Source: Psammoneis japonica (taxonomy: Eukaryota). From it: DNA of 64,000 bases. The position numbers and the translations under genes were made by a program. The stretch lies in contig QPGO01000012.1 of assembly GCA_008632985.1 (NCBI GenBank), forward strand, positions 682,001 to 746,000. Direction: 5' to 3'. Below the pieces are notes generated by a model that saw nothing but the letters and a program-made list of their open reading frames with translations, made no database searches and was not told where the DNA came from. This document shows, in pieces, positions 1 through 64,000 of this stretch; within the stretch, counting starts at the first letter, position 1; each line of letters starts with the position of its first letter.

Positions 1-1150
1 GTCAAAGGTGATGGCCCCGCAGCCTCGTGGCAGGTCAGCTGAGGCAGCACGAGTGGGATGCACAACGTTGACGTCGGCAAAAGCACGACCAAAGAGCTCA
101 CCCCAGCGGAGCCACCCCAACCAGAAAACAGTGTTGGCCAGTCCGGCCTGTGCAAGTTCTCAGCACAATGCGGGGGAGGTGGCCAAATGGAAGCGCCGGG
201 TCAAATCTTCGTCCAGCCACTTGACATGTCATTCTAGGAGAGCAACTGAGGGCTTAGATTCATTGCCGAGACGAGCCCCCATGCCGGCAGCGAGACGCGC
301 TCCAGGTCCAGGTGGGACCTCGCACTGCTGAACTGTGACATCGAGAGTTTTTTGAATCGCGTCGTATGTCGTGCACGTGCATTTCTACGTGATTTTGGCG
401 AAATTTTGCATGATTTGACAGTGTGTTTGTCAGGCTGTCCATTGAACAACTTTTAACATTTTTTTCTTCTGCGCCATTCTCGAGTGTCTTAAGAATGGCG
501 CAGGGCAGGCGCATTGTCCAAAACTTCGAGTGCAAACAGGGATAGATGCACTGCAAACTTGGCCATTTTTTTTATGTCAAAGACAAACACATCCATTGGC
601 CAGAGTACGAACTGCAGAGCTTGCATGCAGAATTCTACGGGGCAAATGTCACAAAAAGTCCCACCTGGGACTGGAACCCGTCGCGAACAGTTGAGCACTC
701 AGGTCGTCGGCAGTGCGGCACGGGATGTGTGACAAACGATTCTCATCCACAACTGCCGCCCCCGGATGGGAAATCATCACATCCCATGCGAAAAACTGAG
801 AGGCGGCGCTGCGGAGTTGGCGCACCGCACCAAAAGAGACCGGCTCACCTTTCTTTCCCGGGCGGAGGCTGCATTGCTCCTGTGCCCACAAGAGAGTGAC
901 CTCCGGTCCGTGAGGTGGTCGGGTGAGGGGTGTGGGGGTGAGGATTGGAACTTGAAATGTGCGCTCAAATTTCCGAAGAGAGTTGAGTTTTTGTTGATGC
1001 TGCACGTGAGTTCCCGCGGACCATGCATGTGCCACATCCAGGATCCACATGCGTTCCAGAGCCATGAGCCGCCAGTCCTTGGAGGATGTGAGCTCATGGT
1101 CTAGGACACTGCACACCGCACACTTTTCACAGACAAAGTGAGCCCATTGT
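1..1150 (-). pseudogene. tyrosine recombinase ORF of the DIRS element (N-terminal part), interrupted by the MITE at 294-682
   Basis: Removing 294-682 plus one GCGA TSD restores the frame: ...DDLSAQLFA|AGMGARLGNESKPSVALLE*HVKWLD. Its position downstream of RT/RH fits the DIRS YR. The catalytic C-terminus lies outside the window. Confidence 0.65.
294..682. mobile_element. MITE, 389 bp, with 5'-GACGCG..CCAG terminal inverted repeats, 4-bp TSD (GCGA) and a central hairpin
   Basis: Left end gacgcgctccaggtccaggtgggac; right end gtcccacctgggactggaacccgtc. GCGA at 290-293 and 683-686. Internal inverted repeat tgcgccattct...agaatggcgca (~470-502). Related element at 57337-57731. Confidence 0.85.
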
Positions 1151-1315
1151 CAGATCTGAGGCGGTGGGGTGAGCCCCCCAGCCTGCTTGCGCCGTGTCAT
1201 GAAAGGCGGGCCGGCCCTGAAACACCGCGGATGGTGACAAACACCACATGGTGAGCATGCAGTGCCCGAGTTGAACTCAAACCCATGGACAGCAAAGGAG
1301 CATGTCACCAGTGGG

Positions 1316-2418
1316 TCACGAAGCGAGGCTCCTTGGTGGCAACCCGCGCATTGTTGAAGCCTGTTGCTCATGCCACCGAACAACTCCTGGTGAGGCAAGT
1401 GACTCCAACCTGTTGGAGGTGACAGCAGGCACAACACGCTGGTGAGGTCCAAGGCACAAGATGACGATCAGAATGGGCAGTCGCGGGGGAGCAAGGAGGG
1501 GTGCCCACGGGTCCAGTGGGAAGAGAGTCGGCAGCTCCTGAACACTGCGGGATGACCCATGCCAGAAAGCCGGGATGACACGGGGAACGAACACCAATGC
1601 CGCCGCAATGAGTGGGCGCTTTGTGCAGGCGGTCAGGAGGAAGGTGAGAAGTTGCCTGGCAACCTCCGGGGGTGGGAACCACACACAGTGAGTTTGTCTG
1701 GGACATCTCGTGCATCCCACACAGCATGCCACGGTTCCAAGGCCCAGGTGGAATGTCCCAACAAAGAAGCAACGTGCACTGCTAGGGACGGATCAGGCAT
1801 CAAGGGTTCAAAGACGGCAGCGTTGAGTCGGTCCTGGTCCTCGAGCTCGTGTGGTGCACCAGCCCATGCACCTCGGCTCAGCCCATCGGTCATTTGCCGA
1901 ATCACAACAATGCCGGGGACATGGACCACCTGCAGGCTGCAACCCAGTTCGAGCTCAATGAGACAGATCTCTTCTATGAGCTCATGTAATCCAGGAGAAG
2001 AGGAGGACCTGGACGCAGCAATCCAACAGGTGACCTGGTTGTCCGTGAAGCAGAAGATGGTGACGCCGCGCACCTCGGTCGGGGGCATGCCCCGTAGATG
2101 TTGGAGGGTGACAAGAAGCGTCTTGAGTTCTTTCCAGTTCGACGAGAAACTGCACACCACAGGACTCCACTGGCTCATCCACATGCGCAGCGGCTCATCA
2201 CGCATCCCAAGTGTTCCGCCTGCCCCGGTGCCGCTGCCATTGCCCCAAGTTGGGAGCAACGCAGCAGACCGTGTGGACCTGGCCATGCCACCTTCCCCAC
2301 ACCGGAGGTGTGAGTTCCACCACTTGAGGTCTTGAATGACACCTGAAGTGAGTCGGGCACGGGTGCAGCATGGGTCCGCACCAGTTCCCAGCCGCGGTGG
2401 TCGCACCAGGGTGTGCAA
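1316..2418 (-). pseudogene. DIRS RNase H plus downstream methyltransferase-like remnant
   Basis: 'SSNWKELKTL...FCFTDNQVTCW...LQVVHVPG...TDGLSRG' matches DIRS RNase H. 'VWFPPPEVARQLL...ALVFVPR' matches the MT-like region known from DIRS pol. Confidence 0.75.
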
Positions 2419-2419
2419 A

Positions 2420-3560
2420 TTCCGCGTGAAGGTGTGACGAGTCGAAGCGGAGTGGCGTCCGAGAGTGATTCCAGGGTGCCCGACAACACAGACAGGGCGA
2501 GTCTAGAATGTTCCCAATCAGCGCCCAAGGACAGCACATGTTGAACCATGGCAAGCGCCCGCTCACGTTTGTCGAGGGGGATTCGCAGCATCGGAATTCC
2601 CGTCGTGTCGAAAATGAAGCCGCAACACTTGGCCACTTGCGAAGGAGGATGGCACTTGAGAGGGTGGCATGGCAAACCCACGTCAACGGCCACATCAAGG
2701 AAGCAACGCAAGGCGTCACAAGCAGTTTCACAGGCAGGACCGTGAACGGCGAAGTCGTCAACAAAGACCCAAATCTCAACCCCTGGGAGTCCGTCCCGCC
2801 TCATGAAGACCAGTCCGTGTCCAAGCTTAGGGTCGCACGTTTCCTCGCAAGTCAATTCTGACCACCAGCTGTTTAAGAGGGGCTTGTCACCAAAGCGCTC
2901 TGGGGCACATTCACGGAGCAGGCGCACAAAGGCGTTTCCGCATCTTCCCCCAAGAGCTGGACAGTTCCCTCCTCCCATGGGGAGGCCAAGCCACTCCAAC
3001 AATTCTTTGCTCAGGGGGTGAGTGAGGCCCAACCATGGCCGGTCGTCTGGGTGGGTGGTGAGCTGGTGAAAAAACTTGGAAGCGTCAACGACTGCAGTGC
3101 ATCCTCCTTGATGCATTTCATCTAGGATGTGGGTGACCCTTGGTGGGAAAACCGGGTCGTTTCCAACCACTGCATTCTGTCCACCACTTTTCATGTCAGC
3201 TGTCACCCGCCACTCGCCAGGCTGACCGGGCTTTGGCACACAGAACAGAGGCGTAGTTGCCAGGACCGTAGAAGGGTCCGGCACTGCCCCCAGAGCACCA
3301 ATGTCCATGAGTTCATCCACGAACTGCACCGCAATTCGCAACTGGTCTTCATCCATGGGGGCATTGGGTTTGACCTGTGACTCGGGGGGGGGGTCAGAAA
3401 ATTCATCCTGCTTCCGTTGCGGAGGTCATCCCAGTGCTCCGGAGGGAATTCCCACCAGAGGACCTGGAGATGATGCAAATCGGGGCCCTCGTCGTCACAG
3501 TTTGTCCGGTGTCGTTCCAGGGCGTTCAATCCTTGACTGATCATGTCCTCGTGATTCTCC
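2420..3560 (-). pseudogene. DIRS reverse transcriptase, frameshifted
   Basis: 'PLFCVPKPGQPGEWRVTAD', 'VVDASKFFHQL', 'LPMGGGNCP', 'WVFVDDFAVHG' and 'KCCGFIFDT' are RT motifs. Expected Tyr positions read as H or C. Confidence 0.9.
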
Positions 3561-3849
3561 TTGGGGTGCCGTTGAACGGAACACAGGAGATTCTCAATGC
3601 GTTGCAGGTGCCACGCCCCATCCCTGGACAAATCAGGAGGGGACCAGTGGAAAGGTTTCTGAACATCTGAGTCCTCGCCGTTGTCTGTCTTTGCCTGAGG
3701 AGTCGGATCCTCTGCAATGGGTTTGTCCAGTTTGAGAGCAGGCCACCGTTCCCCAGGTGGTTCCAGCGTGAAGCTCCTTCCAACGTACTCCCAATGGAAC
3801 ACACTGGCAGTGGAGTCCGCATCAACGCGCTCCGCAGGCACACCCCACT

Positions 3850-4620
3850 CCTTGGGAATGCCCAGTCCGCGCCCGAGCTCCTCCCTGGCAAGCCGTCGCA
3901 TTTTCTTGCTGGTGCGGATCCACGCTCCCGCTCTGGGTGGCATTGGGTCTGTGCCCGCATCGCAGACGTGGGCGTTTCGGGGCACGTTACGGCCCCTCCC
4001 CCGGATGAGCCCTTCTGGCGTCAGGAGGTTGCTCACAGATCGGGGTCACATCCCGTGTTGCACCGAGTCCCAAGTCCATCTTGCGGCGAACGGTCGAAGG
4101 ATGCGCGCCACCAGAAGTCGGCTCTGGTCAAGGGCGCCACTGACTTCAGTCGCCGCAATCCATCGGAATCGGGATTTGTGGCCCAGTCGCCCCCACCGAG
4201 TTCGAGCCGCCTTGCCGGCAGGACCGTTCTCCCATGTGATGGCATGGGCTTGCCAACTTTCTAGCACCACTTTTGGCCTTGCCTGACCCGCCGCCGATGA
4301 CACCAGTTCCTCCCACCGTTCGCTCTGGGGCAACCTGCGGGGTTTCCGAATGAAACCTCGTTCCACCACCAACAGATCCACGGGGTGTCGATTGAGCAGG
4401 GAGCTTTTAACTCGGGGCCCGGTGCAGGTCACTGCATCATCGCTGGCCGGGCAAACTGGGTCCCCTTGTCGTCGAATGCATGACTTTTGTTCTAGCCGCG
4501 GCCAGGCCGCACGCACAGTTTCCGCTCCGCACTCCATTGTTCCGCAGGTGGCGAGCCAGTCTAGAGCCGGCGCAGGTCTTGGCCCCATGTGCATTTCCAT
4601 GCCGTTGACAGTCGAGTCTT
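3850..4620 (-). pseudogene. degenerate C5-cytosine DNA methyltransferase-like domain at the N-terminus of DIRS pol
   Basis: Motif-like segments in the canonical order: 'VDLLVVERG' (IV-like, no PC), 'RPKVVLESW' (VI-like), 'LGHKSRFRWIAATEVSGALDQSRLLV' (VII/VIII-like), 'RRLAREELGRGLGIPKEW' (IX-like). Recognised by eye only. Confidence 0.55.
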
Positions 4621-4995
4621 GGAGCAAATGAGGTGTGCTCTGGGGCATCCCAGGAGGCTGTGCCGCTCTCGAATTGTCCAGGATGCCGGGGATCTCCTCC
4701 TCTTGGCATCCGGTTTCCATGTTGTCGTTGTCCAGGGCAGGGAGGCGATGGTTCCATCCGTGCCCGGCTTCCAGCAAGCCCTCCTCCAATGACATTCTGC
4801 ATGACCTTCCCACCGCGACTGCAGCAGCTTGCGCACCAAACACTTTCTTGCCTGGTGTGCAAGGGCATGGCAGGGAGTGAGTGATTGGGGGCCAGCAGAG
4901 TGCACACTGCACAACACGAGGAGGAGCGGGTCATTTTTGACAATTGGTTCTCGGGCCGGACAATCCACGCCCGGTTCTTGCTCCTCGGCAGGAGC

Positions 4996-7903
4996 TCATT
5001 CCATGTTTGGCTTCGACGTCCAGATTTCCGTGATGACAGTGTCCGCATTGCCGTCCGGGTCCGCCGTCAGGCGCCGACTAAGTTCGGCGCAGGCTTGTTT
5101 GACCTTCTCCACAGTGCAGTTGGTCTTGGTCACACCCTCGAGCAATTTTCGGGCCAGCGACGCCTGCAAGTCCTTCGCGGGGCAATTTGCCCTGACCTCC
5201 CCATGGAGGTTGGTTTCATGGCAAATCGCACACCTGCAGCATGCATGCAGACAAAAGGTCACTTTGTCACGCCCTTTGTGACATTCAAAGGCTGCAACAC
5301 GTCGCCGTGATGCATCAACTCTCATCAGTGGCTGCACATTGCACTCCTCCCCATGTGTCACGCATCCATGCGGCTCTTCACTAACGTGTGCTGACACTGC
5401 ACGGTTTTGGCGGAACAGTGTGGGTACGTGCGAAGGAACACACAGAACTGCACAGAGTTTTGCGCGTTCGACAGTGATCAACGTTGCTGCAGACAACTCC
5501 CACTCAGGGTTTCGAACCCCTGGCCTCCTGCCTGATGGTTGCGATGAACCACTCCGCTGTGAATTCACAATGCAGCATGCATGCAGACAAAAGGTTATTT
5601 TGTCATGCCCTTTGTGACATTTAAAGGCTGCAACACGTCGCCGTGATACATTGGCTCTTGTTGGCAGCTGTGTGTTGCACACCGCCATGAGACGGTGGTG
5701 CTTGCGCCTCCGCTCCCAGCGCCATTGACCGCAGTTCGAAGCTCGTGCATCTGCTCGAACAGTCCGTCGCAGATCTCCTCGTGTCGGAACCGATGCTCAT
5801 GGCAGGCATCGCGAAGACACACACAGGCCGTTAGGATGTGTGACCTGAAGTTGGGAGCCAGCACTTGATTTGGGCACAACCGCTCTGCGTGGTGTTTCAC
5901 AAGGCTCTCGGCCCAGCCGTCCTTGCACTCTGCTGCCCCATCTTTGGAATGCAATGACTCCCGAGCTGTGGTCAAGAGGGACAGACAACACTCGCAGGAC
6001 TTTTCCAGGACCCTGGGCAAGAGCCCACAATGGAGACAATCCTCAATGAACCGGGGAGAGTGCCGCCGCTCATGCAGAAAAGCGCGGAACCGGTTGTTCT
6101 GGGCCGGCCAGAGCTTCTCCCAGGCCTTGGACACTTCTTTGACAACACGCAGCAAATCCCCTCGGTTCTTGACAAGCCCCAGAGTGTTTGCCTGCTTGGT
6201 CTGCCAGGTGCTGTCATGTCTGGTCCGACCCCTCTCGAGAGCACCCAAATGCGTCAGCAGAGCCGACATGAGCTCCTCCTCACTCGGAGTGTTCTCAAAG
6301 AAGTCAGCACTGTGCATGCCTGGTGGAGCCGTCACATCCACACTCTGATTCAAGAACTCTGCTTGTTCCCTTGAGTCTAGTCCCGGAGGACACAGCAGGC
6401 GCTCCACAGCTGCCACGTTGGCCGTGGCTTCTCCAAAAATCTTGCTGGAATCACCAACCGACGGATCATTGCCCCAGTGCTCCGAATGCAAACGGTGTGT
6501 CTCTGCAAGCCCGTCTCCATCAGCACACAAAGCCGCCCCCCCCAGCAGGCGTCAACCCCGGAAGAGGGGGACAAGGGCCCGTGCCCTGCAGGTGGGGTGG
6601 GTTCCGGAGGTCCCCCAGCAGGAGGAGGTGGGGAAGGGTCCCTGGCCACCACAGGAGGCACCTCGCTCCACCACCGCATGGCATCAGCCCTGGTGTTGAA
6701 GGTCCGAACGTGTGAGAACCCCCCACTGAGAGCAAGGGCCATGTCAGCATCCAACGTGCACACGTGTCGCTCGTGAGGCTCCCGTTGAAATCCGCACCAG
6801 AGTTCCCGTGGACTCGGCGACCGGTTGTGCTGCCACTCCTCCACCTCTTGCTTAGTTGGAAATGTCAAGCGGAGGGCAGCTCCCAGTCAGATCCAGTGCA
6901 CCAGGTCCTCGTGCACAGTGCAGACACGTCTGGTGCCGCTCGGTTCACTCAACCCATGCCACAGATTCGGTTGGCCTGTGGGGTGCGACTGGGTCACTGA
7001 TGGCGGCGGCGAAGAAGTGGTTGGGGCAGCAGGCATTCCATGCCCTAGACCATGAAGTGATGAGGATCCATGATTGGTGGCCCTGGCATTTGGTGGGTCG
7101 CTCCGGACCCCATCCGGGCGTGTCGTGGTTGAAGGACGTTCAGAAGTGTCCCTCGCAGCTGTCTGCGACAAATTGTCAGCCAGAGGGGTGACCGGCATCA
7201 TCTGATGCTCAGTCGTGACAGGGGGGTCATGGGACTCAGTCCCGCCAAAGGTCACTTGGTGTGGGGCCCGTTCACCGTTGGCACCACGAATCTCACTGAG
7301 CTCCCGTCGGAGGTCATCATTGAATGCCTCCATTGCCTGTCGAAGGGGCGTCGTAGCCGTGAAGGAGTCCTCGTTCATTGTGGCAAAGGAGTCTTCATCC
7401 TGTTCGGGGTCATTCCTGAGCACGTCCGCTGCGCGAGTCATTTCTTCATCCTTGATTGCAGTGCGAGCATCTCGCTCTTCCCGGGTTAATCCCATGTGAA
7501 GGCGATCCAGTCGTCCATCGACCATCTCCCGGCAGCGCCCATTGTTGGGGAATTTCTTGCAGAAACGCGGTGGAGCCCGGTGGGCGGCTTCCAACGTCTT
7601 CCTGCTGTGTCCGCGGCATGTGCAGTCGGCTCACGAGCTGCCGCACATGCAGTGCACCGTTCATCCCCTCTCCTTTCTCGTCATGTGAACGTGACAGAGG
7701 TCGGGATGGGTCAGATCAACCAGATCCGACGGGGTCACTTCCTCATCGAGGAGATTGACGCCACCCACCGAAGAGGTCTCTGAGAGCTGTTCATCCACAA
7801 TGGTTCCATTGTCATCCGTGTCGGAGGTCACCGTCTCGGGGCCATCGACTGACACTCCAGCAGACGCAGAGGAGTCAGAAGGACTCCCGTCATTGCGTGC
7901 CAT
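4996..7903 (-). pseudogene. DIRS gag-like ORF1 with RNase H1 N-terminal (hybrid-binding/viroplasmin-like) repeats and a C-terminal Cys/His knuckle; interrupted by a TRIM
   Basis: Starts MARNDGSPSD at 7903. 'LWCGFQREP...VRTFNTRADAMRWW' and 'LWHGLSEPSG...FPTKQEVEEW' resemble the hybrid-binding domain. Removing 5235-5679 restores SWRC|AICHETNLH...NCP. Confidence 0.6.
5235..5679 (-). mobile_element. TRIM (miniature LTR retrotransposon), 445 bp, with two 109-bp LTRs and a 4-bp TSD (CACC)
   Basis: LTRs at 5235-5343 and 5571-5679, each TG...CA. PPT ggggaggag (minus strand, 5344-5352) abuts the 3' LTR. CACC at 5231-5234 and 5680-5683. Removal restores the gag frame. Confidence 0.9.
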
Positions 7904-10016
7904 GAAAATGCGACATCAGCCTGATGGAATGAGTGGTCCTACAAATGGACCCACCCCCCTGCAAAGAAAAATTTTTGCCTGTCCAGGCGTTGATTCGTTG
8001 ATGCTCCAAATTGTGAGATCTTGAACGTGGACTTGGAGGGACTCCACTTTTTGAGTTTCCCCTCTGATTCCTGGCATGGATCCCACTGGAGCCTTTGCAT
8101 TCCCATGATCATTTGCATTTGTGACCATTCGCATTAGATTCTGTTGCGGTGAAAGCTTGGTCCCCATTTTTCTGCTCAATGCCACGTTCGTCATCATCGG
8201 GGCGATCCGTCTTCAATTTCTTCGTCTGTCCGAGAACCCGTCAATCAGGGCAAGTGATGAGATTCTTTTGAGACAGTTGGAGTTGGAGGGAGGACGGATG
8301 ATGATTCGGGCGTCATCGGAACCGACCGGCGCACAAGCAGACAAGTGCACGTACAGCAACAATTTCAGCGGATCCAAGGGGGGTCATCCCCGCGTTCATC
8401 CTAAAATTTTGGTGGCGTTTGAACAAGAACATTCATTGGACATTGTTTTTGAACATAAAAATTGTTCTTTTTGTCACATCCGATCACCAATCGCGCACGG
8501 CAAACGAGAACATCAAGCACCACGATCGAAGCACAACGATGATGACAATCGTCAACATTTCTCAAAAACGCAGCATCACGCGCGCAAACTTTTCATGTGT
8601 GTGAGATCTTTGATGCACAAGGAACATAAAACAAGTGAGAGTTGGTGCACGGACTACCTCCGTTACAGACTCATGGCTTGCTGTTTTTCACCACGGTGAA
8701 GCACGGTGAAATTCAGGAAAAATCATGTGAAACACCAGCCATTCGGCTGAATTCGAGCTAAAAAAAGCAGCGATTGACCACCCTTGACATCCGGCCGAAA
8801 ACACAACCATCACTTTCTCAATGACTTTGGATGCTGTTGACAGCTTTGTGGCACTCTTCTTTTTGTGTTGCAGCTGCATCTTTTTTTTTAAGGCAATGGC
8901 TTCGTGTTGGCTGGCAGCGCCCTCCCATTCCAGAGCGTGGTGACTGGTGGAGTGCAAAGAAGTGTGTTTTTTTTTTTCATGTCTCTCATCTGTCGAGACA
9001 GGGGAGTGTGTGCTGTGAGATGTGTGGCAGGTGAGCCACTGGTGCCAATGATGGGGAGAGCTCAACTCATGGGTTGGGGGTGCTGGCAACAAGCTCCGTT
9101 TTCCGCCACCTCTGACAAAGGGCCCCTCTTGTCAAGTGGCAAAGAAACCCATCATCTTGCATCTCTCCCCATCTTGCTCTCAAAAGAGAAAGAGAGAGAG
9201 AGATCATTTGTTCACTCAAGAGAGAGAAAAACAAAAAGACAGCTCACAATCAGGGCACCAGAGACAGGGAGCAGATGCAGAGAGTGCCCTGGAGCTGGTG
9301 GAGCACGATGCAAGAACTCAAAAACCTTGAACCCAGCTGCTTTGACCACACATCTGCCCCCCCCCCCCCCCAACTTAGATCTGTTCAATGCAACAGCTCC
9401 TGCCACATTGAAAATTCATGGCAGCTGGCCACTGACAAAGCTGCTGCCACAAAAGTCTTGCAGCTCCTCCTCACTTTGGCCAGTGCTGCAGTGCTTTGCT
9501 GTTGCCACACAACTTGAACGAACACACCCAAGTTGCAGCTGTGCTGTGCTCAGCACCTTTGAAAATGACACACCTTGCAAAGAAGCCCCAAAACACATCT
9601 TTTTGAAAAAGGAGAAAATGACCTTATAAAGAAAAAGCAGCACCCCGCACAAAACATGCAAGAGTGTCGGCGTGTTTTCTCTGTGCAGTGCATTTTCTCA
9701 GCCCACTCACATCTGCTCACAAAAGAGATCTGCTGTGCAGCACATGTGTTGCAGTTTCTGGAAACTCATGGTGTGGTTGTGCATCATGCAAATGCTGCTG
9801 CTGCAACAAACATGTGGGTTGAGCTTGCCAGAGTGTTTGAGGTGTGCAAGAGCAAGGAAGCAATGCTGTGTTTTCTTTCAAGGATGTTCATTCCACCTGT
9901 GAAAGTTTTGTGTGTGTCAATTATTTGATGAAGAAAGAAACCAACAAAAAGAAACAAGAACAGAAAGAAAAATGGCGAAACTGCAAAAGGAATTGCTGGC
10001 GCATGAGAACAACCGA

Positions 10017-10190
10017 TCTTGGACAATTCAAAGCCCAACATTCCAAAGGAAACGTTGAATGATCTGCACAGCACTGTGCAGAATCATGGGGACACTGGAG
10101 TGGCAGCCAGCGCACAAGAACAATCAATCTTGGATGATTCAAAGACCAACATTCCAAAGGAAATGTTGAATGATCTGCATGGCACTGTGC
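10017..10190 (+). repeat. ~111-bp-period direct repeat (2 copies)
   Basis: atcttggacaattcaaagcccaacattccaaaggaaacgttgaatgatctgcacagcactgtgca vs atcttggatgattcaaagaccaacattccaaaggaaatgttgaatgatctgcatggcactgtgca. Differences are mostly CA/TG/CG swaps. Confidence 0.8.
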
Positions 10191-11136
10191 ACAAGGATGA
10201 GGATGAGACTGGATGTTGCCAGATGTCCCATGTTGCCTGATGTGTCAAGGTAGACTGTGGATCTTTGGGGTGCTCAAAGTTCAACCAGCTCATTTCTGAC
10301 TTGCCAAATGAGTTTGACATGAAAAGATGCAAAGGTTTTGTTCTCATCAAGAGCATGAGGCAAGAGGAAAGCTCACAAAAACAGCACCATGAATGACAAT
10401 GAAGCAAACTTGACTCTCCAGTTAGCGAGTTGATGCAGAAGGTCACACCATCTTGCTCTTGGCTGGGAGTCTTGGTTGTGATCTTGGCCACTGCTTCCAT
10501 TGGGATTGTCCTGCTAATGGCATCACCATTCCTTGTCATTTTCCTCAGGTTCCTCGCCATTTTCTTCCTTTTTTCGTCATTTGACATGCTCCAAAAGTTG
10601 TGCTGAATGCTCCCCGAATAAAGTTTTGGCACTGTCTCCGTCAATTGTCAAAAAGGCATCATGTTCAACATGTTTGGTGCTCTCATGATCACAAGTGCCC
10701 TGTTCCTTTTTGAATGGCACCCACCTGGGCTCAGCTGTTTGTGTTCGTGTCGCAGGGAACTGGGTCGTTGACAGACATCCAAGATGGGGAGCACACTCCC
10801 TTGTCTTGGACAGACTGGCACAGACAGCATTGAGAGATCCGATGATCTCTCTTTGCTCACTTTCTTTCTCATCTAGTGCATGATTGTCATCTGTCCTAGA
10901 CATCAGTTAGATCGTCCCGATGCCACTGGTCCGCAAGGTTGTGAGCAGCAGTGTGCTGTTCATCTTCCTCAATGCAACTGCATTGCAACATTCACCGTGT
11001 GGTTTGGCAATGTTTCCCCGTTGAAATTGTCGTCTTTGTCACAGCCATTTTTCTCACTTGATTTGTGATCATCACGACCACCGTAGACCACATGCCAGTG
11101 CTCCACACAGGATTTTGAATTTTTTCCTGCGCAACC

Positions 11137-14100
11137 ATGGTGCCGACTGACCAAACTTCTGTCGATTTGACCAAGATCAAGTCCATGCAAGTCAAATTCA
11201 GACCGCAAAATTGCTCACCTGATGCCCATTCTTACCTGAATGAACTTTGTTCCAACGCGACACCTGCTCCTGAAGATCTTCTGGACAGATTTGCTCCTCC
11301 AAGCCTCAAGCCCGACACAATCGCAACCATCCGTTGTGAGATTGTTCATGATCTAGTCATCCTCAGGCCACCTTGACTGAGGACCTCAAACGGATTGGAC
11401 CACTCATTGATGAAGCTCCTCTCTTTGTGGCTGCCCCTCAAGATGCTCCGATCCATCTGAACCACACCAATCTTCAGAAGGCCATGATCAAAGCAATCTC
11501 AGATGATCAAGACACCACAACAACATGTGTTGGGACTGTCAGTCTCTTCTTTCATCCTGGTTTTGAGAATTGTCTGTGTTGGGATGACATCTCTGATGCT
11601 CCACACCCACCACCAGTGTCTCCCCCAAGTTCTGTGTCTCAATCGACCGCCACTGCAGGCCTGACTCCTGAAGATTTTGCTGAGGCCTCAGCTGCTCATT
11701 CACCTGGTCCACAACAGTTTGAGCAAGCTGTGAGCAAAGCATTGAAGACCTCTGCGGCTTCTGTGCCACCTCCTGCACCTTCTGCCAAGACCACTGCTGC
11801 TGCGGTTTCTTCCTCAACAACCACTGGTGCCATGTGCACCTTCAATCTGAAAGGACTTCCAAAGGATGCACCAGCTCGCTGTCAATGCAAGGAAGCCGGG
11901 AGAGTGGTGTCAGGGAAGTCACTGGTGCCTTGCAAGTTGGGAAATCTTTGCTGTGAAGACGGTGCTGAATGCCTCATTCTTGCTGATGGTTCACTCTTTG
12001 TCCATCGTGTTGATTGGGTTGCCAAGTCATTTCTTTGTGATGCTTTGACATGTGATGACATTTCACCTTAAGGAATCCAAGCATGGCACACTGCAGCAAC
12101 CCAACAAGCCTCGGCCTGTGGCACACACATGCATCCCCCATGGTGGTTCATCAAGGATGGTGGAAACTGGGGTTTCACGTGTGGCAACAACCCAACTGAT
12201 GACCTGCCACTCCGCATGTGTGTGCCTCTTGACCACATGAAGCTTGCACTTTTTCAGCACATCCAGAAGGTTGGGGTTTTCCCAGCTGATTCCAAGCACA
12301 CAGACATTGTTCGCCAATGCCATGGAGATGGATGTGCTGCCCTCAAGATGACCCCATTTGACATTCTCCCAATCTGGACTAAGCAACCATGTGAGCTGAT
12401 CAAGAGCCACCCACACCAAAGCAATCTCACAATCCTCAGTTGCCATGCCCTGTTCAGGGATTTCCTCCAGCTGCGGGCCATCATTTCCAACGTTGATGCC
12501 TCTCTTGATGATCCTGGTGAGCCAGACATCTTTCTCAGCAACACTTGATGTGGAGAGCACCTGCATCGAAAGACAGTCAATGCCAGGGAAGACAAGAGCA
12601 AGCAACACAAATTCACTCAGCAGAAGATTGTTGAGACGATTGCCACGATCCTCAAGGAACCAGACAGTCCTGCTCTTCGTCTCAAGGATCCCCCCAAACA
12701 CCCTGCACAATGCCTCCATAACCAGAACCCGGCCAACCCTCCTCTTGCAGCTCCTCTTTGAGCCCTTGACTTGCTGCCCAAGGATGAGGTGCCAGACCCA
12801 CCTCCAATTGTTCCGGAAACTCCAATGGAAACTGCTCCCCCTCCTGTGGAAGAACCTGCGGAAACTGTGGAGTGCTTTGTAAATGAGCTTGCCACTGTGG
12901 AAATTCCTCCAGATGACAAGGCACAAGCACTGCACGGCATTTATGAGGCTTGCATCCACAGGATCAAGTCGTCACCCGCTGTTGCACAGACTCAACCATG
13001 TGTTGTCTGTGGTGACAGCCACTCATTCCATGAGTGCCCGGTCTTGAACAATGCCGAGTGTCTGCGTGCTCACCTCATCCAATTCTGCCAATTCCTTCAA
13101 TGTGACCAACGTGCCCGAGATGCACTCAAGGATGGCAAACCTAAAATGGATTTTTCTCAGGGCCATTGACTTGTTACATTCAGATGAACAATGCTGCCCA
13201 TCTCTTCCCAATCCAAAACTGCATGCAAGCGGGGTAGCTGCGAAAGAGGGTCTCACAGACTTGTTGCCTCCTGCTGAAATGCCTCTTTCACATGTCTCAT
13301 TTGCCGACCTTCTGTCAACCTCAACAAAGACTGGAGCTCCGGATCTCAAGACTGTTGCAGATGATGACCCTGACACCACTCATCAGGGGAGGGAAACACC
13401 TTCTCATGAACCCTCCATCAAAGCGAATGATGTCCCGCCAACCAGTGATCATGATCAAGATTTTGAGTGCATCGACATGGACACCAACCAACACCTGTCA
13501 CCTTTGAGTGCAGTGCACATCACCCCGATTTTTTCTCCTCCCAAAACACCTGTGGTTTTTGAATCTTTGACTGCTCCTGTCATCCCCATCAACCATGCAC
13601 CAAATTCTACCCCGGTCCGCTCTCTCAAAGTTGAGACTGAACGTCTCCTTTGGCATCAACGCCTTGGACATCCCAGCGATCACTGTTTGCACCATGCTCA
13701 CAAGCATGTCAAAGGGGTTCCTGAGTTCCGCCATGCCAACCCAGTTCTTGATGTTTGCCCCACGTGCATCCAGGCACAACAAGTCAAGACACCTGCCGGA
13801 CCCAACTCAACTCACAAGGCGACTCAACGCATCAAGGCCTCACTGTGGACTTTGCTTTTGCCGGTCAAGCGTCCAAGAATGAAGACCGCACGTCTGATTG
13901 TCTTGGCTGTGATGGTGAAACATGCTGGATCACCATCTATGATCATAAAACATGCATGCTTCATGGTGTTGCACGAGTCTCTGAGGCTAGTCCCCTCAAG
14001 TGGTTTTGCCAATTCCTGGATCGACACTCTCCAAATTGTCGTGACAAACATGCATTTATGGACCAGGGAGGGGAATTGTACAAGAACCCCAAAGTTTTTG

Positions 14101-17100
14101 ACCTCTTTCAACGAGAATTCCAGCATGACATTTGTCCATCTGGCACTGGCACCTCCAATCAATGTGGCCCTGTTGAACACTCACATTTGACTGTCGAAAA
14201 CGCAATTCGTGCAATTTTAATTGGTGCTGACCTCCCAATCAGATTCTGGCCCTGTGCTTTTCACCATTGCCTCCGCGTTGAGAATGCTGCTCCTGCGAAA
14301 GACCAAGATGCATCTCCTGTCACCCTTGCCACTGGAAAGGTCAAAGATTTTACTGCCCTGAAGACTTTTGGATGTCGAGCATGGGCCAAACGCTCTACAA
14401 AACGCTCTGCCACCTTTCGTTCCAACTCCAAGAAAGGTGCACTCCTTGGATGTCTCCCAAACACCCTGAAGAATGTTCTTTGGTGGGATCCAGAGACTGA
14501 CAAAGTCAAGACAGTCAAACATGTGCGACGTGACGAGGGCATGAATGACCTGTCTCTAGACCAACTTCCCCCGAATGCCACCCAGTTGCAATGCATGGAA
14601 AATGGCCAACCTTTTCCGGCTGAAACACAGGACACTGCTGTTCCAACATTTGCTTCTTCATCAAATCCTTTTGCCAAGACTGTCACTTGCACCATGAAAC
14701 GCCCTCCCCCATGGACCCTGCCTGTGGTTTTGTTTTCTCCCAGTGTCCTCTCTCATGGACCGTGTGTGTGTCTTGGAAATCAAGCAACGCAGTCCCGCGG
14801 CCTCCCCATTCTCTTCTCTCCATGCTGCTTGGAACAAGCTCATGGGTGCACATGTTGTCTCCATCAACAAGCATGAAGTCTTTATGCCACAAGATGCTGA
14901 AAAAGCACTTCTGCAGGTCTGCCATGATGAGGTCCCCATCTTTGAGATTGCTTTTGCGCCTGAACAATGTTTGGACCCTCGTGCTCTTAACAAGGCTTTT
15001 GAGGAAGTGGAGCCATTTGACCCTGATTCAATGGAGGACAATGCCCATGCACCGGAACTTGCTTTGGAGGATGTGCGATCCATCACAGCTGTTCTCTGTC
15101 CTGATGATGATTTCTCTGATGACGCTGTGCCGATGGATGTCTTCTGTGCTCATCTCCATGCTGTCAGTTCTCGTGCTGTCACTCCGGAAGAAGCTGCTCT
15201 TGATTGCGTCACCCGTGCCAAGCTCCACAAACTTGAAACATGGCCGGAATGGGAAGAAGGAGAGAAGTGCCAATTGGATCAATTTTGTGCACTTGGCACG
15301 CATGGTCCTCCACAACCACGTCCTCCTGGAGTGAATGTGTGCGTCTGCATTGGGGCCATGTGGCAAAACCAGATGGGCAGTGTTGCTCCAGACAATGTGG
15401 AGATGGACCCAAGTTGGCCATGCCAGCATTGCATGAACTGACCTCCACGCACTCTTCATGTGTGGAACGCTCGATCAAAAAGATGTTTTTTGCTCTCAGT
15501 GCTGCCATGTCTTATCGAACATGTGGTGGTGATGCCCGAGATGCATGTGCCCATTCTCCTGGTCCTTCACAATCAGTGTTTTTTGCCACTGATGATGCCT
15601 GTGCTGCATGGTGCGAAAGTCACTTTGGCAAGAAGGTGCCCCGCCACTGTGTCCTCCCCCTCAAGCATGCTCTCCAAGGCCATCCCAAGGCTGGTGTTCT
15701 GTGGGAGAAGCACATCAATTTGATCCCAGCTGGTGCAAAACTCCTCTTCCGCAACACTGCTCATGACAAGTGCATCTGCTTTGGTGAATGTGATGGTGTC
15801 AAGGTTCTGTCACTCCATCAAGTTGATGATTTTGCACTTCCTTGTCCTTCTGAGGTGGTTGCAAAGGAGATCTGTGATCATGTTGGAAAGGCTCTCCAGA
15901 TGGAGAATGAGGGTGCTCCCCCGTTCAAGCATCTGGGCCCGGCTGCTGAGTTCAATGGCGTTGGAGTCATTCAGAATGATGATTCGATCACAATCAACAT
16001 TGCCAGCCATCTTGACCACGCTTTCAAGACCCATGGATGGGACACTCCCGCTGCAAATAAAACCAAGACTGATTTCAAGGCTGTGCCTGTGCCGGTTGAT
16101 TGCACCCCTGAGCTGTGTGCCGCTGAAGGTCCCAAGGAGGGTGCCCCTGAATGTTGTGCCCTCTCTGACTCTCATGGCTTCTCCTGCCGCTCTGTCTTGG
16201 GTGAATTGGTCTTTGCTTGTTCGTGCTGTTGCTTGGATGTTGGCTGTCCCATTGTTGCTTTGTCCAAGTTCTCCAAGACTCCGGCTGACGTCCACTGTGA
16301 TTCCCTCAAACGTGTGGCTGAGGCTCGGTCTACAGGTGAACCGCGCCGGATCGGATCGCCGGATCGGATCGCGTCAGAATTCCGTTAGTCGACAGGTGGA
16401 ACCGGATCGGATCGCGGATCGGATTCGACATTTTGATGAGTCGCAAAACGACGTAAGTTTCAAGATTCCAAATTCTCAAGAACAACAAAGCACTGAAATA
16501 GCGAACAACAGCCAGAGAGAGTGTGGCCATGATGCTTCACATCTTGTCATAACGAGACGATATGACGACAGAACTATGCTGTTATTACTGCTTTACATAC
16601 TTACTTGACCGCATCATTGAGCATCATTGTCACTCAGTGTTTGCAGCACGCTAAGGAAGAAAAAGCTATCACTTTTGCAATTCAGAAACTGACGCTATGT
16701 TTTCGTATTGAAATTTCGAATTACATAATAAATACTTGTTATTTTGCTTATTCAATGTTTCTCCAACAAATCTTTACGGCATTATCGGTTTGACAAGCTA
16801 TTCTATTGCCATACGACCTTTTTCATCTCCATTTCAAGCATGGGAAGAGTAAGGCTGTAATGCTAAGGAAGTTCTGTGCCCTTATGGCTGAATGTTATGC
16901 CGCCCTGTATCATAATCGTGTGATGTTGCGCCATTGTCGTGATGACGGCACGGAATCTTCCAAATTCGATCCGACATCCGATCCGAGATGGCGGATCAGT
17001 CCCACGAAGGCCACGGATCGACTTTTTGACTCGATGGACTAACATTTTAATGGGTTATGAAGGAGTCGATCCGGCGATCCGATCCGGCTCGGTTCACCTG

Positions 17101-17670
17101 TAGACCGAGCCTGAGTGTCTGCGACATGCCAAACATTGGGGTTTGACATGTGAGAAGACTGAGCGTGATCCGGGCCTGCCTCCCCGTGATTTTGAGTGGC
17201 TTGAAGACGATCCATCCCTTCCTGAGTTCCCCCGTGCTGATGATCCTTTTGGATGCAGCACATGCCAATGAACTGTGGCGTCGCTGATCCACTGCTGGAT
17301 GTGCACATGTCCTTGCTGGTGCTACAATTGATTGTCGTTGCCACACACAGACCATCACAGCTGCCAGCTCCACCAAGGCTGAATTTCTCGCGGCTGTCAC
17401 TGGCGCCAAGGCAGACTTTGCACCTCCAAATGGTCCTCGAAGAGCTGGGTTTTCTTCAACGTGATCTTTCAACGTGATCTCACTCCCTTGCACATTGATG
17501 ATTCCTCCGCCATCCAGATGATCAACAACAAGGTGCCTGCAGAGTGCTTCCGCCACATTGACATTCAACATTTTGCAATCCAAGACTGGCGCGACGCGGG
17601 GAAATTGTCACAAGACATGTCCCGGGCGTCATTGACCCTGCTGATGAGCTGACCAAGGCTGTGGGTTGAG
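11137..17670 (+). pseudogene. Copia gag-pol polyprotein, frameshifted; protease region not recognised and possibly deleted
   Basis: ORF pieces 11137-13169 (gag), 13600-14876 (pre-integrase/integrase), 15240-16321 (RT) and 17112-17670 (RNase H). Nearly free of Tyr (DKCICFG, SCRSVLGEL, FWPCAFHH). Confidence 0.9.
16322..17111. mobile_element. PIF/Harbinger-like non-autonomous element (MITE), 790 bp, ~45-bp TIRs, 3-bp TSD (TGA)
   Basis: TIR ggctcggtctacaggtgaaccg(c/a)gccggatcggatcgccggatcg at both ends with one mismatch. TGA at 16319-16321 and 17112-17114. Subterminal ggatc repeats. Removal restores Copia KRVAE|CLRHAKHWGL. Confidence 0.9.
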
Positions 17671-17995
17671 TGCTTCATTCCCGCTGGCCCGTCATTTGAT
17701 GGGACACTGCCATTGATTGCCGTTGTGTTTTGTGTGTCTCTTTGTTTTTGCTGTTCTGGCCCTCATTTTTTTCTCGGATTGTCTCCTTTCTTTCTTGATG
17801 AGCTTTTGCATTGCTCATCAGGGGAGGGTGACAGACATCCAAGATGGGGAGCACACTCCCTTGTCTTGGACAGACTGGCATGGACAGCATTGAGAGATCT
17901 GATGATCTCTCTTTTCTCACTTTCTTTCTCATCTGGCACACGATTGTCATCTGTCCCAGACATCAGTTAGATTGTCCCGATGCTGCCAGTCAGCA

Positions 17996-20585
17996 AATCG
18001 CAACCCGAGCAACTTCTTCCCTTTGCTTCCACTTCACGGCCTTGGTTTTGGTCTCTTTTTTCTGCGTGTCTTGGATTTGTTGGCTCTCTTTGGCCTCCTC
18101 TTTGGCCTCCTTCTTGACCATTCCAAACAACTCTGTTTCGATCTTTGACCACTCAACTCGCTGACTTGAATTCATGACAGAAGCAGCCAGGGCATTTGCG
18201 CCCAACTGACGTGTTTTGTGGTGAAAAAGATTGGGGAGAATGGTGTGGAGAGCCCCTGTCTGGTTGATTTTGCACTTGAATTTTCCTTGGACGACAGCCA
18301 GACGCTTTCGGAACAACATTGTTCTGAGGAAGAACAACATGTCCGGACCAATGGCTGTGTCAGGGAAGCAAAACGGTGGCACCGTGCCTTCGAACCGAGC
18401 CTTCATTGACTTTCTGAGCCAACCTGGGGTTCCATCAACATCTTCCAAACAATCACATGCAAGAACTCCACAAGACGATGCCCTTGGGACAAAAAAGTTG
18501 CCACAGTCGCCGATGTCATTGTGTGGCTGTTCTTTCAACACCTTTAAAAAGTTTTGTTGAATTGCGGGAAGCATGAAATGCTCAAAGCCACTTTTTAAGT
18601 GAGCTGTTCCTTGTGCCATTGCCATTTCTGTCTTGAGCAATGTCTGCATGTCAAAAAAGTTGATGCACGCCTGCACCATGAGAGGTTCATCAATCTTGCA
18701 ATGGACGGTTGTCTCACCGGTGTTCTCATCGCTGACTGCCATCAAAACCGATGCAACCCCAGCCCGGATCATCTTGGCGGTTTTGTCACGCATCACTGTT
18801 GACCATGCAGACAAAGCACATGCAAAAGCTGCGTTTTTCACTCGACATGACACCATGTGCTGGGTGTCAAACTCAGCTTTTCGAGAATGCAGATTTTGCA
18901 CCATCGTGCATGCAGAAGCCCCATCTGAGGTCCAGGAGAGTCTGCGCTCCCTGTCGGCTCTTTCTTGCCTGGCGGCATTTTTGATGTGTCAGTCAATGGC
19001 TTCGATGATCGGGGCTTCTGCAGACTCAATCTTTCCAGGGGGCTTTTCATGGTTTTTCTTGCCTTTCTGCTGCAGAAATGTCTCCACAAAGGTGGCAACC
19101 CACCCAGGCCGACTGCGCAACCATGTTGCAACGTGCTTGACCAAGCAGTTCCCAATCTTTTCCAGATTCAAGAATTTGTCAAGATGGGGCGCAACCTTTC
19201 CAACATCCAATGGGTCAAGTTTGAAGAAGACAAGAGGGCATGGTCGTGGCTTCATTCCCAAGGAAGCTGCCTCTGACAACAATGCATCAACAGAGAGCCC
19301 CGTGCTGCCAAACACTGGACATCTCAAAAAGCTCTCTGTGTGGGCTGGGGTTGCAAAACCATGTGCAAATGCCTTGTGGGCTGATGTTTCATGATTGCCA
19401 TCATCAGACAGGAAGAAATGTGGCAGCTCCTCCTTGAGAGCTTGCGCTTTGTCAATGAAGCATGCCACATGGCCATTTGATTGGGGGACGTCATTTGGCA
19501 ACCCTTTCTTGAACCACTCATTCGACAAAATCTGGAAAATGTCTACCCCGAGAAGCTCTTCTGGGTGCATCGGAAAGAGCAGCCACTGACGGCAGCTCAT
19601 CTTGTCTTTGTCAAGTTTCTTTTGAAGGCAACAAAACACAGTTCTCCATGCGGCAGTCAACATTTCCAAGTGGCGGGTCACAACGTCACAATTCGATGTG
19701 GATGTCTCAATGCATTCTGCATTGTTTGTGGTGCTGCCAGTGCCGTCTTTTTGTTTTGCTGGAAGACTGACAAGGTTTTTGTGTCCATTGATGGTTGGCT
19801 TGTTGGCTTGCAGTCGAACGCGATCTGGCAAGGACCTCGCATCCTTCGATCCGGGATTCATCAAGACATCCACCACAAAGTGTAAAATCCATTGTTTTCT
19901 GAAAGACACTTGAACATTCTTCTTGTCTTGCCCACCCCCGACGTTCCAAAAACTGAGGTTGGCCTCTTCGGAGTGCTCGATTCAATGTGATTGTAGACTC
20001 CCGACTGTTTGTCAATGTTGTCCAGGCCGCAAAGAAGAAGCGATGGCTGCGCCTTCCCCGGAATGCAGGGAATCTTTGATTCTTTCTTGAACAAACAGTG
20101 CTGGAACAAGGCATCATTTGGAGGACAAAAATTTTGAAGGCTTGGAACATGCCCCTTCCAAAATTTATCCAGTGGTTTCTCACATGCCAACACAGCACTC
20201 TCGGGTGATGGTGGTGATGGGACAGGGACGTTGGTGGGAGGAAAAGCCCAGTTAAAGAGAATGTTGCAGACAGCAGGGCAAAAAATTTTGTGGCACTTCT
20301 GCAGTTCAGCTTGGAAGGCTTGTTTGTCCCCAGCGGGCATGATGTTCTTCAGACTCTCTTTGGTTCTGACTCGCATTTAACAAGCTCGGCAAGAGCCACT
20401 GTCACATTCTCGTGATTTTGCGACTTCTCAAGGCGAGTTGCCAAAATTTTGTACAAGTCCATCCAATTGGTCTCTTCCCACCCCTCTCCCACCTTTTCCG
20501 AGACTTTTGCCTGGATGTCATCATCGCTCGTGGTTCCCTCCACAGCACTGTTCATAACGAGTTGTTGGTTTGTGTCGGCGATCAT
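17996..20585 (-). pseudogene. degenerate Crinkler/RHS-type P-loop NTPase + restriction-endonuclease-fold gene, probably continuing at 10768-~10100 beyond the Copia insertion
   Basis: Walker A 'VFGTSGVGKTRRMF', Walker B-like 'ACFIDKAQ', 'LRSRPGWVATF', and C-terminal 'FCFPDTAIGPDMLFFL...LAVVQGKF' (PD-(D/E)xK-like). Several frameshifts and Tyr->Cys/His changes. Confidence 0.6.
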
Positions 20586-21229
20586 GTGGGAGAGCCTTGT
20601 TCTACACTCTGTGCATGAGCTCAGGTTGTCCCAAATGCTTGGCCGTGCGCAGTGCCGAGAGGAAAGGAGGAAATGCGGTTTTGTTTGTTGTCCCCATGTC
20701 CCATGTCAACCAATGCCACCACTGCTCTAGAGCAGAGCAGTGGGTCTCCAACAACACCGGCAACAGAAACCTCGCAGCTCGCAGACGTTTGAGATTTTGA
20801 GCGAGGTTTTGTGTGTTTGTTGTTGGTGATGATTTTTTCGGAGTTCTGAGAAGAAAAGTGGATGTTGCGGGTGGTTGATCACTGCTTTTTTTAGCTCAAA
20901 TTCGGCCGAACAGCTCGTGTTTCACATGATTTTTCCTGAATTTCACCGTGCTTCACCATGGTGAAAAACAGCAAGCCCCATGAGTTTGTAATGGAGGCAG
21001 TCTGTGCACCAACTCTCATTTGTTTTATGTTCCTCATGCATCAAAGATCTTGTGTGCATGAAAAGTTTGCGCACGCAATGCTGCGTTTTTGAGAAATGTC
21101 GACGATTGTCATCATCATCGTGCTTCGATCGCGGTGCTTGATGTTCTCGTTTTCGTTTGCCGTGCGCGATGATGAGCCAAGTGCAGGGGTTGTGAGTCCT
21201 GTGGGTGCGCGCCCTGTGCACTTGTGGAG

Positions 21230-21430
21230 CCCGACGAGGAGGGTTCGGCCCCGCCGAACCCGACGAGAAGGGTCCAAGCAATGAGGTGGAGACCGACGAG
21301 GCGGGTTGCACAATGGCAAGAACGACCCCAGCGAGGAGGGTGGACGACGAGGAGGGCTTTAGCCCGACAAGAAGGCCACACGACAAGCTGTGGGTCGTTC
21401 TCGCCATTGTGCAACCCAACGAGAAGGTCG
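21230..21430 (+). repeat. cluster of degenerate ~15-bp motifs (cccgacgaggagggt)
   Basis: cccgacgaggagggt, cccgacgagaagggt, accgacgaggcgggt, gacgacgaggagggc, cccgacaagaaggc, cccaacgagaaggt. Confidence 0.6.
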
Positions 21431-23679
21431 CAACCGAGGCGCGTTGAGTGCACACGGGAGCGCACACAGGGTTTCCCGCTGTGAGGATTTTGCACACACA
21501 ATTCGACCATCAAACACTCAGTGAGCACTTTCATGTACAAGACTGAAGTGCCAAAGCATTGCAAAAGAGCACTTTTGCACTGCAGGTTTGCTTGTTGGCG
21601 ACGGTTTTTGGTGCCGACTGGCAGTCGCGCAATCATTCAAAATTGTTGACGCTGTGTGTGACATTTGATTCAAACTTGTGTGTGTGTTCATCACAGCACC
21701 TAAAGCCGTCATTGCGAACAAAATTTAAAAACGTTGGTGGGATTGATTCAAATCCACCACGTAGAATCACACATGCTGGCACAGTTTAACGGCAGAATCC
21801 TCGCAGTCCACAGAGAGACAGCAAGTTTCTACTTGCACTCCTTGTGCACGATTTTTGTGCTGACGCACACTTGTGTGCATTTTGTGCCGAGAAATTCTGT
21901 GCGACTCCGAATGGTGCGCGGTCGGGTTGATGGCTCACAATTTTTCCGAGCGGCCGATAGACAACCACCGCTCCCTCCGACAATGGCGCTTTTGGCCGAT
22001 TTGACTGGCACGACACCACCTCCCGACCCCCACCTTGCTTGACAGTGTTGCACACCATTGGGTCGTGCCATGTGAGTGAGTCCTGGCTCTAGAATGGGTC
22101 AGAATGACTCAAAATGTGGTGAGTTCTGATTGTCGTGGAATCATGCATCTTTTTCCCCGTTCTCGTTTGCAATGGCACTCACCTTGAACCTCCTTGTCCC
22201 GCATCTTGATGCACAGGAATCAAAGATGGGGACATCGAAGTCCATGGGTCTACACCACCGCCGTCACCGTTTTTGGCTCCATCCCCGTTCCACCATGGCG
22301 CGCTGCTTCTGTCCCGGTCCATGCCGCACCACCATGGCGCTGCCTCCATTCTCCAAGCTTCTGCCACGATTTGCACGGACGGACCAGTCACTCGATCCCA
22401 AGCTCCGACTTTCTGCCATTGCTCATGCCGATTTGCCGCCTGCTTTTGTCGTCCTGCTCCGTGGAACCACCGGACTGCCTCTCTTCCATCTGTCCTCCCT
22501 GCCCGCCGTTGACGATCCAGGCACCCCAAGTTTTGACCCTGCTGGTGAGTTTGCATTGGTCGTTTGCTGTTGTTGCTTTGTGTTTGTAGAAAAGCATGTT
22601 CTCACCTCCTTGTGTTGTTCCATTTCACCGCAGATGTGGCCATTTTTCAGGCGCTGGTGCCGTGCTTCTCTGTGCAAGTTTTTGTGCACACCAATGTTGT
22701 CTTGCTTTGTTCTTTTTGTTGAAGATGTGGTGCCAACTCAAACAGATCTTTTCTCTCTTTTGCGCCCTCTTGCAACATCGTTGGATTGCTGTCTTTGCGT
22801 CTCTCTCCGGCACTTGCATCATTGTCGGTCTCTTCGCTTGTGCTTCGCTCGCGTCGTCTCTTCTCCACGCTCGCTTCCCCTGTCAATTGTACGCACGTGA
22901 TTTCCACACAAATGCCTCACACACAGAGTGCCAAAATGCTGCCAAATTACACAGCAACGGCCGTCAACGGTTTTTAGAATTGCTCAGGGCCACCCACACT
23001 CGAGCAGTGGGAGTCCCGAAAAACAGGGTTTGGGCCGATTTCTCGTGCAAAACTCACGTAGAAAATTGACGTGGAATGTCTTGTTCGTGTGCTTTTCCCG
23101 TGCTTTTCCCATGCTTTGTGAAAAATGGGCCACGACCTCAAAGAATCGATTTCAGTCACAATGGTTTGCACTTTGCATGCTCACTTTTTGATGACAAACA
23201 TGACGATGTCCACCGTTTGGCAAAATTCCATCATTGGAAAATGTTCACCGCAGTGGGACCGTGCCGGCAGTGAAGTGTTGATCGAATTTCTGAAAATGGA
23301 ATTTTGAAGTGTTCATGCACAGAATCGTGTTGTTCATGCAAGAGTCACAACAAAAAGAACAATTTTTGCATTCAAAAATAATCTCTTTTAAATGTTCTTG
23401 TTCAAACGGACAAATGCAGGGATGACCCCCCTCACAGCAGCCAATGCAGTCGCACGAGTGAGGGGTGGTTGTCGCGCGCTAGATCGCAGGCTGTGCGCGC
23501 GACATTGGAGTTAATTGTGGCGCCGCACTCGGTGTGGTGGTGGGTTTTTGTCAACTTCCAGGCATGACATCAATGGTGTCGGTGGACAGTCAGTTGGCAC
23601 ACTGTCTGGAAGGGTGAGGGTCAGTTGGATGGGGTCCTTTGGTGTCTGTGTGGGGACAGACCGGCGCCATCTTCCCACT

Positions 23680-24340
23680 GGTGTCGTCTGGAGCTGATCT
23701 GAAAGGCGGGAATGCTGGATCCCCTGAGGCAACAGTGGGTCACCCGGACTGTGGCAATGCTCATTCTCGCATTGACGCAGCCACATGCTTCAGAGCATGG
23801 CTTTTGCCATTTGTCTGACAGTCTCGATGCTGTCTTGCGGAGCATTGCCTCAGCTTCTTTGCTGAAAAGTCCGTCGCACGACGCTGCGAAGGGTGTGAAA
23901 TGACGGCGTTGCTCAAGACAGGGCTTGAGGTGCTTGCACTTTTTGTCATGTTTGTGTGTTGCCAGAACTTCTTCTGGTGTTTTGGACAGGTGTGACTTTG
24001 CGTCCGTGTCGGGAATGCGAACATCCGTCACCATGTCTGTCCTTCCATCCCAAAATTGCACGCCGAGAAGGTCACCGTGATTGCCATCCTTAGACTTGTT
24101 GGAGTTAGTGTTTCCTGGAGGAGAGCTGGTGGGAGTGCTTGAGCTTCCTGCACTGTGACTGGCAGGGTTGATTGGGGGTTCGTCGCATGTGCAGGAAGGT
24201 TTGCAAGAGCCTTGCCCATTAGATCACCTGGGTTGTCACGGACTTCATCATGCAGTGAGATGACTGGGCCGCCCTTCTTGCACTGAAGAGCATGGCTCAT
24301 TGTGAACTTGCATCCACATCCATTGCGTTGCTCCGGGAGG
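23680..24340 (-). mobile_element. 3' fragment of a CRE-like non-LTR retrotransposon (zinc knuckle + restriction-like endonuclease)
   Basis: 'GCGCKFTMSHALQCKKGG..SLHDEVRD', 'GDLLGVQFW...VTDVRIPDTDA...KHDKKCKH...HFTPFAASCDG...RVTHCCLRGS'. Confidence 0.85.
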
Positions 24341-26593
24341 TCAGGTGGATCCAACAATGATGCATTTTGATGACAGAACAATGGTTGCATGTGCACACGC
24401 AGCAAACCCAAAAATCGAAACTAAAAAAAGACATGCCAAAATCAAATTTTCAAAATCATTGGGTGGAGAAGTGAAGCTGCTCTTTCTTCTGCATGCACCA
24501 TCTTGTTGCACTCCAGCAGATTGCAGCGACAACAACAACAATTGAAAATGTGGCTTTTGGGAGACACTCTTGCGGATTTCAAAGTGACAACACCTGCGTT
24601 GGCCGCTGGCATTGCCAAGGCTTCTGAATGCAGCCATTGCAGCCTGCCTTGAACCCAAGGCAAAATTGGCGCCTGAAGATGGGGTGATGCTGACAGCCAA
24701 CAATGCAGAATTGAAAATCACACATGGCAAAGATGCAGGAGGGTTGATGTGTGGTTGGTGATGGCACACAGGTTGATGCCATTGGAAGGGCTGGCAGCAA
24801 ACCACTTTGGCAACAACAAGCTCTCTCGAATTCCAAGTGCCCAGAGTCAACTGGAAAAGTGCACTTGATGAAAACACCCCAGACACTCCTGCGCAAAAGC
24901 ATTTTCTTGTGAAGGAGCCAAGTCCAACTTCCAGAATCTCAAGTCACTCACATGCTTGTACACATGAAGTCCATCTTCATGTCCTGCAACCTGCAACTCC
25001 CTCAAAGACAAAGACTTCAATGCAACAAAAGAGTCCAACAACCGCCAAGTGGAGGGTGGGTTTCCAAAGCCAGAGCAAACATTTTGACAAAGATGACCTC
25101 ATGCTTCTTGCACAAAATGAGTCAGGGGCAGAAGCAGGAATTTAAGTGCAGTCTTCCAGACTTTTCAGGGGTGTGCAAAGTTGAGCATGTCATCATGCAC
25201 GGTTCACACCAGCAATCAATCAATGGTTCATTCTTGGCACAGTGACTTGGGAACGGTCCATGGCAACCTTCAAGTGATGACAAGCCAAAGCCTCTGGGTG
25301 TCATGCAGCTTCATCTCAAAGCTGCACATTGGATCTGGGCACATCAGAAAGTTTAGACTGCTTGGTTGTTCCATGAAGCTTTGCATGGGATCAAGAATCA
25401 TCTTCAGCTTTCCTCTTTTGGAGGTCATCTGAGTCAAAAATCCCAGCGCACTTTGGAGCAGCTGCGCTGCACTGACAGCTCAGGTCAGCAGATTTGACAG
25501 AGTTGCAAACTGCTTCCTCAGCCTTTCCCAAGCTGTCTTTTGCTCTTCTTTGAAACACTCAACCGCCAATTTGCTGGTGTCATTTGACATGATGGTGCAA
25601 GTCTGAGCTTGCCGGACCAAACAAAACAAGAGACAGATTGGAGAGGCACAATGAGACTCCTGATCTTTTTGCTGCCTTCTGCTCTTTGGCACTTTCAAGC
25701 TCTCATGCAACAATTTCTGGTCCTTCCACTCAGCAGTGTTTTCATCCTTTAGAGCATCTGGTGCATCAGCTTCTCTACAAAATGTCTTGTGGCATTGGGC
25801 AACCTTCAAATGTTTTGGTTTGATTGGGTCTGGCGGCAGCACATCATCACAGAGACTGGTGGTTTGAGATCTTCTTTCCCAAATGACTCCCTTTCTTCTT
25901 CATGCCCGCTCACATTGACAGCTGTTGTGATGAAAAGAAGAAAAGCTTCAATTTCAAGGACAGGCAGGAAAGCTTTGGCATGAGGCAGGAGCAGCCATCA
26001 ACAATGCCATGGAGTGTTTCTCGAAAAGTGATTTGTTGGCAGCAATCTTGGCATGCATTGTGCAGAAGTGTGCACAGATGCCACCACTGCACGGGGAAAA
26101 AAGTGTCAAGAGCCAAAATCAAAAATTGTTCAATGAACAGACCAACAAAACCACACAATCGCACACATTTATGATGCCAAGTGCAGCAGCAAGAGCAAGC
26201 ATGTGCAGTGCATTGCCATGACACCTGCTTGTTGAGATTGTAGAAAAAACAATGTGGCATGTTTGACCAAAGCAACAGAACTTTCTGAGAACAGTTGTTT
26301 TGACAGATGATGTGCAACAGAGACAAAGGCATGAGGAAAGCATGGAAAGTTGACTCAGTCAGGGAGTGCAACATGCAGGAAATGGAAGGAGGCAAGAAGG
26401 TAACGCATCTGCTGCTGGCATGAGAGGCAAGCAAATGTTCTCATTCTGGCCCAAGTTTTGCCTGACAATGCCCCAACTTTGGAGGCTTTTGTCTTGACAG
26501 TGCTCTGGCAAAAAATGTGGCAGCATCATTTGACAGACAGTGCGTGACTCGCGCATCATAAAATGACTGAAATCTGGGAATCGCACTCACCAT

Positions 26594-26700
26594 GGGCCTG
26601 TTCCAGCCCCTGGTGATCTGCAATCCATCAAGCAAGATTTTCTGCACATTTTGCAGCACCAGACAATTTTGTCTCCACCCATCAGAGATCTTGCATTTTT
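26594..26700 (+). repeat. transposon terminus-like sequence, repeated at 63848-63960
   Basis: ggcctgttccagcccctggtgatctgcaatccatca..gcaaga..ttttctgcaca at both sites. It resembles the MITE end gacgcgttccagccctaggtggga. Confidence 0.6.
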
Positions 26701-27259
26701 GGGCTTTTGGCAAAATTAAATGTTGCAATGATTTTTGACGTGTTTGTCTCTGGCAACCAAGGTGTGCATTTCATTTCAGGAAGAACAGTGTCAGTTGGCA
26801 TTCAAGAATGTTGTTCTCATGATGCACTGATCAACACTGATGTCCACCTGCACTTGCAGCCCACGTGCACAACATCAGCCACAACACAGCACACTGCTGT
26901 TGCCACTCCACAGCACCCTCTTCACCCTTTCATTTGAAAGTCACATTGCCATCATCACAACACAATTGCAGCTCCATGCAGTCAATTTTGTTGCAGATGA
27001 CACCATCTCTTTGCATTTTCTTGTTTGCAATTTGTCACTGTTGACTTTGTGCATGCTGCTGTGGCTCATGTGAGACACCGCGCACATGCGTTTTTGTTCT
27101 TGTTGCTTTGCATGCCTCATTTTTTTGGCTGCTTTGCACTCATTCATTCCAAATTCTGCCAGACTTACATGCTCATCCCAACAATTTCTGAATGAGAGTT
27201 GTTGCTGTCTTCTTGAGCTTGTTTTGGTTTGTTTGCCATGATGCTTGCCAACCACATGT

Positions 27260-27547
27260 GGAGCTGCCTTGGAGGCTGCCTCTGTTCATTCACCTCACTT
27301 TTGTTGCAACTCACACACTGCCCCCCTCTCTCTGGAGTGCCTCTGTCAGAGGCACACAGAAGTGTGCACCCAGTGCACTTGTTCCACCCTGTTTTGGTTT
27401 GTTTGCTGCAATGCTTGCTGTTTGCGCTGTCAATCATTTGGCCTGGAGCCACCTTGGAGGCTGCTTCTGCTCATCCCACTCACTTTTGTGGCAACCAAGT
27501 TGTCTCCCTCTCTCTGGAGTGCATTTGTCATGCAAACAGAAGTGTGC
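27260..27547 (+). repeat. degenerate direct repeat (~105-bp core, ~185-bp period)
   Basis: ggagctgccttggaggctgc...ctcacttttgt...ctctctctggagtgc...acagaagtgtgc occurs twice. Confidence 0.7.
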
Positions 27548-29879
27548 CTTCAGCACAGTTGCCATGGACATGCCAGTTCCTGAAGCAGCCACCAAGAAAA
27601 GACTGTGGCTGGCAGAGTCTTCTGTTGTTTTGGTGGCAGTGCCCTTCAAACAAATGATTCTTCTGGGAGTCAAAGGTGTCCCCGCCTCATGTCAAGAGTT
27701 TCGTCAAATCAGTGGGCGGACATTGTTGTTCAAAGGCAGGTGACTCTAAAACTTGGTGCCGCCAACCTCTCCAAGCTTCAGCTGATCCCCAGATGTTCCC
27801 AAAAGGTCGTGCAGATTTGAGCTGCTTCTTGACCATGGAAGATCATGAAACCCAGAAGACCAGCCCCCCTCTCTTTCACCTTGTTCATGACAGGAATGGT
27901 GTGGATGTGTTCAAAGCTGCCAAACAACAAGGCCTGCTCCACAACCAAATTGCTGGTTGGCTTGTTCAAGCATTTGGCTGCAAGAGTTGACTGCAAATGA
28001 TCAGAGCATGTCTTGGTGAGAGGTGAGAGGTGCAACAATGTGTTGATGTTGGTTGTGGTGTCGTCAGGAGAATGTCAATCATCAGGGACACCATGAAGGA
28101 ACACATTGCTGTTGTTGTCTTGTTGTGCTGTGTCAAAAATGGAGTTGGCATGCATTTTGGTCAAGGGTGATGTGGATGTTGGCATCAAGGTGTGCGGGTG
28201 TGTGTGTGCAGGGGGGGTTGAAATCTCCTCCACCAAAATGATGGCCGAACTTGATCTTGACCAGTTTGCCATCTTTCTTGGGGTTGGTCATGCTGGAGGC
28301 ATGGAAAGTTTTGCATGCAGGCTCTCCACCATGTCATCTGCAGAGTTGGTCCGGGATTACAAATTGAAAATTTGCAGAGCCGGTGGTTCAGACAAAGGCA
28401 ACAGCAGAATAGATTGGGGTGCTGTTGGCCAAAACACAACAGAAACTTGTTCTTGTGACAGAAGAAGAACAGTGCAAAGGCCACAACCCATCAGATGGCA
28501 ACATGTCTGATGCCAGTCCAACAAGATGCCAGGACAGCAGCAATGAGGAACAGCAGCACCAGTGATGAAGGGAAAGTGAGCGGAGGAATTCGGAGAGAGA
28601 TCCAACCGCTGTCCATCTGCGGGTGCCATTGATGTCTGTGTATCCACACTCTGAACTTCGTGGCGAGCGGACGCGGAGCGGAGCGAGCGAGCGAGCACAC
28701 TGGGTGTGCATCCAGCACATCCAGCTCTCTCGGATAGAGCCGTCAACGCGACCATACCGGTACGCTTCGATGACGAGAATAAGAGCGGCGGTGAGCGGCT
28801 TAACTCTTTGTTTACCACTACGGATTACTACGGATTTTTTCGCGCGGTCGTGCGGACGCACATTTTTTTCACACCACACCACACACCACATCGACGCAAA
28901 CAGCCTTCATGATGTGATTGTCTTCGCCGTTGTGACAGAATCACCATAGTGGGTGATGTCTTCTATCGTCCAATTGCATTTTTGATGTTTAATAATGTGC
29001 TTCCTGTTGTTGCCGCTTCTTCTGCTGCAGCAATTTGACTACATTCAAAGCGTTACTGTTGTTCCGCTGTTTGAGACATTACAGCTATGAATTGTGCTTT
29101 GAATTATAGAAGGGGGGCGAAAGAGATGCAGGTAATCTTTTGCTTCAACACCAAAGTAAGTTACATTGCTGTCTCTTGCGTTGTTGTTATTTGTCACTCG
29201 ACACATTTCATGCAATGTCTTGGCATTACACACTAACGCGTGTTTCTGGCTGCGCTCATTTGTTGCGTCAGAATTAAAATAGAGAGTACAGTACCGTTGA
29301 TGGCGTGGCAGTAGACTATCACAGCAATACCTGTCGCCCGGATACAGGTGTCAGTGCTGTTACTACAGGAATGGCAAGGACACCTGGCACTTTTTAAGAA
29401 GTCGCTCTTCCTTTGGAAAGAACATTTTTGGAAACGGTTGTCGTGTTGATGCTGTTGGATTTGAAACATGGATGGGGGGGCGAAAGCGATAGATGCAGGC
29501 AAGCTTTTGTTTGCTTTTTTTAAAAGTAAGTTTATGTTGTCGTCTCTTCCGTTGTTATTTATTGCTCAATGCATTTCATGTTACACCTCGGCATCACGCG
29601 CTAAAGCATGTTCTTTATTTCTCGGCACTGCGCACCAACGCATGTTTGTCAACAACAACAAATAGCATATAGTAATAGGTCTTTAATTTTTAGCTACATG
29701 GAGTTATCATTTCACAGTCATGTACGAGCTTTCTTCTTTCAAGCTGGCTCCAGGACTCGAGTCTCCAAAGTCAAAGACAGGGCATTCTGGGCGACGGATT
29801 GCTTTTGAATCCTCAACTGCAACAAGCTAGTGTTTCCTTGTTGGGTTTCATAATCAACAGAACAACAGTGTTGTGTTGC

Positions 29880-30910
29880 AGGCTTACCCATTTGTTGACA
29901 TTCCACCAGATTTTGTCAGTAGGATGCCGAAAACAACAATGCCGATTCTGTCAGCCTCGGTCGGTCGTACCTGTCGCGATGCAAGAAATGCCGATAAGAG
30001 CCGGTGAGAAACCACGAATTGAAAACGCATCAAAAACACAACAACAACCCAATCCAAGCTATCATAATACACCTTACCATGTTAACAATCACCCAGTGTG
30101 GTGTCGGGGTGCAGTTGATTGTAATGACTCCGAACGTCGACGTGCCTTTCTGTTGTCTTTGTGAAAAGCAAGAACCAGTGGCACAAAAAGCAAGGGTTAG
30201 CTGAGGGAATGTGAAATGCGAAAAAGGACAATCTGACAAATTAGAACAATTGCATTGTGATGTGTGCTTACCTGTTTGTTTGAAATTCCACCAGAGTCCG
30301 TCCTGCCTTGTTTTCTTTGATCCGATCAGCGCAAGAAGCGACGGGTGAAACAGTCACAAATTTCTGACGGCGCTGGAGGTAAACTAGCGGCTGCAGGAGC
30401 CGCCCAGGACTCCAAATCAGCATCCTTCATGGCAGTGTCGAGGGAACTGAAGGTAAGTATGGAGACATGCTTGCCAACATCCACGCCCATCATGCCCATG
30501 CCATCAACGACCGTGATTTCGTACTGAAAAGCAAAAAACAGTAGCACGAAAAGCAAGGGTTAGCTGAGGGAATATGAAATGCTAAAAAGGACAATCTGAC
30601 ACTACAGAACAATAGTATTGTGATGTATGCTTACCTATTTGTTTGATATTCCACCAGATTCCGTCCTACAGACGACGAAACGACAACACCGATTCTGTTG
30701 GTTTCGGTCGGTCGCGCATGACACAATGCAAGAAATGCCGATACGACAGCCGGTAAGTGAAGACGTGAAAAAACAACGCCAACGCAACAACAAACCAAAC
30801 CAAGCTATGATAATACACTTTACCGTGTCAACGATCACCCCGTATGGCATGGGGGTGCTATCTGTTGTAATGACTCGGAACGGCGACGTGCCATGTTGGT
30901 TGTCTTTTTT
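29880..30910 (-). repeat. tandemly duplicated exon/intron-like units (possible pseudogene or non-coding spliced transcript)
   Basis: 30186-30306 matches 30549-30669, and ~29885-30160 matches ~30630-30905. Minus-strand GTAAGC donors at ~30634, ~30271 and ~29888, with CTAAC branch points. No long clean ORF. Confidence 0.6.
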
Positions 30911-31179
30911 GTTGGTGCTCTGCGTTGCGCAGCACGAAAAAAAAAACGCGCGCGTGTCGCTGTGGTAAACAAAGAGTTAAAGACTGACTCCTGTCAGAAG
31001 TGTGTTTTGACCAGTCGAAAGCTTGTTGCGACGCTTCTCTTTTTGTGCATGTTGTGTAAATCGCCATTGTGTGTGTGAATTCCAACCGAGATTTGACATT
31101 CACAAAGTGCCAGCGCGGATCGTATTCATATCTTATACGTCATCTTCTCGCTTCGCGTGCTCTGGGAGAGGGTTACCGC

Positions 31180-32232
31180 ATGAGAATCACTTTTGCTCGA
31201 TCCTTATTGCTATCCATTGCGGAAATAACAAATCCTGTGCATTCACTTGTTGCTGTGCCATTTCACACACAAATCAACAACAACAAGATCAGAAACACCC
31301 AGCAGCAACTGAGCATGAGTATTGTTCAAGGAAGCGACGATGCCTTGTTTGGTTGTATTGAGCGCATGCAGGGTGATTTGCCCTTTGGACACGTCTTGGA
31401 TGCAGGCACGGGAACGTATTCACTACGATGGATTGCATCTCTCAAAAAAGAGAAAGACATGACCGAGTTTACCGCCGTCACGGCCGATGAAACCATGCAA
31501 CGCAATGTTGAGGATCAAGCAAAAGAATTGGGGATTGAAAACGATGGCAGTGTTGTGATTGGAAATTGGTTTGGATGGAATTATCCTGTGCCAAAAGAAC
31601 CATTGTACGACGTTATTTTAGCAGACTACTTGATTGGAGCCATGGATGGGTTTAGTCCGTATCAACAAGACTTGATGATTCCAAAGCTTATACTTTCGCA
31701 CCTAAACCACGGTGGACGATTGTATATTGTCGGGCTCGAACCAATACCCGACAAGTCAGAAGACAAGGATGCCAATATTATCTGCAGAGTGCGACAAGTT
31801 CGTGATGCGTGCATCTTGTTGGCGGGACATCGGTGCTGTAAGTCTGAGACGAATGCCTCTATATGTTGATGATGAAGGCACGTGTTGTGGACTGTCATCT
31901 TCTCTCCCCTCTTTCTTACCTGCTTTTTTCTTCTTTCTCTAGATCGCGAATACCCCGTCGAGTGGGTAGAGCGACAAGTCAAACAGATACCCAATGTCAA
32001 GCTTGTAGAACGACCCTGCAAGTTTCCAATCCTTTACCGACATGGAACAATCTTGAAGCAAATCAATGTGGCGCGATCCAAATTTCCCTATTTCAAAAAC
32101 AAGGGCTTGGCTGACGAAATGGCCAAGGTTTTGGATGATTTGGAGCAACAATCCTATCAAGCTACACAACAGTCGCCAACAGGGTACATTTCATTTGGGT
32201 TTGATTATGTAGTTGGAGTTGAAAAGCTATAA
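31180..32232 (+). CDS. class I SAM-dependent methyltransferase (exons 31180-31837 and 31943-32232; alternative start 31315)
   Basis: Motif I 'HVLDAGTG', 'YDVILADYLIGA', 'LNHGGRLYIVG'. The GTAAGT...TAG intron joins HRC|YREYP in frame. Confidence 0.88.
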
Positions 32233-32249
32233 AAGAATGAAAACGGTTT

Positions 32250-34244
32250 CTACCAATCCCCACCGTATCCGTCGCCAGTCGCAAGAGCATCCTTGTGTCC
32301 ACCTGCCACACGTCGCGCATCCTTATCAATCTTTGGACAATTCAAAACCGTGTGACCCAAACCACCACAAAAGCTGCAACCACCACCGTCATTGTTGTCT
32401 CGGGGATCATCCAACATCATGAGCACGGGAGGAATCCGCTGTCGCGCTTCCTTGAGCAAGTGTTTCAAATCCAACAAGGTTGTTTCTTCACACGATTTGT
32501 TGATAAAGGTTGTCGCGACTCCCGTTTTGCCACATCGTCCTGTACGTCCAATGCGATGGACGTAGTTTTCAATCTCCGAAGGCATGTCGAAATTTATAAC
32601 ATGTTGAATATCGGGGAAGTCCAGGCCCTTTGCCGCAACGTCCGTCGCCACCAAAACGTCCTTCTTACCCTCCTTGTAAAGTGCAATAGCTTCGTTGCGT
32701 TCCTCTTGATCCTTGCCTCCATGAATACTGACAGCCTCGACGCCCTTGAGCAAGAGGTATTCGTGAATGTCATCGACATCACCCTTGCGTTCACAAAAAA
32801 TCACCACAGGCGGCGCTGTTTTTTGCAAACAATGAAGCAGGTAAACAATCTTCGCTTCCTGCTTGACATATTCCACTTCTTGAATGACATCCAAGTTGGC
32901 GGCACCGGCCCGACCGACATTGACCACGACGGGTTTGACGAGCGTCTCGCGCGCAAAGTCTTGAAACTTTTTCGGAAACGTTGCACTAAAAAGCAGTGTC
33001 TGGCGTTGATGGGGAAAGTAGTTCATAATTTCCCCCACCTCCTCATCAAAGCCCAAGTCGAGCATTCTATCGGCCTCATCTAAACAGATATAACGACAAT
33101 TCAAAAGATGGACCGATTTGCGTTTGAGAACATCCCGCAAGCGCCCCGGCGTAGCAACAATGGCATGAATTCCGTGCTGCTGAATGGGTGCCAATTGATC
33201 GCGGACCGATTCACCTCCAATCAGGAGTTGTGTACGCAAGCTGGGATAGGATTCTTGACTGGAAATGGCATCGCAAAAGCTCTTGACCACGTCATAGGTT
33301 TGTCTAGCCAATTCTCGACTCGGGGCTAGAATGATTCCAATCGGCCCTTCTCCCGGCAGTATGGGGAGACGCAACTCTTCTTCCAGCGCCGCCATGACCA
33401 GTGGCAACGAAAAGGTGATGGTTTTTCCCGATCCGGTAAAGGCAATTCCCACCATGTCCCGTCCTGCCAAGGCTACCGGCAAGCCCTGCATTTGAATCGG
33501 CGTGGGTCGCTTGATTCCTTTTTGATCCAAAGCATCCAAGACACACTGTGGAAACTTCATGTCACAAAAGCGCTTCATGGGTGGTGGCACATGCGTTCCC
33601 TCCACTTCCATGTGCCACTCTTGACGAATCTTTTCCCACGCCTCCGGACCCTGCTCTAATATATACCGCGGTGCCGTCCATGTAGACGGCATGGATTCGG
33701 TATAAATGACACCCTTGGCCAATTCCGAAGCCGCCTGGAGCGCATTTGTCTGAACTTGAGATGCTTCCTTTAGAATGCGCGATTCTTCTTCCTGACGATG
33801 GAGTGCTTGTCGTTCTGCTTCAGACCGTGACGACTGCAACGCGGCGGCTTGTTCCAATAACGAAGCAGCGGCTGCCTGCGTTTCTTCCAATTCCTGTTGT
33901 TTCTTAGCTTCCTCGTCTTCTTCTTCTACATTTTCTACTTGCTGTTGCTCTTCTTCTTCATCATCATCTTCTTCATCTCTTGCTGTTGTTGTTGGCTTGC
34001 TGACACCCAGTGCTTGAAGTTGTTTTCGGTGTTTTGCCTTGCTACTTTTAGACGACGCCATGAGCAAGGCCTCTTGTTCCAAGCGTCGACGCTTTGCCAC
34101 TGAAACATACGGTACATAATCACCGCTAATCGAAATTTCCTCTTCCTCTGCTTCTTGTTCTTGTTGCCGCTTGCGCTGACGCTCCAACTTTTTACGCTTC
34201 CATTCTTCTACTTTTCGTTTTTCTTCTGAATCCGACAAGCTCAT
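32250..34244 (-). CDS. DDX41: DEAD-box RNA helicase DDX41/abstrakt (plant RH35 type)
   Basis: Q motif PTPIQMQG, AFTGSGKT, PSRELA, DEAD, SAT, HRIGRTGR, N-terminal 'YVPYVSVAKRR', C-terminal knuckle CSFCGGLGHTVLNCPK. No introns. Start taken as MSLSDSEEK at 34244. Confidence 0.95.
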   Translation of the reverse strand: MSLSDSEEKRKVEEWKRKKLERQRKRQQEQEAEEEEISISGDYVPYVSVAKRRRLEQEALLMASSKSSKAKHRKQLQALGVSKPTTTARDEEDDDEEEEQQQVENVEEEDEEAKKQQELEETQAAAASLLEQAAALQSSRSEAERQALHRQEEESRILKEASQVQTNALQAASELAKGVIYTESMPSTWTAPRYILEQGPEAWEKIRQEWHMEVEGTHVPPPMKRFCDMKFPQCVLDALDQKGIKRPTPIQMQGLPVALAGRDMVGIAFTGSGKTITFSLPLVMAALEEELRLPILPGEGPIGIILAPSRELARQTYDVVKSFCDAISSQESYPSLRTQLLIGGESVRDQLAPIQQHGIHAIVATPGRLRDVLKRKSVHLLNCRYICLDEADRMLDLGFDEEVGEIMNYFPHQRQTLLFSATFPKKFQDFARETLVKPVVVNVGRAGAANLDVIQEVEYVKQEAKIVYLLHCLQKTAPPVVIFCERKGDVDDIHEYLLLKGVEAVSIHGGKDQEERNEAIALYKEGKKDVLVATDVAAKGLDFPDIQHVINFDMPSEIENYVHRIGRTGRCGKTGVATTFINKSCEETTLLDLKHLLKEARQRIPPVLMMLDDPRDNNDGGGCSFCGGLGHTVLNCPKIDKDARRVAGGHKDALATGDGYGGDW

Positions 34245-35310
34245 GTTGTTGTTACGTGTACAGAGGTAAGGTAAAGGTTGCTTAAGAACACTTGTAAAAG
34301 AGGATACAGTACCAAAAGGGCAGAGCAGAATAAGATAGTGATGTTGTTGATTTTGTTGCTTGCTGCCTGATGCCAGAAATGAGAAAGAGACTTCGGCAAT
34401 TTTTTCATGTTCGTGGCCGGTTAAAGGAAAAGAGAAAAAAAGAGGGGAATCAACCGTTGAACACACACACACAATTGACCATGCAACCATGGCCAGAGTT
34501 GCACTGGCTTCTTTTGATCCAGGGTGGTTGCTGCAGGTGCAAAGAGTGGGGCACATTGCAGTTGCAGGAGGGTGACAATGTGGCACTGAGTGTGTGCCAC
34601 CAGGCTGAGCAGCCCAGCTTGGGTGTCAGCCAAGCCCTGCCAGGCCAGCTGCCCTGGCTCCAGCTGCTCTTCCCAGTGTGCGTGAGTTGTTGAAGGAGCA
34701 CCACATTGACTCAAAGGCTGTGTTTTAAGCAGGGCAGAGAGAAAAAAACTGTTGTCTTGGCTGGTGCTTGCTTCAGACCCTGCATCATGAGCGCAAGCTC
34801 CTCTTGAGAAATGAGCGAGAACAGCCATTTTTGGTGCCTCTCTTTGGTTGCCCACTTGGCATTGCCAACAAATCTTGAACCAAACTTCACTCACAGTTTC
34901 TTCACTCTTCAACCACAAAACCAGGTTCAACTTTTTGTTGGCTTCTTTGTGGCTGGGGTCGCTGTTGCAGGCACAAATGGTGGGCACATGCCATGTGGCT
35001 GCTTGGCAACAAGAATGTGATGCCAAGCATGTGCTGCACACCAAGGAGCCAAGCAGCCCAGCTTAGCTTTGAATGGAGCCCCAGGACAGCAGCCAACTCT
35101 GGGTGATCTCAGCATGGTGTGCTTGTTTGGGCTGTGCTGCACTCACCCCACAGTGCTCTGTGTTGTGGTGGCTTGTTGTGCAAGCCGTGTGGCTGAGGAG
35201 CCAGCAGCCAGCCAGGGCCCATCTTGCAAAGGCCACACATGTTGACCCTGTGCAAAGCTGTGTGAGGGGGCAGGCACAGGGATTTGCAATGATGGCTTCA
35301 CAGCCATTGG

Positions 35311-35530
35311 CCCCAAGTTGGCATTTGATTGGGAGCCAGTGCTGAGGGGCTGTGAAGTGTGGGGTTGGGAGCCCAGCCAGCTCGCACTCTCTTTGTTGTC
35401 ACAAAGTGCTGCCACAGCTGTCTTTGCATTGCAACCAGCCAGGTGCGGTTGACCCCAAGTTGGCACTTGATTTGGAGTGACTGCCAAGGAGCTGTGAAGT
35501 GTGGGGTTGGGCAGTCCAGCCAGCTCACAC
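35311..35530 (+). repeat. degenerate direct repeat (~142-bp period)
   Basis: ccccaagttggca(t/c)ttgatt...gctgtgaagtgtggggttggg...ccagccagctc occurs twice. Confidence 0.7.
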
Positions 35531-36816
35531 TCTTTGCTGACAGCAGAAAGCGCTGTCGCAGCTGTCCTTGTGCACACATGGCCAGAGCAGCCTTGGCACA
35601 TCCTGCTGACAAAACTGACAAAGACAGCGACTCTTGTGGTTGAGCCACTCAGCACGCAGGAGATCTGGGCACACTCCTGGGAAGTCAAACAGGAAGGAGG
35701 GCTCAGCATTGCCGCCAGTGCCAGGCACAAATGTCAGCTTGTCTTGAGAGAGATTCGAGCCCACACAGCCCCGCGTTGGGCATCTTTGCTGGCAAAATGG
35801 AAAGCATTCTTGAGCACATTCTGGCATGTGGGCAGCACTGTCGCCAAGAGGGCTGCTCTGCAGAGGAAGAGGGAAACAGGCAACAACATTTTGCAAGAAC
35901 TGTTTTGTGTCAATGGTCGGGTGGGATGTGGCAGCATCTGGACTTTGATGGAGCATTTGGCGGACAAAGCTTGAGCACAGAGAGTTGTCCACTCAAGCTC
36001 CACAAGTGGCACTTTCCAAAGGTGACACCACACATGGGCCATGTGTTCATGCATCAACATGCCTCAAGCTGCAAGTCACATAAAAAAACCACCACCAACC
36101 TTTCAACCAACCACCATCATGGACAGAACAGGTCAAGAGGTTCAAAACAAGAGCGATTCATTGACTCTCTTCTGGTTCCATGCATTCAAGAGCTTCTTGT
36201 CCTTCTCAAATGTTTGTTGTGCATTGTTGTCTCTTTTAATTCAAGTGCAAAGAGGAGTCACTTTTCTTGTTTCCATCTCTTGAGATGTTGTTGGTTGTTG
36301 AGTGATGCAATTTTTGTTGTCACATTTTTGGAAATGTTGGCAAACCCGATCACTGCTTGATTGTCAACCCATTTACTGTTTTAAGTCTCCATGGCATAAA
36401 ATGCCATAATTCCAGAGCCCTCAATTGTTTCATCAAACGCAGTGCTTTGAAACACGTCCAACATCAACTCGACTCAGTTGAAATCCCAGTTTGTGGGCGA
36501 TGAAAAATCACGAATGTCAAACAAATGGCTACTTTCGACATCAAGATCCCCGAGTTCAATCCAAATGTGACGGTACGCCTCACAGCTTATGGCCATGACA
36601 CATACAAGCATGCCTCATTGTTGTCATCGCGTCGAGTACTCGTATCGAAAATGCCGATAGATCAAAGTTCAGGAAAAGGATGGAATACAAATTCATTTGT
36701 GTATTCATTAGTGGCATTGGCGTAATGATATTTACGGCAGAAGCAATCTAAAATCCTTATTCATCATTGACATTTCTGTATTGCTCAGATTTTGAAATCT
36801 GACCACTACCGTTAAG

Positions 36817-36934
36817 CATTTAGCTGTCTTTGTATGGAAGTGGAAATGACACTTAACGATTTACACTAACCATTTAGCTTTCTTTGTGTCGAAGTGGAAA
36901 TGACACTTAACGATTTACACTAACCATTTAGCTT
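36817..36934 (+). repeat. 54-bp tandem repeat, 2.2 copies
   Basis: catttagct.tctttgt.t.gaagtggaaatgacacttaacgatttacactaac at 36817 and 36871, partial copy at 36925. Confidence 0.9.
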
Positions 36935-37030
36935 ACTTTGGCTCGAAGTCAGACAAGGAGATTGGGCTATGGGCTTATCGTTAACCAGCCACGAGCATGA
37001 AATCTTTACCGAGACTTCCAACTTGTTGTT

Positions 37031-37740
37031 TTAGTGTATGAGTACCGGTACGGTATGTGTCAAGAGTAGTAGAGGGTAATGGTAATGGAAGTGCGTGGTG
37101 GGCGGTGAGAGAGTTATGCGCACTGATGCGCTGGGTCGTGGGTCGTGGTGAGGAGAATAACAGGATTGGCCGAGGGTACGGACAGACGGTCGTGTAGTGG
37201 ATGCACGCACGCATCGGGCCGGTGAGACAGTTGGGTGTCTGCGAAGGAGTTGTTGATAATTGGATAAGTGGGTGGAGAGTGCGACGCCGATGTTGAGGCC
37301 AAGGATCTGAGAGGCCCACGAAAGGGGAGCAGAGGCATGATGGGAGTCACCAAAATGGTCAGGGGAAATTTGTTTCCAGGCAGGCGGTGTGTTGGCCTTT
37401 GAAGAAGGTTGGAGGGTGTGAGAGAAGGGGTGCTGTTGGCATGCCGAAAAAGAGGCTTGGGAGTGGGACAGGTCAGATGGACTTGTCCAGGGTGGTTTGG
37501 GCAGAGAGGGGGGAATGGGAGAGGACAGAGCGGTGGAGTGGCCAAAGAAGAAGACGTGAAAGTGTGATGCCCGATGCCTCCGAGGTGGTCGACGGCGAAA
37601 GGAAGGAGGAGCAAGCCAGCATTGTTGATGGTGTTGATGATGTTGGAGCAGCAGGCTGTGAAGGTGGTGTGGCCATGTGGCTTGTCCCATGTGCTGCTAA
37701 GGTGAGCCATGGCAAGTGGGTTTTTTCAGGGGTGGGCAAA
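37031..37740 (-). mobile_element. 3' end of another RLE-type (CRE-like) non-LTR retrotransposon
   Basis: 'LLLPFAVDHLGGIG' resembles the RLE C-terminal PF..D..G..G motif. It is followed by 'WASQILGLNIGVALSTHL' and a C-rich 3' region. Confidence 0.5.
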
Positions 37741-37949
37741 CCGGGTGCAGGAGGCCTCGCAGAGTGCTGCAGAGAGCAAAGTTGGTTTTTGGTTTTGTTG
37801 CTTGAGGTGTGTGTTTGCAAGCTTTCAAAAGAGTTGAAATCTTTTTTGACCCGTGATGTTGCGTGACACAAAACACATGAATTGTCCGCAGAGTCTTCAT
37901 GATTTTGCACTGGAGCTGTTGTCTTCTCACACTCGGTTGACTTGGTCCC

Positions 37950-38800
37950 GGCAACACAACAGAAAATCACAATGAGAGCATCGTTGCTGAGTTCAGTGAT
38001 TTTTGAGAACTTGAATGGTGCACCTTTCCCAGACAAAGACTCAGCTCATGAACAGGCAGCATTGCCAATGTTCTCAAATGGGGCAACCTGCCACTCAGAT
38101 TCTTTGCCATTGCTGTTGTTCAATTTGTCAGCAGCAAAGTAAAGCATGATGTCATTGACAAGTTTCCCGAGAGCATTTTTTCTCTCACAGAATGAAAACC
38201 CAGTCAATGTGCTGAGTGAGCCATTCACTGCAAAGATCTCCTGTGCTCTGCAGCTCTCACCTGTTTTTTTGCTCTGGGTTGGGTGCTGATGCTGGCAGAA
38301 TCTTGTTGTGTCTTTTGTGCTGAAAGAGCAGCTTGCGCGCACACTCTGAGTGCACTTTCCTGGCACTTTGTCTGCAATCATCATGCAGCCTTCATCCAAC
38401 TTTTTTGTTTTGTGCTTCCATGCCCTCCCATGCTTGGATTTGGCTTTGCAACCTGTTTGGCATCTGACTGTTCTCCACTGGAATTTTCATAACTTTGTGT
38501 CCAACAGGCTCTAGAGTTTTGGTGTGAAGCACACATTTGAAGTCACTGCTGGTGTCAGCAGCTCCACACAAAACTCTTTCATGGTGTCAAGTGTCAAGGA
38601 GCCCTTCCAAGTCTTGTGAACATCGCTCCCACTCCATGATCTGCCAGTGATGTCCTCTGCTGTGGAGTCTGAGTGTGCCACCTTGGCCAAGGAAAACAAA
38701 AACAATTCCTCACAAGACAAGTTGCAATGACGCCCATCAGCACCACATGGCACAAGAGCCAAATTGGGCAGGTTGAACAAACAGCGCAATTCTCACAACT
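37950..38800 (-). pseudogene. possible Harbinger/ISL2EU-like transposase remnant
   Basis: 'LSCEELFLFSLAKVAH' and 'EGCMMIADK' loosely resemble DDE_Tnp_4 segments. Heavily degraded. Confidence 0.25.
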
Positions 38801-40252
38801 TGCCTCCCCTCACCTCAAATCAAGTCATCCACTCAGCACAGTTGTCAGAGTGCCAATCAACAATTCATCAGTTGCTGCAAGGCACAACAAAGTTAGCAGC
38901 ATGGCACTCTTCCTTGCATGTCACATTGCGAGTTGATGTGTCAGAGCTGGCCCAAATTTGAGCCATGCAACAATGTGCAAAAATGCCATTGATTGAGTGC
39001 ACATGTTCAAGAGCAACATGCAATGGAAGATTGCTGGGTGGAAGAAAACAACAACTCCTTGCTGCTGTCTAAATGGCAGATGAGTCTCCATGCAGAGACC
39101 AGCACAGGAGCCGAAAGACTGGAGTCGTGATGTCGGCACTGCTGTTGCCATTCTTGCAAGCTGAGTGGCTCAAAAGCAAACTGCATCATGCATCACATGC
39201 AGAACTAAGAGCACACACAATTGTGTGTGACAAACTAAAATCTTGTTCAAATCTTGTCACAGTCAACTTGTCAACAAAGACAACCATCATTGCCCTGACT
39301 GAAAACAACAAGTCAACTCTGGACACAACTGAAAGCAGGGTGAGAATTGCAGACCATTGGGCTGCTGATTGAAAAGAGTGGCCCTGCATCACATCCAAAA
39401 CAGCTCTGTTCTCTCCTTCTTGGTGCAAATGTTCCTCGTGTGGATGTGTGTGCACCCCTCACATGTTTCTGTTGGCGAGCTGTTGCAGCAATTTGCAGCC
39501 CAGTGGCATCCATGGTGAAACAGCTGTGGCTGTCTTGGCATGAGATGGGTCAAGAGTGCAGCAACAGCACAAGCACAAACATGTTTCTCTCTGCCTTGGT
39601 GGACAAGAGCCCATGACCCTGTTGTCAAAACATCACAAAGCCCCATGTGCTGGGCAGGTTGAGTGGATGTCGGCTGCGGGGCGGCAGGCATCGAATCGTG
39701 GCTGAGTCGAGTTTTGAAACATGGATGGATGGGAAACCCCAGCCCACCAGTGCACCCATGACCTACATGGGTTGGCAAGAACACTTTGGCGCCACCCTTG
39801 AAGCTTGGGGCCCTCTCTACTCTAGCTAGCTGCTCTCTGCCAGCTAGAGAGCAGAGGCGCCTGCTCTGCACTTTTGACTTCTCCCCTTCTTCTTTCCGCA
39901 CAACCGACAGACCTCCTCTCTACGGTAGTTGATTGGGCGGTTGGGCGGGAGTTGCTTTTTTTTTTCTCCCCAGAAACAAGCGACTTGATAAGGGCTTCAC
40001 TTGAAAGTCCTTCTCTTTCTTTTCGCTTCTTCTCCCCTTAATTTTTTGTGTGCCTCTCTCGTTTATCCTCTCATGATATCATAGGACCGATACAGGAGAG
40101 TGCTTATTCAGAGGCGATAAACGAAGGCACTTTTCGTCAGCGAAAACGCTCGCTCAACTGCTCCGCGGCTTGATGATTCTTTCATATCCGAAATTCAGTT
40201 CCAGAGAACGGGCAGCGCTAATATTCTAGAGAGTAGGCGCTTCGCATAGAAA

Positions 40253-41854
40253 ATGCCGACTGTTTGGAACACACTCAATTTGGGTCTACCGGGAATTAAG
40301 TATGAGAATGAGGCAGCAGCGGGTCAGGGAAAGGGCTCAACAGAATGGGCTGCGCACTCTCATACTCCCGTTTCTGTTGGTGAGTGGACCGGCTTTGATG
40401 ATTTGGTAGCCGCAGAGGGAAATCACGAACGAAATCAGCGACTCGTTAACTTCAACCTGTCCACGAGATTCGAAATGAATGTGGAGCAATTGCTACCTTG
40501 TTCGAGTGAGGAGCAAGTGACTGCCGCCACCGTTTTGTTCCTGAGTAATCTGTCTATTCCAAAGTACGATCTTGCGGACGGCATGTGTTTCCCGGCAAGA
40601 AATAGCGAACTGACCGCGAAGCCTGATATCATTGCCATGGAAAAAGACGATGCTGGACTTGGCGTTGGGACTTCTGAACAATATGCTACCCCGCTATCTG
40701 GGAAGAGATCTCAAACTCGTCGAGCAAATGTTCAGTTGATCAGATCATTGTACAGATTCCCTTTCGAAACGAAACCAAATTGGAAGTTCCGATTTTTGAA
40801 CGACAACGATGTAGATGGTGAAAACAGCCACTAAGAGGCTCACAACGTCATCATCAATTACTGGGAGGTCCCTCAGGATTTCGATGCAGAACAAATGCAG
40901 GCGGAGGTGTCACTCCCTGCTTATTGGCCCGGCAAAAAGAAAAAGGTCTTTCATCTCGTTCGCCAAATCTACGGACAAATGGTCGCTGATAAGTGCCGAT
41001 ATGGAGTTTTTCACACCTACGATATATGGATCTTTTGCAAACGATCAAGCGACGGTGCACTCTTGTTGTCTCGATCGTTTCGTCGGGAAGAAACCTCTCC
41101 ATCCGTACTCCAAGCTATTAAGACTCTTACTGGGTTTGAGGACTATTTTATGTCAGAAACGGGTAGCATTCATCCTCCATCGGATTCGAAAGCGCCTGCC
41201 AAAAAGAAGGCTAAAGAATCAACACGTAAACCTCCCCTGCTGCCCCCGAGCTACAAAGATGACCGTGTTGGTGGCAAGAAAACGACGGGGAGAGGGAAAA
41301 GCTTGGCGACGAGTGAAACTTTAAATTTGGCAGCGACCCTATCGTCTTTGGAGTGCGATGTATTTGACAGGACTGACAAAGTTTTGCTGTTGACTACGCA
41401 AAGGTATCCATTTGTTTTGATAAAAATGCAACAAAACCCAATCTTGCACCATGTGTCCCAGGAAATGGCACACGAAGCTGAGTTTTACACAAAGGTACAG
41501 GCTTTAAAGGACGTGCAAGAAGTTGTCCCAAAGTTTTACGGTCACAGCAAGCACTTAGGTGTGGCCATGAGCTGCTTTGAGCTTGAGTCGGATGACTTTG
41601 ATGACATTGGCATCGACAACTTGCCAGTTGCACTCAGGCATTCAGCAGTACATGCGATTGAGGTATTGAGCAACGCTGGCATTCTACATAATGATCTCGA
41701 GCTACATAACATTGTTCAGAGCAAAGATGATCCTACAAAAGCAAAAATCATTGATTTTGGTCGATCCAAGTTCAGCGACGACACCGACCGTCTGTCCGAG
41801 CAAGTCCAACATGTCAGAAGGCTCTTGGGATTGGGGGAGGAAACATGCCACTGA
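40253..41854 (+). CDS. restriction-endonuclease-fold + protein kinase fusion (Crinkler/FunK1-like architecture) with one in-frame TAA at 40832-40834
   Basis: ORFs 40253-40834 and 40895-41854 share a frame. 'KPDII...FPFETKP...RQIYGQMVADKCRYGVFHTYDIWIF' (nuclease-like) precedes the kinase motifs 'LIKM', 'GILHNDLELHNIV', 'IIDFG'. Confidence 0.7.
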
Positions 41855-42339
41855 AGCACTACACCAACAGAGAAGAGTACTTCTAGATACCATGGTCGTC
41901 AAGCCGCTAAAATAGTAAGATATAGATCATTCCTGATCACCCCAGTTCATCGTGCAACAGCTTGGCGAAGCGAAGGGCAGACGGAAAAAACCGGTCTGTC
42001 AGACCGCCCGGTTTGTCCTCTTCATTTTCCCTCGTGCTTCCACCGTGTTGTTTGCCACATCGCCATTTCAACGGTTAAAACGTTTGCTGTCAAAAAATTA
42101 AGTGCATTTACAGAGAAACCGGTCTGTCCTCCAGAGGACGGCAAAATCTCTGTGCAAGAAGTGCAGTGTGTGACAGCCGCATTTGTTTCAGAGCGGCGCT
42201 CTTTGCCACTCCAAATGAACTCTTTCTCAGACATGAAATGTCTTTCATGCCTGCTGGCTTGTTGGCGAGGTTGCAATTCTGCCTTTGTTTCATGGCCACA
42301 CCCTCTGCGTGTTTTCTACGCAAGCTCTGGTGCAGATGT

Positions 42340-43260
42340 TGCCTTTTTCTGACGGTGCAATGACGGTTCTTACCTGCCTGTTCAGACGTGTTCCTTCATC
42401 GACATGCCATTGTTCTGTGATCATTGACAATCTCATGCAGTGGAAAACGAATTGCACCCAGCTCTCTTGGCTCAATTGCTTGACGTTCTTCTTGGTGTTT
42501 TTTGTTCTCGCGTGCAAAGTTTCTACACAGGTCTCAGCACAAATTCCACGTGTTCTGCAAGTCATTTCAGACAGACAACTCGTCAAACTGCCGATTGCTC
42601 TTTCTCCATGCCTCTCAAGCATCAACGACCCCCCTTCTCTCTGTTGTCTGTTCAAGTTTCCTGTGTTGTGTGGTGAACATCTTCCTGTTGTTGTTCCTTT
42701 TCAGAAGTTTGAAGAAGAGACCAATTCAGTGTGCATTGGCCAACCTTTCGCGTGCCGACAAGTCCACACAAGTCTCAGCACAAGTTCTGCGTGTCAAGGA
42801 AATGTTTTCAAACGGCCGATCTCCCAATCTCTTGACTGCTGTCTGTCCATGCCTGCCAAGCTCCAAAGACCGCCCCTCTGCCTGCTGTCCTTTTAAGTTC
42901 TCTGCTTTGTGCAGCGAATGCCCTTCCATCTTTGCTGCTTCCAGAAGTGTGAACTCGAGATCAACTCGGCTTGATTTGGCTCTTTGCCTGTTTGCTGATG
43001 CTTCCTGCCAAGTTCCTGCACAAGACTCAGCACAAGTTCTATGTGTCACAAAAACATTTTCTGACGGCCTGTTTTCCGATCATCCGATGGCTCTCCATCT
43101 GTGCCTGCCAAGCTCTAACGACCCCCCCTTTTCTCAATGCCTTTTTAAGTTCTTTGCTCTGTGTGATGAACTCCTTTTTGTTGTTGCTGCTGCCAGAAGT
43201 TTGATTTTGAGACCAACTCGGTGGTTGGTGATGTTTTGGTCCCTGTTTGTGAAATTTACG
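42340..43260 (-). pseudogene. degenerate coding sequence with three ~80-84-aa tandem domains
   Basis: Repeat anchors ctcagcacaa at 42533, 42774 and 43026. Translations 'CRTRGICAETCVET', 'RRTCAETCVDL', 'HRTCAESCAGT'. Family not recognised. Confidence 0.5.
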
Positions 43261-45373
43261 GTGTTTGCTCTGTTTCAGATCCCTTCTCACTTTGGAATGT
43301 TCCAACATGGCTTGCTTCAGTGGAATGATCAGATCCAGTCAGAAGCAAAGAGCTGTTCCATTGCTGTGGTTTCTAGTGCTTTGAAGGTGCCAAATCAATT
43401 TGCTGTTGCTGTCTGCAACACCACTCCCAACTGTTCCCGGCGGGCATCATCATTTGTTGGTGACGCCCATCTTGGCTGATCGCAGTGCATTCCTGTCGCA
43501 CTGTTGGTGTGCTGGGGGTGTGGGTTGGCTTGTTGCCGGAGTTGCAGGGCGGAAGTGCAGCAGCACTTTAAACATAGAATTTTGGTTTTGTTTTGGCTTG
43601 TTGGTGAGGTTGGGAGGCAAACATTGCTTTGTCAGCACAAATGACATGGAATTTGTTGCAAAGTGCAGCGGGGGTCATTTTTGGCCCTTGCCACACAAGC
43701 AGGGGCGCACCATTGTTTGGTCTCATGCAAGTTTTGAAAAACAAAGGAGATGAACGCCAGTGCATTTTGCTTGCAAAAGTGTCAGTGAGTGTGTGTGTGT
43801 GTGATCAGCTTTGAGTTTGATCACAGGGGATCAAGAGTTGACTGTGTGAAATCCAGGTTGAGCCAGGAGTTTGTGCATGATGGGTGATGCACAGGATTCT
43901 GGCATGAACACATTTGAGAGCTCTGATGATGGAGTTGGTGTTGGAGCATCTGGACAAGCGGAAAATGTGAGAAACCTGGAAGTGAGTCTGTTGAAGAGAA
44001 GATGATGCTTCAGATCCTGATGAGGCAGACATTTTTACAAACGTGCGTTTGTTGCTGATTTCACCAACCTTCTTTTTAGCTCACTCTTTGGAGTGAATTG
44101 TGTGGTTTGTGCAAACTGCATTGTGTGGCACCAATGAGCACCCTTTCATTGCCTTTGCACCATGAGAACATTGAGAGCTTCCAGGCAAACCACAACCACC
44201 ATGGAAACCAGGACAAGTGCAACAAGCAGCACATGAGACCTTGGAAGATTGCCTTCTGGTGACATTGACTTGTCGGCTCTAAAAAAATCGGACCTCAAAC
44301 AAAGTGTTTTTTTTTTAAACTTTCATGAGTGTGTGCACCTGACACCAAGTTGTGCTTGCAGTGATCAGCGCCCCCCCCCCCCCATCTGAAGGGCTTGTCC
44401 AGAGCACACACACACACATCACAGTTTTGTCGCACCCATTTGAGGATGGACACACAGGGATGAGGGCAGATGTTGTTTGCATGATGCAATTGTCCCACAC
44501 CTCACATGTCATTGGACCTGCCTCAGAGCACCCCCAACACTGGTTTGTTTGTCAAACCCTTGTCAGGGCCACTGGGCAGCTGCAAAAGAGATTGCTTCAA
44601 CAGCTGCCACTTGTTTGCCCATGCCCTGATGTCTGATTGAAGCTCCTGCTGGTTTTTGCCAAAAACAGCTTTTTTGTGAGAGACAAGCCGCAACTTTCTG
44701 GGGCGCAGCAACAAATGGCATTTTGCTGGCTGTTTGCATGTCTGCAGCTGCCAAACTGGAGATCTTGCATTGTTGCACCCATTGTCTGTGCACTCTGTTG
44801 TGTCTGACAAGCTGACAAAGTTCAACTTTTTGCTGGAGTTTCATTTTTGGCAAAGTGCAAAGATTTGGTGTGACACATCCGGGCATTTTCAAACAGCTGT
44901 GTGCCCACAAACATCTGCCCTCCACCCCCATGTTGTGTTCGTCATTGTTGTTTGCTGTGATGTGTGACGCCACACTCTTGAGAAAATGATGCTGCGCTGC
45001 ATTTGTTGAACAAAATGTTCAGTGCTCAGCTCTTTGGCTTGCAGACACTGTTTTTTTGTGCAGGGTCCTGCACGTGCTTTGGCCAGACCACAGCATGACA
45101 GAGTTGCTCTGCAGACAACAAAGTCAGAACTGAGGCACTGCTTCACAGCATGTTTGAGCCGAGAGGATGACTGAGGATCAACACATGTGTTGTTTTGGTG
45201 GTGGGGTTCTTGGCACCATTGTCTCAAAATGCAGTGTTCCACCACATGACATGAAAATCAATGTCAAAATTAAATCAGGCCATGTGCACAAAACATGTGG
45301 AAGCAGCACTGTGATGTGCCAAATGAGTGATTCGGGATTTCCTCATGGACATTTGTCACTTGCCGGAGGAAGC

Positions 45374-45642
45374 TGTTTTTGGCATTTTGCTTTGCTTTGC
45401 CACTGTCAGATGATGCCACAAGCAAGACCTCTTGTTCCAAGCATCAATTTTTTGCCACTGAAACATGTGGTGCACATCACCGATGCATGAAAATCCCTCT
45501 TCTTCTTCTGCTTCTTCTTGTCGCTGCTTGTGCTGGCGCGATGCTCCAGCTTTTTGCACCCCCTCCCGTTCTTCTGCTTGCTTTTCACTTTTTTTTTGCA
45601 TCTGAAGAGCTCATTTTGTTGTGATGTGCAGGGCTGCAGAGG
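45374..45642 (-). pseudogene. mutated duplicate of the 5' end of DDX41 (source 34021-34266)
   Basis: Colinear match, e.g. agcaaggcctcttgttccaagcgtcgacgctttgccactgaaacatacggtacataatcaccg vs agcaagacctcttgttccaagcatcaattttttgccactgaaacatgtggtgcacatcaccg. Confidence 0.85.
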
Positions 45643-45881
45643 AAAAAAGGAATTGGTTCCCAGATCCAAGAGTGTGGGTTGTTTTGTGTGGTTGTGTTGT
45701 GCTGTTGTCACTTGTTGCGAAAATGGATTTTATATTATTTTAGCTTATGTAGATTTTTTATACCATATTTAAATACACATATTCATTGAATTTCAAAAAT
45801 AACGGTCGCATCAGTTGAGTCTCTGGTCTCAACATCACAACATCTCGCAAAAATAAAGAACGAGGCAACTAACCCACCATT

Positions 45882-47166
45882 ATGACGATGAGGATGAGGT
45901 CGTCCTCCCTACTTGTATCGTCGCTTCTATTTGCATCCTTGCTTCTTACATTGTTTTCAATTGTCTATTTCCAAATATCACAACGACAAAAGCTAAATCC
46001 ATGGCTGATGGACAATGAAGAAGAATTCAAAGCCTTCAAAAAGCGCGCGCCATCCAGGCCCAAACGATTCCCCAAAACAACAGGGTTGTCTTAGGATTGC
46101 TTCGGAATCAAAAGGCTGCAAGTCTATCCTTGACAGCATATCTGCATTACGAATCGGGTTTGAAATCATGGAATAATTTCTTTAGCGACCATGAAGCCAG
46201 GGAGTTTCTTGACTCGTCATCGGATCGTCGCCAAACAACGGCTCCCTTTTGTATCTTTGGGCTGTTGGAACATAAAGTACCGTTGTCCACAATAGCAAAT
46301 CCATTTGATTTGGATGCAAGAAAGCCAAAGCATCTTCAAGGATTTTGTCCTTTTTTACTTGGCTCCGAGTTGACGGATTATTGGAAGGGAACGTTGAAAT
46401 ACGCAAAAAGCACCACCAACAAGAGCCTTGTGAAGATAGCCATGGTTCGAGAGCCATTGGAACGGCTTTATTCCATTTATCAATCTACACAACGCAAATG
46501 TAACACGACTCAGTCGTCCAGTATCTTTTACGATAAACAATACAGGCGCATATGCGAAGGAGACTTTATTGGCTTGACTCGAGAATTGTACTTGGACGGT
46601 GCAGCGCGAGTGAGGGATGTTCCAAATCAACACAGAGGCTTTCAGATTGGTAGTAGTGACAAGGATGCCATTCAAATGATTCTACGTGGGGATCAAGTAG
46701 ACAATGGTTTTGAAAATAAGGACCAAGTCTTGGTGTGTTGTCGGATTGTTTTGAAGAATCGCTGTGGTTGTTGGAATACAAGTACAATCTTGAACCAGGT
46801 TCCGCCGAGAAATTCATCAAGACGTCAGAGTACAGCCGTGAGAGACAGGGCCGTTACGACAAGCTTGAAAAACTATTCAATGCGAAAAAGCTGGACTCGA
46901 TACAAAAAGACGCCGAGTACTACTTTGCAGACGAATACGCGTTTTTCAACGAGGCGGTGGAGCAATTTCAATACCACCTTGCCTCGATTGATTTGGACCC
47001 GTCTCTCATGCAAATGTCTTGTCGTTATTGGACTCACGAGGACAGGGCTCGAGTGCAGCAATTGCTGCACGATGAGTCCCCAAGACGAAGGTGCCTGGCT
47101 TGTGATGCACAACTGTGTAGAAACTTGGAGGAACTCAGACAACAAGTAGTGATATTATCATTTTAG
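45882..47166 (+). CDS. type II membrane (Golgi) sulfotransferase, with two apparent 1-nt frameshifts (~46075, ~46733)
   Basis: N-terminal transmembrane anchor, 5'-PSB-like 'LRNQKAASLSL', 3'-PB 'AMVREPLERLYSIY', C-terminal 'FEESLWLL...DEYAFFNEAVEQF'. Confidence 0.7.
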
Positions 47167-47169
47167 GCG

Positions 47170-49066
47170 TGAAACATTTCTTGCAGAGCTAGAACCACTT
47201 CCTCATTTGCGTTGCGAGCCAGCCTGTTAATGTCTGAATCGACCGCGTTCAACGCAAAGTCAGTTTGAACGAGTGATTCCAAATCGAGCATAACGATCTG
47301 TTCGCGTCCCTGATGGTCGCGTTGTATCCCAATGTCCTTCCAACAAAGATGAGATTCTGGATACGCAAGCCCCGCATCTGCAAATCTTGTAGCTCTAGAC
47401 GAATTTGGGTAGTAGCGTCATGCGACGTTCACCGGAATGGATGCCACAAACGGCATTGTCAAACAGGGGACACCAAACGCTTGAGCTCAAAAATGGTGTG
47501 CTTGTATCGCGGATTAGAACGATCGCCACTTTTCAGCTTCCTCGCGGCACACTTCCTCCGCCCTTTCCGTTTTGCTCTTTGCAGCATCATCGCCCATCGA
47601 TTCCATCATTGGTGAATCAAAGAGAAAGAGCTTGACTGCAAACAATTGCCCAACTGAATCCGAGGCTAGAAATACTTTGCCAAGATAGCCCTGACCAAGG
47701 ACAGAATGAAAGTATACCTTTGTGTTGTCGCCCCACTGCTCGTTCAATCGATACGTGAACGTACACCCGAGTTTCTCCCAATCCAATGAATTTTCCATGG
47801 GCGCAGCGACGATCTGATGAATTTGTTGCCCTTCGATCGGCAGTGATAATTTAGTCCACTTTGATGCAGACCTTTCAACTGCGATTATACCACACACAAC
47901 GAAAAAGTAGATCGCCTTGAAACTTCTCGTGCGATCAAATATGTCAGAAAAGTACATCCCCTCGCTGGAACCTCGTCAATCGATTTCCCCCCTTCGGTAC
48001 CCACATTTCCAACGGAGGAATTGTCACTAGCTGCCTTTTCACAGGGCAAAATTTTGACAATGCTACTGCCACGCCCTAGGTCATTGAGCCTCCCTATTGC
48101 TTCAGCGAAAATATCTTCACAAGTCTGGTCAAGACTCCCAATGCGTATGTATTCGTAGCTTGACAAACAGATGAGTGGACGGTCAACGCCCATTTGACGC
48201 AACGTCATGGCATGATCATAAGCCCGACTGACTACAGCCGAGTTGTCGACTGCTTCAGTGTCAGCGGGTTTCTCCGGGTTGGCAACGTCCACTACCAGAA
48301 TGATTCTGCCATGCCAACGAACAACCACAACATCATGATGCATGGAAAGCATCGAAACTTCCTTTCGAACAGCAATGCTTTTCCCAAGCAAAAGGCAGTT
48401 CAAGACATCCACCAAGAGGTCTCTCACATGGCTGACAATGCTTGCCTTGCTCGTATTCTTCAGCGCAAGGTTGTCGCCTAGTTGCCGTGCAAGCTTACTC
48501 TCGATGAAGGCCCCATCTTCATCCTTGGTATTTATATCGAACTTGCTCAGGTAATCAGAAACCTGCTGCTGCATGGCTTTCTCCTCTACTATATGGCCTT
48601 GGCTTCTGTCTTCTTCTATAATAGTCTGTGATTGCGTGTTAATTGCATCGTCCCTGAATTCTTTCGCTTGAGACTCTTGGTAACTGTGCCAACGTCGCAT
48701 AATGGGCTCGACCAGTGCTTGTTCATTTCCATTGGCGGGAGCCCCCCATATTTCTGTAGCAAGAAGTGTACACTGTGTTTCTCGATCGATTCCATCTTTG
48801 CCTCCTCTTTCAAAGATGCTTGATCCCCGTTGACTTTGTGTAGCCCTGAGTGTTCTTCCTCTAGCCTAGGATTTATGGCTAGCTTCTTTGCTACTACATT
48901 GTTATCTGACTCCATTTTGACAGGTTTGCTTCTTCTTCCGTTCTCGTACACATTTTCTTTGACCAGCTCTTTGTGATCTTTCTTTCCAGAAACTTGTGAG
49001 TTGTCACAGACCCCGCCCCCCGTCAGACTTTGAAATCTGTTCTCCTGCATTTTCTTTGGGGTTCAT
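47170..49066 (-). pseudogene. second nuclease-fold + protein kinase gene, multiply frameshifted
   Basis: 'HHDVVVVR...ILVVDVANPE...RAYDHAMTLRQMG...ICLSSYE' (nuclease-like), then 'VLGQGYLGKVF...FAVKLF...CREEAEKW' (kinase subdomains I-III). Frame breaks at ~49010, ~48650, ~47960 and ~47520. Confidence 0.6.
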
Positions 49067-51689
49067 GATTGTCGCAAATTACGTTCCCCTATCCTCTTCA
49101 AGGAGATGGATGAACCCTGGCAAAAAAAATCTTCTGCTCCCGAGACTTTCATGGGAACGGAATGTCACGGGAAAAGATCGGATCCACGACCCGACATCAT
49201 CTTTTGCCAGGTGGCAGATTTTCGGCTGCCACCCGCACTGCAGAGACGCACAGTGTCGCGAGAGCGAGACGTCTCAGCTTTTTATTAGCAACCACGTCAT
49301 AAAGCAAGAACTTAGCTGTGGCACTCCTGAAAAAAATTCATGCGCCGTCACCTTTTAACATCGCTCACGTCCATCCCTAGGTGCACAAGGATGTCAGATC
49401 TGGAATCCGCACGGCGGGAAATCTCGGCTCTGGCAGTCACCACGGACAGAGAGTCAGGATGACTTGGCTGCGAAACTCCTGTCAGAGCTGAACAAAAGTG
49501 GACTTACCATAGGGATCATCCGGCGCCATCTCTTCCTCTCATCGTCTCTCATCCATCATCGTTTCCAGCACCCAGTGTGGCACTTGCCATCTGGTTTCTA
49601 TCTATCTAGTTTTGGGAGTTGAGACCGTCTGTCCATCGTGCCTCGACACGTGCAGGTTTACATCCCCATTGGTCCTGTGTCCTGAACAACTGATGCTCTT
49701 TGAAAGCCAGTTGTCAATTCCGACATCTCTCTATGAAGTTATCCAGGGCAGTGCCAGTTGGTCATGCATGTTTGGGGTCAACGCAACTGTGCAACCAGCC
49801 GTGCTGCACAGGTGAAGCCACTTGTGTCCTGGCAGTGGCGCTGTGTCACAGACAGGCGCCCAAAGAAAGCGAAGGGTGCACGAAACCTCTTTTCAAAGCA
49901 AGGAGAGTGGAGGAAAGTCACAGTGACTTCTCAGATTGGATCTGCACAACTGCTGGCAGTGCACTCATTGTTCACAACAAAAAGAAACAACAGCCGGTGC
50001 CATGGCGGTCTGGCTCACGAGCTCGCTCCAGGTTGGAGCAGACCTCTTCATGCTGCCAGGCTGTGACACCGGTGCTTTTTGATCATGCACCACATGTCAC
50101 ACATGCTTTGCCTGCAGTTGATGTTTGCTGTGTGCAATCTGAGGGCAGTTTTGAGAAGCATGTGCTTCTCTGCACTCCCGCCAACCCTGCTGCACTTTGC
50201 CTTAGAGACTGCCACCACAGACACCAACAAGAAACAGAGAGCTGCTTTTGATCAGCAGCATCAAAACCTTGTTTTTCAGGGCTTTGCTCATTTTTTTAGC
50301 CCCTGCATGTGAGGACACAAAGCACAAGAAAATTTCATGATGTCACAAGCCTTGGGAAGAAACACAATTGGTGCTCCCTGGAGAGCGTCAATTCCATCAG
50401 CTTTGCACATGTTCTTTGTGCAAATTTGTGTGCACACTCGCACTCAGTCAGGCACCCAGCAGGCAAGGCAACAGAGCAGATTTTTTTCTCACTTGCCAAA
50501 TTCATTGCAAAAAGAAAGAGGACCCACTGACCAGACCATGCAAAGCTTGCTCCTGGTGCCCCCCCCCCCCCCAACAAGTGTGTTCTTGTTTTGTGTGTCA
50601 TGCGCGGTGTCGACCAAAGTGGCTGCAAAGGCCCCAAGGCTGTCACATGCATGCTCACAATGCTGGCCTGCTTTTTTTTTGTGGCCAGGCAGGTGCATGC
50701 CTGCACCCTCTGGTGTCACTCCATTTTGTGTGGCTGGCTTGCACCCACCTGACTTCTGGCAACCTTGTGTGCCCCCCTTCTTCTTGCTGCCGACACTTGT
50801 GCTGGCATGGCAGCACACACCATGCTGCTGGCAGCATGGGAGGTTGGGTTGAAGCATGCCTGCTTGAGGTTGACCATTCTTTGTGTCAGCTCACCAAATT
50901 CTGAACAAACACAAGCTCCCACACAAACAAAAAGCTGCCAAAAAGGGTTCGAAAGCTTCCAGAAAGAGTCGAAAAGCAAAAGCAGGAAAAATGCTTGAAA
51001 GGTTCTGGACCAGCTGGGACAGCCAGGGAAGCATTGAAAAGTCCGTTCTGGCTTTTCTTTGCCCATTCTTGTCAATCACAATGCAGTCAACCTTTTTCTG
51101 TCATTGTTTGCATCTGCTTTTGTCACAACCACAGCAAGATCGAAACGAAAAAAAAAAAAAAAAACAGAGCAGAGCAATGTGGTCATTGGAGGAGTCATCA
51201 TCCCACCAAGCAACAAGTGCCAACAAAAGTGTAATTACGCCTTGCCAGCAACACAGCGACATGGAATCACTTTACTGCCGGCATTCATGCTCACCTCACA
51301 TCATGGTTGCGTTGACGACGCACGCATCGCACATCGCACGTCCATTGCCGTTCCCTTTTCCGCACATCGTACAGACGCGCCTAGACCTCCCAGCTCCAAA
51401 CGTCTGTCCCTCGTTGGGACATTCACAACTACAGCAGTGATGGTCTGGATTGGCATTGGCTCACCTCTCTCTCTACTCGCTCCACTCTCTAGTAGCTAGA
51501 TTGTAGTCTCTATGATGCTCTCTCTTGACTACAAGAGTAGAGAGATTTCATTCTATTTTGGGTTTCCTAAGTAGAAGCATTGTCCTTGGTTCAATCAAGT
51601 GTCATGACGCACGAAATGTCGCACTTCGCTACCAGATTGATTGTGTGTAGCTAAACCTACCGATGCCTAATAAGTCACTTCCTCTACAT

Positions 51690-52941
51690 CTATCTATGCT
51701 TTTCACCAGTAGCCTTGATGTGTTCCATACCTCCATGAACATCAATCAACTCCATCACTCGAGCAGCCTTGATCTGAATCGGGTTTTTAAAACCATCAGG
51801 GAAATGTTCTGGTGTTGGCTGCTTTGCCATGAGATCTACGGTGTCTTGTCCGATGATTACTTTGCCGAAACAAGGTTCTGCCGAACCAAAGCTTCGCTTC
51901 TCGTGTGGGCCGTGGATGAACGAGTTATCAATTTTGTTAATGTAGAACATCGGACCAGCAGGATCGCCAGTAAAGCCCAACGTGTATGGAAGGTGAGGGA
52001 TTTTTCGTGGTATTCCTGGAAAGGAACGTGGGCAAGACCTTCGCTCACTAGCTCTTCCTTTCTGTCAGTGTCGGCCATGAGAATGTGCTTTGCATTCCAA
52101 TGAAAGGACGTGTTGTCCCAAAATCCACGTTTAACTTGTTCCAAAAACATGTTCACAGTCGTAGGCATGAGGTCAAGAGGCGCCATTTCAACCGTAAAGT
52201 AGCGAGCAACATGCTTCCCATTCTCTAGAGTCAACTCCAACTGGAACTCGACGTAATGAGGACCAAGCCCAAAGCTATTTCACGATGAGCAAAATTTTGA
52301 AGAGATTGTAAGAACATGTTAGGTACGAGTTGACACCTAATAAAAATCCAGAAGTCGTATAAAGTGCGTACTTACTGTTCGACGGCGTGCTGTTTTGACA
52401 GCCTTTGAATGCTCTCCTGAAGCGCGGTCACATGCTTCTTGGATTGCTCTACTTGATGCTCAAAGTGATCTTTTGTCTTAGAATGGGCACGTTCATCCTC
52501 AAGCTCTTGCAAAAGGTTGCGTTTTTCGTGTTGCAACGCCTTCACAGTGTCTCCCACGTGACTTTCACTGTCAATCGTCCGAAGGGCCTCGTTGAGATCA
52601 TGCATCAATCGCTTTTGCTTATCTAGTAGCGTGTCACGAGCAGTCTCCACTACCCCGATCTTTTTCTTCATTTGTACGTGCTTTGTGTAGCTACCGGCGA
52701 CAAATGTGACCACCAGGAGCGACATGAACAAGGCGTATTTTTGCACCACCTTCTTCTTGGAAGAGCTGCCGTTTTCGTAACTGCGAGTCGAACCACGGGG
52801 TGACGAAAGGCCACCAGATATCTCCCGACTGCCGTTGCTGAAGTTTCTAGGCGATGGTCGGGGCGCGGGTGGCAAAGTCGTTGGTAACATTTGTGGAGTC
52901 ACGGGAGTCCGTTCATTCGAATATCTTCGCATGGCGGGCAT
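51690..52941 (-). CDS. membrane-anchored coiled-coil protein with a C-terminal cyclophilin-like domain (exon 52941-52376, intron 52375-52275, exon 52274-51690; 1-nt frameshift ~52000)
   Basis: TM 'YALFMSLLVVTFVAG', a coiled coil, then 'FGLGPHYVEF...VEMAPLDLMPTTVNMFL...FYINKIDN...EPCFGKVIIG'. GTAAGT/TAG intron is in frame. Confidence 0.75.
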
Positions 52942-53502
52942 GGTGAAAAATACGATGATCGAAGCAAGGAACGAGATGTTTGCGGATTTGGTAGCGTTTT
53001 GTGGAAGACAAAGAAGCGACAGGCTTTTCTTAGTCGTAGTATTTCGAGTAGCGTTCTATCACCACAAGAGTGAGAAGGCAAACTAATGGGATGCATGTAT
53101 GCATGCAGGGTATCGAAAGCGCAAATTGTGGCAGAAAGACCACGAGGTTCGTTTTGGGTGAGTCCCATTTTCAGCTTGTCGGTGTCTGCCCTTCGCACTT
53201 TAAGAAAAAACATTTTCCGTTTATACAAACTTGAATAGATGTTGAACCAAATAGCTTTATTCAAAATTTAATATCGTTATAGAAATTCGAAAATGGAATT
53301 ACATAGGGATGGACATTTTCAATCTAATGTGAGCTACAAAATAATTTAACCGTCAGACAAAACGACGTCGGGGTTTTCTACCGGTACAGTACACAGTGTA
53401 TCTCCAAAAAACAGTCAGGAGAGAAGACGCGCCGCGGGAGCCTATTTTATCAACAAAACGGGCCTGCCTCATCGAAGCAAAGATGTAAATGAATTCAAAA
53501 AA

Positions 53503-56052
53503 TTAAACATAGTCAATCTGATATTGCGACACATGCCGGCGCAGTACAAAGCCAAACCTCACGACACCGAACGAGTACATCAAAACAATTCCCGAAAGGA
53601 CCGCACTCGATTTGAGTTGGGTTCGTAGCACTTTGACAACTTCATCGCTGGTCCATTGGGGGCATTCTCGAATTACCCTCGGAAAGACGGTTGAGTTACA
53701 GAATGAGCAACTGTCAGTGGAATCTATGAAGCAAGCAGCGGTACCCCTTTGCGAATCACTGAGAGGAAAGTCAACCAAATCTACCGAATAGGCGATGCTC
53801 GAAGCAAAAATCGAAGCTGTCACATAAAAGGAAAGCGGACGAGTTAGCAGATGGAATACCCATACCACTTGTAGAGACAACACATCAAGACGCACCTGTC
53901 AGCGCCGTTGTGGTAATCATGGTTGCAATAAACAATATGATGGCAGCTGACTTGGTCGTTAGATCTCGACTGTTCAGGACTGTGTAATGCTTAATACTCC
54001 ATCCGAGTAAGGCCGCCAATGCGAAAAGACCAGCACACGCAAGATAGGCGGTGCCGATCCAAAACGGCTTTACATCTGCTCCCAAAGAAAGTACAGAAGT
54101 CTGCGAAAACAAGAGAACGCATCCTGCGACCGTACAAGCAACAATCGGGAGCAACAGCCAGCCAGGTACATTGGATTCCCTCGATCGCTGGACAATTGGT
54201 TGGGTAACGATGCTCTGCAATCGATAAACAGTGAGGGCGAGCTGCAGAAATAACAGGCGATTCAAAAATTGTGTGAGCGTGGATGAGATATACTGACAAT
54301 CACCTTTCGCCATCACAGTCCTACCAGGAAACATAGTAGTATTGCCCAAATACCGTTCAGCTGACAAGCGAAAGGAAAAACAAGACCAGTGAGAACATGG
54401 AAAAGCTGCGTTGAAGCATCTACAGTAGAGTACTGTATGTAGTCGACTTACAGTGTAATAAAGATATGCCCCTGTTTCCATTCGATCCTGAGCGCGATCA
54501 CGTATCGCAGTACAACTCGAAGCATTGAACATCGACTCGCACCATGCCAATTCTCCCTCTAGACAGCTAGTGTCATTTCCACCACCTGGCAGTGCAGTGT
54601 CTCTTCCGAATAGAGGCAAGCCACAGACAGGCACGACACAAAGTGTGCGACTAGTGCCCTTGGCACAATATCTGTCACGAAACCAAGCCATGGAGCTTCC
54701 AGACCAATAGTGACGAATCCACACATCAGTAACTTTGGCATAGAAAAGGAAAGAAGTAGGGCGTCAGCATGTGTCATGATTGAAGTGATGTTTGCAAAGA
54801 GAGTTGACTGCTCCCCATTTCACTCACCCCGGTGCCAATCAAAGAACGAAAAAGCCTTTGTCACAAACACGGAAAGAAGCAACGCGTGAGCGTTCGTCAC
54901 GAGTGAAGTGCGGCTCCTGATCTCCCTTTCACTTACCACCAGACTTTCAACAGGCAGGAACCACAACAATGCCCACATGTACCGAATCGAACCTATCAGG
55001 TTGATATGCTTGACATTTCCCAGTGAGGCAATCATGGTGATGAAAATGATAACTCCCATAATGCCGGCAAAGAACACGGATCCGTTGTTGTTCCACAAGT
55101 TCACCGCAAGGATGTTGAGTTCATCTTCATTTCTACCATTCACAGGGCTGCGGTCGGCAATGCCTCTGGCAAACAGTACCACAACCAAAAAGATGGCGGA
55201 TCCCACTTGGACCAGCGCAAAAATGGCACAAAGTACATTAAGACGAAAGAGAACGGATCGATCCGAGACGCTGCCTCGTTCCAACCGTGGCAGACAACAC
55301 CAGCACCAAAAACATGGAGCGTTTCGAGCAACAAACGCAGACACTTCTTCCATACTGGGTCGTTTCTTCTTGTACCACGCATAAACCTGCCGATGTAGCG
55401 GAATCAACGAAACTGGTAACTCCTCATCATTTGTTTGATTGAGCGATTCATCTGTGGAAAAGTCGTCAACACTGGATTGTTCATCCTTATGACTCTCATA
55501 TAAGGACGAGACCATTTGTTCCTCGTCACTGGTGGCAAATGCTAGTCCACCATAGGAAGTCACGGATTCTGAATCTTCACCCAACGAATCTGCCTTTCTC
55601 TGAGGAGGGGATTCTTCAATAGGACTCAGTATTTCTTTACTTGTCATCACTGCAGGACTAGATGAACTACGTGTTGCTCTATCATTCTCATCTGTAGTTT
55701 TGGGACTGTTTGTAGTTTTTGCGGTCTTCGCTAAAGAACTAGTACGTGGTGGTGATGGCGGCGGCGGCGGCGGTATGTCTTTTCTCGTAGTGATTGCAGG
55801 ACTGATGTGTATGGCTTTTCTACCGGTCTTTATTGAAGGACTAGGAGGTGGGGATGGTTGTATACCTTGTGTCGTCAATATAACGGGACTTGATGCCGCT
55901 CTCGCCATGTGCCTCGTCGAGGACGGAGGCGGTGAAAGCTGTGCACCGATGCTTTTATCATCGCGGGGCGGTGATGGTGCGTCGTTTAGATTGTGAATCG
56001 TTGGTTCCACGCTTTCGGCAAACCGCAGTTGCCGAGTCATTCGGCCCTTCAT
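53503..56052 (-). CDS. multi-pass membrane protein with a Pro/Ser-rich N-terminus; 6 exons (56052-54937, 54855-54828, 54732-54452, 54360-54325, 54241-53896, 53816-53503)
   Basis: All five introns are GT-AG and join in frame (ESLV|AFSFFDWHR|VTDVWIRH; YYT|LNGIWAILLCFL|LALTV; LT|ASIF). Several hydrophobic helices and Cys-rich loops. Confidence 0.8.
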
Positions 56053-57336
56053 GTTGTTGATGAGTTAGTTTGAACAGAAGTTCTTCCTCTCAATCACACA
56101 CACCTTTCCTGCACAATGCGTCGCCGTTGTCAGTTGTCATTTTGATTTTCGATTTTCGATTTTTTTTCTGGGTTCGCTGTTTCCGCGTTGGTTGTTTCGC
56201 GCATTTTTGCGCGATCATATCTCCGGGTGATACGTGGCTGATTCTCCGACGACTTGATCGCGAGTGAAGACATGTGTCATCCCATCCTTGTCATGGGAGT
56301 TATGATTTGGTTCACTGTCAACAAGGAATCCCGTGCTGCCAGGTTCCGCAGCTTTTTTGACAGTTGTGTACACATTGACAAGGTGGTGGTCAAGGGCACC
56401 AAAACAATTCCCACAGAGTCGTCGACCCACACTGTCGCAACCAATGATGTGGCGACACACTGAAGCTCTGCATCAATGGAGAGCTGGATGGCAAGGTTGA
56501 TGTCAGCACCAAAGGACCCTGCTGTTCCAATCAGGCACCATTGAGCATCATGGGCTCACATGTGGGAGAGACTCGGTCGGACAATCGGGACTTCCATTGA
56601 GGGCACATGTGGATGCGGTCTGCATGGTGCATGGTGTCTGCAGCACATGGCAGTTGAAACACAGACCGTGCATGCGTGCACTCATGATCCATCACAATGC
56701 AAAACACAAAATGAGTGATGGCAACTCTCCAATCAATTTCAGGGATTCTATCATCATCGTCATCATTTTGTGCTGGCACTGGTGGAGATGGAAATGCACC
56801 CATCATGCTCATGCCACCCATTGCCATGTTGCCACCATTGCCACCCATCATTTGCACAATTTGCTGGAAAATCATTTTCCTTCCACTTCAGGAGGGACGC
56901 CACTGCCACCAGGACCACCACCACACTGGACATTTGGTGCCTCCAAAGAAGACTTGCATTTGTGCCCCACCATCAAAAGTGCCACCCAGCAAGTCGACAT
57001 TGATGTTGGGGTTGCCACCTTCAGGAATTTGAACAGGAACCTCCACAACATGAGCTTCTGCTTGTGGATCATTGCCTTCTTCAGCATTGTTTTGACCCCC
57101 TGCACCAGCTGTGCCCTGTTGTTGCTGTCCTGACTGCCAGGAGCAGTGGGAATGACCGAGTCTCCACAAAGGCCACTTGTTGTTTGTGGGTCTGACACTT
57201 GTGCACCCTCAGATTCTTCCCATCCACATTCTTTTGGTGTTCGCGTCTGTGCAAATGGTTCACCTGTTCAGCGCCAGTGCTGCCCTGCATTGCAGAAGAA
57301 CATGGCCCGGAGTTGAGATGTGCAAAAAGGCTCACA

Positions 57337-57731
57337 GACGCGTTCCAGCCCTAGGTGGGAGCTCGTAGCACTGACGTGTGACAACAATAATTTTTATCAT
57401 CCGTCGTATGTTTCGTACGTAGATTTCTACGTGTGATATTAAAAAAAAATTGTCCAGACTCGCTGTTTTGCGAAGCCCCATACGTTTTATATAACAAATT
57501 TATAGAAACAATAATGCGCCAGTTACATTCTTGAATGACTGAAGAATGTAACTGGCTGAGTAAAAAATGATGTACTTCAATCATGTGCGAGTTTGTGCGT
57601 TCGCAAAATTGCCTCATTTTCTGTTGGCGATCATTGACATTTTAATTACCGTATAATTTACTACGGAGCTCGCACGTAGAAGTCTACGGGCCCAATGTCA
57701 CTCGGATTCCCACCTACGTCTGGAACGCGTC
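57337..57731. mobile_element. MITE, 395 bp, with GACGCGTTCCAG TIRs, 4-bp TSD (CACA) and a perfect 15-bp central hairpin; TpA-intact
   Basis: Ends gacgcgttccagccctaggtggga and tcccacctacgtctggaacgcgtc. CACA at 57333-57336 and 57732-57735. Hairpin gccagttacattctt-N9-aagaatgtaactggc (~57518-57556). Confidence 0.9.
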
Positions 57732-58599
57732 CACAAAGAGCTGTTGTCAAATCTCAAATTTCCACACACGGTTTTGTCTGTCCATTGTGCCACACACTTG
57801 CTGCAGTGCAAAGGGTGGGCTTGGACCGCCAAAGAAGCCGCTGAACAACTCCTGCACCTTTGCAACACAACCTGCTGCGGTGACATCTGAGCCCGCGACT
57901 GCAGCTTGGCTCCCCATTTTTCTGTTTCTGCTCGGACAGCATCTGGCACGTCCAATTCGCAGCATTCCTGAATGGTCCTGTTGTCACGCAAGCACATTTC
58001 CACAATGATCTCATTGGCATGCACATCAACATCATGCTCCAAAAGGTCTTGCCCACAGAGTGCCTTCCTGAGCTCTTTTTCAAACAATCCACGAACAACT
58101 TTTGCCTTGTCATCTGCTGCCAGCAGGGAAGGCCTCTCCAACTCACATCAAATGGGCAAATGTCTCCACTTTTGCAGGATTTTTAATTGTCGTGGTCCGT
58201 GCCAGTGATGCCTTGGTCCCTCCATTGATTTTGTGAATTGCCCAGGCAAAAGCCTCTGGTTTGGTTCCCACAAAAGCTGTGAACCCTTGTGGTTTCCTGC
58301 CTTCTTTTCACACTCGCTCCTTCCCTTGGTTGACGCATGCACATGCTGTGCCAATTTTGCCAGCTCATCAAATCCTGGCACTTTGCTTCAGTTTTTCTTC
58401 CTTGCTCCCTGGAAAACCTTCACAACTGCAACATTGTGCACATCTGGATCACAGTCAGAACAAAACTTGTCAATCTCTTGACCTCTCCCACTCCCCTTCT
58501 GCTCAACGTTGCACCAGCTCTCAAGCTTTCCAACAGATTTGAGCAGGTTTTTGATTCACAGCACTCATCAAAGTTCTTTTCAGACATCTTGAACACAGA

Positions 58600-58780
58600 A
58601 GCAAAATCAACTTGTTGGCTGGTGGTTTCATGGCTGGTGGTTGCATGGCCGCACTTTTCTTTGCCGCACCTTTCTTTGTTGTTGTGGCTTCTTTGGCAGC
58701 AGCTTTCTTGGCAGCCTTCCTTGAAGTTGCCAAGTGTTTTTTTTGGCTTTTTTGCCTCTGATTTTTTTTTCTTCTGACCA
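58600..58780 (-). pseudogene. degenerate Lys/Ala-rich coding fragment (histone H1-tail-like low complexity)
   Basis: 'RKAAKKAAAKEATTTKKGAAKKSAA' inside a TpA-depleted block. Confidence 0.35.
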
Positions 58781-59342
58781 AACATGATGACTGCTTTGAC
58801 AATGAGAAGTGTCTCTTGTGCAAACAGATGGAACAGTGCAGAAGGAATGGCAACAGCTGCTCAGATGTTGACAACATCTCTTTGCTTCTTGCTTCCTGCC
58901 TCATTTGATTCAATTGGATTGTCATGTGTCTTGCCATCATCCAGTGCCAGGGACATGCAGAATTGCATGCACTGCACAAAGTGCCAAAAAAGGTGCACAA
59001 TTTGGGGTTTGGGAGTGTGCAATGGGCCTGGGCCTGAACACAGCCATGTGCTGCACCTCTGATTTAGAGTGCCTGAGGCATGCAGCACTGTGCTGCGGCT
59101 GAAAGAACCATTGACTGTTGCACTGTTGAAAGCCAAATAAATTTCTAAACCAAAAACGATGGTCAGTGCACACTTTTGAGTGTGCAGGCATTTGTGAATG
59201 AGATTGCTTTGCAAAATGCAATGCTTTCTCACAGGCACCTTCTCATGCAGCAGGGGCATTGACTGCGCATGTGCATGCACCCAATTGTCTGTTCATCAAT
59301 TGAAATGTGTGAGCTGGCGCGTGTGACCGTTGTGCTCTTTGG

Positions 59343-59370
59343 CTCTCTCTCTCTCTCTCTCTCTCTCTCT
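59343..59370 (+). repeat. (CT)14 microsatellite
   Basis: Read directly from the sequence. Confidence 0.95.
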
Positions 59371-62086
59371 TGCATCATCACATCTCTCTCTTGATGTGAC
59401 TGTGGCAGCACTTTGGACAATTCCAGCTCCATTGCTGGACTGCGATGCAGCACAAGCTTGTGCACCCTTTGTGATGACCATTGTCAACAACTCTGACATT
59501 TTTCCAAGATGTTCCTCGTCTAATCTCATTGTCGCCAATGACTTTCTGAAGGCATTTCACTGAAAAAGGACCCAGTGTGACAATGGAACGAATTGTCATG
59601 ACTTCCAAGGAAATTAAAATGTGGTCAATGAGACACAACACAAGATGAATTTGAGAGATCCTGACCATCTGCACTGTGCCGGCAGAGTGCTGCATTTGTT
59701 TGGCTGATCTGTTGTCAAAAGAGGAGAGTGAGAAAGCTGAAGTTTCTTCTGATGAGGGGTCCTCACCGCAAGACAAAAGCAAGCTCCCAGTTGAGTTGGC
59801 AGCTGAACTTGTTCATGTGTTGGATGGCACTTCCAAGGTGCTCCACAATGTTGAAGTCAAAATCCAAGAATGCTGAATGACCATGCATCCCCAGCCTGCA
59901 GGAGCAGTGTTCATGCTCTCATGTCACTTTCTCCTGTTTAAGACAGGCACTTGGAGCAGTTTGCTCAAGACAGTGATCCCTGGACAATGCCTTCAAACTT
60001 GTGGAACTTTTTCAATCTTCCATTCCTTTTGTGAATGGAAGGTTGAAAAGGTCACATGACACATGGAGACTTGACACCTCTTTACATGCAAAAATGCCAG
60101 CTAAAGTTGGGACAGCCACACTTGTCCTTCAATGGAATCACATGTGTGCTGCAACAGATGCAGCAGGAGAACTCAAGTTGCCAGTCCTTTGGTGTCTGCC
60201 ATGGCATGCTGCAAGCACGTGCGTTGATGTGGAACCTTTTGGTTCCCACGAGTGTGCAACAAATGACTTTGCACAAGGAGAAAATTCTAAAAAAAGAACA
60301 TTGTTGTGGACTTCTGCCATTGCCCTTGGCTCATCTTGGCCATTTTCCTTTGCTGGGCTGTCCTTGTCTGAGCTTGTGAGTTGTCACCTTCTTCTTCTTC
60401 AACCAGTTCTTCAGCAGGTGCGGGTGGTGTGCACCAGCAAAAAGTGGTTTCCTCCATCAGATCACGGCGCGCATCTCCCATTTCTGTTCTGCCGCCTTTG
60501 TGGCTCTGGCTCTGGCACCAATGGTTTTGTCAAAAACTTTGCTCATCTTGGCTCCAAATTCTTGCATCCCAGCTCCAAATTCTTGAAACATCCCAGTGGA
60601 AGGAGGTGATTTGCAACCAGCGGCCTCATGTGATGCAGAGGCCAGCATGTTTTCTTCACCTTCTGGCAAACATGCACAACCTCCACCCTTGTCGGGCTCC
60701 AAAGGCTGACAGAGCCAACACCCAATGTCACTCATGTTCTTCTCTTGGCAAAATGCTTGGGGCAGTGCAGCAAGTCCAATGTGTGTGAAGCAATGTGTGG
60801 TCATTGTTCCCAGGAAGGAATTGTGAGCTTGTCATCACATTTGCTCGCCAGAGCAGGAGCAATTTGGTGATCCGCTGGGGGTTGCCATTCCACAACTCTC
60901 GCCATCGGTTGAAAAAGTTTTTAAGTTTTGTGAGATTGCCTTGGCAAGTCATTGCAAAGTTGAATGTTGTGCAAGGAAACCAACTTCTTGCATGACAGCA
61001 GAGAACCTCATGAGCTGCGTTGTGGTCCGTTGTGGATTTCTCAGACTCATCATTGCGACATTTTCAGCTGTGACAAGGACAACAAAACAATCTGCAAAAT
61101 AGTGCTGTTCAATTGGTGTGCTAAATTATCAACATTTTGGGTGTGTCAGCAAGATGAGTGACACTCTTTTTCTTGCAATTTCGTGCCGCCCCCCGGCCAC
61201 CAAAGGACGACAAAACAACAACGACGGTTGCCCTGAGAGAACACCACACAAAATCAACAGCAGCAGCACACAGGATTTTGAATTGAATGAGTCATTGCAA
61301 TCCTTCCAAAATCAATTTGAAGTCTTGTCAAGGAGTCAAACACCCCACTGCCAAAATGCACTTCCGCGATGCTGCAAACCACAGCACGTGATGACAGTGA
61401 AAACAAAACTCTCAATCAAATTCACTGTCGCTGCGCAGTTGTGCTGGTGGGCCGTCTTCAGTCTTCAGAAAATCCTTGCTTCAGCATCTGTGAGTGTCTT
61501 CAATGATGTCTTCAATCTCAACCCTACGATGCCGGTGCAGGTGCATCGGTTGTCGGTGTGATCTTGATGTCAGCGCTGACCAAGAGAAATTTAAAATGAA
61601 AACACACGCTGGTAGCCAACCATCTGACAGACAAGCTGACAGCACAGGACGGAATCAGTCATTCTTACTTCAAGTAAAAACTATTGGGAAAGTCATTCTT
61701 TCAGTCATTATTCTCATTCTCCGATCCGCCACCTCAAACCGAACCGACGCGAGAATAGCGAGAAGAGAAGTTGTTACCGGCACTTCTTTCATCTATAATG
61801 TTTCATGGTGTTCATACTCTATTTGATCAAAGCTGACTTGTTTCGCATGCATTGCACTCAAAACAACGAAGCTCTATATGTTTGCAAGCAGTCACGTTTG
61901 AACGGGCTTAGTCAAGCATGACTTTGCCGCTTTCCCTGCATTCGATCCCAAATTCGCACGCAAGTATACTGCTGTGCCGTGCCGGCAGCAATGAAACAAA
62001 ATTAAACGGGCTTCATTCTATTCTTCAAGGGTTGTTCTAAATCTGGTGTTTGAAATTGTCTCATAAAATTCGAAGCGTGAGACAAA

Positions 62087-63184
62087 ATGAAAACCACCTA
62101 CAATCTCTTTGTCCTCTCCACCCTCCTTGGGATCGGAGCTCATGGCGTTACTGCCAACGTAGAGCCAACATGTGGTGAACCTCCATACAACAAACGAAAG
62201 GACAGGGCCGTTTTTCTCTGGCGAAAGTGCTTTTCTTCCGAGTGGTACTTGGAAGCCGCTGGAGGTAAACTACCTGTGTCAGTCACTGCCAACTTGGTGG
62301 CTGATGCATCCGACATTGCTATCAACAAAAAGGCCGTCGGGGTTGAGTTGAACAAGGACTTCACAATCAATGTCCCAAAGAAAAAGAAAGATGGCTTCAA
62401 ATTCATCGTCAAGGATGATGGGAGTGGATGTTTGACTGTCAAGACGCCTGAAGACATCCCCCTGTATGTTGGTAAGAACCGCGTGGCGCTTCCTACCAAA
62501 TCCATCAGTGTCCCCGGCTTGAGGCCATGCGATGGACCGATTCTCGAATACCGTTTTGATACTTCTCGCACCCTTTTCAAGGACACGGGAGCAAATGGAT
62601 GGGACGGCACAACTGCACCAGGAAGAGGCAGGATATCATACACCACTTTGGGTCATTCCAGGTATGGAGCCAGCTTTGATGGGAGGAACGATCAGATGGT
62701 CATCCAAGAAGCCAAAGACCTAAGCATGGACAAGTATACCATGATGGCATGGGTTCGCTACTCTCAAACTACAAATGCTGAATTTGCCTATGTGATTGCT
62801 CTAAAAACGTCAGCCATTTGGCTCACCATCAACAAGGAATCCCGCACTGTCAGATTCGGGGGCTTTTTCGGCGGTTGTGCTCGGAAGAACCTTACGTTGC
62901 TAAAAGGTACCAAACCAGTTCCAACAGAGTCCTGGACCCACATTGCTGCAACCAACGATGGCGATTCATTGAAGGTCTATATCAATGGAGAACTGGACTC
63001 AGAAATTGATCTCGTAACTAAAGGAACCTATTGTTCCAACAAGGCACCGCTTAACATTGGCTCCTATTTGGGAGAGAAGCAAGCGGAAGATAGAAATTTC
63101 TTTCGTGGATACATGGACACTTTCCGCGTCTACGATAAGGATCTTGGTCAAGACGAAATCCGTTCCGAGATGTTCCGTCACTAG
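62087..63184 (+). CDS. secreted protein with a C-terminal LamG-like/concanavalin A jelly-roll domain
   Basis: Signal peptide MKTTYNLFVLSTLLGIGAHG; 'GASFDG', 'YTMMAWV', 'WTHIAATNDGDSLKVYING', 'LNIG...FFRGYMDTFRVYDKDL'. Confidence 0.88.
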   Translation: MKTTYNLFVLSTLLGIGAHGVTANVEPTCGEPPYNKRKDRAVFLWRKCFSSEWYLEAAGGKLPVSVTANLVADASDIAINKKAVGVELNKDFTINVPKKKKDGFKFIVKDDGSGCLTVKTPEDIPLYVGKNRVALPTKSISVPGLRPCDGPILEYRFDTSRTLFKDTGANGWDGTTAPGRGRISYTTLGHSRYGASFDGRNDQMVIQEAKDLSMDKYTMMAWVRYSQTTNAEFAYVIALKTSAIWLTINKESRTVRFGGFFGGCARKNLTLLKGTKPVPTESWTHIAATNDGDSLKVYINGELDSEIDLVTKGTYCSNKAPLNIGSYLGEKQAEDRNFFRGYMDTFRVYDKDLGQDEIRSEMFRH

Positions 63185-64000
63185 TTTGTGAAGAGGTTGA
63201 TCCGAGCAATGTGAAAGCGGCAGACAAGCCTACCTCAGTCGATCCCGAAGCTTGAAGACCCCCATGTGTTTCGCTAGTTGTTAAGTCTTTAGTAAACCTT
63301 TCTTTTGTCATCACCTGAAGCTACCATCTTACCGGCATTGTACAAGTATCCTCATTCTTATGGGGTGGCGTGTGGCGCACCGGGTAACGACACACTGACA
63401 GTCTAACTAGCCCCTGTGAAGGTTTTGAGTTTTCGGCGCTTCAGCAATTTTGCGTGTCTCCAAGTTCTCGCTGTTTGATGCATGAACCATTCCAAAGTCC
63501 AAAGCACGAGGTCTGACTTGGTTCAGTTTAGACACTGCCACAAATCTGCTGAAAGTGAGTCAGTTCTACACTGTGACTGTGGCATGTTTGAAGTGTGCAC
63601 AAGCAGAGTGTTGCGTGTGTGGCAGTCGGGACTTGGTTGGGCACACTTGATGCAGCTCCAACAAATCAACGGTTGGTTGCACCATTTGTTTGTCATGCAT
63701 TCTCTGTTCACACTGTCATTGCAAGCAAGTCCCTTGCAGTGTTGGTTGTTCTGGCACATTGTCAAAGAACAATCACCTTTCTCTCGTCATGATTGAAAAA
63801 GAAGAGGTGTGACCAAAGCAACAAGAGTTGCAAAAAAATCACCAAAAGGCCTGTTCCAGCCCCAGGTGATCTGCAATCCATCATGCAAGAGGCCAATTTT
63901 CTGCACAGTTTAGCACATTAAACTCCTTCAAATTTGTGATGGTTCTGAAAATCAAAAAGTGAGCGCACATGAAAAAAAAAGTTTTTGTGTGCACTCACCT

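What the first reader, a model, noticed from the sequence alone, without database searches (positions are those of the whole stretch)
1..64000. Repeat-targeted TpA->TpG/CpA (A:T->G:C) hypermutation, a candidate 'reverse-RIP' genome-defence process
Seen in the sequence: TE and degenerate blocks (~1-16321, 17112-28580, 34420-36360, 37330-39760, 42130-45720, 49750-51230, 56270-57336, 57732-61640, 63400-64000) contain almost no TA and are rich in TG/CA, while the gene islands between them have normal TA. In every TE class present (DIRS, Copia, CRE LINE, cargo genes), expected Tyr codons read as Cys (TAY->TGY) or His (TAY->CAY), so both strands are hit. Established knowledge: fungal RIP and 5mC deamination are C->T, so they create TpA or remove CpG and cannot remove TpA. 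RNA editing before reverse transcription would act on one strand and leave LTR pairs identical. Inference: a DNA-level, post-insertion, domain-restricted A->G mutator acts on repeats or heterochromatin. Candidate mechanisms are a TadA/ADAT-family adenine deaminase acting on DNA (TadA prefers a U/T-A-C context) or Pol eta-type error-prone repair (WA->WG, strongest at TA) recruited to methylated repeats. I know of no published description but cannot search.
Basis: partly seen in the sequence, partly recalled or inferred. Interest (0 to 1): 0.97.

Follow-up and report, generated by a model that had tools for sequence, protein, structure and literature searches.

The report
TpA-erasing hypermutation of diatom transposons
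In this diatom DNA, dead transposons have had nearly every TA dinucleotide converted to TG or CA while neighbouring genes are untouched, a mutation pattern so far reported only in a 2026 preprint on an unrelated alga.

Summary
Nine blocks (43.4 kb of 64 kb) hold 196 TpA where about 1,743 are expected at the rate of the neighbouring gene islands. TpG/CpA rise by the amount that TpA and CpG fall.

The direction is TA->TG/CA:
- None of 22 conserved or aligned Tyr positions in three TE ORFs is kept (10 His, 5 Cys).
- All 13 gene TpA aligned to TA-poor copies read CA or TG.
- Repeat pairs, including a Copia LTR pair, carry many CA<->TG double differences.
- Both strands are hit.

Contigs of a public run (X1) reproduce the bases. 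53 environmental relatives of one element have normal TpA. The host is a diatom.

RIP-like dependence on copy number is not: high-copy and MITE-like elements with normal TpA exist. Pol eta and ADAR signatures do not fit. Surviving TpA point to a TAY target motif.

The process is no longer undescribed. A 2026 bioRxiv preprint measured TpA-only A:T->G:C hypermutation of integrated viral DNA in Bigelowiella natans. This is a second, far more saturated case in another lineage. The enzyme is unknown.

The parts
1..16330 (.). TA-poor segment (TpA O/E 0.10, CpG O/E 0.58): degraded retroelements
   Evidence: HMM segmentation
2178..3425 (-). Degraded reverse-transcriptase ORF (RVT_1) with no Tyr. 7 conserved Tyr columns read 3 Cys, 2 His, 2 Trp
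10769..10936 (+). 5' LTR of a Copia element. Left flank GTCGT, against ATCGC right of the 3' LTR
10937..17828 (+). Copia internal region. gag_pre-integrs at 13048-14187, integrase/SH3 at 13752-14873, weak RVT_2 at 15237-16385. 4 conserved Tyr columns read 2 His, 1 Cys, 1 Trp; Val->Ala at 4 of 6 conserved Val columns
16318..17115 (.). Later MITE-like insertion with 49-base terminal inverted repeats (96% alike) and CTGAG at both ends. Normal TpA (48 per kb) and CpG O/E 1.38
17829..17996 (+). 3' LTR of the Copia element, preceded by a purine tract. 15 mismatches to the 5' LTR in 168 nt: 13 in YpR classes (4 CA<->TG doubles, 3 CG<->TG, 2 TA<->TG/CA) and 2 transversions
17102..28734 (.). TA-poor segment (TpA O/E 0.07, CpG O/E 0.52)
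17993..19981 (-). Two in-frame ORFs split by one TGA, of no known family. 18992-19981 is 58% identical to one metagenome protein (P0360). None of that protein's 11 aligned Tyr is kept (6 His, 1 Cys, 4 other)
28735..34336 (.). TA-normal gene island (TpA O/E 0.52, CpG O/E 0.99). Includes an intact DDX41-like DEAD-box helicase gene on the minus strand, ORF 32253-34625
34337..36373 (.). TA-poor segment (5 TpA in about 2 kb; CpG O/E 0.18) with word depth about 2,900-7,100 in run X1
36374..37265 (.). TA-normal stretch (57 TpA per kb), also at high depth (about 4,200-6,700). Holds a 54-base tandem repeat. At 36637 and 36977 other copies read CA/TG where the window reads TA
37266..39763 (.). TA-poor segment, mostly at single-copy depth. 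The X1 contig over 37725-38974 differs at 10 places, including TA<->TG twice and CA<->TG once
42110..45730 (.). TA-poor segment. 45369-45628 is a decayed copy of the 5' region of the DDX41-like gene (34016-34258): TpA 0 versus 9
49741..51231 (.). TA-poor segment (TpA O/E 0.02)
55988..57351 (.). TA-poor segment. 56305-56571 is a decayed copy of part of the Laminin_G_3 gene (62816-63077): TpA 1 versus 10
57337..57731 (.). Second MITE-like insertion (about 28-base terminal inverted repeats, CACA at both ends) with 80 TpA per kb and CpG O/E 1.5
57716..61591 (.). TA-poor segment (TpA O/E 0.06)
63409..64000 (.). TA-poor segment, cut by the window end

Best explanation
The window comes from a diatom nuclear genome. 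In it, integrated transposable-element DNA is subjected to a context-specific A:T->G:C hypermutation that converts TpA to TpG or CpA on either strand.

The process has run almost to saturation in old TE relics (about 89% of expected TpA gone overall, 98% in some blocks). Adjacent genes are untouched. It co-localises with CpG decay, the usual footprint of cytosine methylation on silenced TEs, but outruns it.

It is the same kind of process that was measured directly in mutation-accumulation lines of Bigelowiella natans (bioRxiv 10.64898/2026.01.13.699255).

Shown here: the signature, its direction, its use of both strands, its confinement and its preferred trinucleotide (5'-TAY-3', equivalently 5'-RTA-3').

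Inferred: it acts on chromosomal DNA after integration, on silenced chromatin rather than on repeats as such, and through an enzyme that modifies a base. The leading candidate is deamination of adenine preceded by T (ADAT2/TadA-like). The second is modification of the thymine of TpA (TET/JBP-type 5hmU or derivatives) that then mispairs with G.
For: 1. Magnitude. 196 TpA observed against about 1,743 expected in 43.4 kb. The loss of TA and CG equals the gain of TG and CA.
2. Direction from proteins. 0 of 22 Tyr positions are kept in three unrelated TE ORFs (10 His, 5 Cys, 4 Trp, 3 other), while 153 of 212 and 106 of 144 conserved columns are kept overall in two of them.
3. Direction from gene copies. 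Where the functional gene has TA (13 aligned sites), the TA-poor copy has CA (7) or TG (6), never TA; the reverse case occurs 0 times.
4. Specificity. With the gene copy as ancestor, A->G occurred at 14 of 34 A preceded by T, against 12 of 100 (AA), 7 of 64 (CA) and 5 of 64 (GA).
5. Both strands. TG:CA per block is 0.87-1.38, and both Tyr->His and Tyr->Cys occur.
6. Independent hits on sister copies. In 886 aligned nt of TA-poor repeat pairs there are 17 CA<->TG doubles against 20 transversions. TA-normal pairs have 3 against 42 (Fisher p = 5e-5). The Copia LTR pair has 13 of 15 mismatches in YpR classes.
7. Not intrinsic to the element family. All 53 metagenome loci encoding relatives of the RT element have TpA O/E 0.40-0.87.
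8. Bases reproduced. X1 contigs at word depth about 40-64 match TA-poor stretches 28001-28828, 43563-44090 and 44373-45620 with 0 other letters.
9. Link to silencing. All 9 TA-poor segments have CpG O/E 0.18-0.58; all 8 TA-normal segments have 0.80-1.50.
10. Precedent. In B. natans, 230 of 231 de novo mutations in two integrated viral regions were A->G or T->C, and the authors report that all of these GC-biased mutations fall on TpA (Results section read).
Against: - No genome-wide view, no methylation or chromatin data and no enzyme; the genome is not held.
- X1 may be the very data set the assembly came from, and its library type is not on record. Independence of the base calls is therefore likely but not proven.
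- Post-integration action is not proven. Block edges are sharp with no gradient (56 TpA per kb in the first 100 nt of the islands), and two MITE-like inserts inside TA-poor DNA are untouched. Both facts would also fit editing of each element around the time of its insertion.
- A high-depth stretch (36374-37265) keeps normal TpA next to a TA-poor one.
- The TAY preference is inferred from survivors, which could include newly created TpA.
- None of the 53 environmental relatives of the RT element is TA-depleted, so the process is not general among carriers of that element.
Confidence: 0.72

Rival explanations
1. Editing happens before or at integration. Each element is hypermutated as an extrachromosomal DNA or cDNA intermediate (APOBEC-like in logic but A->G at TpA) and arrives dead. 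The chromosome itself is not a target.
For: - Block edges coincide with element edges and show no leakage into flanks.
- MITE-like DNA-transposon inserts inside TA-poor DNA are unaffected.
- The two LTRs already exist separately in a double-stranded cDNA, so LTR differences do not strictly require chromosomal action.
Against: - 89-98% loss of targets is far beyond what I recall for one-round editing systems.
- Both strands are hit about equally.
- Decayed copies of host gene fragments are also TA-free.
- A block at single-copy depth differs from the X1 contig by TA<->TG and CA<->TG.
- In B. natans the same signature arose de novo in long-integrated DNA during culture.
Confidence: 0.1
2. The signature is a passive by-product of heterochromatin rather than a dedicated editor. 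Examples would be error-prone or mismatch-biased repair recruited to methylated DNA (such as Pol eta WA->WG), or exclusion of a repair pathway.
For: - TpA loss and CpG loss mark the same segments (9 of 9 against 0 of 8).
- No enzyme has been identified.
Against: - The Pol eta motif WA, as I recall it, predicts ApA loss. ApA O/E is 1.26 in TA-poor against 1.17 in TA-normal DNA, and A->G at ApA is 12 of 100 against 14 of 34 at TpA.
- The specificity for one dinucleotide, with a 3'-neighbour effect (likelihood-ratio chi-square 137-159 on 3 d.f.), looks like substrate recognition by an enzyme.
- TpA loss is near complete where CpG is only mildly reduced: in 1-8000, TA is 5.0 against 32.4 per kb in relatives, CG 59.6 against 68.4.
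Confidence: 0.12
3. Base-calling or assembly artefact. A modified base at TpA in TE DNA is misread as G or C, so the true sequence still has TA.
For: - Modified thymine (5hmU) is enriched in repeats of dinoflagellates (PMC11572971, passages read).
- The library type of run X1 is not on record.
Against: - Contigs built from the raw reads of X1, at word depth about 40-64, reproduce TA-poor stretches with 0 differences over 828, 528 and 1,248 nt.
- Sister copies carry CA at sites where others carry TG.
- The elements are also frameshifted, CpG-decayed and diverged at other residues.
- Tyr-free homologues occur in metagenome assemblies from two other sources, ENA and JGI.
Confidence: 0.03
4. A-to-I editing of double-stranded TE RNA (ADAR-like), fixed by reverse transcription.
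For: As I recall, ADARs favour a 5' U. Most annotated blocks are retroelements.
Against: - Recalled ADAR preferences are 5' U about equal to A, and 3' G favoured. Here only 5' T is hit, and 3' G and A are the least affected (per-strand survival 0.51 and 0.62, against 0.12 for T and 0.19 for C).
- Both DNA strands are affected.
- The LTRs differ.
- ADARs are, as far as I recall, confined to animals.
Confidence: 0.03

Closest known systems
TpA-specific A:T->G:C hypermutation of integrated viral DNA in Bigelowiella natans (bioRxiv 10.64898/2026.01.13.699255; abstract, Results and Discussion read)
   Same: - The same dinucleotide rule (TpA->TpG or CpA, either strand).
- The same confinement to foreign or mobile DNA next to normally mutating genes.
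- The same long-term footprint: TpA-depleted, CpA+TpG-enriched 1-kb windows, with RT and DDE domains enriched among TpA-depleted CDS.
- 31 of 64 one-kb windows here pass that paper's 5%-tail thresholds.
   Different: - Host: a diatom (stramenopile) rather than a chlorarachniophyte (rhizarian).
- Targets seen here are retroelement relics and decayed gene copies rather than a giant-virus and a virophage insertion.
- Depletion is near saturation (TpA O/E 0.02-0.10, against Rho 0.45 for their NCLDV region).
- Here it coincides with CpG decay and shows a TAY preference.
- Here nothing is measured in real time.
Repeat-induced point mutation (RIP) of ascomycete fungi (recalled; also described in PMC7296669, search listing only)
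   Same: Hypermutation by transitions that inactivates mobile DNA and leaves genes intact, giving a mosaic of compositional domains.
   Different: - RIP is C->T, mainly at CpA, and so creates TpA and lowers GC. Here TpA is destroyed and GC rises (0.45-0.54 in the blocks against 0.39-0.47 in TA-normal segments).
- RIP depends on duplication. Here high-copy TA-normal and single-copy TA-poor DNA coexist.
5-methylcytosine deamination at CpG
   Same: It produces TpG/CpA from a YpR dinucleotide on either strand. It is present in the same blocks: CpG O/E 0.18-0.58, and 19 of 22 gene CpG read TG/CA in the decayed copies.
   Different: It cannot remove TpA. In block 1-8000, TpA loss (-27 per kb) far exceeds CpG loss (-9 per kb) relative to the relatives.
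ADAT2/ADAT3 and TadA adenosine deaminases; amphioxus ADAT2 reported to deaminate A and C in DNA (PMC10354150, search listing and start of abstract only)
   Same: The natural target A34 follows U33 (recalled), matching the T-A rule. The TadA substrate UACG (recalled) matches TAC, one of the two best contexts here.
   Different: No enzyme has been identified here. The natural substrates are tRNA loops, not chromosomal double-stranded DNA.
TET/JBP thymine hydroxylation: 5hmU in dinoflagellates (PMC11572971, passages read) and base J in kinetoplastids (recalled)
   Same: A DNA-level modification of T that is enriched on repeats and silences TEs. A modified T that mispairs with G would give T->C at TpA, which is the same signature read from the other strand.
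   Different: No mutational consequence is reported in the passages I read. Presence of the modification or of the enzyme in this diatom is unknown.

Membership tests
TpA-specific hypermutation of foreign DNA (B. natans type) | Changes are almost only A->G / T->C | tested here: met
   Gene TA (13 sites) reads 7 CA and 6 TG in decayed copies, 0 the reverse. 15 of 22 Tyr positions read Cys or His and 0 are kept. Other changes exist too, as expected for old relics.
TpA-specific hypermutation of foreign DNA (B. natans type) | Restricted to the TpA dinucleotide | tested here: met
   A->G at 14 of 34 TpA adenines, against 12 of 100 (ApA), 7 of 64 (CpA) and 5 of 64 (GpA). Only TA, and separately CG, is depleted among the 16 dinucleotides.
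TpA-specific hypermutation of foreign DNA (B. natans type) | Confined to integrated foreign or mobile DNA, with the rest of the genome normal | tested here: met
   Nine TA-poor segments hold the TE ORFs and decayed gene copies. Gene islands have TpA O/E 0.51-0.61 and no edge gradient. Only 64 kb was examined.
TpA-specific hypermutation of foreign DNA (B. natans type) | Elevated de novo rate per generation, seen only in some lines | not testable with these tools
   This needs mutation-accumulation lines. The only hint is a few TA<->TG and CA<->TG differences between the window and X1 contigs, among the 40 of 310 difference rows displayed.
Fungal RIP | C->T at CpA, creating TpA and lowering GC | tested here: not met
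   TpA O/E is 0.07 and GC is higher in the blocks. The direction is opposite.
Fungal RIP | Triggered by sequence duplication | tested here: inconclusive
   TA-normal DNA at word depth about 4,200-6,700 (36374-37265) and TA-poor DNA at single-copy depth (37339-38672) both exist. Depth of contigs is a poor measure of copy number.
ADAR-type dsRNA editing fixed by retrotransposition | 5' U or A and 3' G preferred (recalled); sense strand only in retro-copies | tested here: not met
   5' A is not hit. 3' G and A are the least hit. Both strands are hit.
Pol eta error signature (WA->WG, recalled) | A->G at both TpA and ApA | tested here: not met
   ApA O/E is 1.26 in the blocks. A->G at ApA is 12 of 100, like CpA and GpA.
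ADAT2/TadA-like adenine deamination acting on DNA | Target A preceded by T/U | tested here: met
   Shown by the signature only. This says what the process works like, not which enzyme does it.
ADAT2/TadA-like adenine deamination acting on DNA | A lineage-specific deaminase gene present and nuclear | not testable with these tools
   No genome is held for this window.
TET/JBP thymine modification | 5hmU or a derivative present at TpA of TE DNA; TET/JBP gene present | not testable with these tools
   No modification data and no genome.

The most novel reading that the evidence does not exclude
Diatoms and chlorarachniophytes share an old, enzyme-driven DNA base-editing defence. It recognises silenced mobile DNA in the chromosome and rewrites 5'-TAY-3' to TGY/CAY until no Tyr codon (and few TAA/TAG stops) survive. 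If so, this is a natural editor of A:T pairs in chromosomal DNA that is widespread in the SAR supergroup and is the mirror image of fungal RIP.
Probability: 0.4. Interest if true: 0.92.

Novelty: new member of a known kind. Interest (0 to 1): 0.8.

Why it matters
- As far as I recall, no natural enzyme is known that edits A:T to G:C in chromosomal DNA. A second lineage with the same TpA rule, here run to saturation, makes a dedicated mechanism more likely. It also offers a tractable group (diatoms are transformable, as I recall) in which to find it.
- It would add an A:T->G:C counterpart to RIP and APOBEC among mutational genome defences, and would link it to methylated, silenced chromatin.
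- It explains a source of GC gain and of extreme dinucleotide mosaics in algal genomes.
- There is a practical consequence. TA-free DNA lacks TAA and TAG, so it is full of long spurious ORFs (90 ORFs of 150 aa or more in 64 kb). These enter protein databases as Tyr-free 'hypothetical proteins'.

Tried and rejected
- Whole genome: not held. Genome-wide TpA/CpG against TE maps and a search for deaminase or TET/JBP genes were therefore impossible.
- Rfam and tRNA scans: nothing found.
- Pfam at E <= 0.05 on 150 of the 341 ORFs of 70 aa or more in the blocks added only a weak RVT_2. The other 191 were not scanned at that threshold; ORFs of 110 aa or more had been scanned at 0.001.
- 'DIRS' could not be confirmed. 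A full-length relative (L002) shows only RVT_1. 'CRE LINE' was not examined.
- RNA: no RNA holder was listed. X2 behaves like RNA (GT..AG joints) and has no depth on most TA-poor bins. This is a blank, not evidence of silence.
- X3 and X4 are tiny and cover only the high-depth stretches.
- Codon-reversion analysis: 9 of 35 (RT) and 8 of 28 (Copia) single-step mismatches at conserved columns can be read as TA loss. The test gives TA priority and the 'ancestor' is a consensus of distant relatives, so I give it little weight.
- The third ORF had only one homologue, so its Tyr count rests on one pairwise alignment that I read by eye.
- Intrinsic low TpA of the TE family: rejected.
- GC-biased gene conversion: rejected on reasoning. 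It is not dinucleotide-specific and would preserve CpG.
- Literature: searches found no paper on diatoms with this signature. Only the B. natans preprint describes it. Its supplements (the list of mutated sites) are closed, so I could not compare flanking bases.

Full report
**What the window is.** The 64-kb window has 49% G+C and no Rfam or tRNA hits. A single-exon DDX41-like DEAD-box helicase ORF (32253-34625, minus strand) finds its best relatives only among diatoms. Identity is up to 79%, and the named hits include Nitzschia, Fistulifera, Fragilariopsis, Chaetoceros and Thalassiosira. So the window is diatom nuclear DNA. No whole genome is held for it.

- TpA O/E is 0.25 overall. Per kb it is 0.01-0.19 in the blocks and 0.39-0.70 in most gene-island windows.
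- A two-state HMM on TpA positions returns nine TA-poor segments (43,442 nt) and eight TA-normal ones (20,558 nt).
- The blocks hold 196 TpA where about 1,743 are expected at the island rate.
- Per kb, the blocks have TA 4.5, CG 30.4, TG 104.6 and CA 99.6. The islands have 40.5, 51.3, 73.6 and 76.4. The four YpR dinucleotides sum to 239 and 242.
- That balance is what transitions within YpR dinucleotides predict: TA and CG are lost, TG and CA are gained. No other dinucleotide moves comparably.

**Direction of change.** Three independent lines polarise it as TA->TG/CA.

1. Proteins.
   - The RT ORF (2178-3425, minus strand) has no Tyr. Against 47 homologues, its 7 conserved Tyr columns read 3 Cys, 2 His and 2 Trp. 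Overall 153 of 212 conserved columns are kept.
   - The Copia integrase ORF (13752-14873) was compared with 35 of the 150 listed homologues. Its 4 conserved Tyr columns read 2 His, 1 Cys and 1 Trp. 4 of 6 conserved Val read Ala, which is GTA->GCA.
   - A third ORF of no known family (18992-19981, minus strand) is 58% identical to its only homologue. By my reading of the printed alignment, none of that protein's 11 aligned Tyr is kept: 6 His, 1 Cys, 4 other.
   - Together, 0 of 22 Tyr positions are kept and 15 read Cys or His.
2. Host gene fragments. Two short decayed copies of functional genes lie inside TA-poor blocks. At the 13 aligned sites where the gene has TA, the copy has CA (7) or TG (6) and never TA. 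The reverse never occurs. Of 22 gene CpG, 19 read TG/CA in the copy.
3. Rate by context. With the gene as ancestor, A->G hit 14 of 34 adenines preceded by T. It hit 12 of 100, 7 of 64 and 5 of 64 adenines preceded by A, C and G.

**DNA level, both strands, independent in sister copies.**
- TG:CA per block is 0.87-1.38, and Tyr->His is as frequent as Tyr->Cys. Both strands are therefore hit. This argues against editing of a sense-strand RNA.
- TA-poor repeat pairs (886 aligned nt) show 17 CA<->TG double differences, 19 CG<->TG/CA, 9 TA<->TG/CA, 14 other transitions and 20 transversions.
- TA-normal pairs (526 nt) show 3 doubles and 42 transversions. Fisher p = 5e-5 for doubles against transversions.
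- A CA<->TG double means that one ancestral YpR (TA or CG) mutated independently on opposite strands in the two copies.
- The 168-nt direct repeats 10769-10936 and 17829-17996 bracket the Copia ORFs. The second follows a purine tract. Their outer flanks, GTCGT and ATCGC, differ only by two transitions. I read them as the LTRs of one insertion.
- They differ at 15 positions, 13 of them in YpR classes and 2 transversions. TpA and CpG decay is therefore fast relative to background change.

**Are the bases real?**
- One sample has four public runs.
- X1 covers all 30 bins of 28001-48000 at word depth about 40-64 in single-copy parts. Its contigs match the TA-poor stretches 28001-828, 43563-44090 and 44373-45620 with 0 other letters.
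- The library type is not on record, and X1 may be the assembly's own data. The check excludes consensus or polishing artefacts, and very likely base-calling artefacts, but it is not fully independent.
- Only 40 of 310 difference rows are displayed. In the block at single-copy depth, 37725-38974, they include TA<->TG twice, CA<->TG once and CpG transitions twice.
- In the high-depth stretches, three sites where the window has TA read CA or TG in most of the depth of other copies. No displayed row shows the reverse.

**Not a property of the element family.**
- All 53 metagenome loci encoding relatives of the RT element have TpA O/E 0.40-0.87.
- Relative to them, block 1-8000 has lost 27 TA but only 9 CG per kb. 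TpA loss can therefore far outrun CpG decay.
- Tyr-free copies do occur elsewhere. 10 of 150 Copia homologue representatives have no Tyr at all, and all 10 come from ENA metagenome contigs of 0.8-1.8 kb. Their 31 conserved-Tyr cells read 15 Cys, 11 His, 2 Trp and 3 other.
- An ENA homologue of the RT (P0125) keeps 163 of 186 other conserved columns, yet reads 4 His and 4 Cys at all 8 Tyr columns it covers.
- I cannot tell whether these sequences come from the same species.

**Target rule.**
- Surviving TpA are not a random sample. I fitted a model in which each strand's adenine survives independently according to its 3' neighbour. Per-strand survival is 0.62 (TAA), 0.51 (TAG), 0.19 (TAC) and 0.12 (TAT), with the islands as reference.
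- With the 53 related loci as reference the values are 0.81, 0.53, 0.18 and 0.16. The likelihood-ratio chi-square is 137 and 159 on 3 d.f..
- The preferred site is thus 5'-TAY-3', or 5'-RTA-3' read from the thymine side. This is an inference from survivors.
- It does not match the ADAR preference for 3' G or the Pol eta WA motif (both recalled). It is compatible with the U33-A34 rule of ADAT and the UAC of TadA (recalled).

**What is targeted.**
- All 9 TA-poor segments are also CpG-poor (O/E 0.18-0.58). All 8 TA-normal segments are not (0.80-1.50).
- I take CpG decay as the footprint of cytosine methylation on silenced TEs, which is known in diatoms (recalled). The TpA process then marks the same DNA.
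- Edges are sharp. TpA density is 56 per kb in the first 100 nt of the islands and 37-42 further in.
- Two TA-normal islets inside TA-poor DNA are later insertions of MITE-like elements, with terminal inverted repeats and short direct repeats at their ends (16318-17115 and 57337-57731). They also have CpG O/E of 1.4-1.5. They are either too young, too short or not recognised.
- Copy number alone does not decide. 36374-37265 is TA-normal at word depth about 4,200-6,700, and 37339-38672 is TA-poor at single-copy depth. 'Repeat-induced' in the RIP sense is therefore not supported; 'silenced mobile DNA' fits better.

**Comparison with what is known.**
- Six literature searches found one description of this signature, bioRxiv 10.64898/2026.01.13.699255. 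I read the abstract, Results and Discussion, plus term searches.
- In 15 mutation-accumulation lines of Bigelowiella natans, 231 of 302 nuclear point mutations fell in two integrated viral regions. 230 of the 231 were A->G or T->C, and the authors report that all of these fall on TpA. The rate was about 6e-7 per site per generation, and 11 of 15 lines were affected.
- TpA-depleted CDS there were enriched for RT and DDE domains. The authors propose an ADAT2-like DNA adenine deaminase.
- The present window shows the same rule in a diatom, on retroelement relics and decayed gene copies, and near saturation. It adds co-localisation with CpG decay, the TAY preference and the escape of MITE-like inserts.
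- The main text of the preprint does not mention diatoms, CpG or flanking context.
- A thymine-side mechanism is a live alternative. A TET/JBP enzyme makes 5hmU that is enriched on repeats and silences TEs in dinoflagellates (PMC11572971, passages read). Oxidised thymines can mispair with G (recalled).
- Because TpA is its own complement, the signature cannot tell adenine-side from thymine-side chemistry.

**Verdict.** The inference of a DNA-level mutator confined to mobile DNA is supported. Dependence on repetition, the Pol eta candidate and the claim that nothing is published are not supported. This is a second member of a very recently described kind. It remains mechanistically unexplained, and I rate it of high interest.

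Noticed in passing
window 28998-30824: Contigs of run X2 (listed as 'DNA?') skip 107-140-base stretches bounded by GT..AG or CT..AC at six places, and X2 covers mainly gene islands. X2 therefore behaves like an RNA library, and this island holds expressed genes with short introns. The island also has internal repeats (29857-30160 against 30604-30907, 77%) and X1 depth of about 330-560.
   Followed up: partly
window 34393-37010: X1 contigs join 37008/37010 back to 34393/34395 with 4-6 letters between. This suggests a unit of about 2.6 kb that is tandem or otherwise head-to-tail elsewhere in the genome. The unit combines a TA-free part (34395-36373) with a TA-normal part (36374-37010) across a sharp border, which I cannot explain.
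   Followed up: partly
window 38673-39339: Word depth in X1 is about 41,000 in this bin, roughly 700 times single-copy depth. X3 and X4 contigs cover 39046-39100. I saw no tandem repeat, tRNA or Rfam match.
   Followed up: no
whole window: Because TAA and TAG are nearly absent from the blocks, all six frames carry long open frames (90 ORFs of 150 aa or more; many overlap on both strands). Such DNA yields spurious Tyr-free, Cys/His-rich 'proteins' in gene predictions and databases.
   Followed up: partly
window 16318-17115 and 57337-57731: Two non-autonomous TIR elements (about 800 and 395 bases) with high TpA and CpG are inserted into decayed retroelements. They may belong to currently mobile DNA-transposon families.
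   Followed up: partly
window 62081-63181 and 40835-41851: A Laminin_G_3 (concanavalin-like) domain ORF and a weak protein-kinase match lie in TA-normal islands. X1 contigs differ from the window by about 0.2-1.7% in some islands and by 0% in others, so heterozygosity or strain difference is patchy.
   Followed up: no

Follow-up and report, generated by a model that had tools for sequence, protein, structure and literature searches.

RIP, known from ascomycetes, is a dinucleotide-specific transition hypermutation of repeats that acts on either strand and converts CpA to TpA, thereby enriching TA. Gene conversion and cDNA-mediated recombination among the copies of LTR retrotransposons are familiar from studies of yeast Ty and plant LTR elements, and the standard model of LTR synthesis holds that one template gives both U3 copies. 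So far, one 2026 preprint on a chlorarachniophyte, Bigelowiella natans, has reported a mutator that targets foreign or repeated DNA and turns TpA into CpA or TpG; it described TpA hypermutation of integrated viral DNA and measured new mutations (Mettrop et al., bioRxiv 10.64898/2026.01.13.699255). According to the accessible text of this preprint, the A:T>G:C changes are confined to TpA and give TpG or CpA depending on the strand, RT domains are enriched among the TpA-poor genes, and RIP is named as a comparison (bioRxiv 10.64898/2026.01.13.699255). The word 'diatom' does not occur in that text, and search listings of the literature on diatoms returned no description of a mutator that rewrites TpA.

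TRIMs are miniature LTR elements with many dispersed copies. As described in the accessible part of a recent paper, they include gypsy-dependent animal families with 4-bp duplications, SMARTs of 292 bp, and the Helenus and TRIMp3 elements, which carry a tRNA-like sequence in the LTR, the animal Helenus elements making 4-bp duplications (Kojima 2024, PMC10886601). The accessible text of the same paper does not contain the word 'diatom'.

We analyzed a window of 64,000 nucleotides from the diatom Psammoneis japonica, which shows the same TA signature as the chlorarachniophyte, and much deeper. In the transposon parts of the window the observed/expected ratio of TA was 0.04-0.15 and that of CA and TG was 1.3-1.9, whereas the gene-like parts, including a helicase gene, had a TA ratio of about 0.4-0.6 (0.42-0.61) and a CG ratio near 1. 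The cut-off used for Bigelowiella, as given in the accessible text of the preprint, is 0.43. The diatom locus shares with the Bigelowiella type changes that fall almost only at TpA and give TpG or CpA, and a preference for repeat DNA that spares host genes; it differs in that the host is a diatom, the targets are retrotransposons and the evidence is compositional and comparative only. As in RIP, a transition hypermutation is aimed at repeated or foreign DNA, but here TA is erased and CpA and TpG are enriched, which is the opposite direction.

At the center of the analysis is a non-coding element of 445 bp (5235-5679), in which two 109-bp LTRs flank an interior of 227 bp. The features at and around it are as follows.

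2178-3425, minus strand: host reverse transcriptase ORF, TA-erased (RVT_1, E 5.2e-08)
4999-6551, minus strand: host ORF interrupted by the element, upstream of the reverse transcriptase, 'gag' by position only
5231-5234, no strand: left target site duplication (TSD) copy CACC, identical to 5680-5683
5235-5343, minus strand: left 109-bp LTR (the 3' LTR if the element is on the minus strand), minor family type, TA-free
5316-5338, no strand: 13 clustered differences of the left LTR, made up of six CA/TG swaps and position 84
5344-5352, minus strand: polypurine tract, nine minus-strand purines abutting the LTR
5344-5570, minus strand: non-coding internal region, 227 bp, with no Rfam or tRNA match
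5508-5559, minus strand: weak tRNA-like piece, with a T-arm/box-B-like motif (5508-5518) and a box-A-like motif (5549-5559)
5558-5569, no strand: perfect 12-bp palindrome, one base off the 5' LTR, at the expected primer-binding site
5571-5679, minus strand: right 109-bp LTR (the 5' LTR on the minus strand), majority family type, three TA kept
5652-5674, no strand: the matching 13 clustered differences of the right LTR, majority haplotype
5680-5683, no strand: right TSD copy CACC, an exact match to the left flank

A repeat alignment confirmed the twin 109-bp direct repeats (5235-5343 and 5571-5679) that a sequence-only reading of this DNA had proposed, and the 4-bp TSD it had claimed is an exact CACC on either side of LTR ends of the form TG..CA (TGCAG..TTGCA). 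The right end is fixed at 5679/5680 because other copies of the family run into differing flanks there. The polypurine tract at 5344-5352 is on the minus strand and sets the orientation of the element to minus. The element thus agrees with TRIMs in size (two direct repeats of about 100-250 bp and a short non-coding interior in less than 1 kb; here 109 and 227 bp), in its short TG..CA LTRs and short TSD, in the purine tract by the 3' LTR and in its many dispersed copies. The earlier description of it as very small was overstated, since 445 bp is ordinary for a TRIM when compared with the 292-bp SMARTs noted above. A tRNA-complementary primer site, as TRIMs carry next to the 5' LTR, was not found by eye (no TGG-type site was seen, and the window has no tRNA genes for comparison), and the palindrome stands in its place. 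The palindrome sequence occurs nowhere else in the window.

The miniature size, the 4-bp duplication and the tRNA-like piece recall Helenus. However, the tRNA-like motif is weak and lies in the interior (5508-5559), not in the LTR, so that the defining feature of Helenus is missing. Its two parts resemble the box-A and box-B consensus motifs; neither ARAGORN nor Rfam calls the piece, and this putative likeness is a lead only. ARAGORN found 0 tRNA genes in the interior, and a tRNA, ribozyme or retrozyme was rejected as its identity after Rfam searches gave 0 matches (E<=1 over 4000-7500; E<=10 over 5330-5585). The predicted RNA fold of the interior was not above that of shuffled sequences (z 0.13). 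No further copy turned up when the whole element, its LTRs and its interior were searched against the window by BLAST, and no autonomous partner sharing the LTR ends or the palindrome was found there.

The element is inserted in a host retroelement that extends past the start of the window. The host reverse transcriptase, for which 84 homologues were found, contains no Tyr in 416 amino acids, compared with 3.1% in 47 homologues, and none of four conserved Tyr columns is kept (they now read H, W, W and C). The low TA ratio of the transposon parts and this loss of Tyr together show, at the level of sequence comparison, that the direction of change is away from TA. With the element and one CACC cut out, two ORFs of the minus strand become a single frame of 368 amino acids. 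This is consistent with an insertion, but it is weaker than it looks, because the loss of TA leaves few stop codons and long ORFs are common. The sequence-only reading had placed the element in a DIRS gag. An RVT_1 domain lies downstream on the same strand, and the interrupted ORF had no Pfam family match. DIRS-like elements carry a tyrosine recombinase instead of a DDE integrase and protease, and here such a recombinase is only hinted at; the host retroelement is probably DIRS-like. In 27 further minus-strand ORFs Pfam gave nothing above the cut-off, and matches to TniB, C1_1 and similar families in the host ORFs were below the cut-off and were rejected. The feature neighbours of the ORF at 652-1149 included ALOG, Phage_int_SAM_1 and QRICH1-like clusters (0.92-0.94), which are leads only.

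We then compared the two LTRs. Of the 109 positions, 18 are unlike between the two, every one of them by a transition, in line with the sequence-only reading, which had seen transitions only; in the six other repeat pairs of the window transitions make up only 101 of 154 differences. The three direct TA-versus-CA/TG sites of that reading (repeat positions 26, 52 and 78) and its six CA/TG swaps (82-83, 89-90, 92-93, 95-96, 101-102 and 103-104, in 23 bp) were all recovered. Further differences not described before lie at position 28 (C/T, off TA), position 36 (CG in the left LTR, TG in the right) and position 84 (A/G). Fifteen of the 18 differences sit in TA/CA/TG steps, and the left LTR has 0 TA where 6.7 are expected. 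When 18 transitions were placed at random, at least six CA/TG swaps arose in 3 of 200,000 trials started from the left LTR and in 0 of 200,000 started from the right LTR; chance is therefore rejected as the source of the six swaps. An inversion of the cluster was also rejected, the left cluster not being the reverse complement of its right-LTR twin. RNA editing before insertion was rejected as a source of the LTR differences on the standard model of LTR synthesis, and it is a possible source of differences between lineages.

To see how these states are distributed among other copies, we used contigs of one public run, possibly the same sample as the source of the window's assembly, aligned to the element in short pieces (89-226 nt among those listed). 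The family is very abundant: 1243 contig pieces match the element, many with differing flanks, and the summed depth over the element is 3,500-290,000, against 44.5-49.6 on the single-copy flanks. Summed contig depth is not equal to copy number, and we put the size of the family at roughly a thousand copies or above. Two further public runs gave 1 and 0 matching pieces, which is no evidence of absence, and metagenome contigs scanned for exact matches to a motif from the LTR and to one from the interior yielded none for either.

The variants among these copies bear on the ancestral state of the swapped sites. Transitions account for 37 of the 40 listed variant positions (five further variant rows fall outside the listing), and TA/CA/TG steps hold 32 of these 37. 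Contigs matched to the right LTR have TA as their sole state at repeat positions 52-53, while at 26-27 and 77-78 TA, CA and TG are all present in the family. Where a third state occurs at a CA/TG site, it is TA more often than CG. At CA sites the numbers of contigs with C>T and with A>G were 38/33, 20/20, 55/42, 19/9 and 38/30; at 5323/5324, 25 contigs had C>T and none was listed with A>G; at the TG sites G>A exceeded T>C at three of four; and at cluster site 89-90, 25 contigs (23% of depth) carry TA. As judged from these contigs, TA is a better candidate than CG for the ancestral state of the swapped sites. The outcome named beforehand as refuting the earlier reading (a consensus of CG at all swapped sites and of CA/TG at the three direct sites) was thus not observed, and transitions at TA with either CA or TG as the end state, as that reading had it, agree with the differences.

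The timing proposed in that reading, namely LTRs identical at insertion and a process acting after integration, was not supported. The states of the left LTR occur in the family at depths of 7,800-11,800, about 160-265 times flank depth (10,420 at 5316, 10,638 at 5323, 8,237 at 5329, 7,829 at 5330 and 10,308 at 5337), their linkage being seen over the length of short contigs only. The positions 5260, 5262, 5270 and 5286, which include two off-TA differences, show no variant among the listed rows, and the off-TA changes of the left LTR (positions 28 and 36) are common to the left-type contigs of the family. Within the left cluster, family variants occur at 5316/17, 5323, 5329/30 and 5337/38, together with mosaic loose ends. 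The right LTR reaches a depth of about 290,000, and in its cluster (5652-5674), where the bins have depths of 97,465 and 27,109, not one of the 40 listed variants falls, while TA sites on the same contigs (5597, 5647 and 5648) vary by 27-55%. The majority source was therefore already free of TA in the cluster. Because the left states reach such depths and the right cluster has no listed variant at about 27,000-97,000, both LTR versions are widespread family types, and a process acting on TA cannot convert a majority cluster without TA to the left version. Taken as a whole, the earlier reading is partly supported.

The transition between the two types falls near 5380. The stretch 5344-5380 carries minority states (A at 5364, where 95% of the family has G, and C at 5379, where 92% has T), whereas from 5382 onward every listed site is in the majority or a near-half family state, and the five remaining TA of the element all lie within 5382-5647. 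From the depth of the left states and the uniformity of the right cluster, we conclude that the differences were probably inherited from two source lineages rather than made in place after insertion. That the present copy is a mosaic of two TRIM lineages, which diverged earlier by TA->CA/TG changes and were later combined, has in our estimate about an even chance of being correct.

In such a mosaic, the very abundant non-coding TRIM-type element would have inserted on the minus strand inside the ORF upstream of the TA-erased host reverse transcriptase. Its part from 5382 to 5679 (most of the interior and the right LTR) would be of the majority type, with every TA of that type kept, and its part from 5235 to 5380 (the left LTR and 37 bp) would be of a minor TA-free type that may occur a few hundred times. 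The lineages would have diverged earlier, when their source copies took TA->CA or TA->TG changes, that is, A:T to G:C at TpA with the strand hit setting whether CA or TG results; the chemistry may be a deamination of adenine at TpA, which was the proposal for Bigelowiella, or an oxidation of thymine. The two types were probably joined in one of two ways: either the left 146 bp were replaced after insertion by gene conversion, ectopic or cDNA-mediated, or a plus-strand transfer took place between two templates during reverse transcription. Conversion among LTR copies would give an element with an intact TSD and two LTR haplotypes; here we infer this step from the single switch point near 5380, and it has left no direct trace. 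Mosaic variants were also seen among the contigs of other family copies; repeated mutation of single sites could account for them just as recombination could.

That the differences were made in place we consider unlikely. Two identical LTRs with TA at about nine sites would have been modified after integration, mostly by plus-strand T>C changes in the left LTR and mostly by A>G changes in the last 28 bp of the right LTR. The predominance of transitions in TA/CA/TG steps would fit such a history, as would the TA still found in the family at site 89-90 and the surroundings of the element: the flanking host DNA has 5 and 2 TA per kb, compared with about 40 expected, and the TA-free outer parts of the element (to 5380 and from 5652) adjoin it. 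A strand table of 7:2 versus 1:5 (Fisher p = 0.04) also points this way, but the test is inflated, as sites changed alike in both LTRs are invisible and the sites were ascertained; the 5:1 split of the swapped sites does not reach significance by itself (a binomial count by hand gives about 0.2). Strand coordination is only suggestive, and we do not rely on it. Against changes in place it also counts that independent mutation at six two-way sites is unlikely to have produced both common haplotypes, that contigs of the right LTR show no unmutated TA at the cluster sites, although TA is common at 26-27, 52-53 and 77-78, and that the off-TA changes of the left LTR are shared with the left-type contigs.

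A variant of this idea, which we hold to be rather improbable, is that TA was erased after insertion in short, sharply bounded and mostly single-strand tracts that entered the copy from both flanks. In that case one event would have struck the left 146 bp and another, on the opposite strand, the right 28 bp, with the center untouched, much as if RIP leaked out of a paired repeat, and the common family haplotypes would be repeated outcomes of the same process, not inherited ones.

It is doubtful that assembly or polishing produced a false mosaic, with reads of other copies overwriting part of the element. A family of this size would make such an error easier, flank-reaching single-copy contigs confirm only 5135-5260 and 5651-5779, and no contig ties the left cluster (5316-5338) to the locus. 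However, the first of these contigs covers the left flank and the first left-type state (C at 5260) with 0 differences, the second ties the right cluster to its flank, also with 0 differences, and there is one clean switch point near 5380 rather than a scatter of states.

Decay of methylated CpG, in which a swapped CG became TG in one LTR and CA in the other and TA arose by C>T, is very improbable. In its favor, the repeat parts of the window are poor in CpG (observed/expected 0.17-0.8), position 36 is CG versus TG, this copy has CA at 5364 in place of the CG of 95% of the family, and one family variant has CG at positions 79-80. Against it, both LTRs retain the three CpGs at positions 66-73, and the cluster would have to have lost 13 of 14 CpGs, compared with 2 of 23 in the rest of the element (Fisher p = 4e-07). 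In the family, moreover, variation at CpG sites is only 1.7-2.5%, compared with 20-60% at TA-type sites, and TA is strongly depleted in the window, not enriched, with the Tyr loss of the reverse transcriptase being a change away from TA. CpG decay seems, on the family variants, to have contributed little to the divergence of the lineages.

For a mosaic of two inherited types, the consequences concern dating as well as the mutator. The present copy is a weak clock for the TA-erasing process, because both of its LTR versions are common elsewhere in the genome. In abundant families the LTRs of a pair cannot safely be assumed to have been identical at insertion, so that dating by LTR divergence, or 'mutator clocks', can mislead. 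The family itself has non-coding copies on the order of a thousand, and in each of them every TA site shows whether it is TA, CA or TG; for that reason it is a good substrate for the rate, strand choice and tract length of the process. The majority LTR end is already TA-free, and so it seems that the loss of TA need not stop a non-coding parasite from amplifying further. Among the 40 listed variant rows none falls in the polypurine tract (5344-5352), and family variants at 5559 and 5568 occupy mirror positions of the 12-bp palindrome.

The two 109-nt direct repeats that form the long terminal repeats (LTRs) of the TRIM-type element at 5235-5679 (left LTR, 5235-5343; right LTR, 5571-5679) were realigned and differed at 18 positions. 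All 18 differences are transitions, and a reading of the sequence alone had likewise claimed only transitions. Among the other six repeat pairs in the window, transitions made up only 101 of 154 differences. Repeat positions 1-81 held five differences, C/T at 26, 28, 36 and 52 and G/A at 78. The other thirteen formed a cluster at repeat positions 82-104 (left, 5316-5338; right, 5652-5674), which comprised six swaps, in which one LTR has CA and the other TG, and an A/G difference at position 84. The sequence-only reading was right about its three TA sites and about the six swapped ones; its list left positions 28, 36 and 84 unspelled, of which 28 is a non-TA difference and 36 is CG versus TG. 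In simulations that placed 18 random transitions, at least six swaps occurred in 3 of 200,000 trials started from the left LTR and in 0 of 200,000 started from the right, so chance does not account for the swap pattern.

The whole window is depleted of TA (observed/expected 0.25) and of CG (0.61), with CA at 1.51 and TG at 1.48. In 2-kb steps TA was 0.04-0.15 over the retroelement parts; the gene-like parts had TA at 0.42-0.61 and CG near 1, and include the following ORFs:

32253-34625, minus strand, DDX41-like DEAD-box helicase
40835-41851, plus strand, weak kinase fragment
62081-63181, plus strand, ORF with a Laminin_G_3 domain

The 2-kb stretches with these three ORFs had TA at 0.41-0.54, the region 28001-34000 overall had 0.42-0.51, and CG was close to 1 in the surroundings of the helicase and kinase-fragment ORFs. 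The best named relatives of the helicase were all from diatoms (best identity 79%), including Nitzschia, Fistulifera, Chaetoceros, Fragilariopsis and Thalassiosira, which identifies the window as diatom DNA.

The retroelement that hosts the insertion carries an RVT_1 ORF (E 5.2e-08) downstream of the element on the same strand. This reverse transcriptase has no tyrosine in 416 residues, versus 3.1% in 47 homologues; at four columns where the homologues conserve tyrosine it has H, W, W and C, and several conserved Leu, Ile and Val columns are now P, S, T or A. In contrast, proline is kept at 19 of 19 conserved columns and aspartate at 9 of 9. The loss of tyrosine together with the depletion of TA therefore indicates a process that runs away from TA, the direction opposite to that of RIP, and the signature differs from both RIP and CpG decay. 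The same kind of mutational signature has been described in integrated viral DNA of Bigelowiella natans, where new A>G and T>C mutations occur only at TpA and an adenosine deaminase is suggested (bioRxiv 10.64898/2026.01.13.699255). Diatoms are absent from the accessible text of that preprint, and the accessible parts of the literature that our searches returned held no description of such a TpA process in diatoms. None of the other 27 minus-strand ORFs matched an integrase, protease or recombinase family above the cut-off. The feature neighbours of the ORF at 652-1149, which include ALOG, Phage_int_SAM_1 and QRICH1-like clusters (0.92-0.94), are a lead towards a DIRS-type recombinase.

No second copy of the element was found in the window, and none was found in metagenome contigs in two scans. 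Related copies were collected as contigs of one public run containing the locus, aligned on 5135-5779 at a likeness of at least 80%; the run is possibly from the same sample as the assembly. Flank depth was 44.5 and 49.6, and the summed depth over the element, which is not a copy number, was about 3,500-290,000 from 1243 contig pieces. At 5679/5680 the contigs diverge into many different flanks. The element belongs to a very abundant dispersed family. Transitions accounted for 37 of the 40 listed variant positions, and 32 of these 37 lie in steps that are TA, CA or TG in this copy; the three listed CpG sites showed only 1.7-2.5% variation.

We then asked whether the swapped sites descended from TA or from CG. 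At a CA site a single C>T change yields TA, a single A>G change yields CG and the two combined yield TG; the number of C>T contigs minus that of A>G contigs is therefore the number of TA copies minus that of CG copies. This excess was +5, 0, +13, +10 and +8 at five CA sites and at least about +20 at the CA site 5323/5324 (25 contigs versus none listed); the matching excess at four TG sites was +2, -3, +5 and +4. At repeat positions 52-53, TA was the sole state in the right-copy contigs, and at 26-27 and 77-78 the family has TA, TG and CA. If the swapped cluster sites had instead arisen from CG by CpG decay, 13 of 14 CpGs would have been lost in the cluster versus 2 of 23 elsewhere in the element (p = 4e-07); three CpGs at repeat positions 66-73 are unbroken in both LTRs. 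TA is probably the ancestor, and CG distinctly the less likely one; the preference is held at this level because contigs carry no haplotypes. The outcome that the sequence-only reading had named against itself, CG at every reciprocal site with CA/TG at the three direct sites, was therefore not found.

That reading had also taken the LTRs to be identical at insertion and the process to have acted on this copy after integration, which is unsupported, since the left-copy states are common in the family and the right cluster is the majority type. The left-copy states at 5316-5338 agreed with a family depth of 7,800-11,800, so they are not private to the locus. Sites 5260, 5262, 5270 and 5286, which include both non-TA left-copy changes, had no listed variants at an all-contig depth of about 11,000-24,500. 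The right cluster (5652-5674) likewise had no listed variants, at bin depths of 97,465 and 27,109, and TA sites on its contigs showed 27-55% variation. The majority source was therefore already without TA in the cluster. The right LTR resembles that source in unmutated form, and a TA-specific process cannot convert the majority cluster to the left-copy version.

The minority states of this copy (5364, 5379) end at 5380, and its five remaining TA dinucleotides all lie within 5382-5647. The simplest account of this copy would be a mosaic, in which 5235-5380 derived from a minor TA-free lineage and 5382-5679 from the majority lineage, the two perhaps joined by gene conversion (with another copy or its cDNA) or by plus-strand two-template transfer. 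A polishing artefact in the middle of the element is possible, because single-copy contigs tie only 5135-5260 and 5651-5779 to the flanks. The variants of loose-end and joint contigs were mosaics of CA and TG states, and TA at site 89-90 was retained in 23% of the left-type depth. Across the family, the swapped sites do have the appearance of former TA sites that became CA in some lineages and TG in others. A change made in place in this copy after integration is unsupported, as is the timing drawn from it. The apparent strand bias (7:2 versus 1:5, p = 0.04) presumes the in-place model and comes from ascertained sites. As a twin-LTR clock the element is of less interest; its chief value is in the mutational process behind it and in a family on which that process can be measured.

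The LTRs start with TG and end with CA, and an exact CACC on either flank bears out the claimed 4-bp target site duplication. Because nine minus-strand purines (5344-5352) adjoin the left LTR and no plus-strand purine run precedes the right LTR, we placed the element on the minus strand, with 5571-5679 as the putative 5' LTR and 5235-5343 as the putative 3' LTR. One base off the 5' LTR, at the position expected of a tRNA primer site, is a perfect 12-bp palindrome (5558-5569) with no other exact match in the window. Its family variants fall at mirror positions (5559 G>A, 5.7%; 5568 C>T, 18%). An ancestral version of the palindrome may have had TA at each end, both halves having since changed with self-complementarity kept. 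On the minus strand the interior also has a T-arm/box-B-like and a box-A-like motif, separated by 30 nt, at 5508-5559; ARAGORN and Rfam made no call there, and the motifs may be what is left of a tRNA-derived promoter. The RNA fold of the interior was unremarkable. Apart from lacking a recognisable tRNA primer site, the element has the structure that defines a TRIM, and its length of 445 bp is not unusually short, contrary to its description as very small. Identity with Helenus, which in the accessible text has a tRNA-like motif in the LTR (PMC10886601), was rejected, since the motif here lies in the interior. Excision of the element and one CACC leaves a single 368-aa frame in place of two minus-strand ORFs, which is consistent with insertion as weak evidence, because TA loss strips most stop codons.

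Other repeats in the window showed related patterns. Direct repeats of 175 nt (10762-10936 and 17822-17996; 90% alike, 7,060 bp apart) enclose ORFs with gag_pre-integrase and retroviral SH3-like domains, a copia-type element, and differ by four CA/TG swaps, three CG/TG, two TA-type differences and five transversions. Two 94-nt units at 9999-10203 (111 bp apart, 85% alike) have three differences that are CA/TG swaps; such swaps are therefore general among the repeats here. The deepest joint loss was at 24001-28000 and 58001-60000 (TA 0.05-0.07, CG 0.17-0.28, CA/TG 1.6-1.9), so CpG decay is strong in some repeat blocks, yet weak in the TRIM family. In the plus-strand copia element (12001-16000) TG was 1.85-1.89 and CA 1.44-1.51 on the plus strand, and in the minus-strand reverse transcriptase element (1-8000) CA exceeded TG on the plus strand. 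TG thus exceeds CA on the coding strand in both, which may reflect a strand preference or codon make-up. An 87-nt repeat pair (34030-34116 and 45388-45474) gives a small polarity check within the window: TA and CG survive in the member from the less depleted region at sites that are CA/TG in its partner.

Follow-up and report, generated by a model that had tools for sequence, protein, structure and literature searches.

The locus considered here raises the question of why one of two versions of the same gene segment has lost nearly all of its TA and CG dinucleotides, while the other has kept a normal composition at a distance of 11.35 kb. Both lie in a window of 64 kb (the whole stretch of DNA that was analysed), which is nuclear DNA of a diatom. 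An initial annotation had described the pair as a duplicated fragment of a DDX41 gene, converted in the copy and untouched in the parent, and the strings that it quoted in support are present in the window at the positions it gave for them.

The DDX41-like gene and its dead copy

The locus is made up of the following features:

32250..34244, minus strand: intact, intronless coding sequence of a DDX41-like DEAD-box helicase of 664 aa (open frame, orthologues, Pfam)
34016..34277, minus strand: parent segment, i.e. the 5' leader and the first ~76 codons of the DDX41-like gene, with 10 TA and 16 CG
45369..45647, minus strand: dead copy of the 5' part of the DDX41-like gene (blastn, purine/pyrimidine-coded match, translation, tblastn)

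The 664-aa ORF carries the Pfam domains DEAD and Helicase_C and is 63-80% identical, in best local alignment, to orthologues, some of which bear the name 'ATP-dependent RNA helicase DDX41' or else 'DEAD/DEAH box RNA helicase' in their sources and several of which come from named diatoms (Nitzschia, Fistulifera, Fragilariopsis, Thalassiosira and Chaetoceros). The copy has the same orientation as the gene and comprises ~33 nt of leader and ~76 codons (aa 1 to ~76). When the window was compared with itself by blastn, positions 34016-34258 matched 45369-45628 with 72.4% identity over 261 columns (E 7.6e-34), and this pair was the sole one among 17 self-blastn pairs to touch either region. A comparison in purine/pyrimidine coding matched 34030-34277 with 45388-45647 at 88% and reached ~33 nt upstream of the ATG (34244). 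The homology originally delimited as 34021-34266 and 45374-45642 is real, and under this coding it runs slightly further, to about 34277 and 45647.

Read from its ATG, the translated copy displays three in-frame stops as well as frameshifts. A tblastn search of the 64-kb window with the DDX41-like protein returned one fragment, whose hit spans aa 45-71 only, and no further DDX41 pieces. As part of the whole explanation that is preferred below, the copy is probably a non-functional 5' fragment of the neighbouring helicase gene that was duplicated in direct orientation. A processed (retro) pseudogene was considered and rejected, the copy being a 5' fragment that ends without poly-A or poly-T. 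Neither of these tracts was present at its ends, no retroelement features were seen to flank it, no terminal repeats bounding it were found, and Pfam had no credible match for any of 14 ORFs from the flanking DNA (43805-45772).

A k-mer contig assembled from the raw reads of run X1 showed 0 differences from 44373-45620 at a depth of ~40, which excludes an artefact of the assembly or of the consensus; this run is probably the assembly's own sample, and would hence represent the same isolate and not an independent one. A sequencing artefact in the form of miscalled modified bases was also rejected, since the raw-read contigs match 44373-45620 and the copy additionally differs from its parent by transversions and gaps.

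Substitution pattern and direction of the change

The global alignment of parent and copy contained 191 matches, 53 mismatches (37 transitions and 16 transversions) and 21 gap columns. Within 45369..45647 the copy has no TA and five CG. None of the ten TA of the parent segment was kept: five became TG, two CA and one GA, and two fell in indels. Among the 16 CG, nine became TG, three CA, one CC and one TT, one was deleted and one was kept. Seven TA and 12 CG were thus changed to TG or CA, in agreement with the claim that the copy had been converted.

The initial annotation had made its reading depend on TA being substituted more often than other A/T sites. Once the alignment was run, changes were found at 10 of 19 A/T positions within TA and at 16 of 116 other A/T positions (Fisher p 4e-4). 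Likewise, 15 of 30 C/G positions within CG were changed, compared with 12 of 79 elsewhere (Fisher p 4e-4), and with transitions alone the figures for TA sites and other A/T sites were 7 of 19 and 10 of 116 (p 0.003). Expressed per site, change affected ~51% of TA and CG sites and 14% of all others. A/T sites outside TA (14%) and C/G sites outside CG (15%) were changed to a similar extent, so that no general drift from AT to GC was at work. At the background rate of 28/195, the loss of all ten TA has a probability of 1.8e-6 and the loss of at least 15 of the 16 CG one of 2.9e-8. The count given earlier for a quoted 25-mer (TA to TG twice, TA to CA once and CG to TG once) is correct, with the proviso that a 1-nt deletion leaves the third TA ambiguous. 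No context effect was seen when the alignment was read in reverse and the copy was regarded as ancestral.

Every Tyr codon contains TA. The residues specified by the Tyr codons (TAT) and Arg codons (CGN) of the parent in the duplicated part are kept by the closest diatom orthologues, and so is the motif with the parent's two Tyr and its Lys-Arg-Arg-Arg run. Over its full length, the parent protein retains every conserved Tyr (10 of 10) and most conserved Arg (38 of 42). The parent gene had been called untouched, and its composition supports this: TA o/e and CG o/e are 0.53 and 1.33 in the duplicated part, compared with 0.41 and 1.01 in the rest of the coding sequence. Because the orthologues keep the Tyr and Arg residues of the parent and the parent segment is undepleted, the change occurred in the copy, and the direction first proposed, from parent to copy, holds. 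Conversion, its direction and its dinucleotide specificity can be regarded as demonstrated.

Conserved Tyr and Arg codons were used for polarity in place of synonymous sites. The duplicated N-terminal region is poorly alignable even with the closest orthologues, which are 73-80% identical overall. The DDX41 relatives found at 24 metagenome loci are mostly at most 73% identical at the protein level; the only higher one (locus L024, 84% in its best segment) matches residues 252-610 alone, outside the duplicated N-terminus. TA o/e fell below 0.15 in 4 of 682 windows over the loci of these 24 relatives, all four in two loci of 65-71% GC, and the loci in question are short, gene-dense contigs that are little informative about repeats.

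TA-poor blocks of the window

TA-poor DNA amounts to 37,128 bp of the window (about 58%) and contains 3.56 TA per kb; for the 20,351 bp of normal DNA, the figure is 37.9. The TA o/e of the TA-poor DNA is 0.03-0.11, as opposed to 0.45-0.55 in gene-bearing blocks, and its TG and CA o/e rise to about 1.8, a gain that matches the loss of TA and CG. Many TA-poor blocks have a CG o/e of 0.17-0.3. In blocks 1-8000 and 20900-24200, however, a TA o/e of ~0.1 is combined with a CG o/e of 0.7-0.97, and the loss of TA is therefore separable from that of CG. The share of TG in TG+CA was 0.47-0.59 across 12 TA-poor segments, and this near equality indicates that both strands were affected about equally. The TA-poor DNA of the window comprises decayed retrotransposons (a reverse-transcriptase remnant and a Copia element were recognised by Pfam), elements of high copy number, single-copy DNA and no fewer than two fragments of host genes.

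The stretch 29857-30304 is partly converted and retains some TA. Among the surviving TA, the context YTAR was enriched, at 0.19-0.34 of the normal density, and hardly any TA was left in RTAY (0, 0, 0 and 0.08). A strand-wise 'TAY' target model drawn from these contexts failed its direction test, with 8 cases for and 8 against.

The surroundings of the copy and of its parent are defined by two further features:

44317..45730, no strand: TA-free zone around the copy, with 1 TA in 1,414 bp and single-copy k-mer depth from 44350 on
34395..37010, no strand: high-copy unit adjoining the DDX41-like gene (shown by k-mer depth, a contig that ends at 34394, and joints of 37008/37010 to 34393/34395)

The zone around the copy has a TA o/e of 0.01 and a CG o/e of 0.22, with values of 1.86 for TG and 1.97 for CA. 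Its right edge is abrupt: 45300-45699 contains no TA and 45700-45799 contains 12, the change taking place within about 30 bp. Beside the parent gene, depletion of TA sets in at the left insertion edge of the high-copy unit (34395); this unit is TA-poor up to about 36330 and TA-normal at 36340-37010 (TA o/e 0.62). Such sharp limits are a demonstrated property of the conversion.

Copy number was taken from k-mer depth at 90% likeness or more in a single run (X1), a measure that older, more diverged copies would escape. Depth was 40-90 in genes, 40-70 at 44350-46500, ~5,700-7,900 at 34368-36971 and 54,588 at 38708-39141. The DNA directly around the copy is accordingly single copy at 90% likeness or more, and its initial description as a repeat block is inaccurate. 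A run of uncertain read type (X2, labelled 'DNA?') covered some TA-normal parts only, and none of the TA-poor parts examined.

A second converted host-gene fragment

Another gene fragment and its parent segment occur in the window:

56305..56609, plus strand: second converted host-gene fragment, corresponding to aa 246-345 of a laminin-G-like gene (blastn, tblastn in two frames)
62816..63115, plus strand: parent segment of this second pair, within the ORF 62081-63184 (Laminin_G_3 domain) (blastn, Pfam)

The two segments share 71.5% identity (E 1e-31, blastn), and the fragment is situated at the left edge of a TA-poor block. All ten TA of the parent segment were lost in it, five of them to CA and two to TG, which strengthens the earlier suggestion that duplicates of host genes are also targets. 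When both polarised pairs are taken together, TG or CA replaced 14 of the 20 parental TA, and none of the 20 was kept; these two are the only polarised gene-fragment pairs in the window, with 20 TA sites in all. A purine/pyrimidine-coded self-search found no converted gene fragments within the 64-kb window beyond the DDX41 and laminin-G-like ones, and tblastn with both proteins agreed.

It is worth noting that the DDX41 and laminin-G-like fragments both sit at the edge of a TA-poor block adjoining a gene.

Repeat pairs and the Copia-type element

Repeats located inside TA-poor DNA provided a view of the conversion that does not depend on a living parent. The pair at 8490/20859 differed by 31 transitions and 2 transversions, with 8 adjacent CA/TG doubles and 12 CG/TG or CA/CG differences, and the pair at 5235/5571 by 18 transitions and no transversion, with 6 CA/TG doubles. 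Such adjacent doubles are evidently the mark of one ancestral TA or CG that was resolved differently in each copy. Repeat pairs of this kind combine near-saturated conversion of TA and CG with a background divergence of ~1%. Conversion after duplication, and independently in each copy, is demonstrated by these comparisons.

One of the converted retrotransposons was sufficiently preserved for a comparison with proteins:

10769..17997, plus strand: decayed, converted Copia-type retrotransposon (Pfam gag_pre-integrs and SH3_retrovirus, LTR alignment)
10769-10937 and 17829-17997, plus strand: probable LTR pair of 169 bp, flanking the Copia genes in the right order
16318-17115: TIR-bounded young insert inside the converted Copia element, itself unconverted (TA o/e 0.64)

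The element was compared with 24 homologous proteins, a position being considered conserved when the same residue was present in at least 60% of the homologues. At the ten conserved Tyr positions, the element had five His, three Cys, one Trp and a single remaining Tyr, and the other conserved residues were kept (12 of 13 His, 6 of 6 Trp, 3 of 3 Cys and 18 of 19 Gly). Among aligned cells, 164 Tyr cells of the homologues corresponded to 76 His, 47 Cys and 13 Tyr in the Copia element. Replacement of Tyr by His or Cys is the change predicted by a conversion of TA to CA or TG.

Selection, pairing and editing before integration

A distribution of this kind might arise without any targeting, if a genome-wide pressure removed TA and CG, selection protected the genes and the dead copy simply drifted to neutral equilibrium. 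The TA content of genic DNA is indeed already lowish, with o/e values of 0.41-0.53 in the DDX41-like gene and 0.45-0.55 in genic blocks. However, DNA beside genes that holds no long ORF keeps its TA (o/e 0.55 at 28600-31050, 0.75 at 34245-34394 and 0.77 at 45731-46018), and so do the codon 3-1 boundaries of the DDX41-like coding sequence (o/e 0.64). Purifying selection on the gene, which the initial annotation had named as able to give the same picture, is weakened as an alternative by such non-coding-looking DNA, whose TA o/e is 0.55-0.77 and not 0.01-0.05. Drift also accounts poorly for a TIR-bounded insert and a high-copy stretch (36340-37010) that are both TA-normal, for an edge at which 400 bp without TA are followed by 100 bp with 12, and for repeat pairs that are nearly saturated in conversion while their background divergence is ~1%. 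An origin without targeting is therefore considered unlikely.

Pairing of homologous sequences, as in RIP, is about as unlikely. Duplicates would in this case be recognised and mutated, and the parent gene would have been spared by chance, or else the lineages in which it was hit would have died out. That conversions postdate duplication and are independent in each copy would fit such a mechanism, as would the high copy number of many TA-poor blocks, and the DNMT4 enzymes carried by diatoms are relatives of fungal RID according to the available part of PMC9998398. The parent segment is nevertheless undepleted, the high-copy stretch 36340-37010 is unconverted, and the change consists of A:T to G:C at TpA, not of C to T. 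In Bigelowiella natans, a single-copy region is affected by a comparable change, as described in the available part of the preprint (bioRxiv 10.64898/2026.01.13.699255). The extent of the conversion also argues against pairing with the parent as the trigger, since the TA-free zone is five times longer than the homology (1,414 bp, compared with ~260 bp at 72% identity) and is single copy by depth.

The initial annotation had preferred targeting by chromatin domain to pairing. The size of the zone and its single-copy depth favour this preference as far as pairing is concerned; the chromatin domain itself is less secure. Being repeated or lying in TA-poor DNA is not sufficient for conversion, as 36340-37010 and 16318-17115 are unconverted. 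Since both keep normal TA, and since the TA-poor state sets in at the edge of an inserted element, targeting of elements or episodic activity fits the data as well as a spreading chromatin state does.

Editing before integration can be given a somewhat lower probability than pairing. It supposes that an ADAR- or APOBEC-like activity deaminated retroelement RNA or cDNA, together with a co-packaged or template-switched 5' end of the DDX41 mRNA. The fragment does begin ~33 nt upstream of the ATG, possibly at an mRNA 5' end, retroelements are found among the converted DNA, and ADAR-type enzymes usually prefer U before the edited A, as stated in the available part of the preprint (bioRxiv 10.64898/2026.01.13.699255). 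However, TG and CA are nearly symmetric, the fragment comes without flanking retroelement features or poly-A, and the entire 1.4-kb zone around it is converted. The Copia element also bears on this point. Its 169-bp repeats at 10769 and 17829 are probable LTRs; a purine tract abuts the right one on its upstream side, and their 5-bp flanks agree in purine/pyrimidine code. LTRs are identical at integration. These two differ by 14 transitions and 2 transversions, with 4 CA/TG doubles, and 13 of the 14 transitions are at CA/TG, CG/TG or TA/TG sites (TA- or CG-derived), which indicates a process that would act after integration, on DNA.

In the least probable alternative, the copy would descend from a different DDX41-like paralogue or pseudogene, TA-poor beforehand and located outside the window: the search for a source covered the 64-kb window, but the homology includes ~33 nt of locus-specific 5' leader and reaches 88% in purine/pyrimidine coding, the closest orthologues are themselves poorly alignable in the N-terminal region, and the window contains one DDX41 fragment only.

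Proposed process

The explanation that we consider probable is a region-targeted hypermutation of TpA to TpG or CpA, acting on DNA in place, accompanied by CpG decay, independent of pairing and later than the duplication of the DDX41 fragment. The 5' fragment would first have been duplicated 11.35 kb away from its gene, after which nearly all of its TpA and CpG would have been turned into TpG or CpA by transitions. Its conversion would belong to a process that affected entire blocks and removed the TA of about 58% of the window. This process would act on DNA in place, after integration or duplication, on each copy separately and about equally on both strands, and would stop sharply where gene-bearing DNA begins. 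Its trigger would be the location or the kind of DNA (silenced or foreign-type), rather than pairing of the fragment with its parent.

The CpG part might most simply be due to deamination of methylated cytosine, and the TpA part bears the marks of the A:T to G:C hypermutation, restricted to TpA, that was measured in B. natans. As for the chemistry at TpA, adenine deamination of the ADAT/TadA type or a mutagenic modification of thymine may be guessed at, and the two would look the same in sequence. We infer that the process is region-targeted, enzymatic in nature and akin to that of B. natans.

Implications

As far as a literature search shows, TpA-specific A:T to G:C hypermutation of DNA is known from one 2026 preprint on one chlorarachniophyte, and a full-text search found no report of TA-depleting hypermutation in diatoms. 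The window displays the same signature, at saturation, in a diatom, i.e. in a different major lineage and one of great ecological weight. The DDX41 fragment represents a clean natural experiment in this respect, for its ancestral sequence is given by a living parent 11 kb away and is confirmed by orthologues; with the ancestral sequence known, the direction of the change, its specificity and its restriction to the copy can be read directly. A host gene was hit as well as transposons, and the process thus appears blind to the origin of the DNA. The fragment also favours the view that a paired partner is not needed.

On a broader and more tentative level, a DNA editor that is sequence-agnostic and region-targeted may exist in diatoms. 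It would clear TpA out of silenced DNA, be it a transposon, a repeat or a stray gene fragment, and would operate alongside CpG methylation and without pairing. It could be the same system as in Bigelowiella and an ancient genome defence of SAR, relying on an adenine or thymine chemistry for which no natural DNA enzyme is known. The targeting signal, the enzyme and its sharing across SAR become testable in diatoms, several of which are genetically manipulable. There are practical consequences as well. Gene finders are misled by TA-poor blocks, in which the lack of TAA and TAG stops leaves long spurious ORFs, and similarity searches miss the transposons that such blocks contain.

Comparison with known systems

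The copy resembles an ordinary gene-fragment pseudogene, such as filler DNA or a captured fragment, in being a 5' fragment with stops and frameshifts and without function. It departs from neutral drift, however, in that TA and CG sites are ~51% changed, compared with 14% elsewhere.

RIP consists of C to T changes (CpA to TpA in Neurospora) and creates TA. The process described here shares with fungal RIP its action after duplication, its dinucleotide specificity, its restriction to transitions and its killing of transposon copies, which diverge at target sites. In contrast to RIP, it destroys TA, with a component of A:T to G:C at TpA. RIP moreover needs paired duplicates and hits both, whereas the DDX41-like parent has stayed intact and conversion extends over 1,414 bp, far in excess of the ~260 bp of homology.

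ADAR/APOBEC hypermutation is similar in its deamination-type transitions and in favouring particular neighbours (T or U in front of the edited A). It would take place before integration and be strand-biased, whereas in the window the probable LTRs differ and both strands are affected alike.

CpG decay by deamination of 5-methylcytosine explains the conversion of CG to TG or CA (12 of 16 in the copy), as well as the low CG o/e (0.2-0.3) that many blocks have. It leaves the loss of TA unexplained, and this loss occurs without that of CG in 1-8000 and 20900-24200. Diatom TEs are methylated, in a DNMT5-dependent manner in Phaeodactylum, according to the available part of PMC9998398.

The closest parallel is provided by B. 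natans, as reported in the available part of the preprint (Mettrop et al., bioRxiv 10.64898/2026.01.13.699255). Mutation-accumulation lines of this alga yielded 302 nuclear single-nucleotide mutations, 231 of them in two viral regions integrated into the genome; with a single exception, these 231 were changes of A to G or of T to C, and every such change was on TpA. The rate was about 1000-fold over background, and both regions are silent, one of them being single copy. The B. natans genome also contains clusters that are depleted in TpA, enriched in CpA and TpG, and rich in reverse-transcriptase and DDE domains. An ADAT2-like adenine deaminase was suggested by the authors as a possible agent (bioRxiv 10.64898/2026.01.13.699255).

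Several differences separate the two cases. The lineage is a diatom (Stramenopiles) here and belongs to Rhizaria there. Depletion is far deeper in the window (TA o/e 0.01-0.1 over ~58% of it) than in the viral region, for which the available text gives a Rho of 0.45. The targets are retrotransposons, unclassified repeats and host-gene fragments in the diatom and, as described there, giant-virus inserts in B. natans. CpG decay accompanies the loss of TA in many blocks here, and the term 'CpG' is absent from the available text of the B. natans paper. Finally, a de novo rate was measured there, whereas the diatom signature is read from sequence alone.

The likenesses concern the core of the process. 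In both organisms, transitions on either strand turn TpA into TpG or CpA, and the change is confined to discrete regions beside normal DNA (here 3.56 compared with 37.9 TA per kb). No repeat is needed in B. natans, where, according to the available text, a single-copy region is affected; in the window, 44350-45651 has a single-copy k-mer depth at 90% likeness or more, a level at which older, more diverged copies would go unseen.

Sequence contexts of TpA loss

Over the whole window, the 132 TA dinucleotides left in the TA-poor blocks, where TpA has been converted to TpG or CpA, were not randomly distributed among sequence contexts. TTAG, TTAA, CTAA and CTAG retained 19-34% of their density in normal blocks, whereas ATAC, ATAT and GTAT were absent, against 156 occurrences counted in normal blocks. 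Loss of TA was not always accompanied by loss of CpG: blocks 1-8000 (GC-rich, 0.58, and containing a reverse-transcriptase remnant) and 20900-24200 displayed observed/expected (o/e) ratios of 0.7-0.97 for CG despite a TA o/e of about 0.1, which suggests either two separate processes or the existence of unmethylated converted DNA.

Repeats, insertions and duplicates

The following features were considered:
16318-17115, insert of about 800 bp within the converted Copia element (10769-17997, forward strand)
29857-30304 and 30525-30907, tandem duplicate in otherwise TA-normal surroundings
34395-37010, high-copy unit beside the DDX41-like gene
38708-39141, extremely abundant repeat
45369-45647, converted dead copy of the start of the DDX41-like gene
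56305-56609, converted laminin-G-like gene fragment

Each of the two host-gene fragments occupied the extreme margin of a TA-poor block, adjoining a gene-bearing block.

The insert in the Copia element was flanked by 49-bp inverted repeats (96% identical) and had normal dinucleotide ratios (TA o/e 0.64, CG o/e 1.34); it is either a young insertion or exempt from TpA conversion.

k-mer depth in run X1, raw reads probably from the assembly's own sample, was about 54,600 for the extremely abundant repeat, some thousandfold the depth of single-copy DNA, and about 5,700-7,900 for the high-copy unit. Copies of the latter were joined head to tail (37008/37010 to 34393/34395), with 4-6 variable letters in between. 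Its left 1.9 kb were TA-free, its right 0.67 kb (36340-37010) were normal for both TA and CG, and a Pfam search of the unit gave no match. Contigs of run X2, a second run from the same sample labelled 'DNA?', covered only some gene-bearing, TA-normal parts of 33500-46500 and none of its high-copy TA-poor parts; this run may be a transcriptome.

The tandem duplicate looks like a partly converted stretch. Over a 145-bp part, one copy had 3 TA and its partner 11, and changes had occurred at 10 of 22 TA sites versus 3 of 68 A/T sites in other contexts (p = 2e-5). This duplicate may offer a view of an early stage of TpA conversion.
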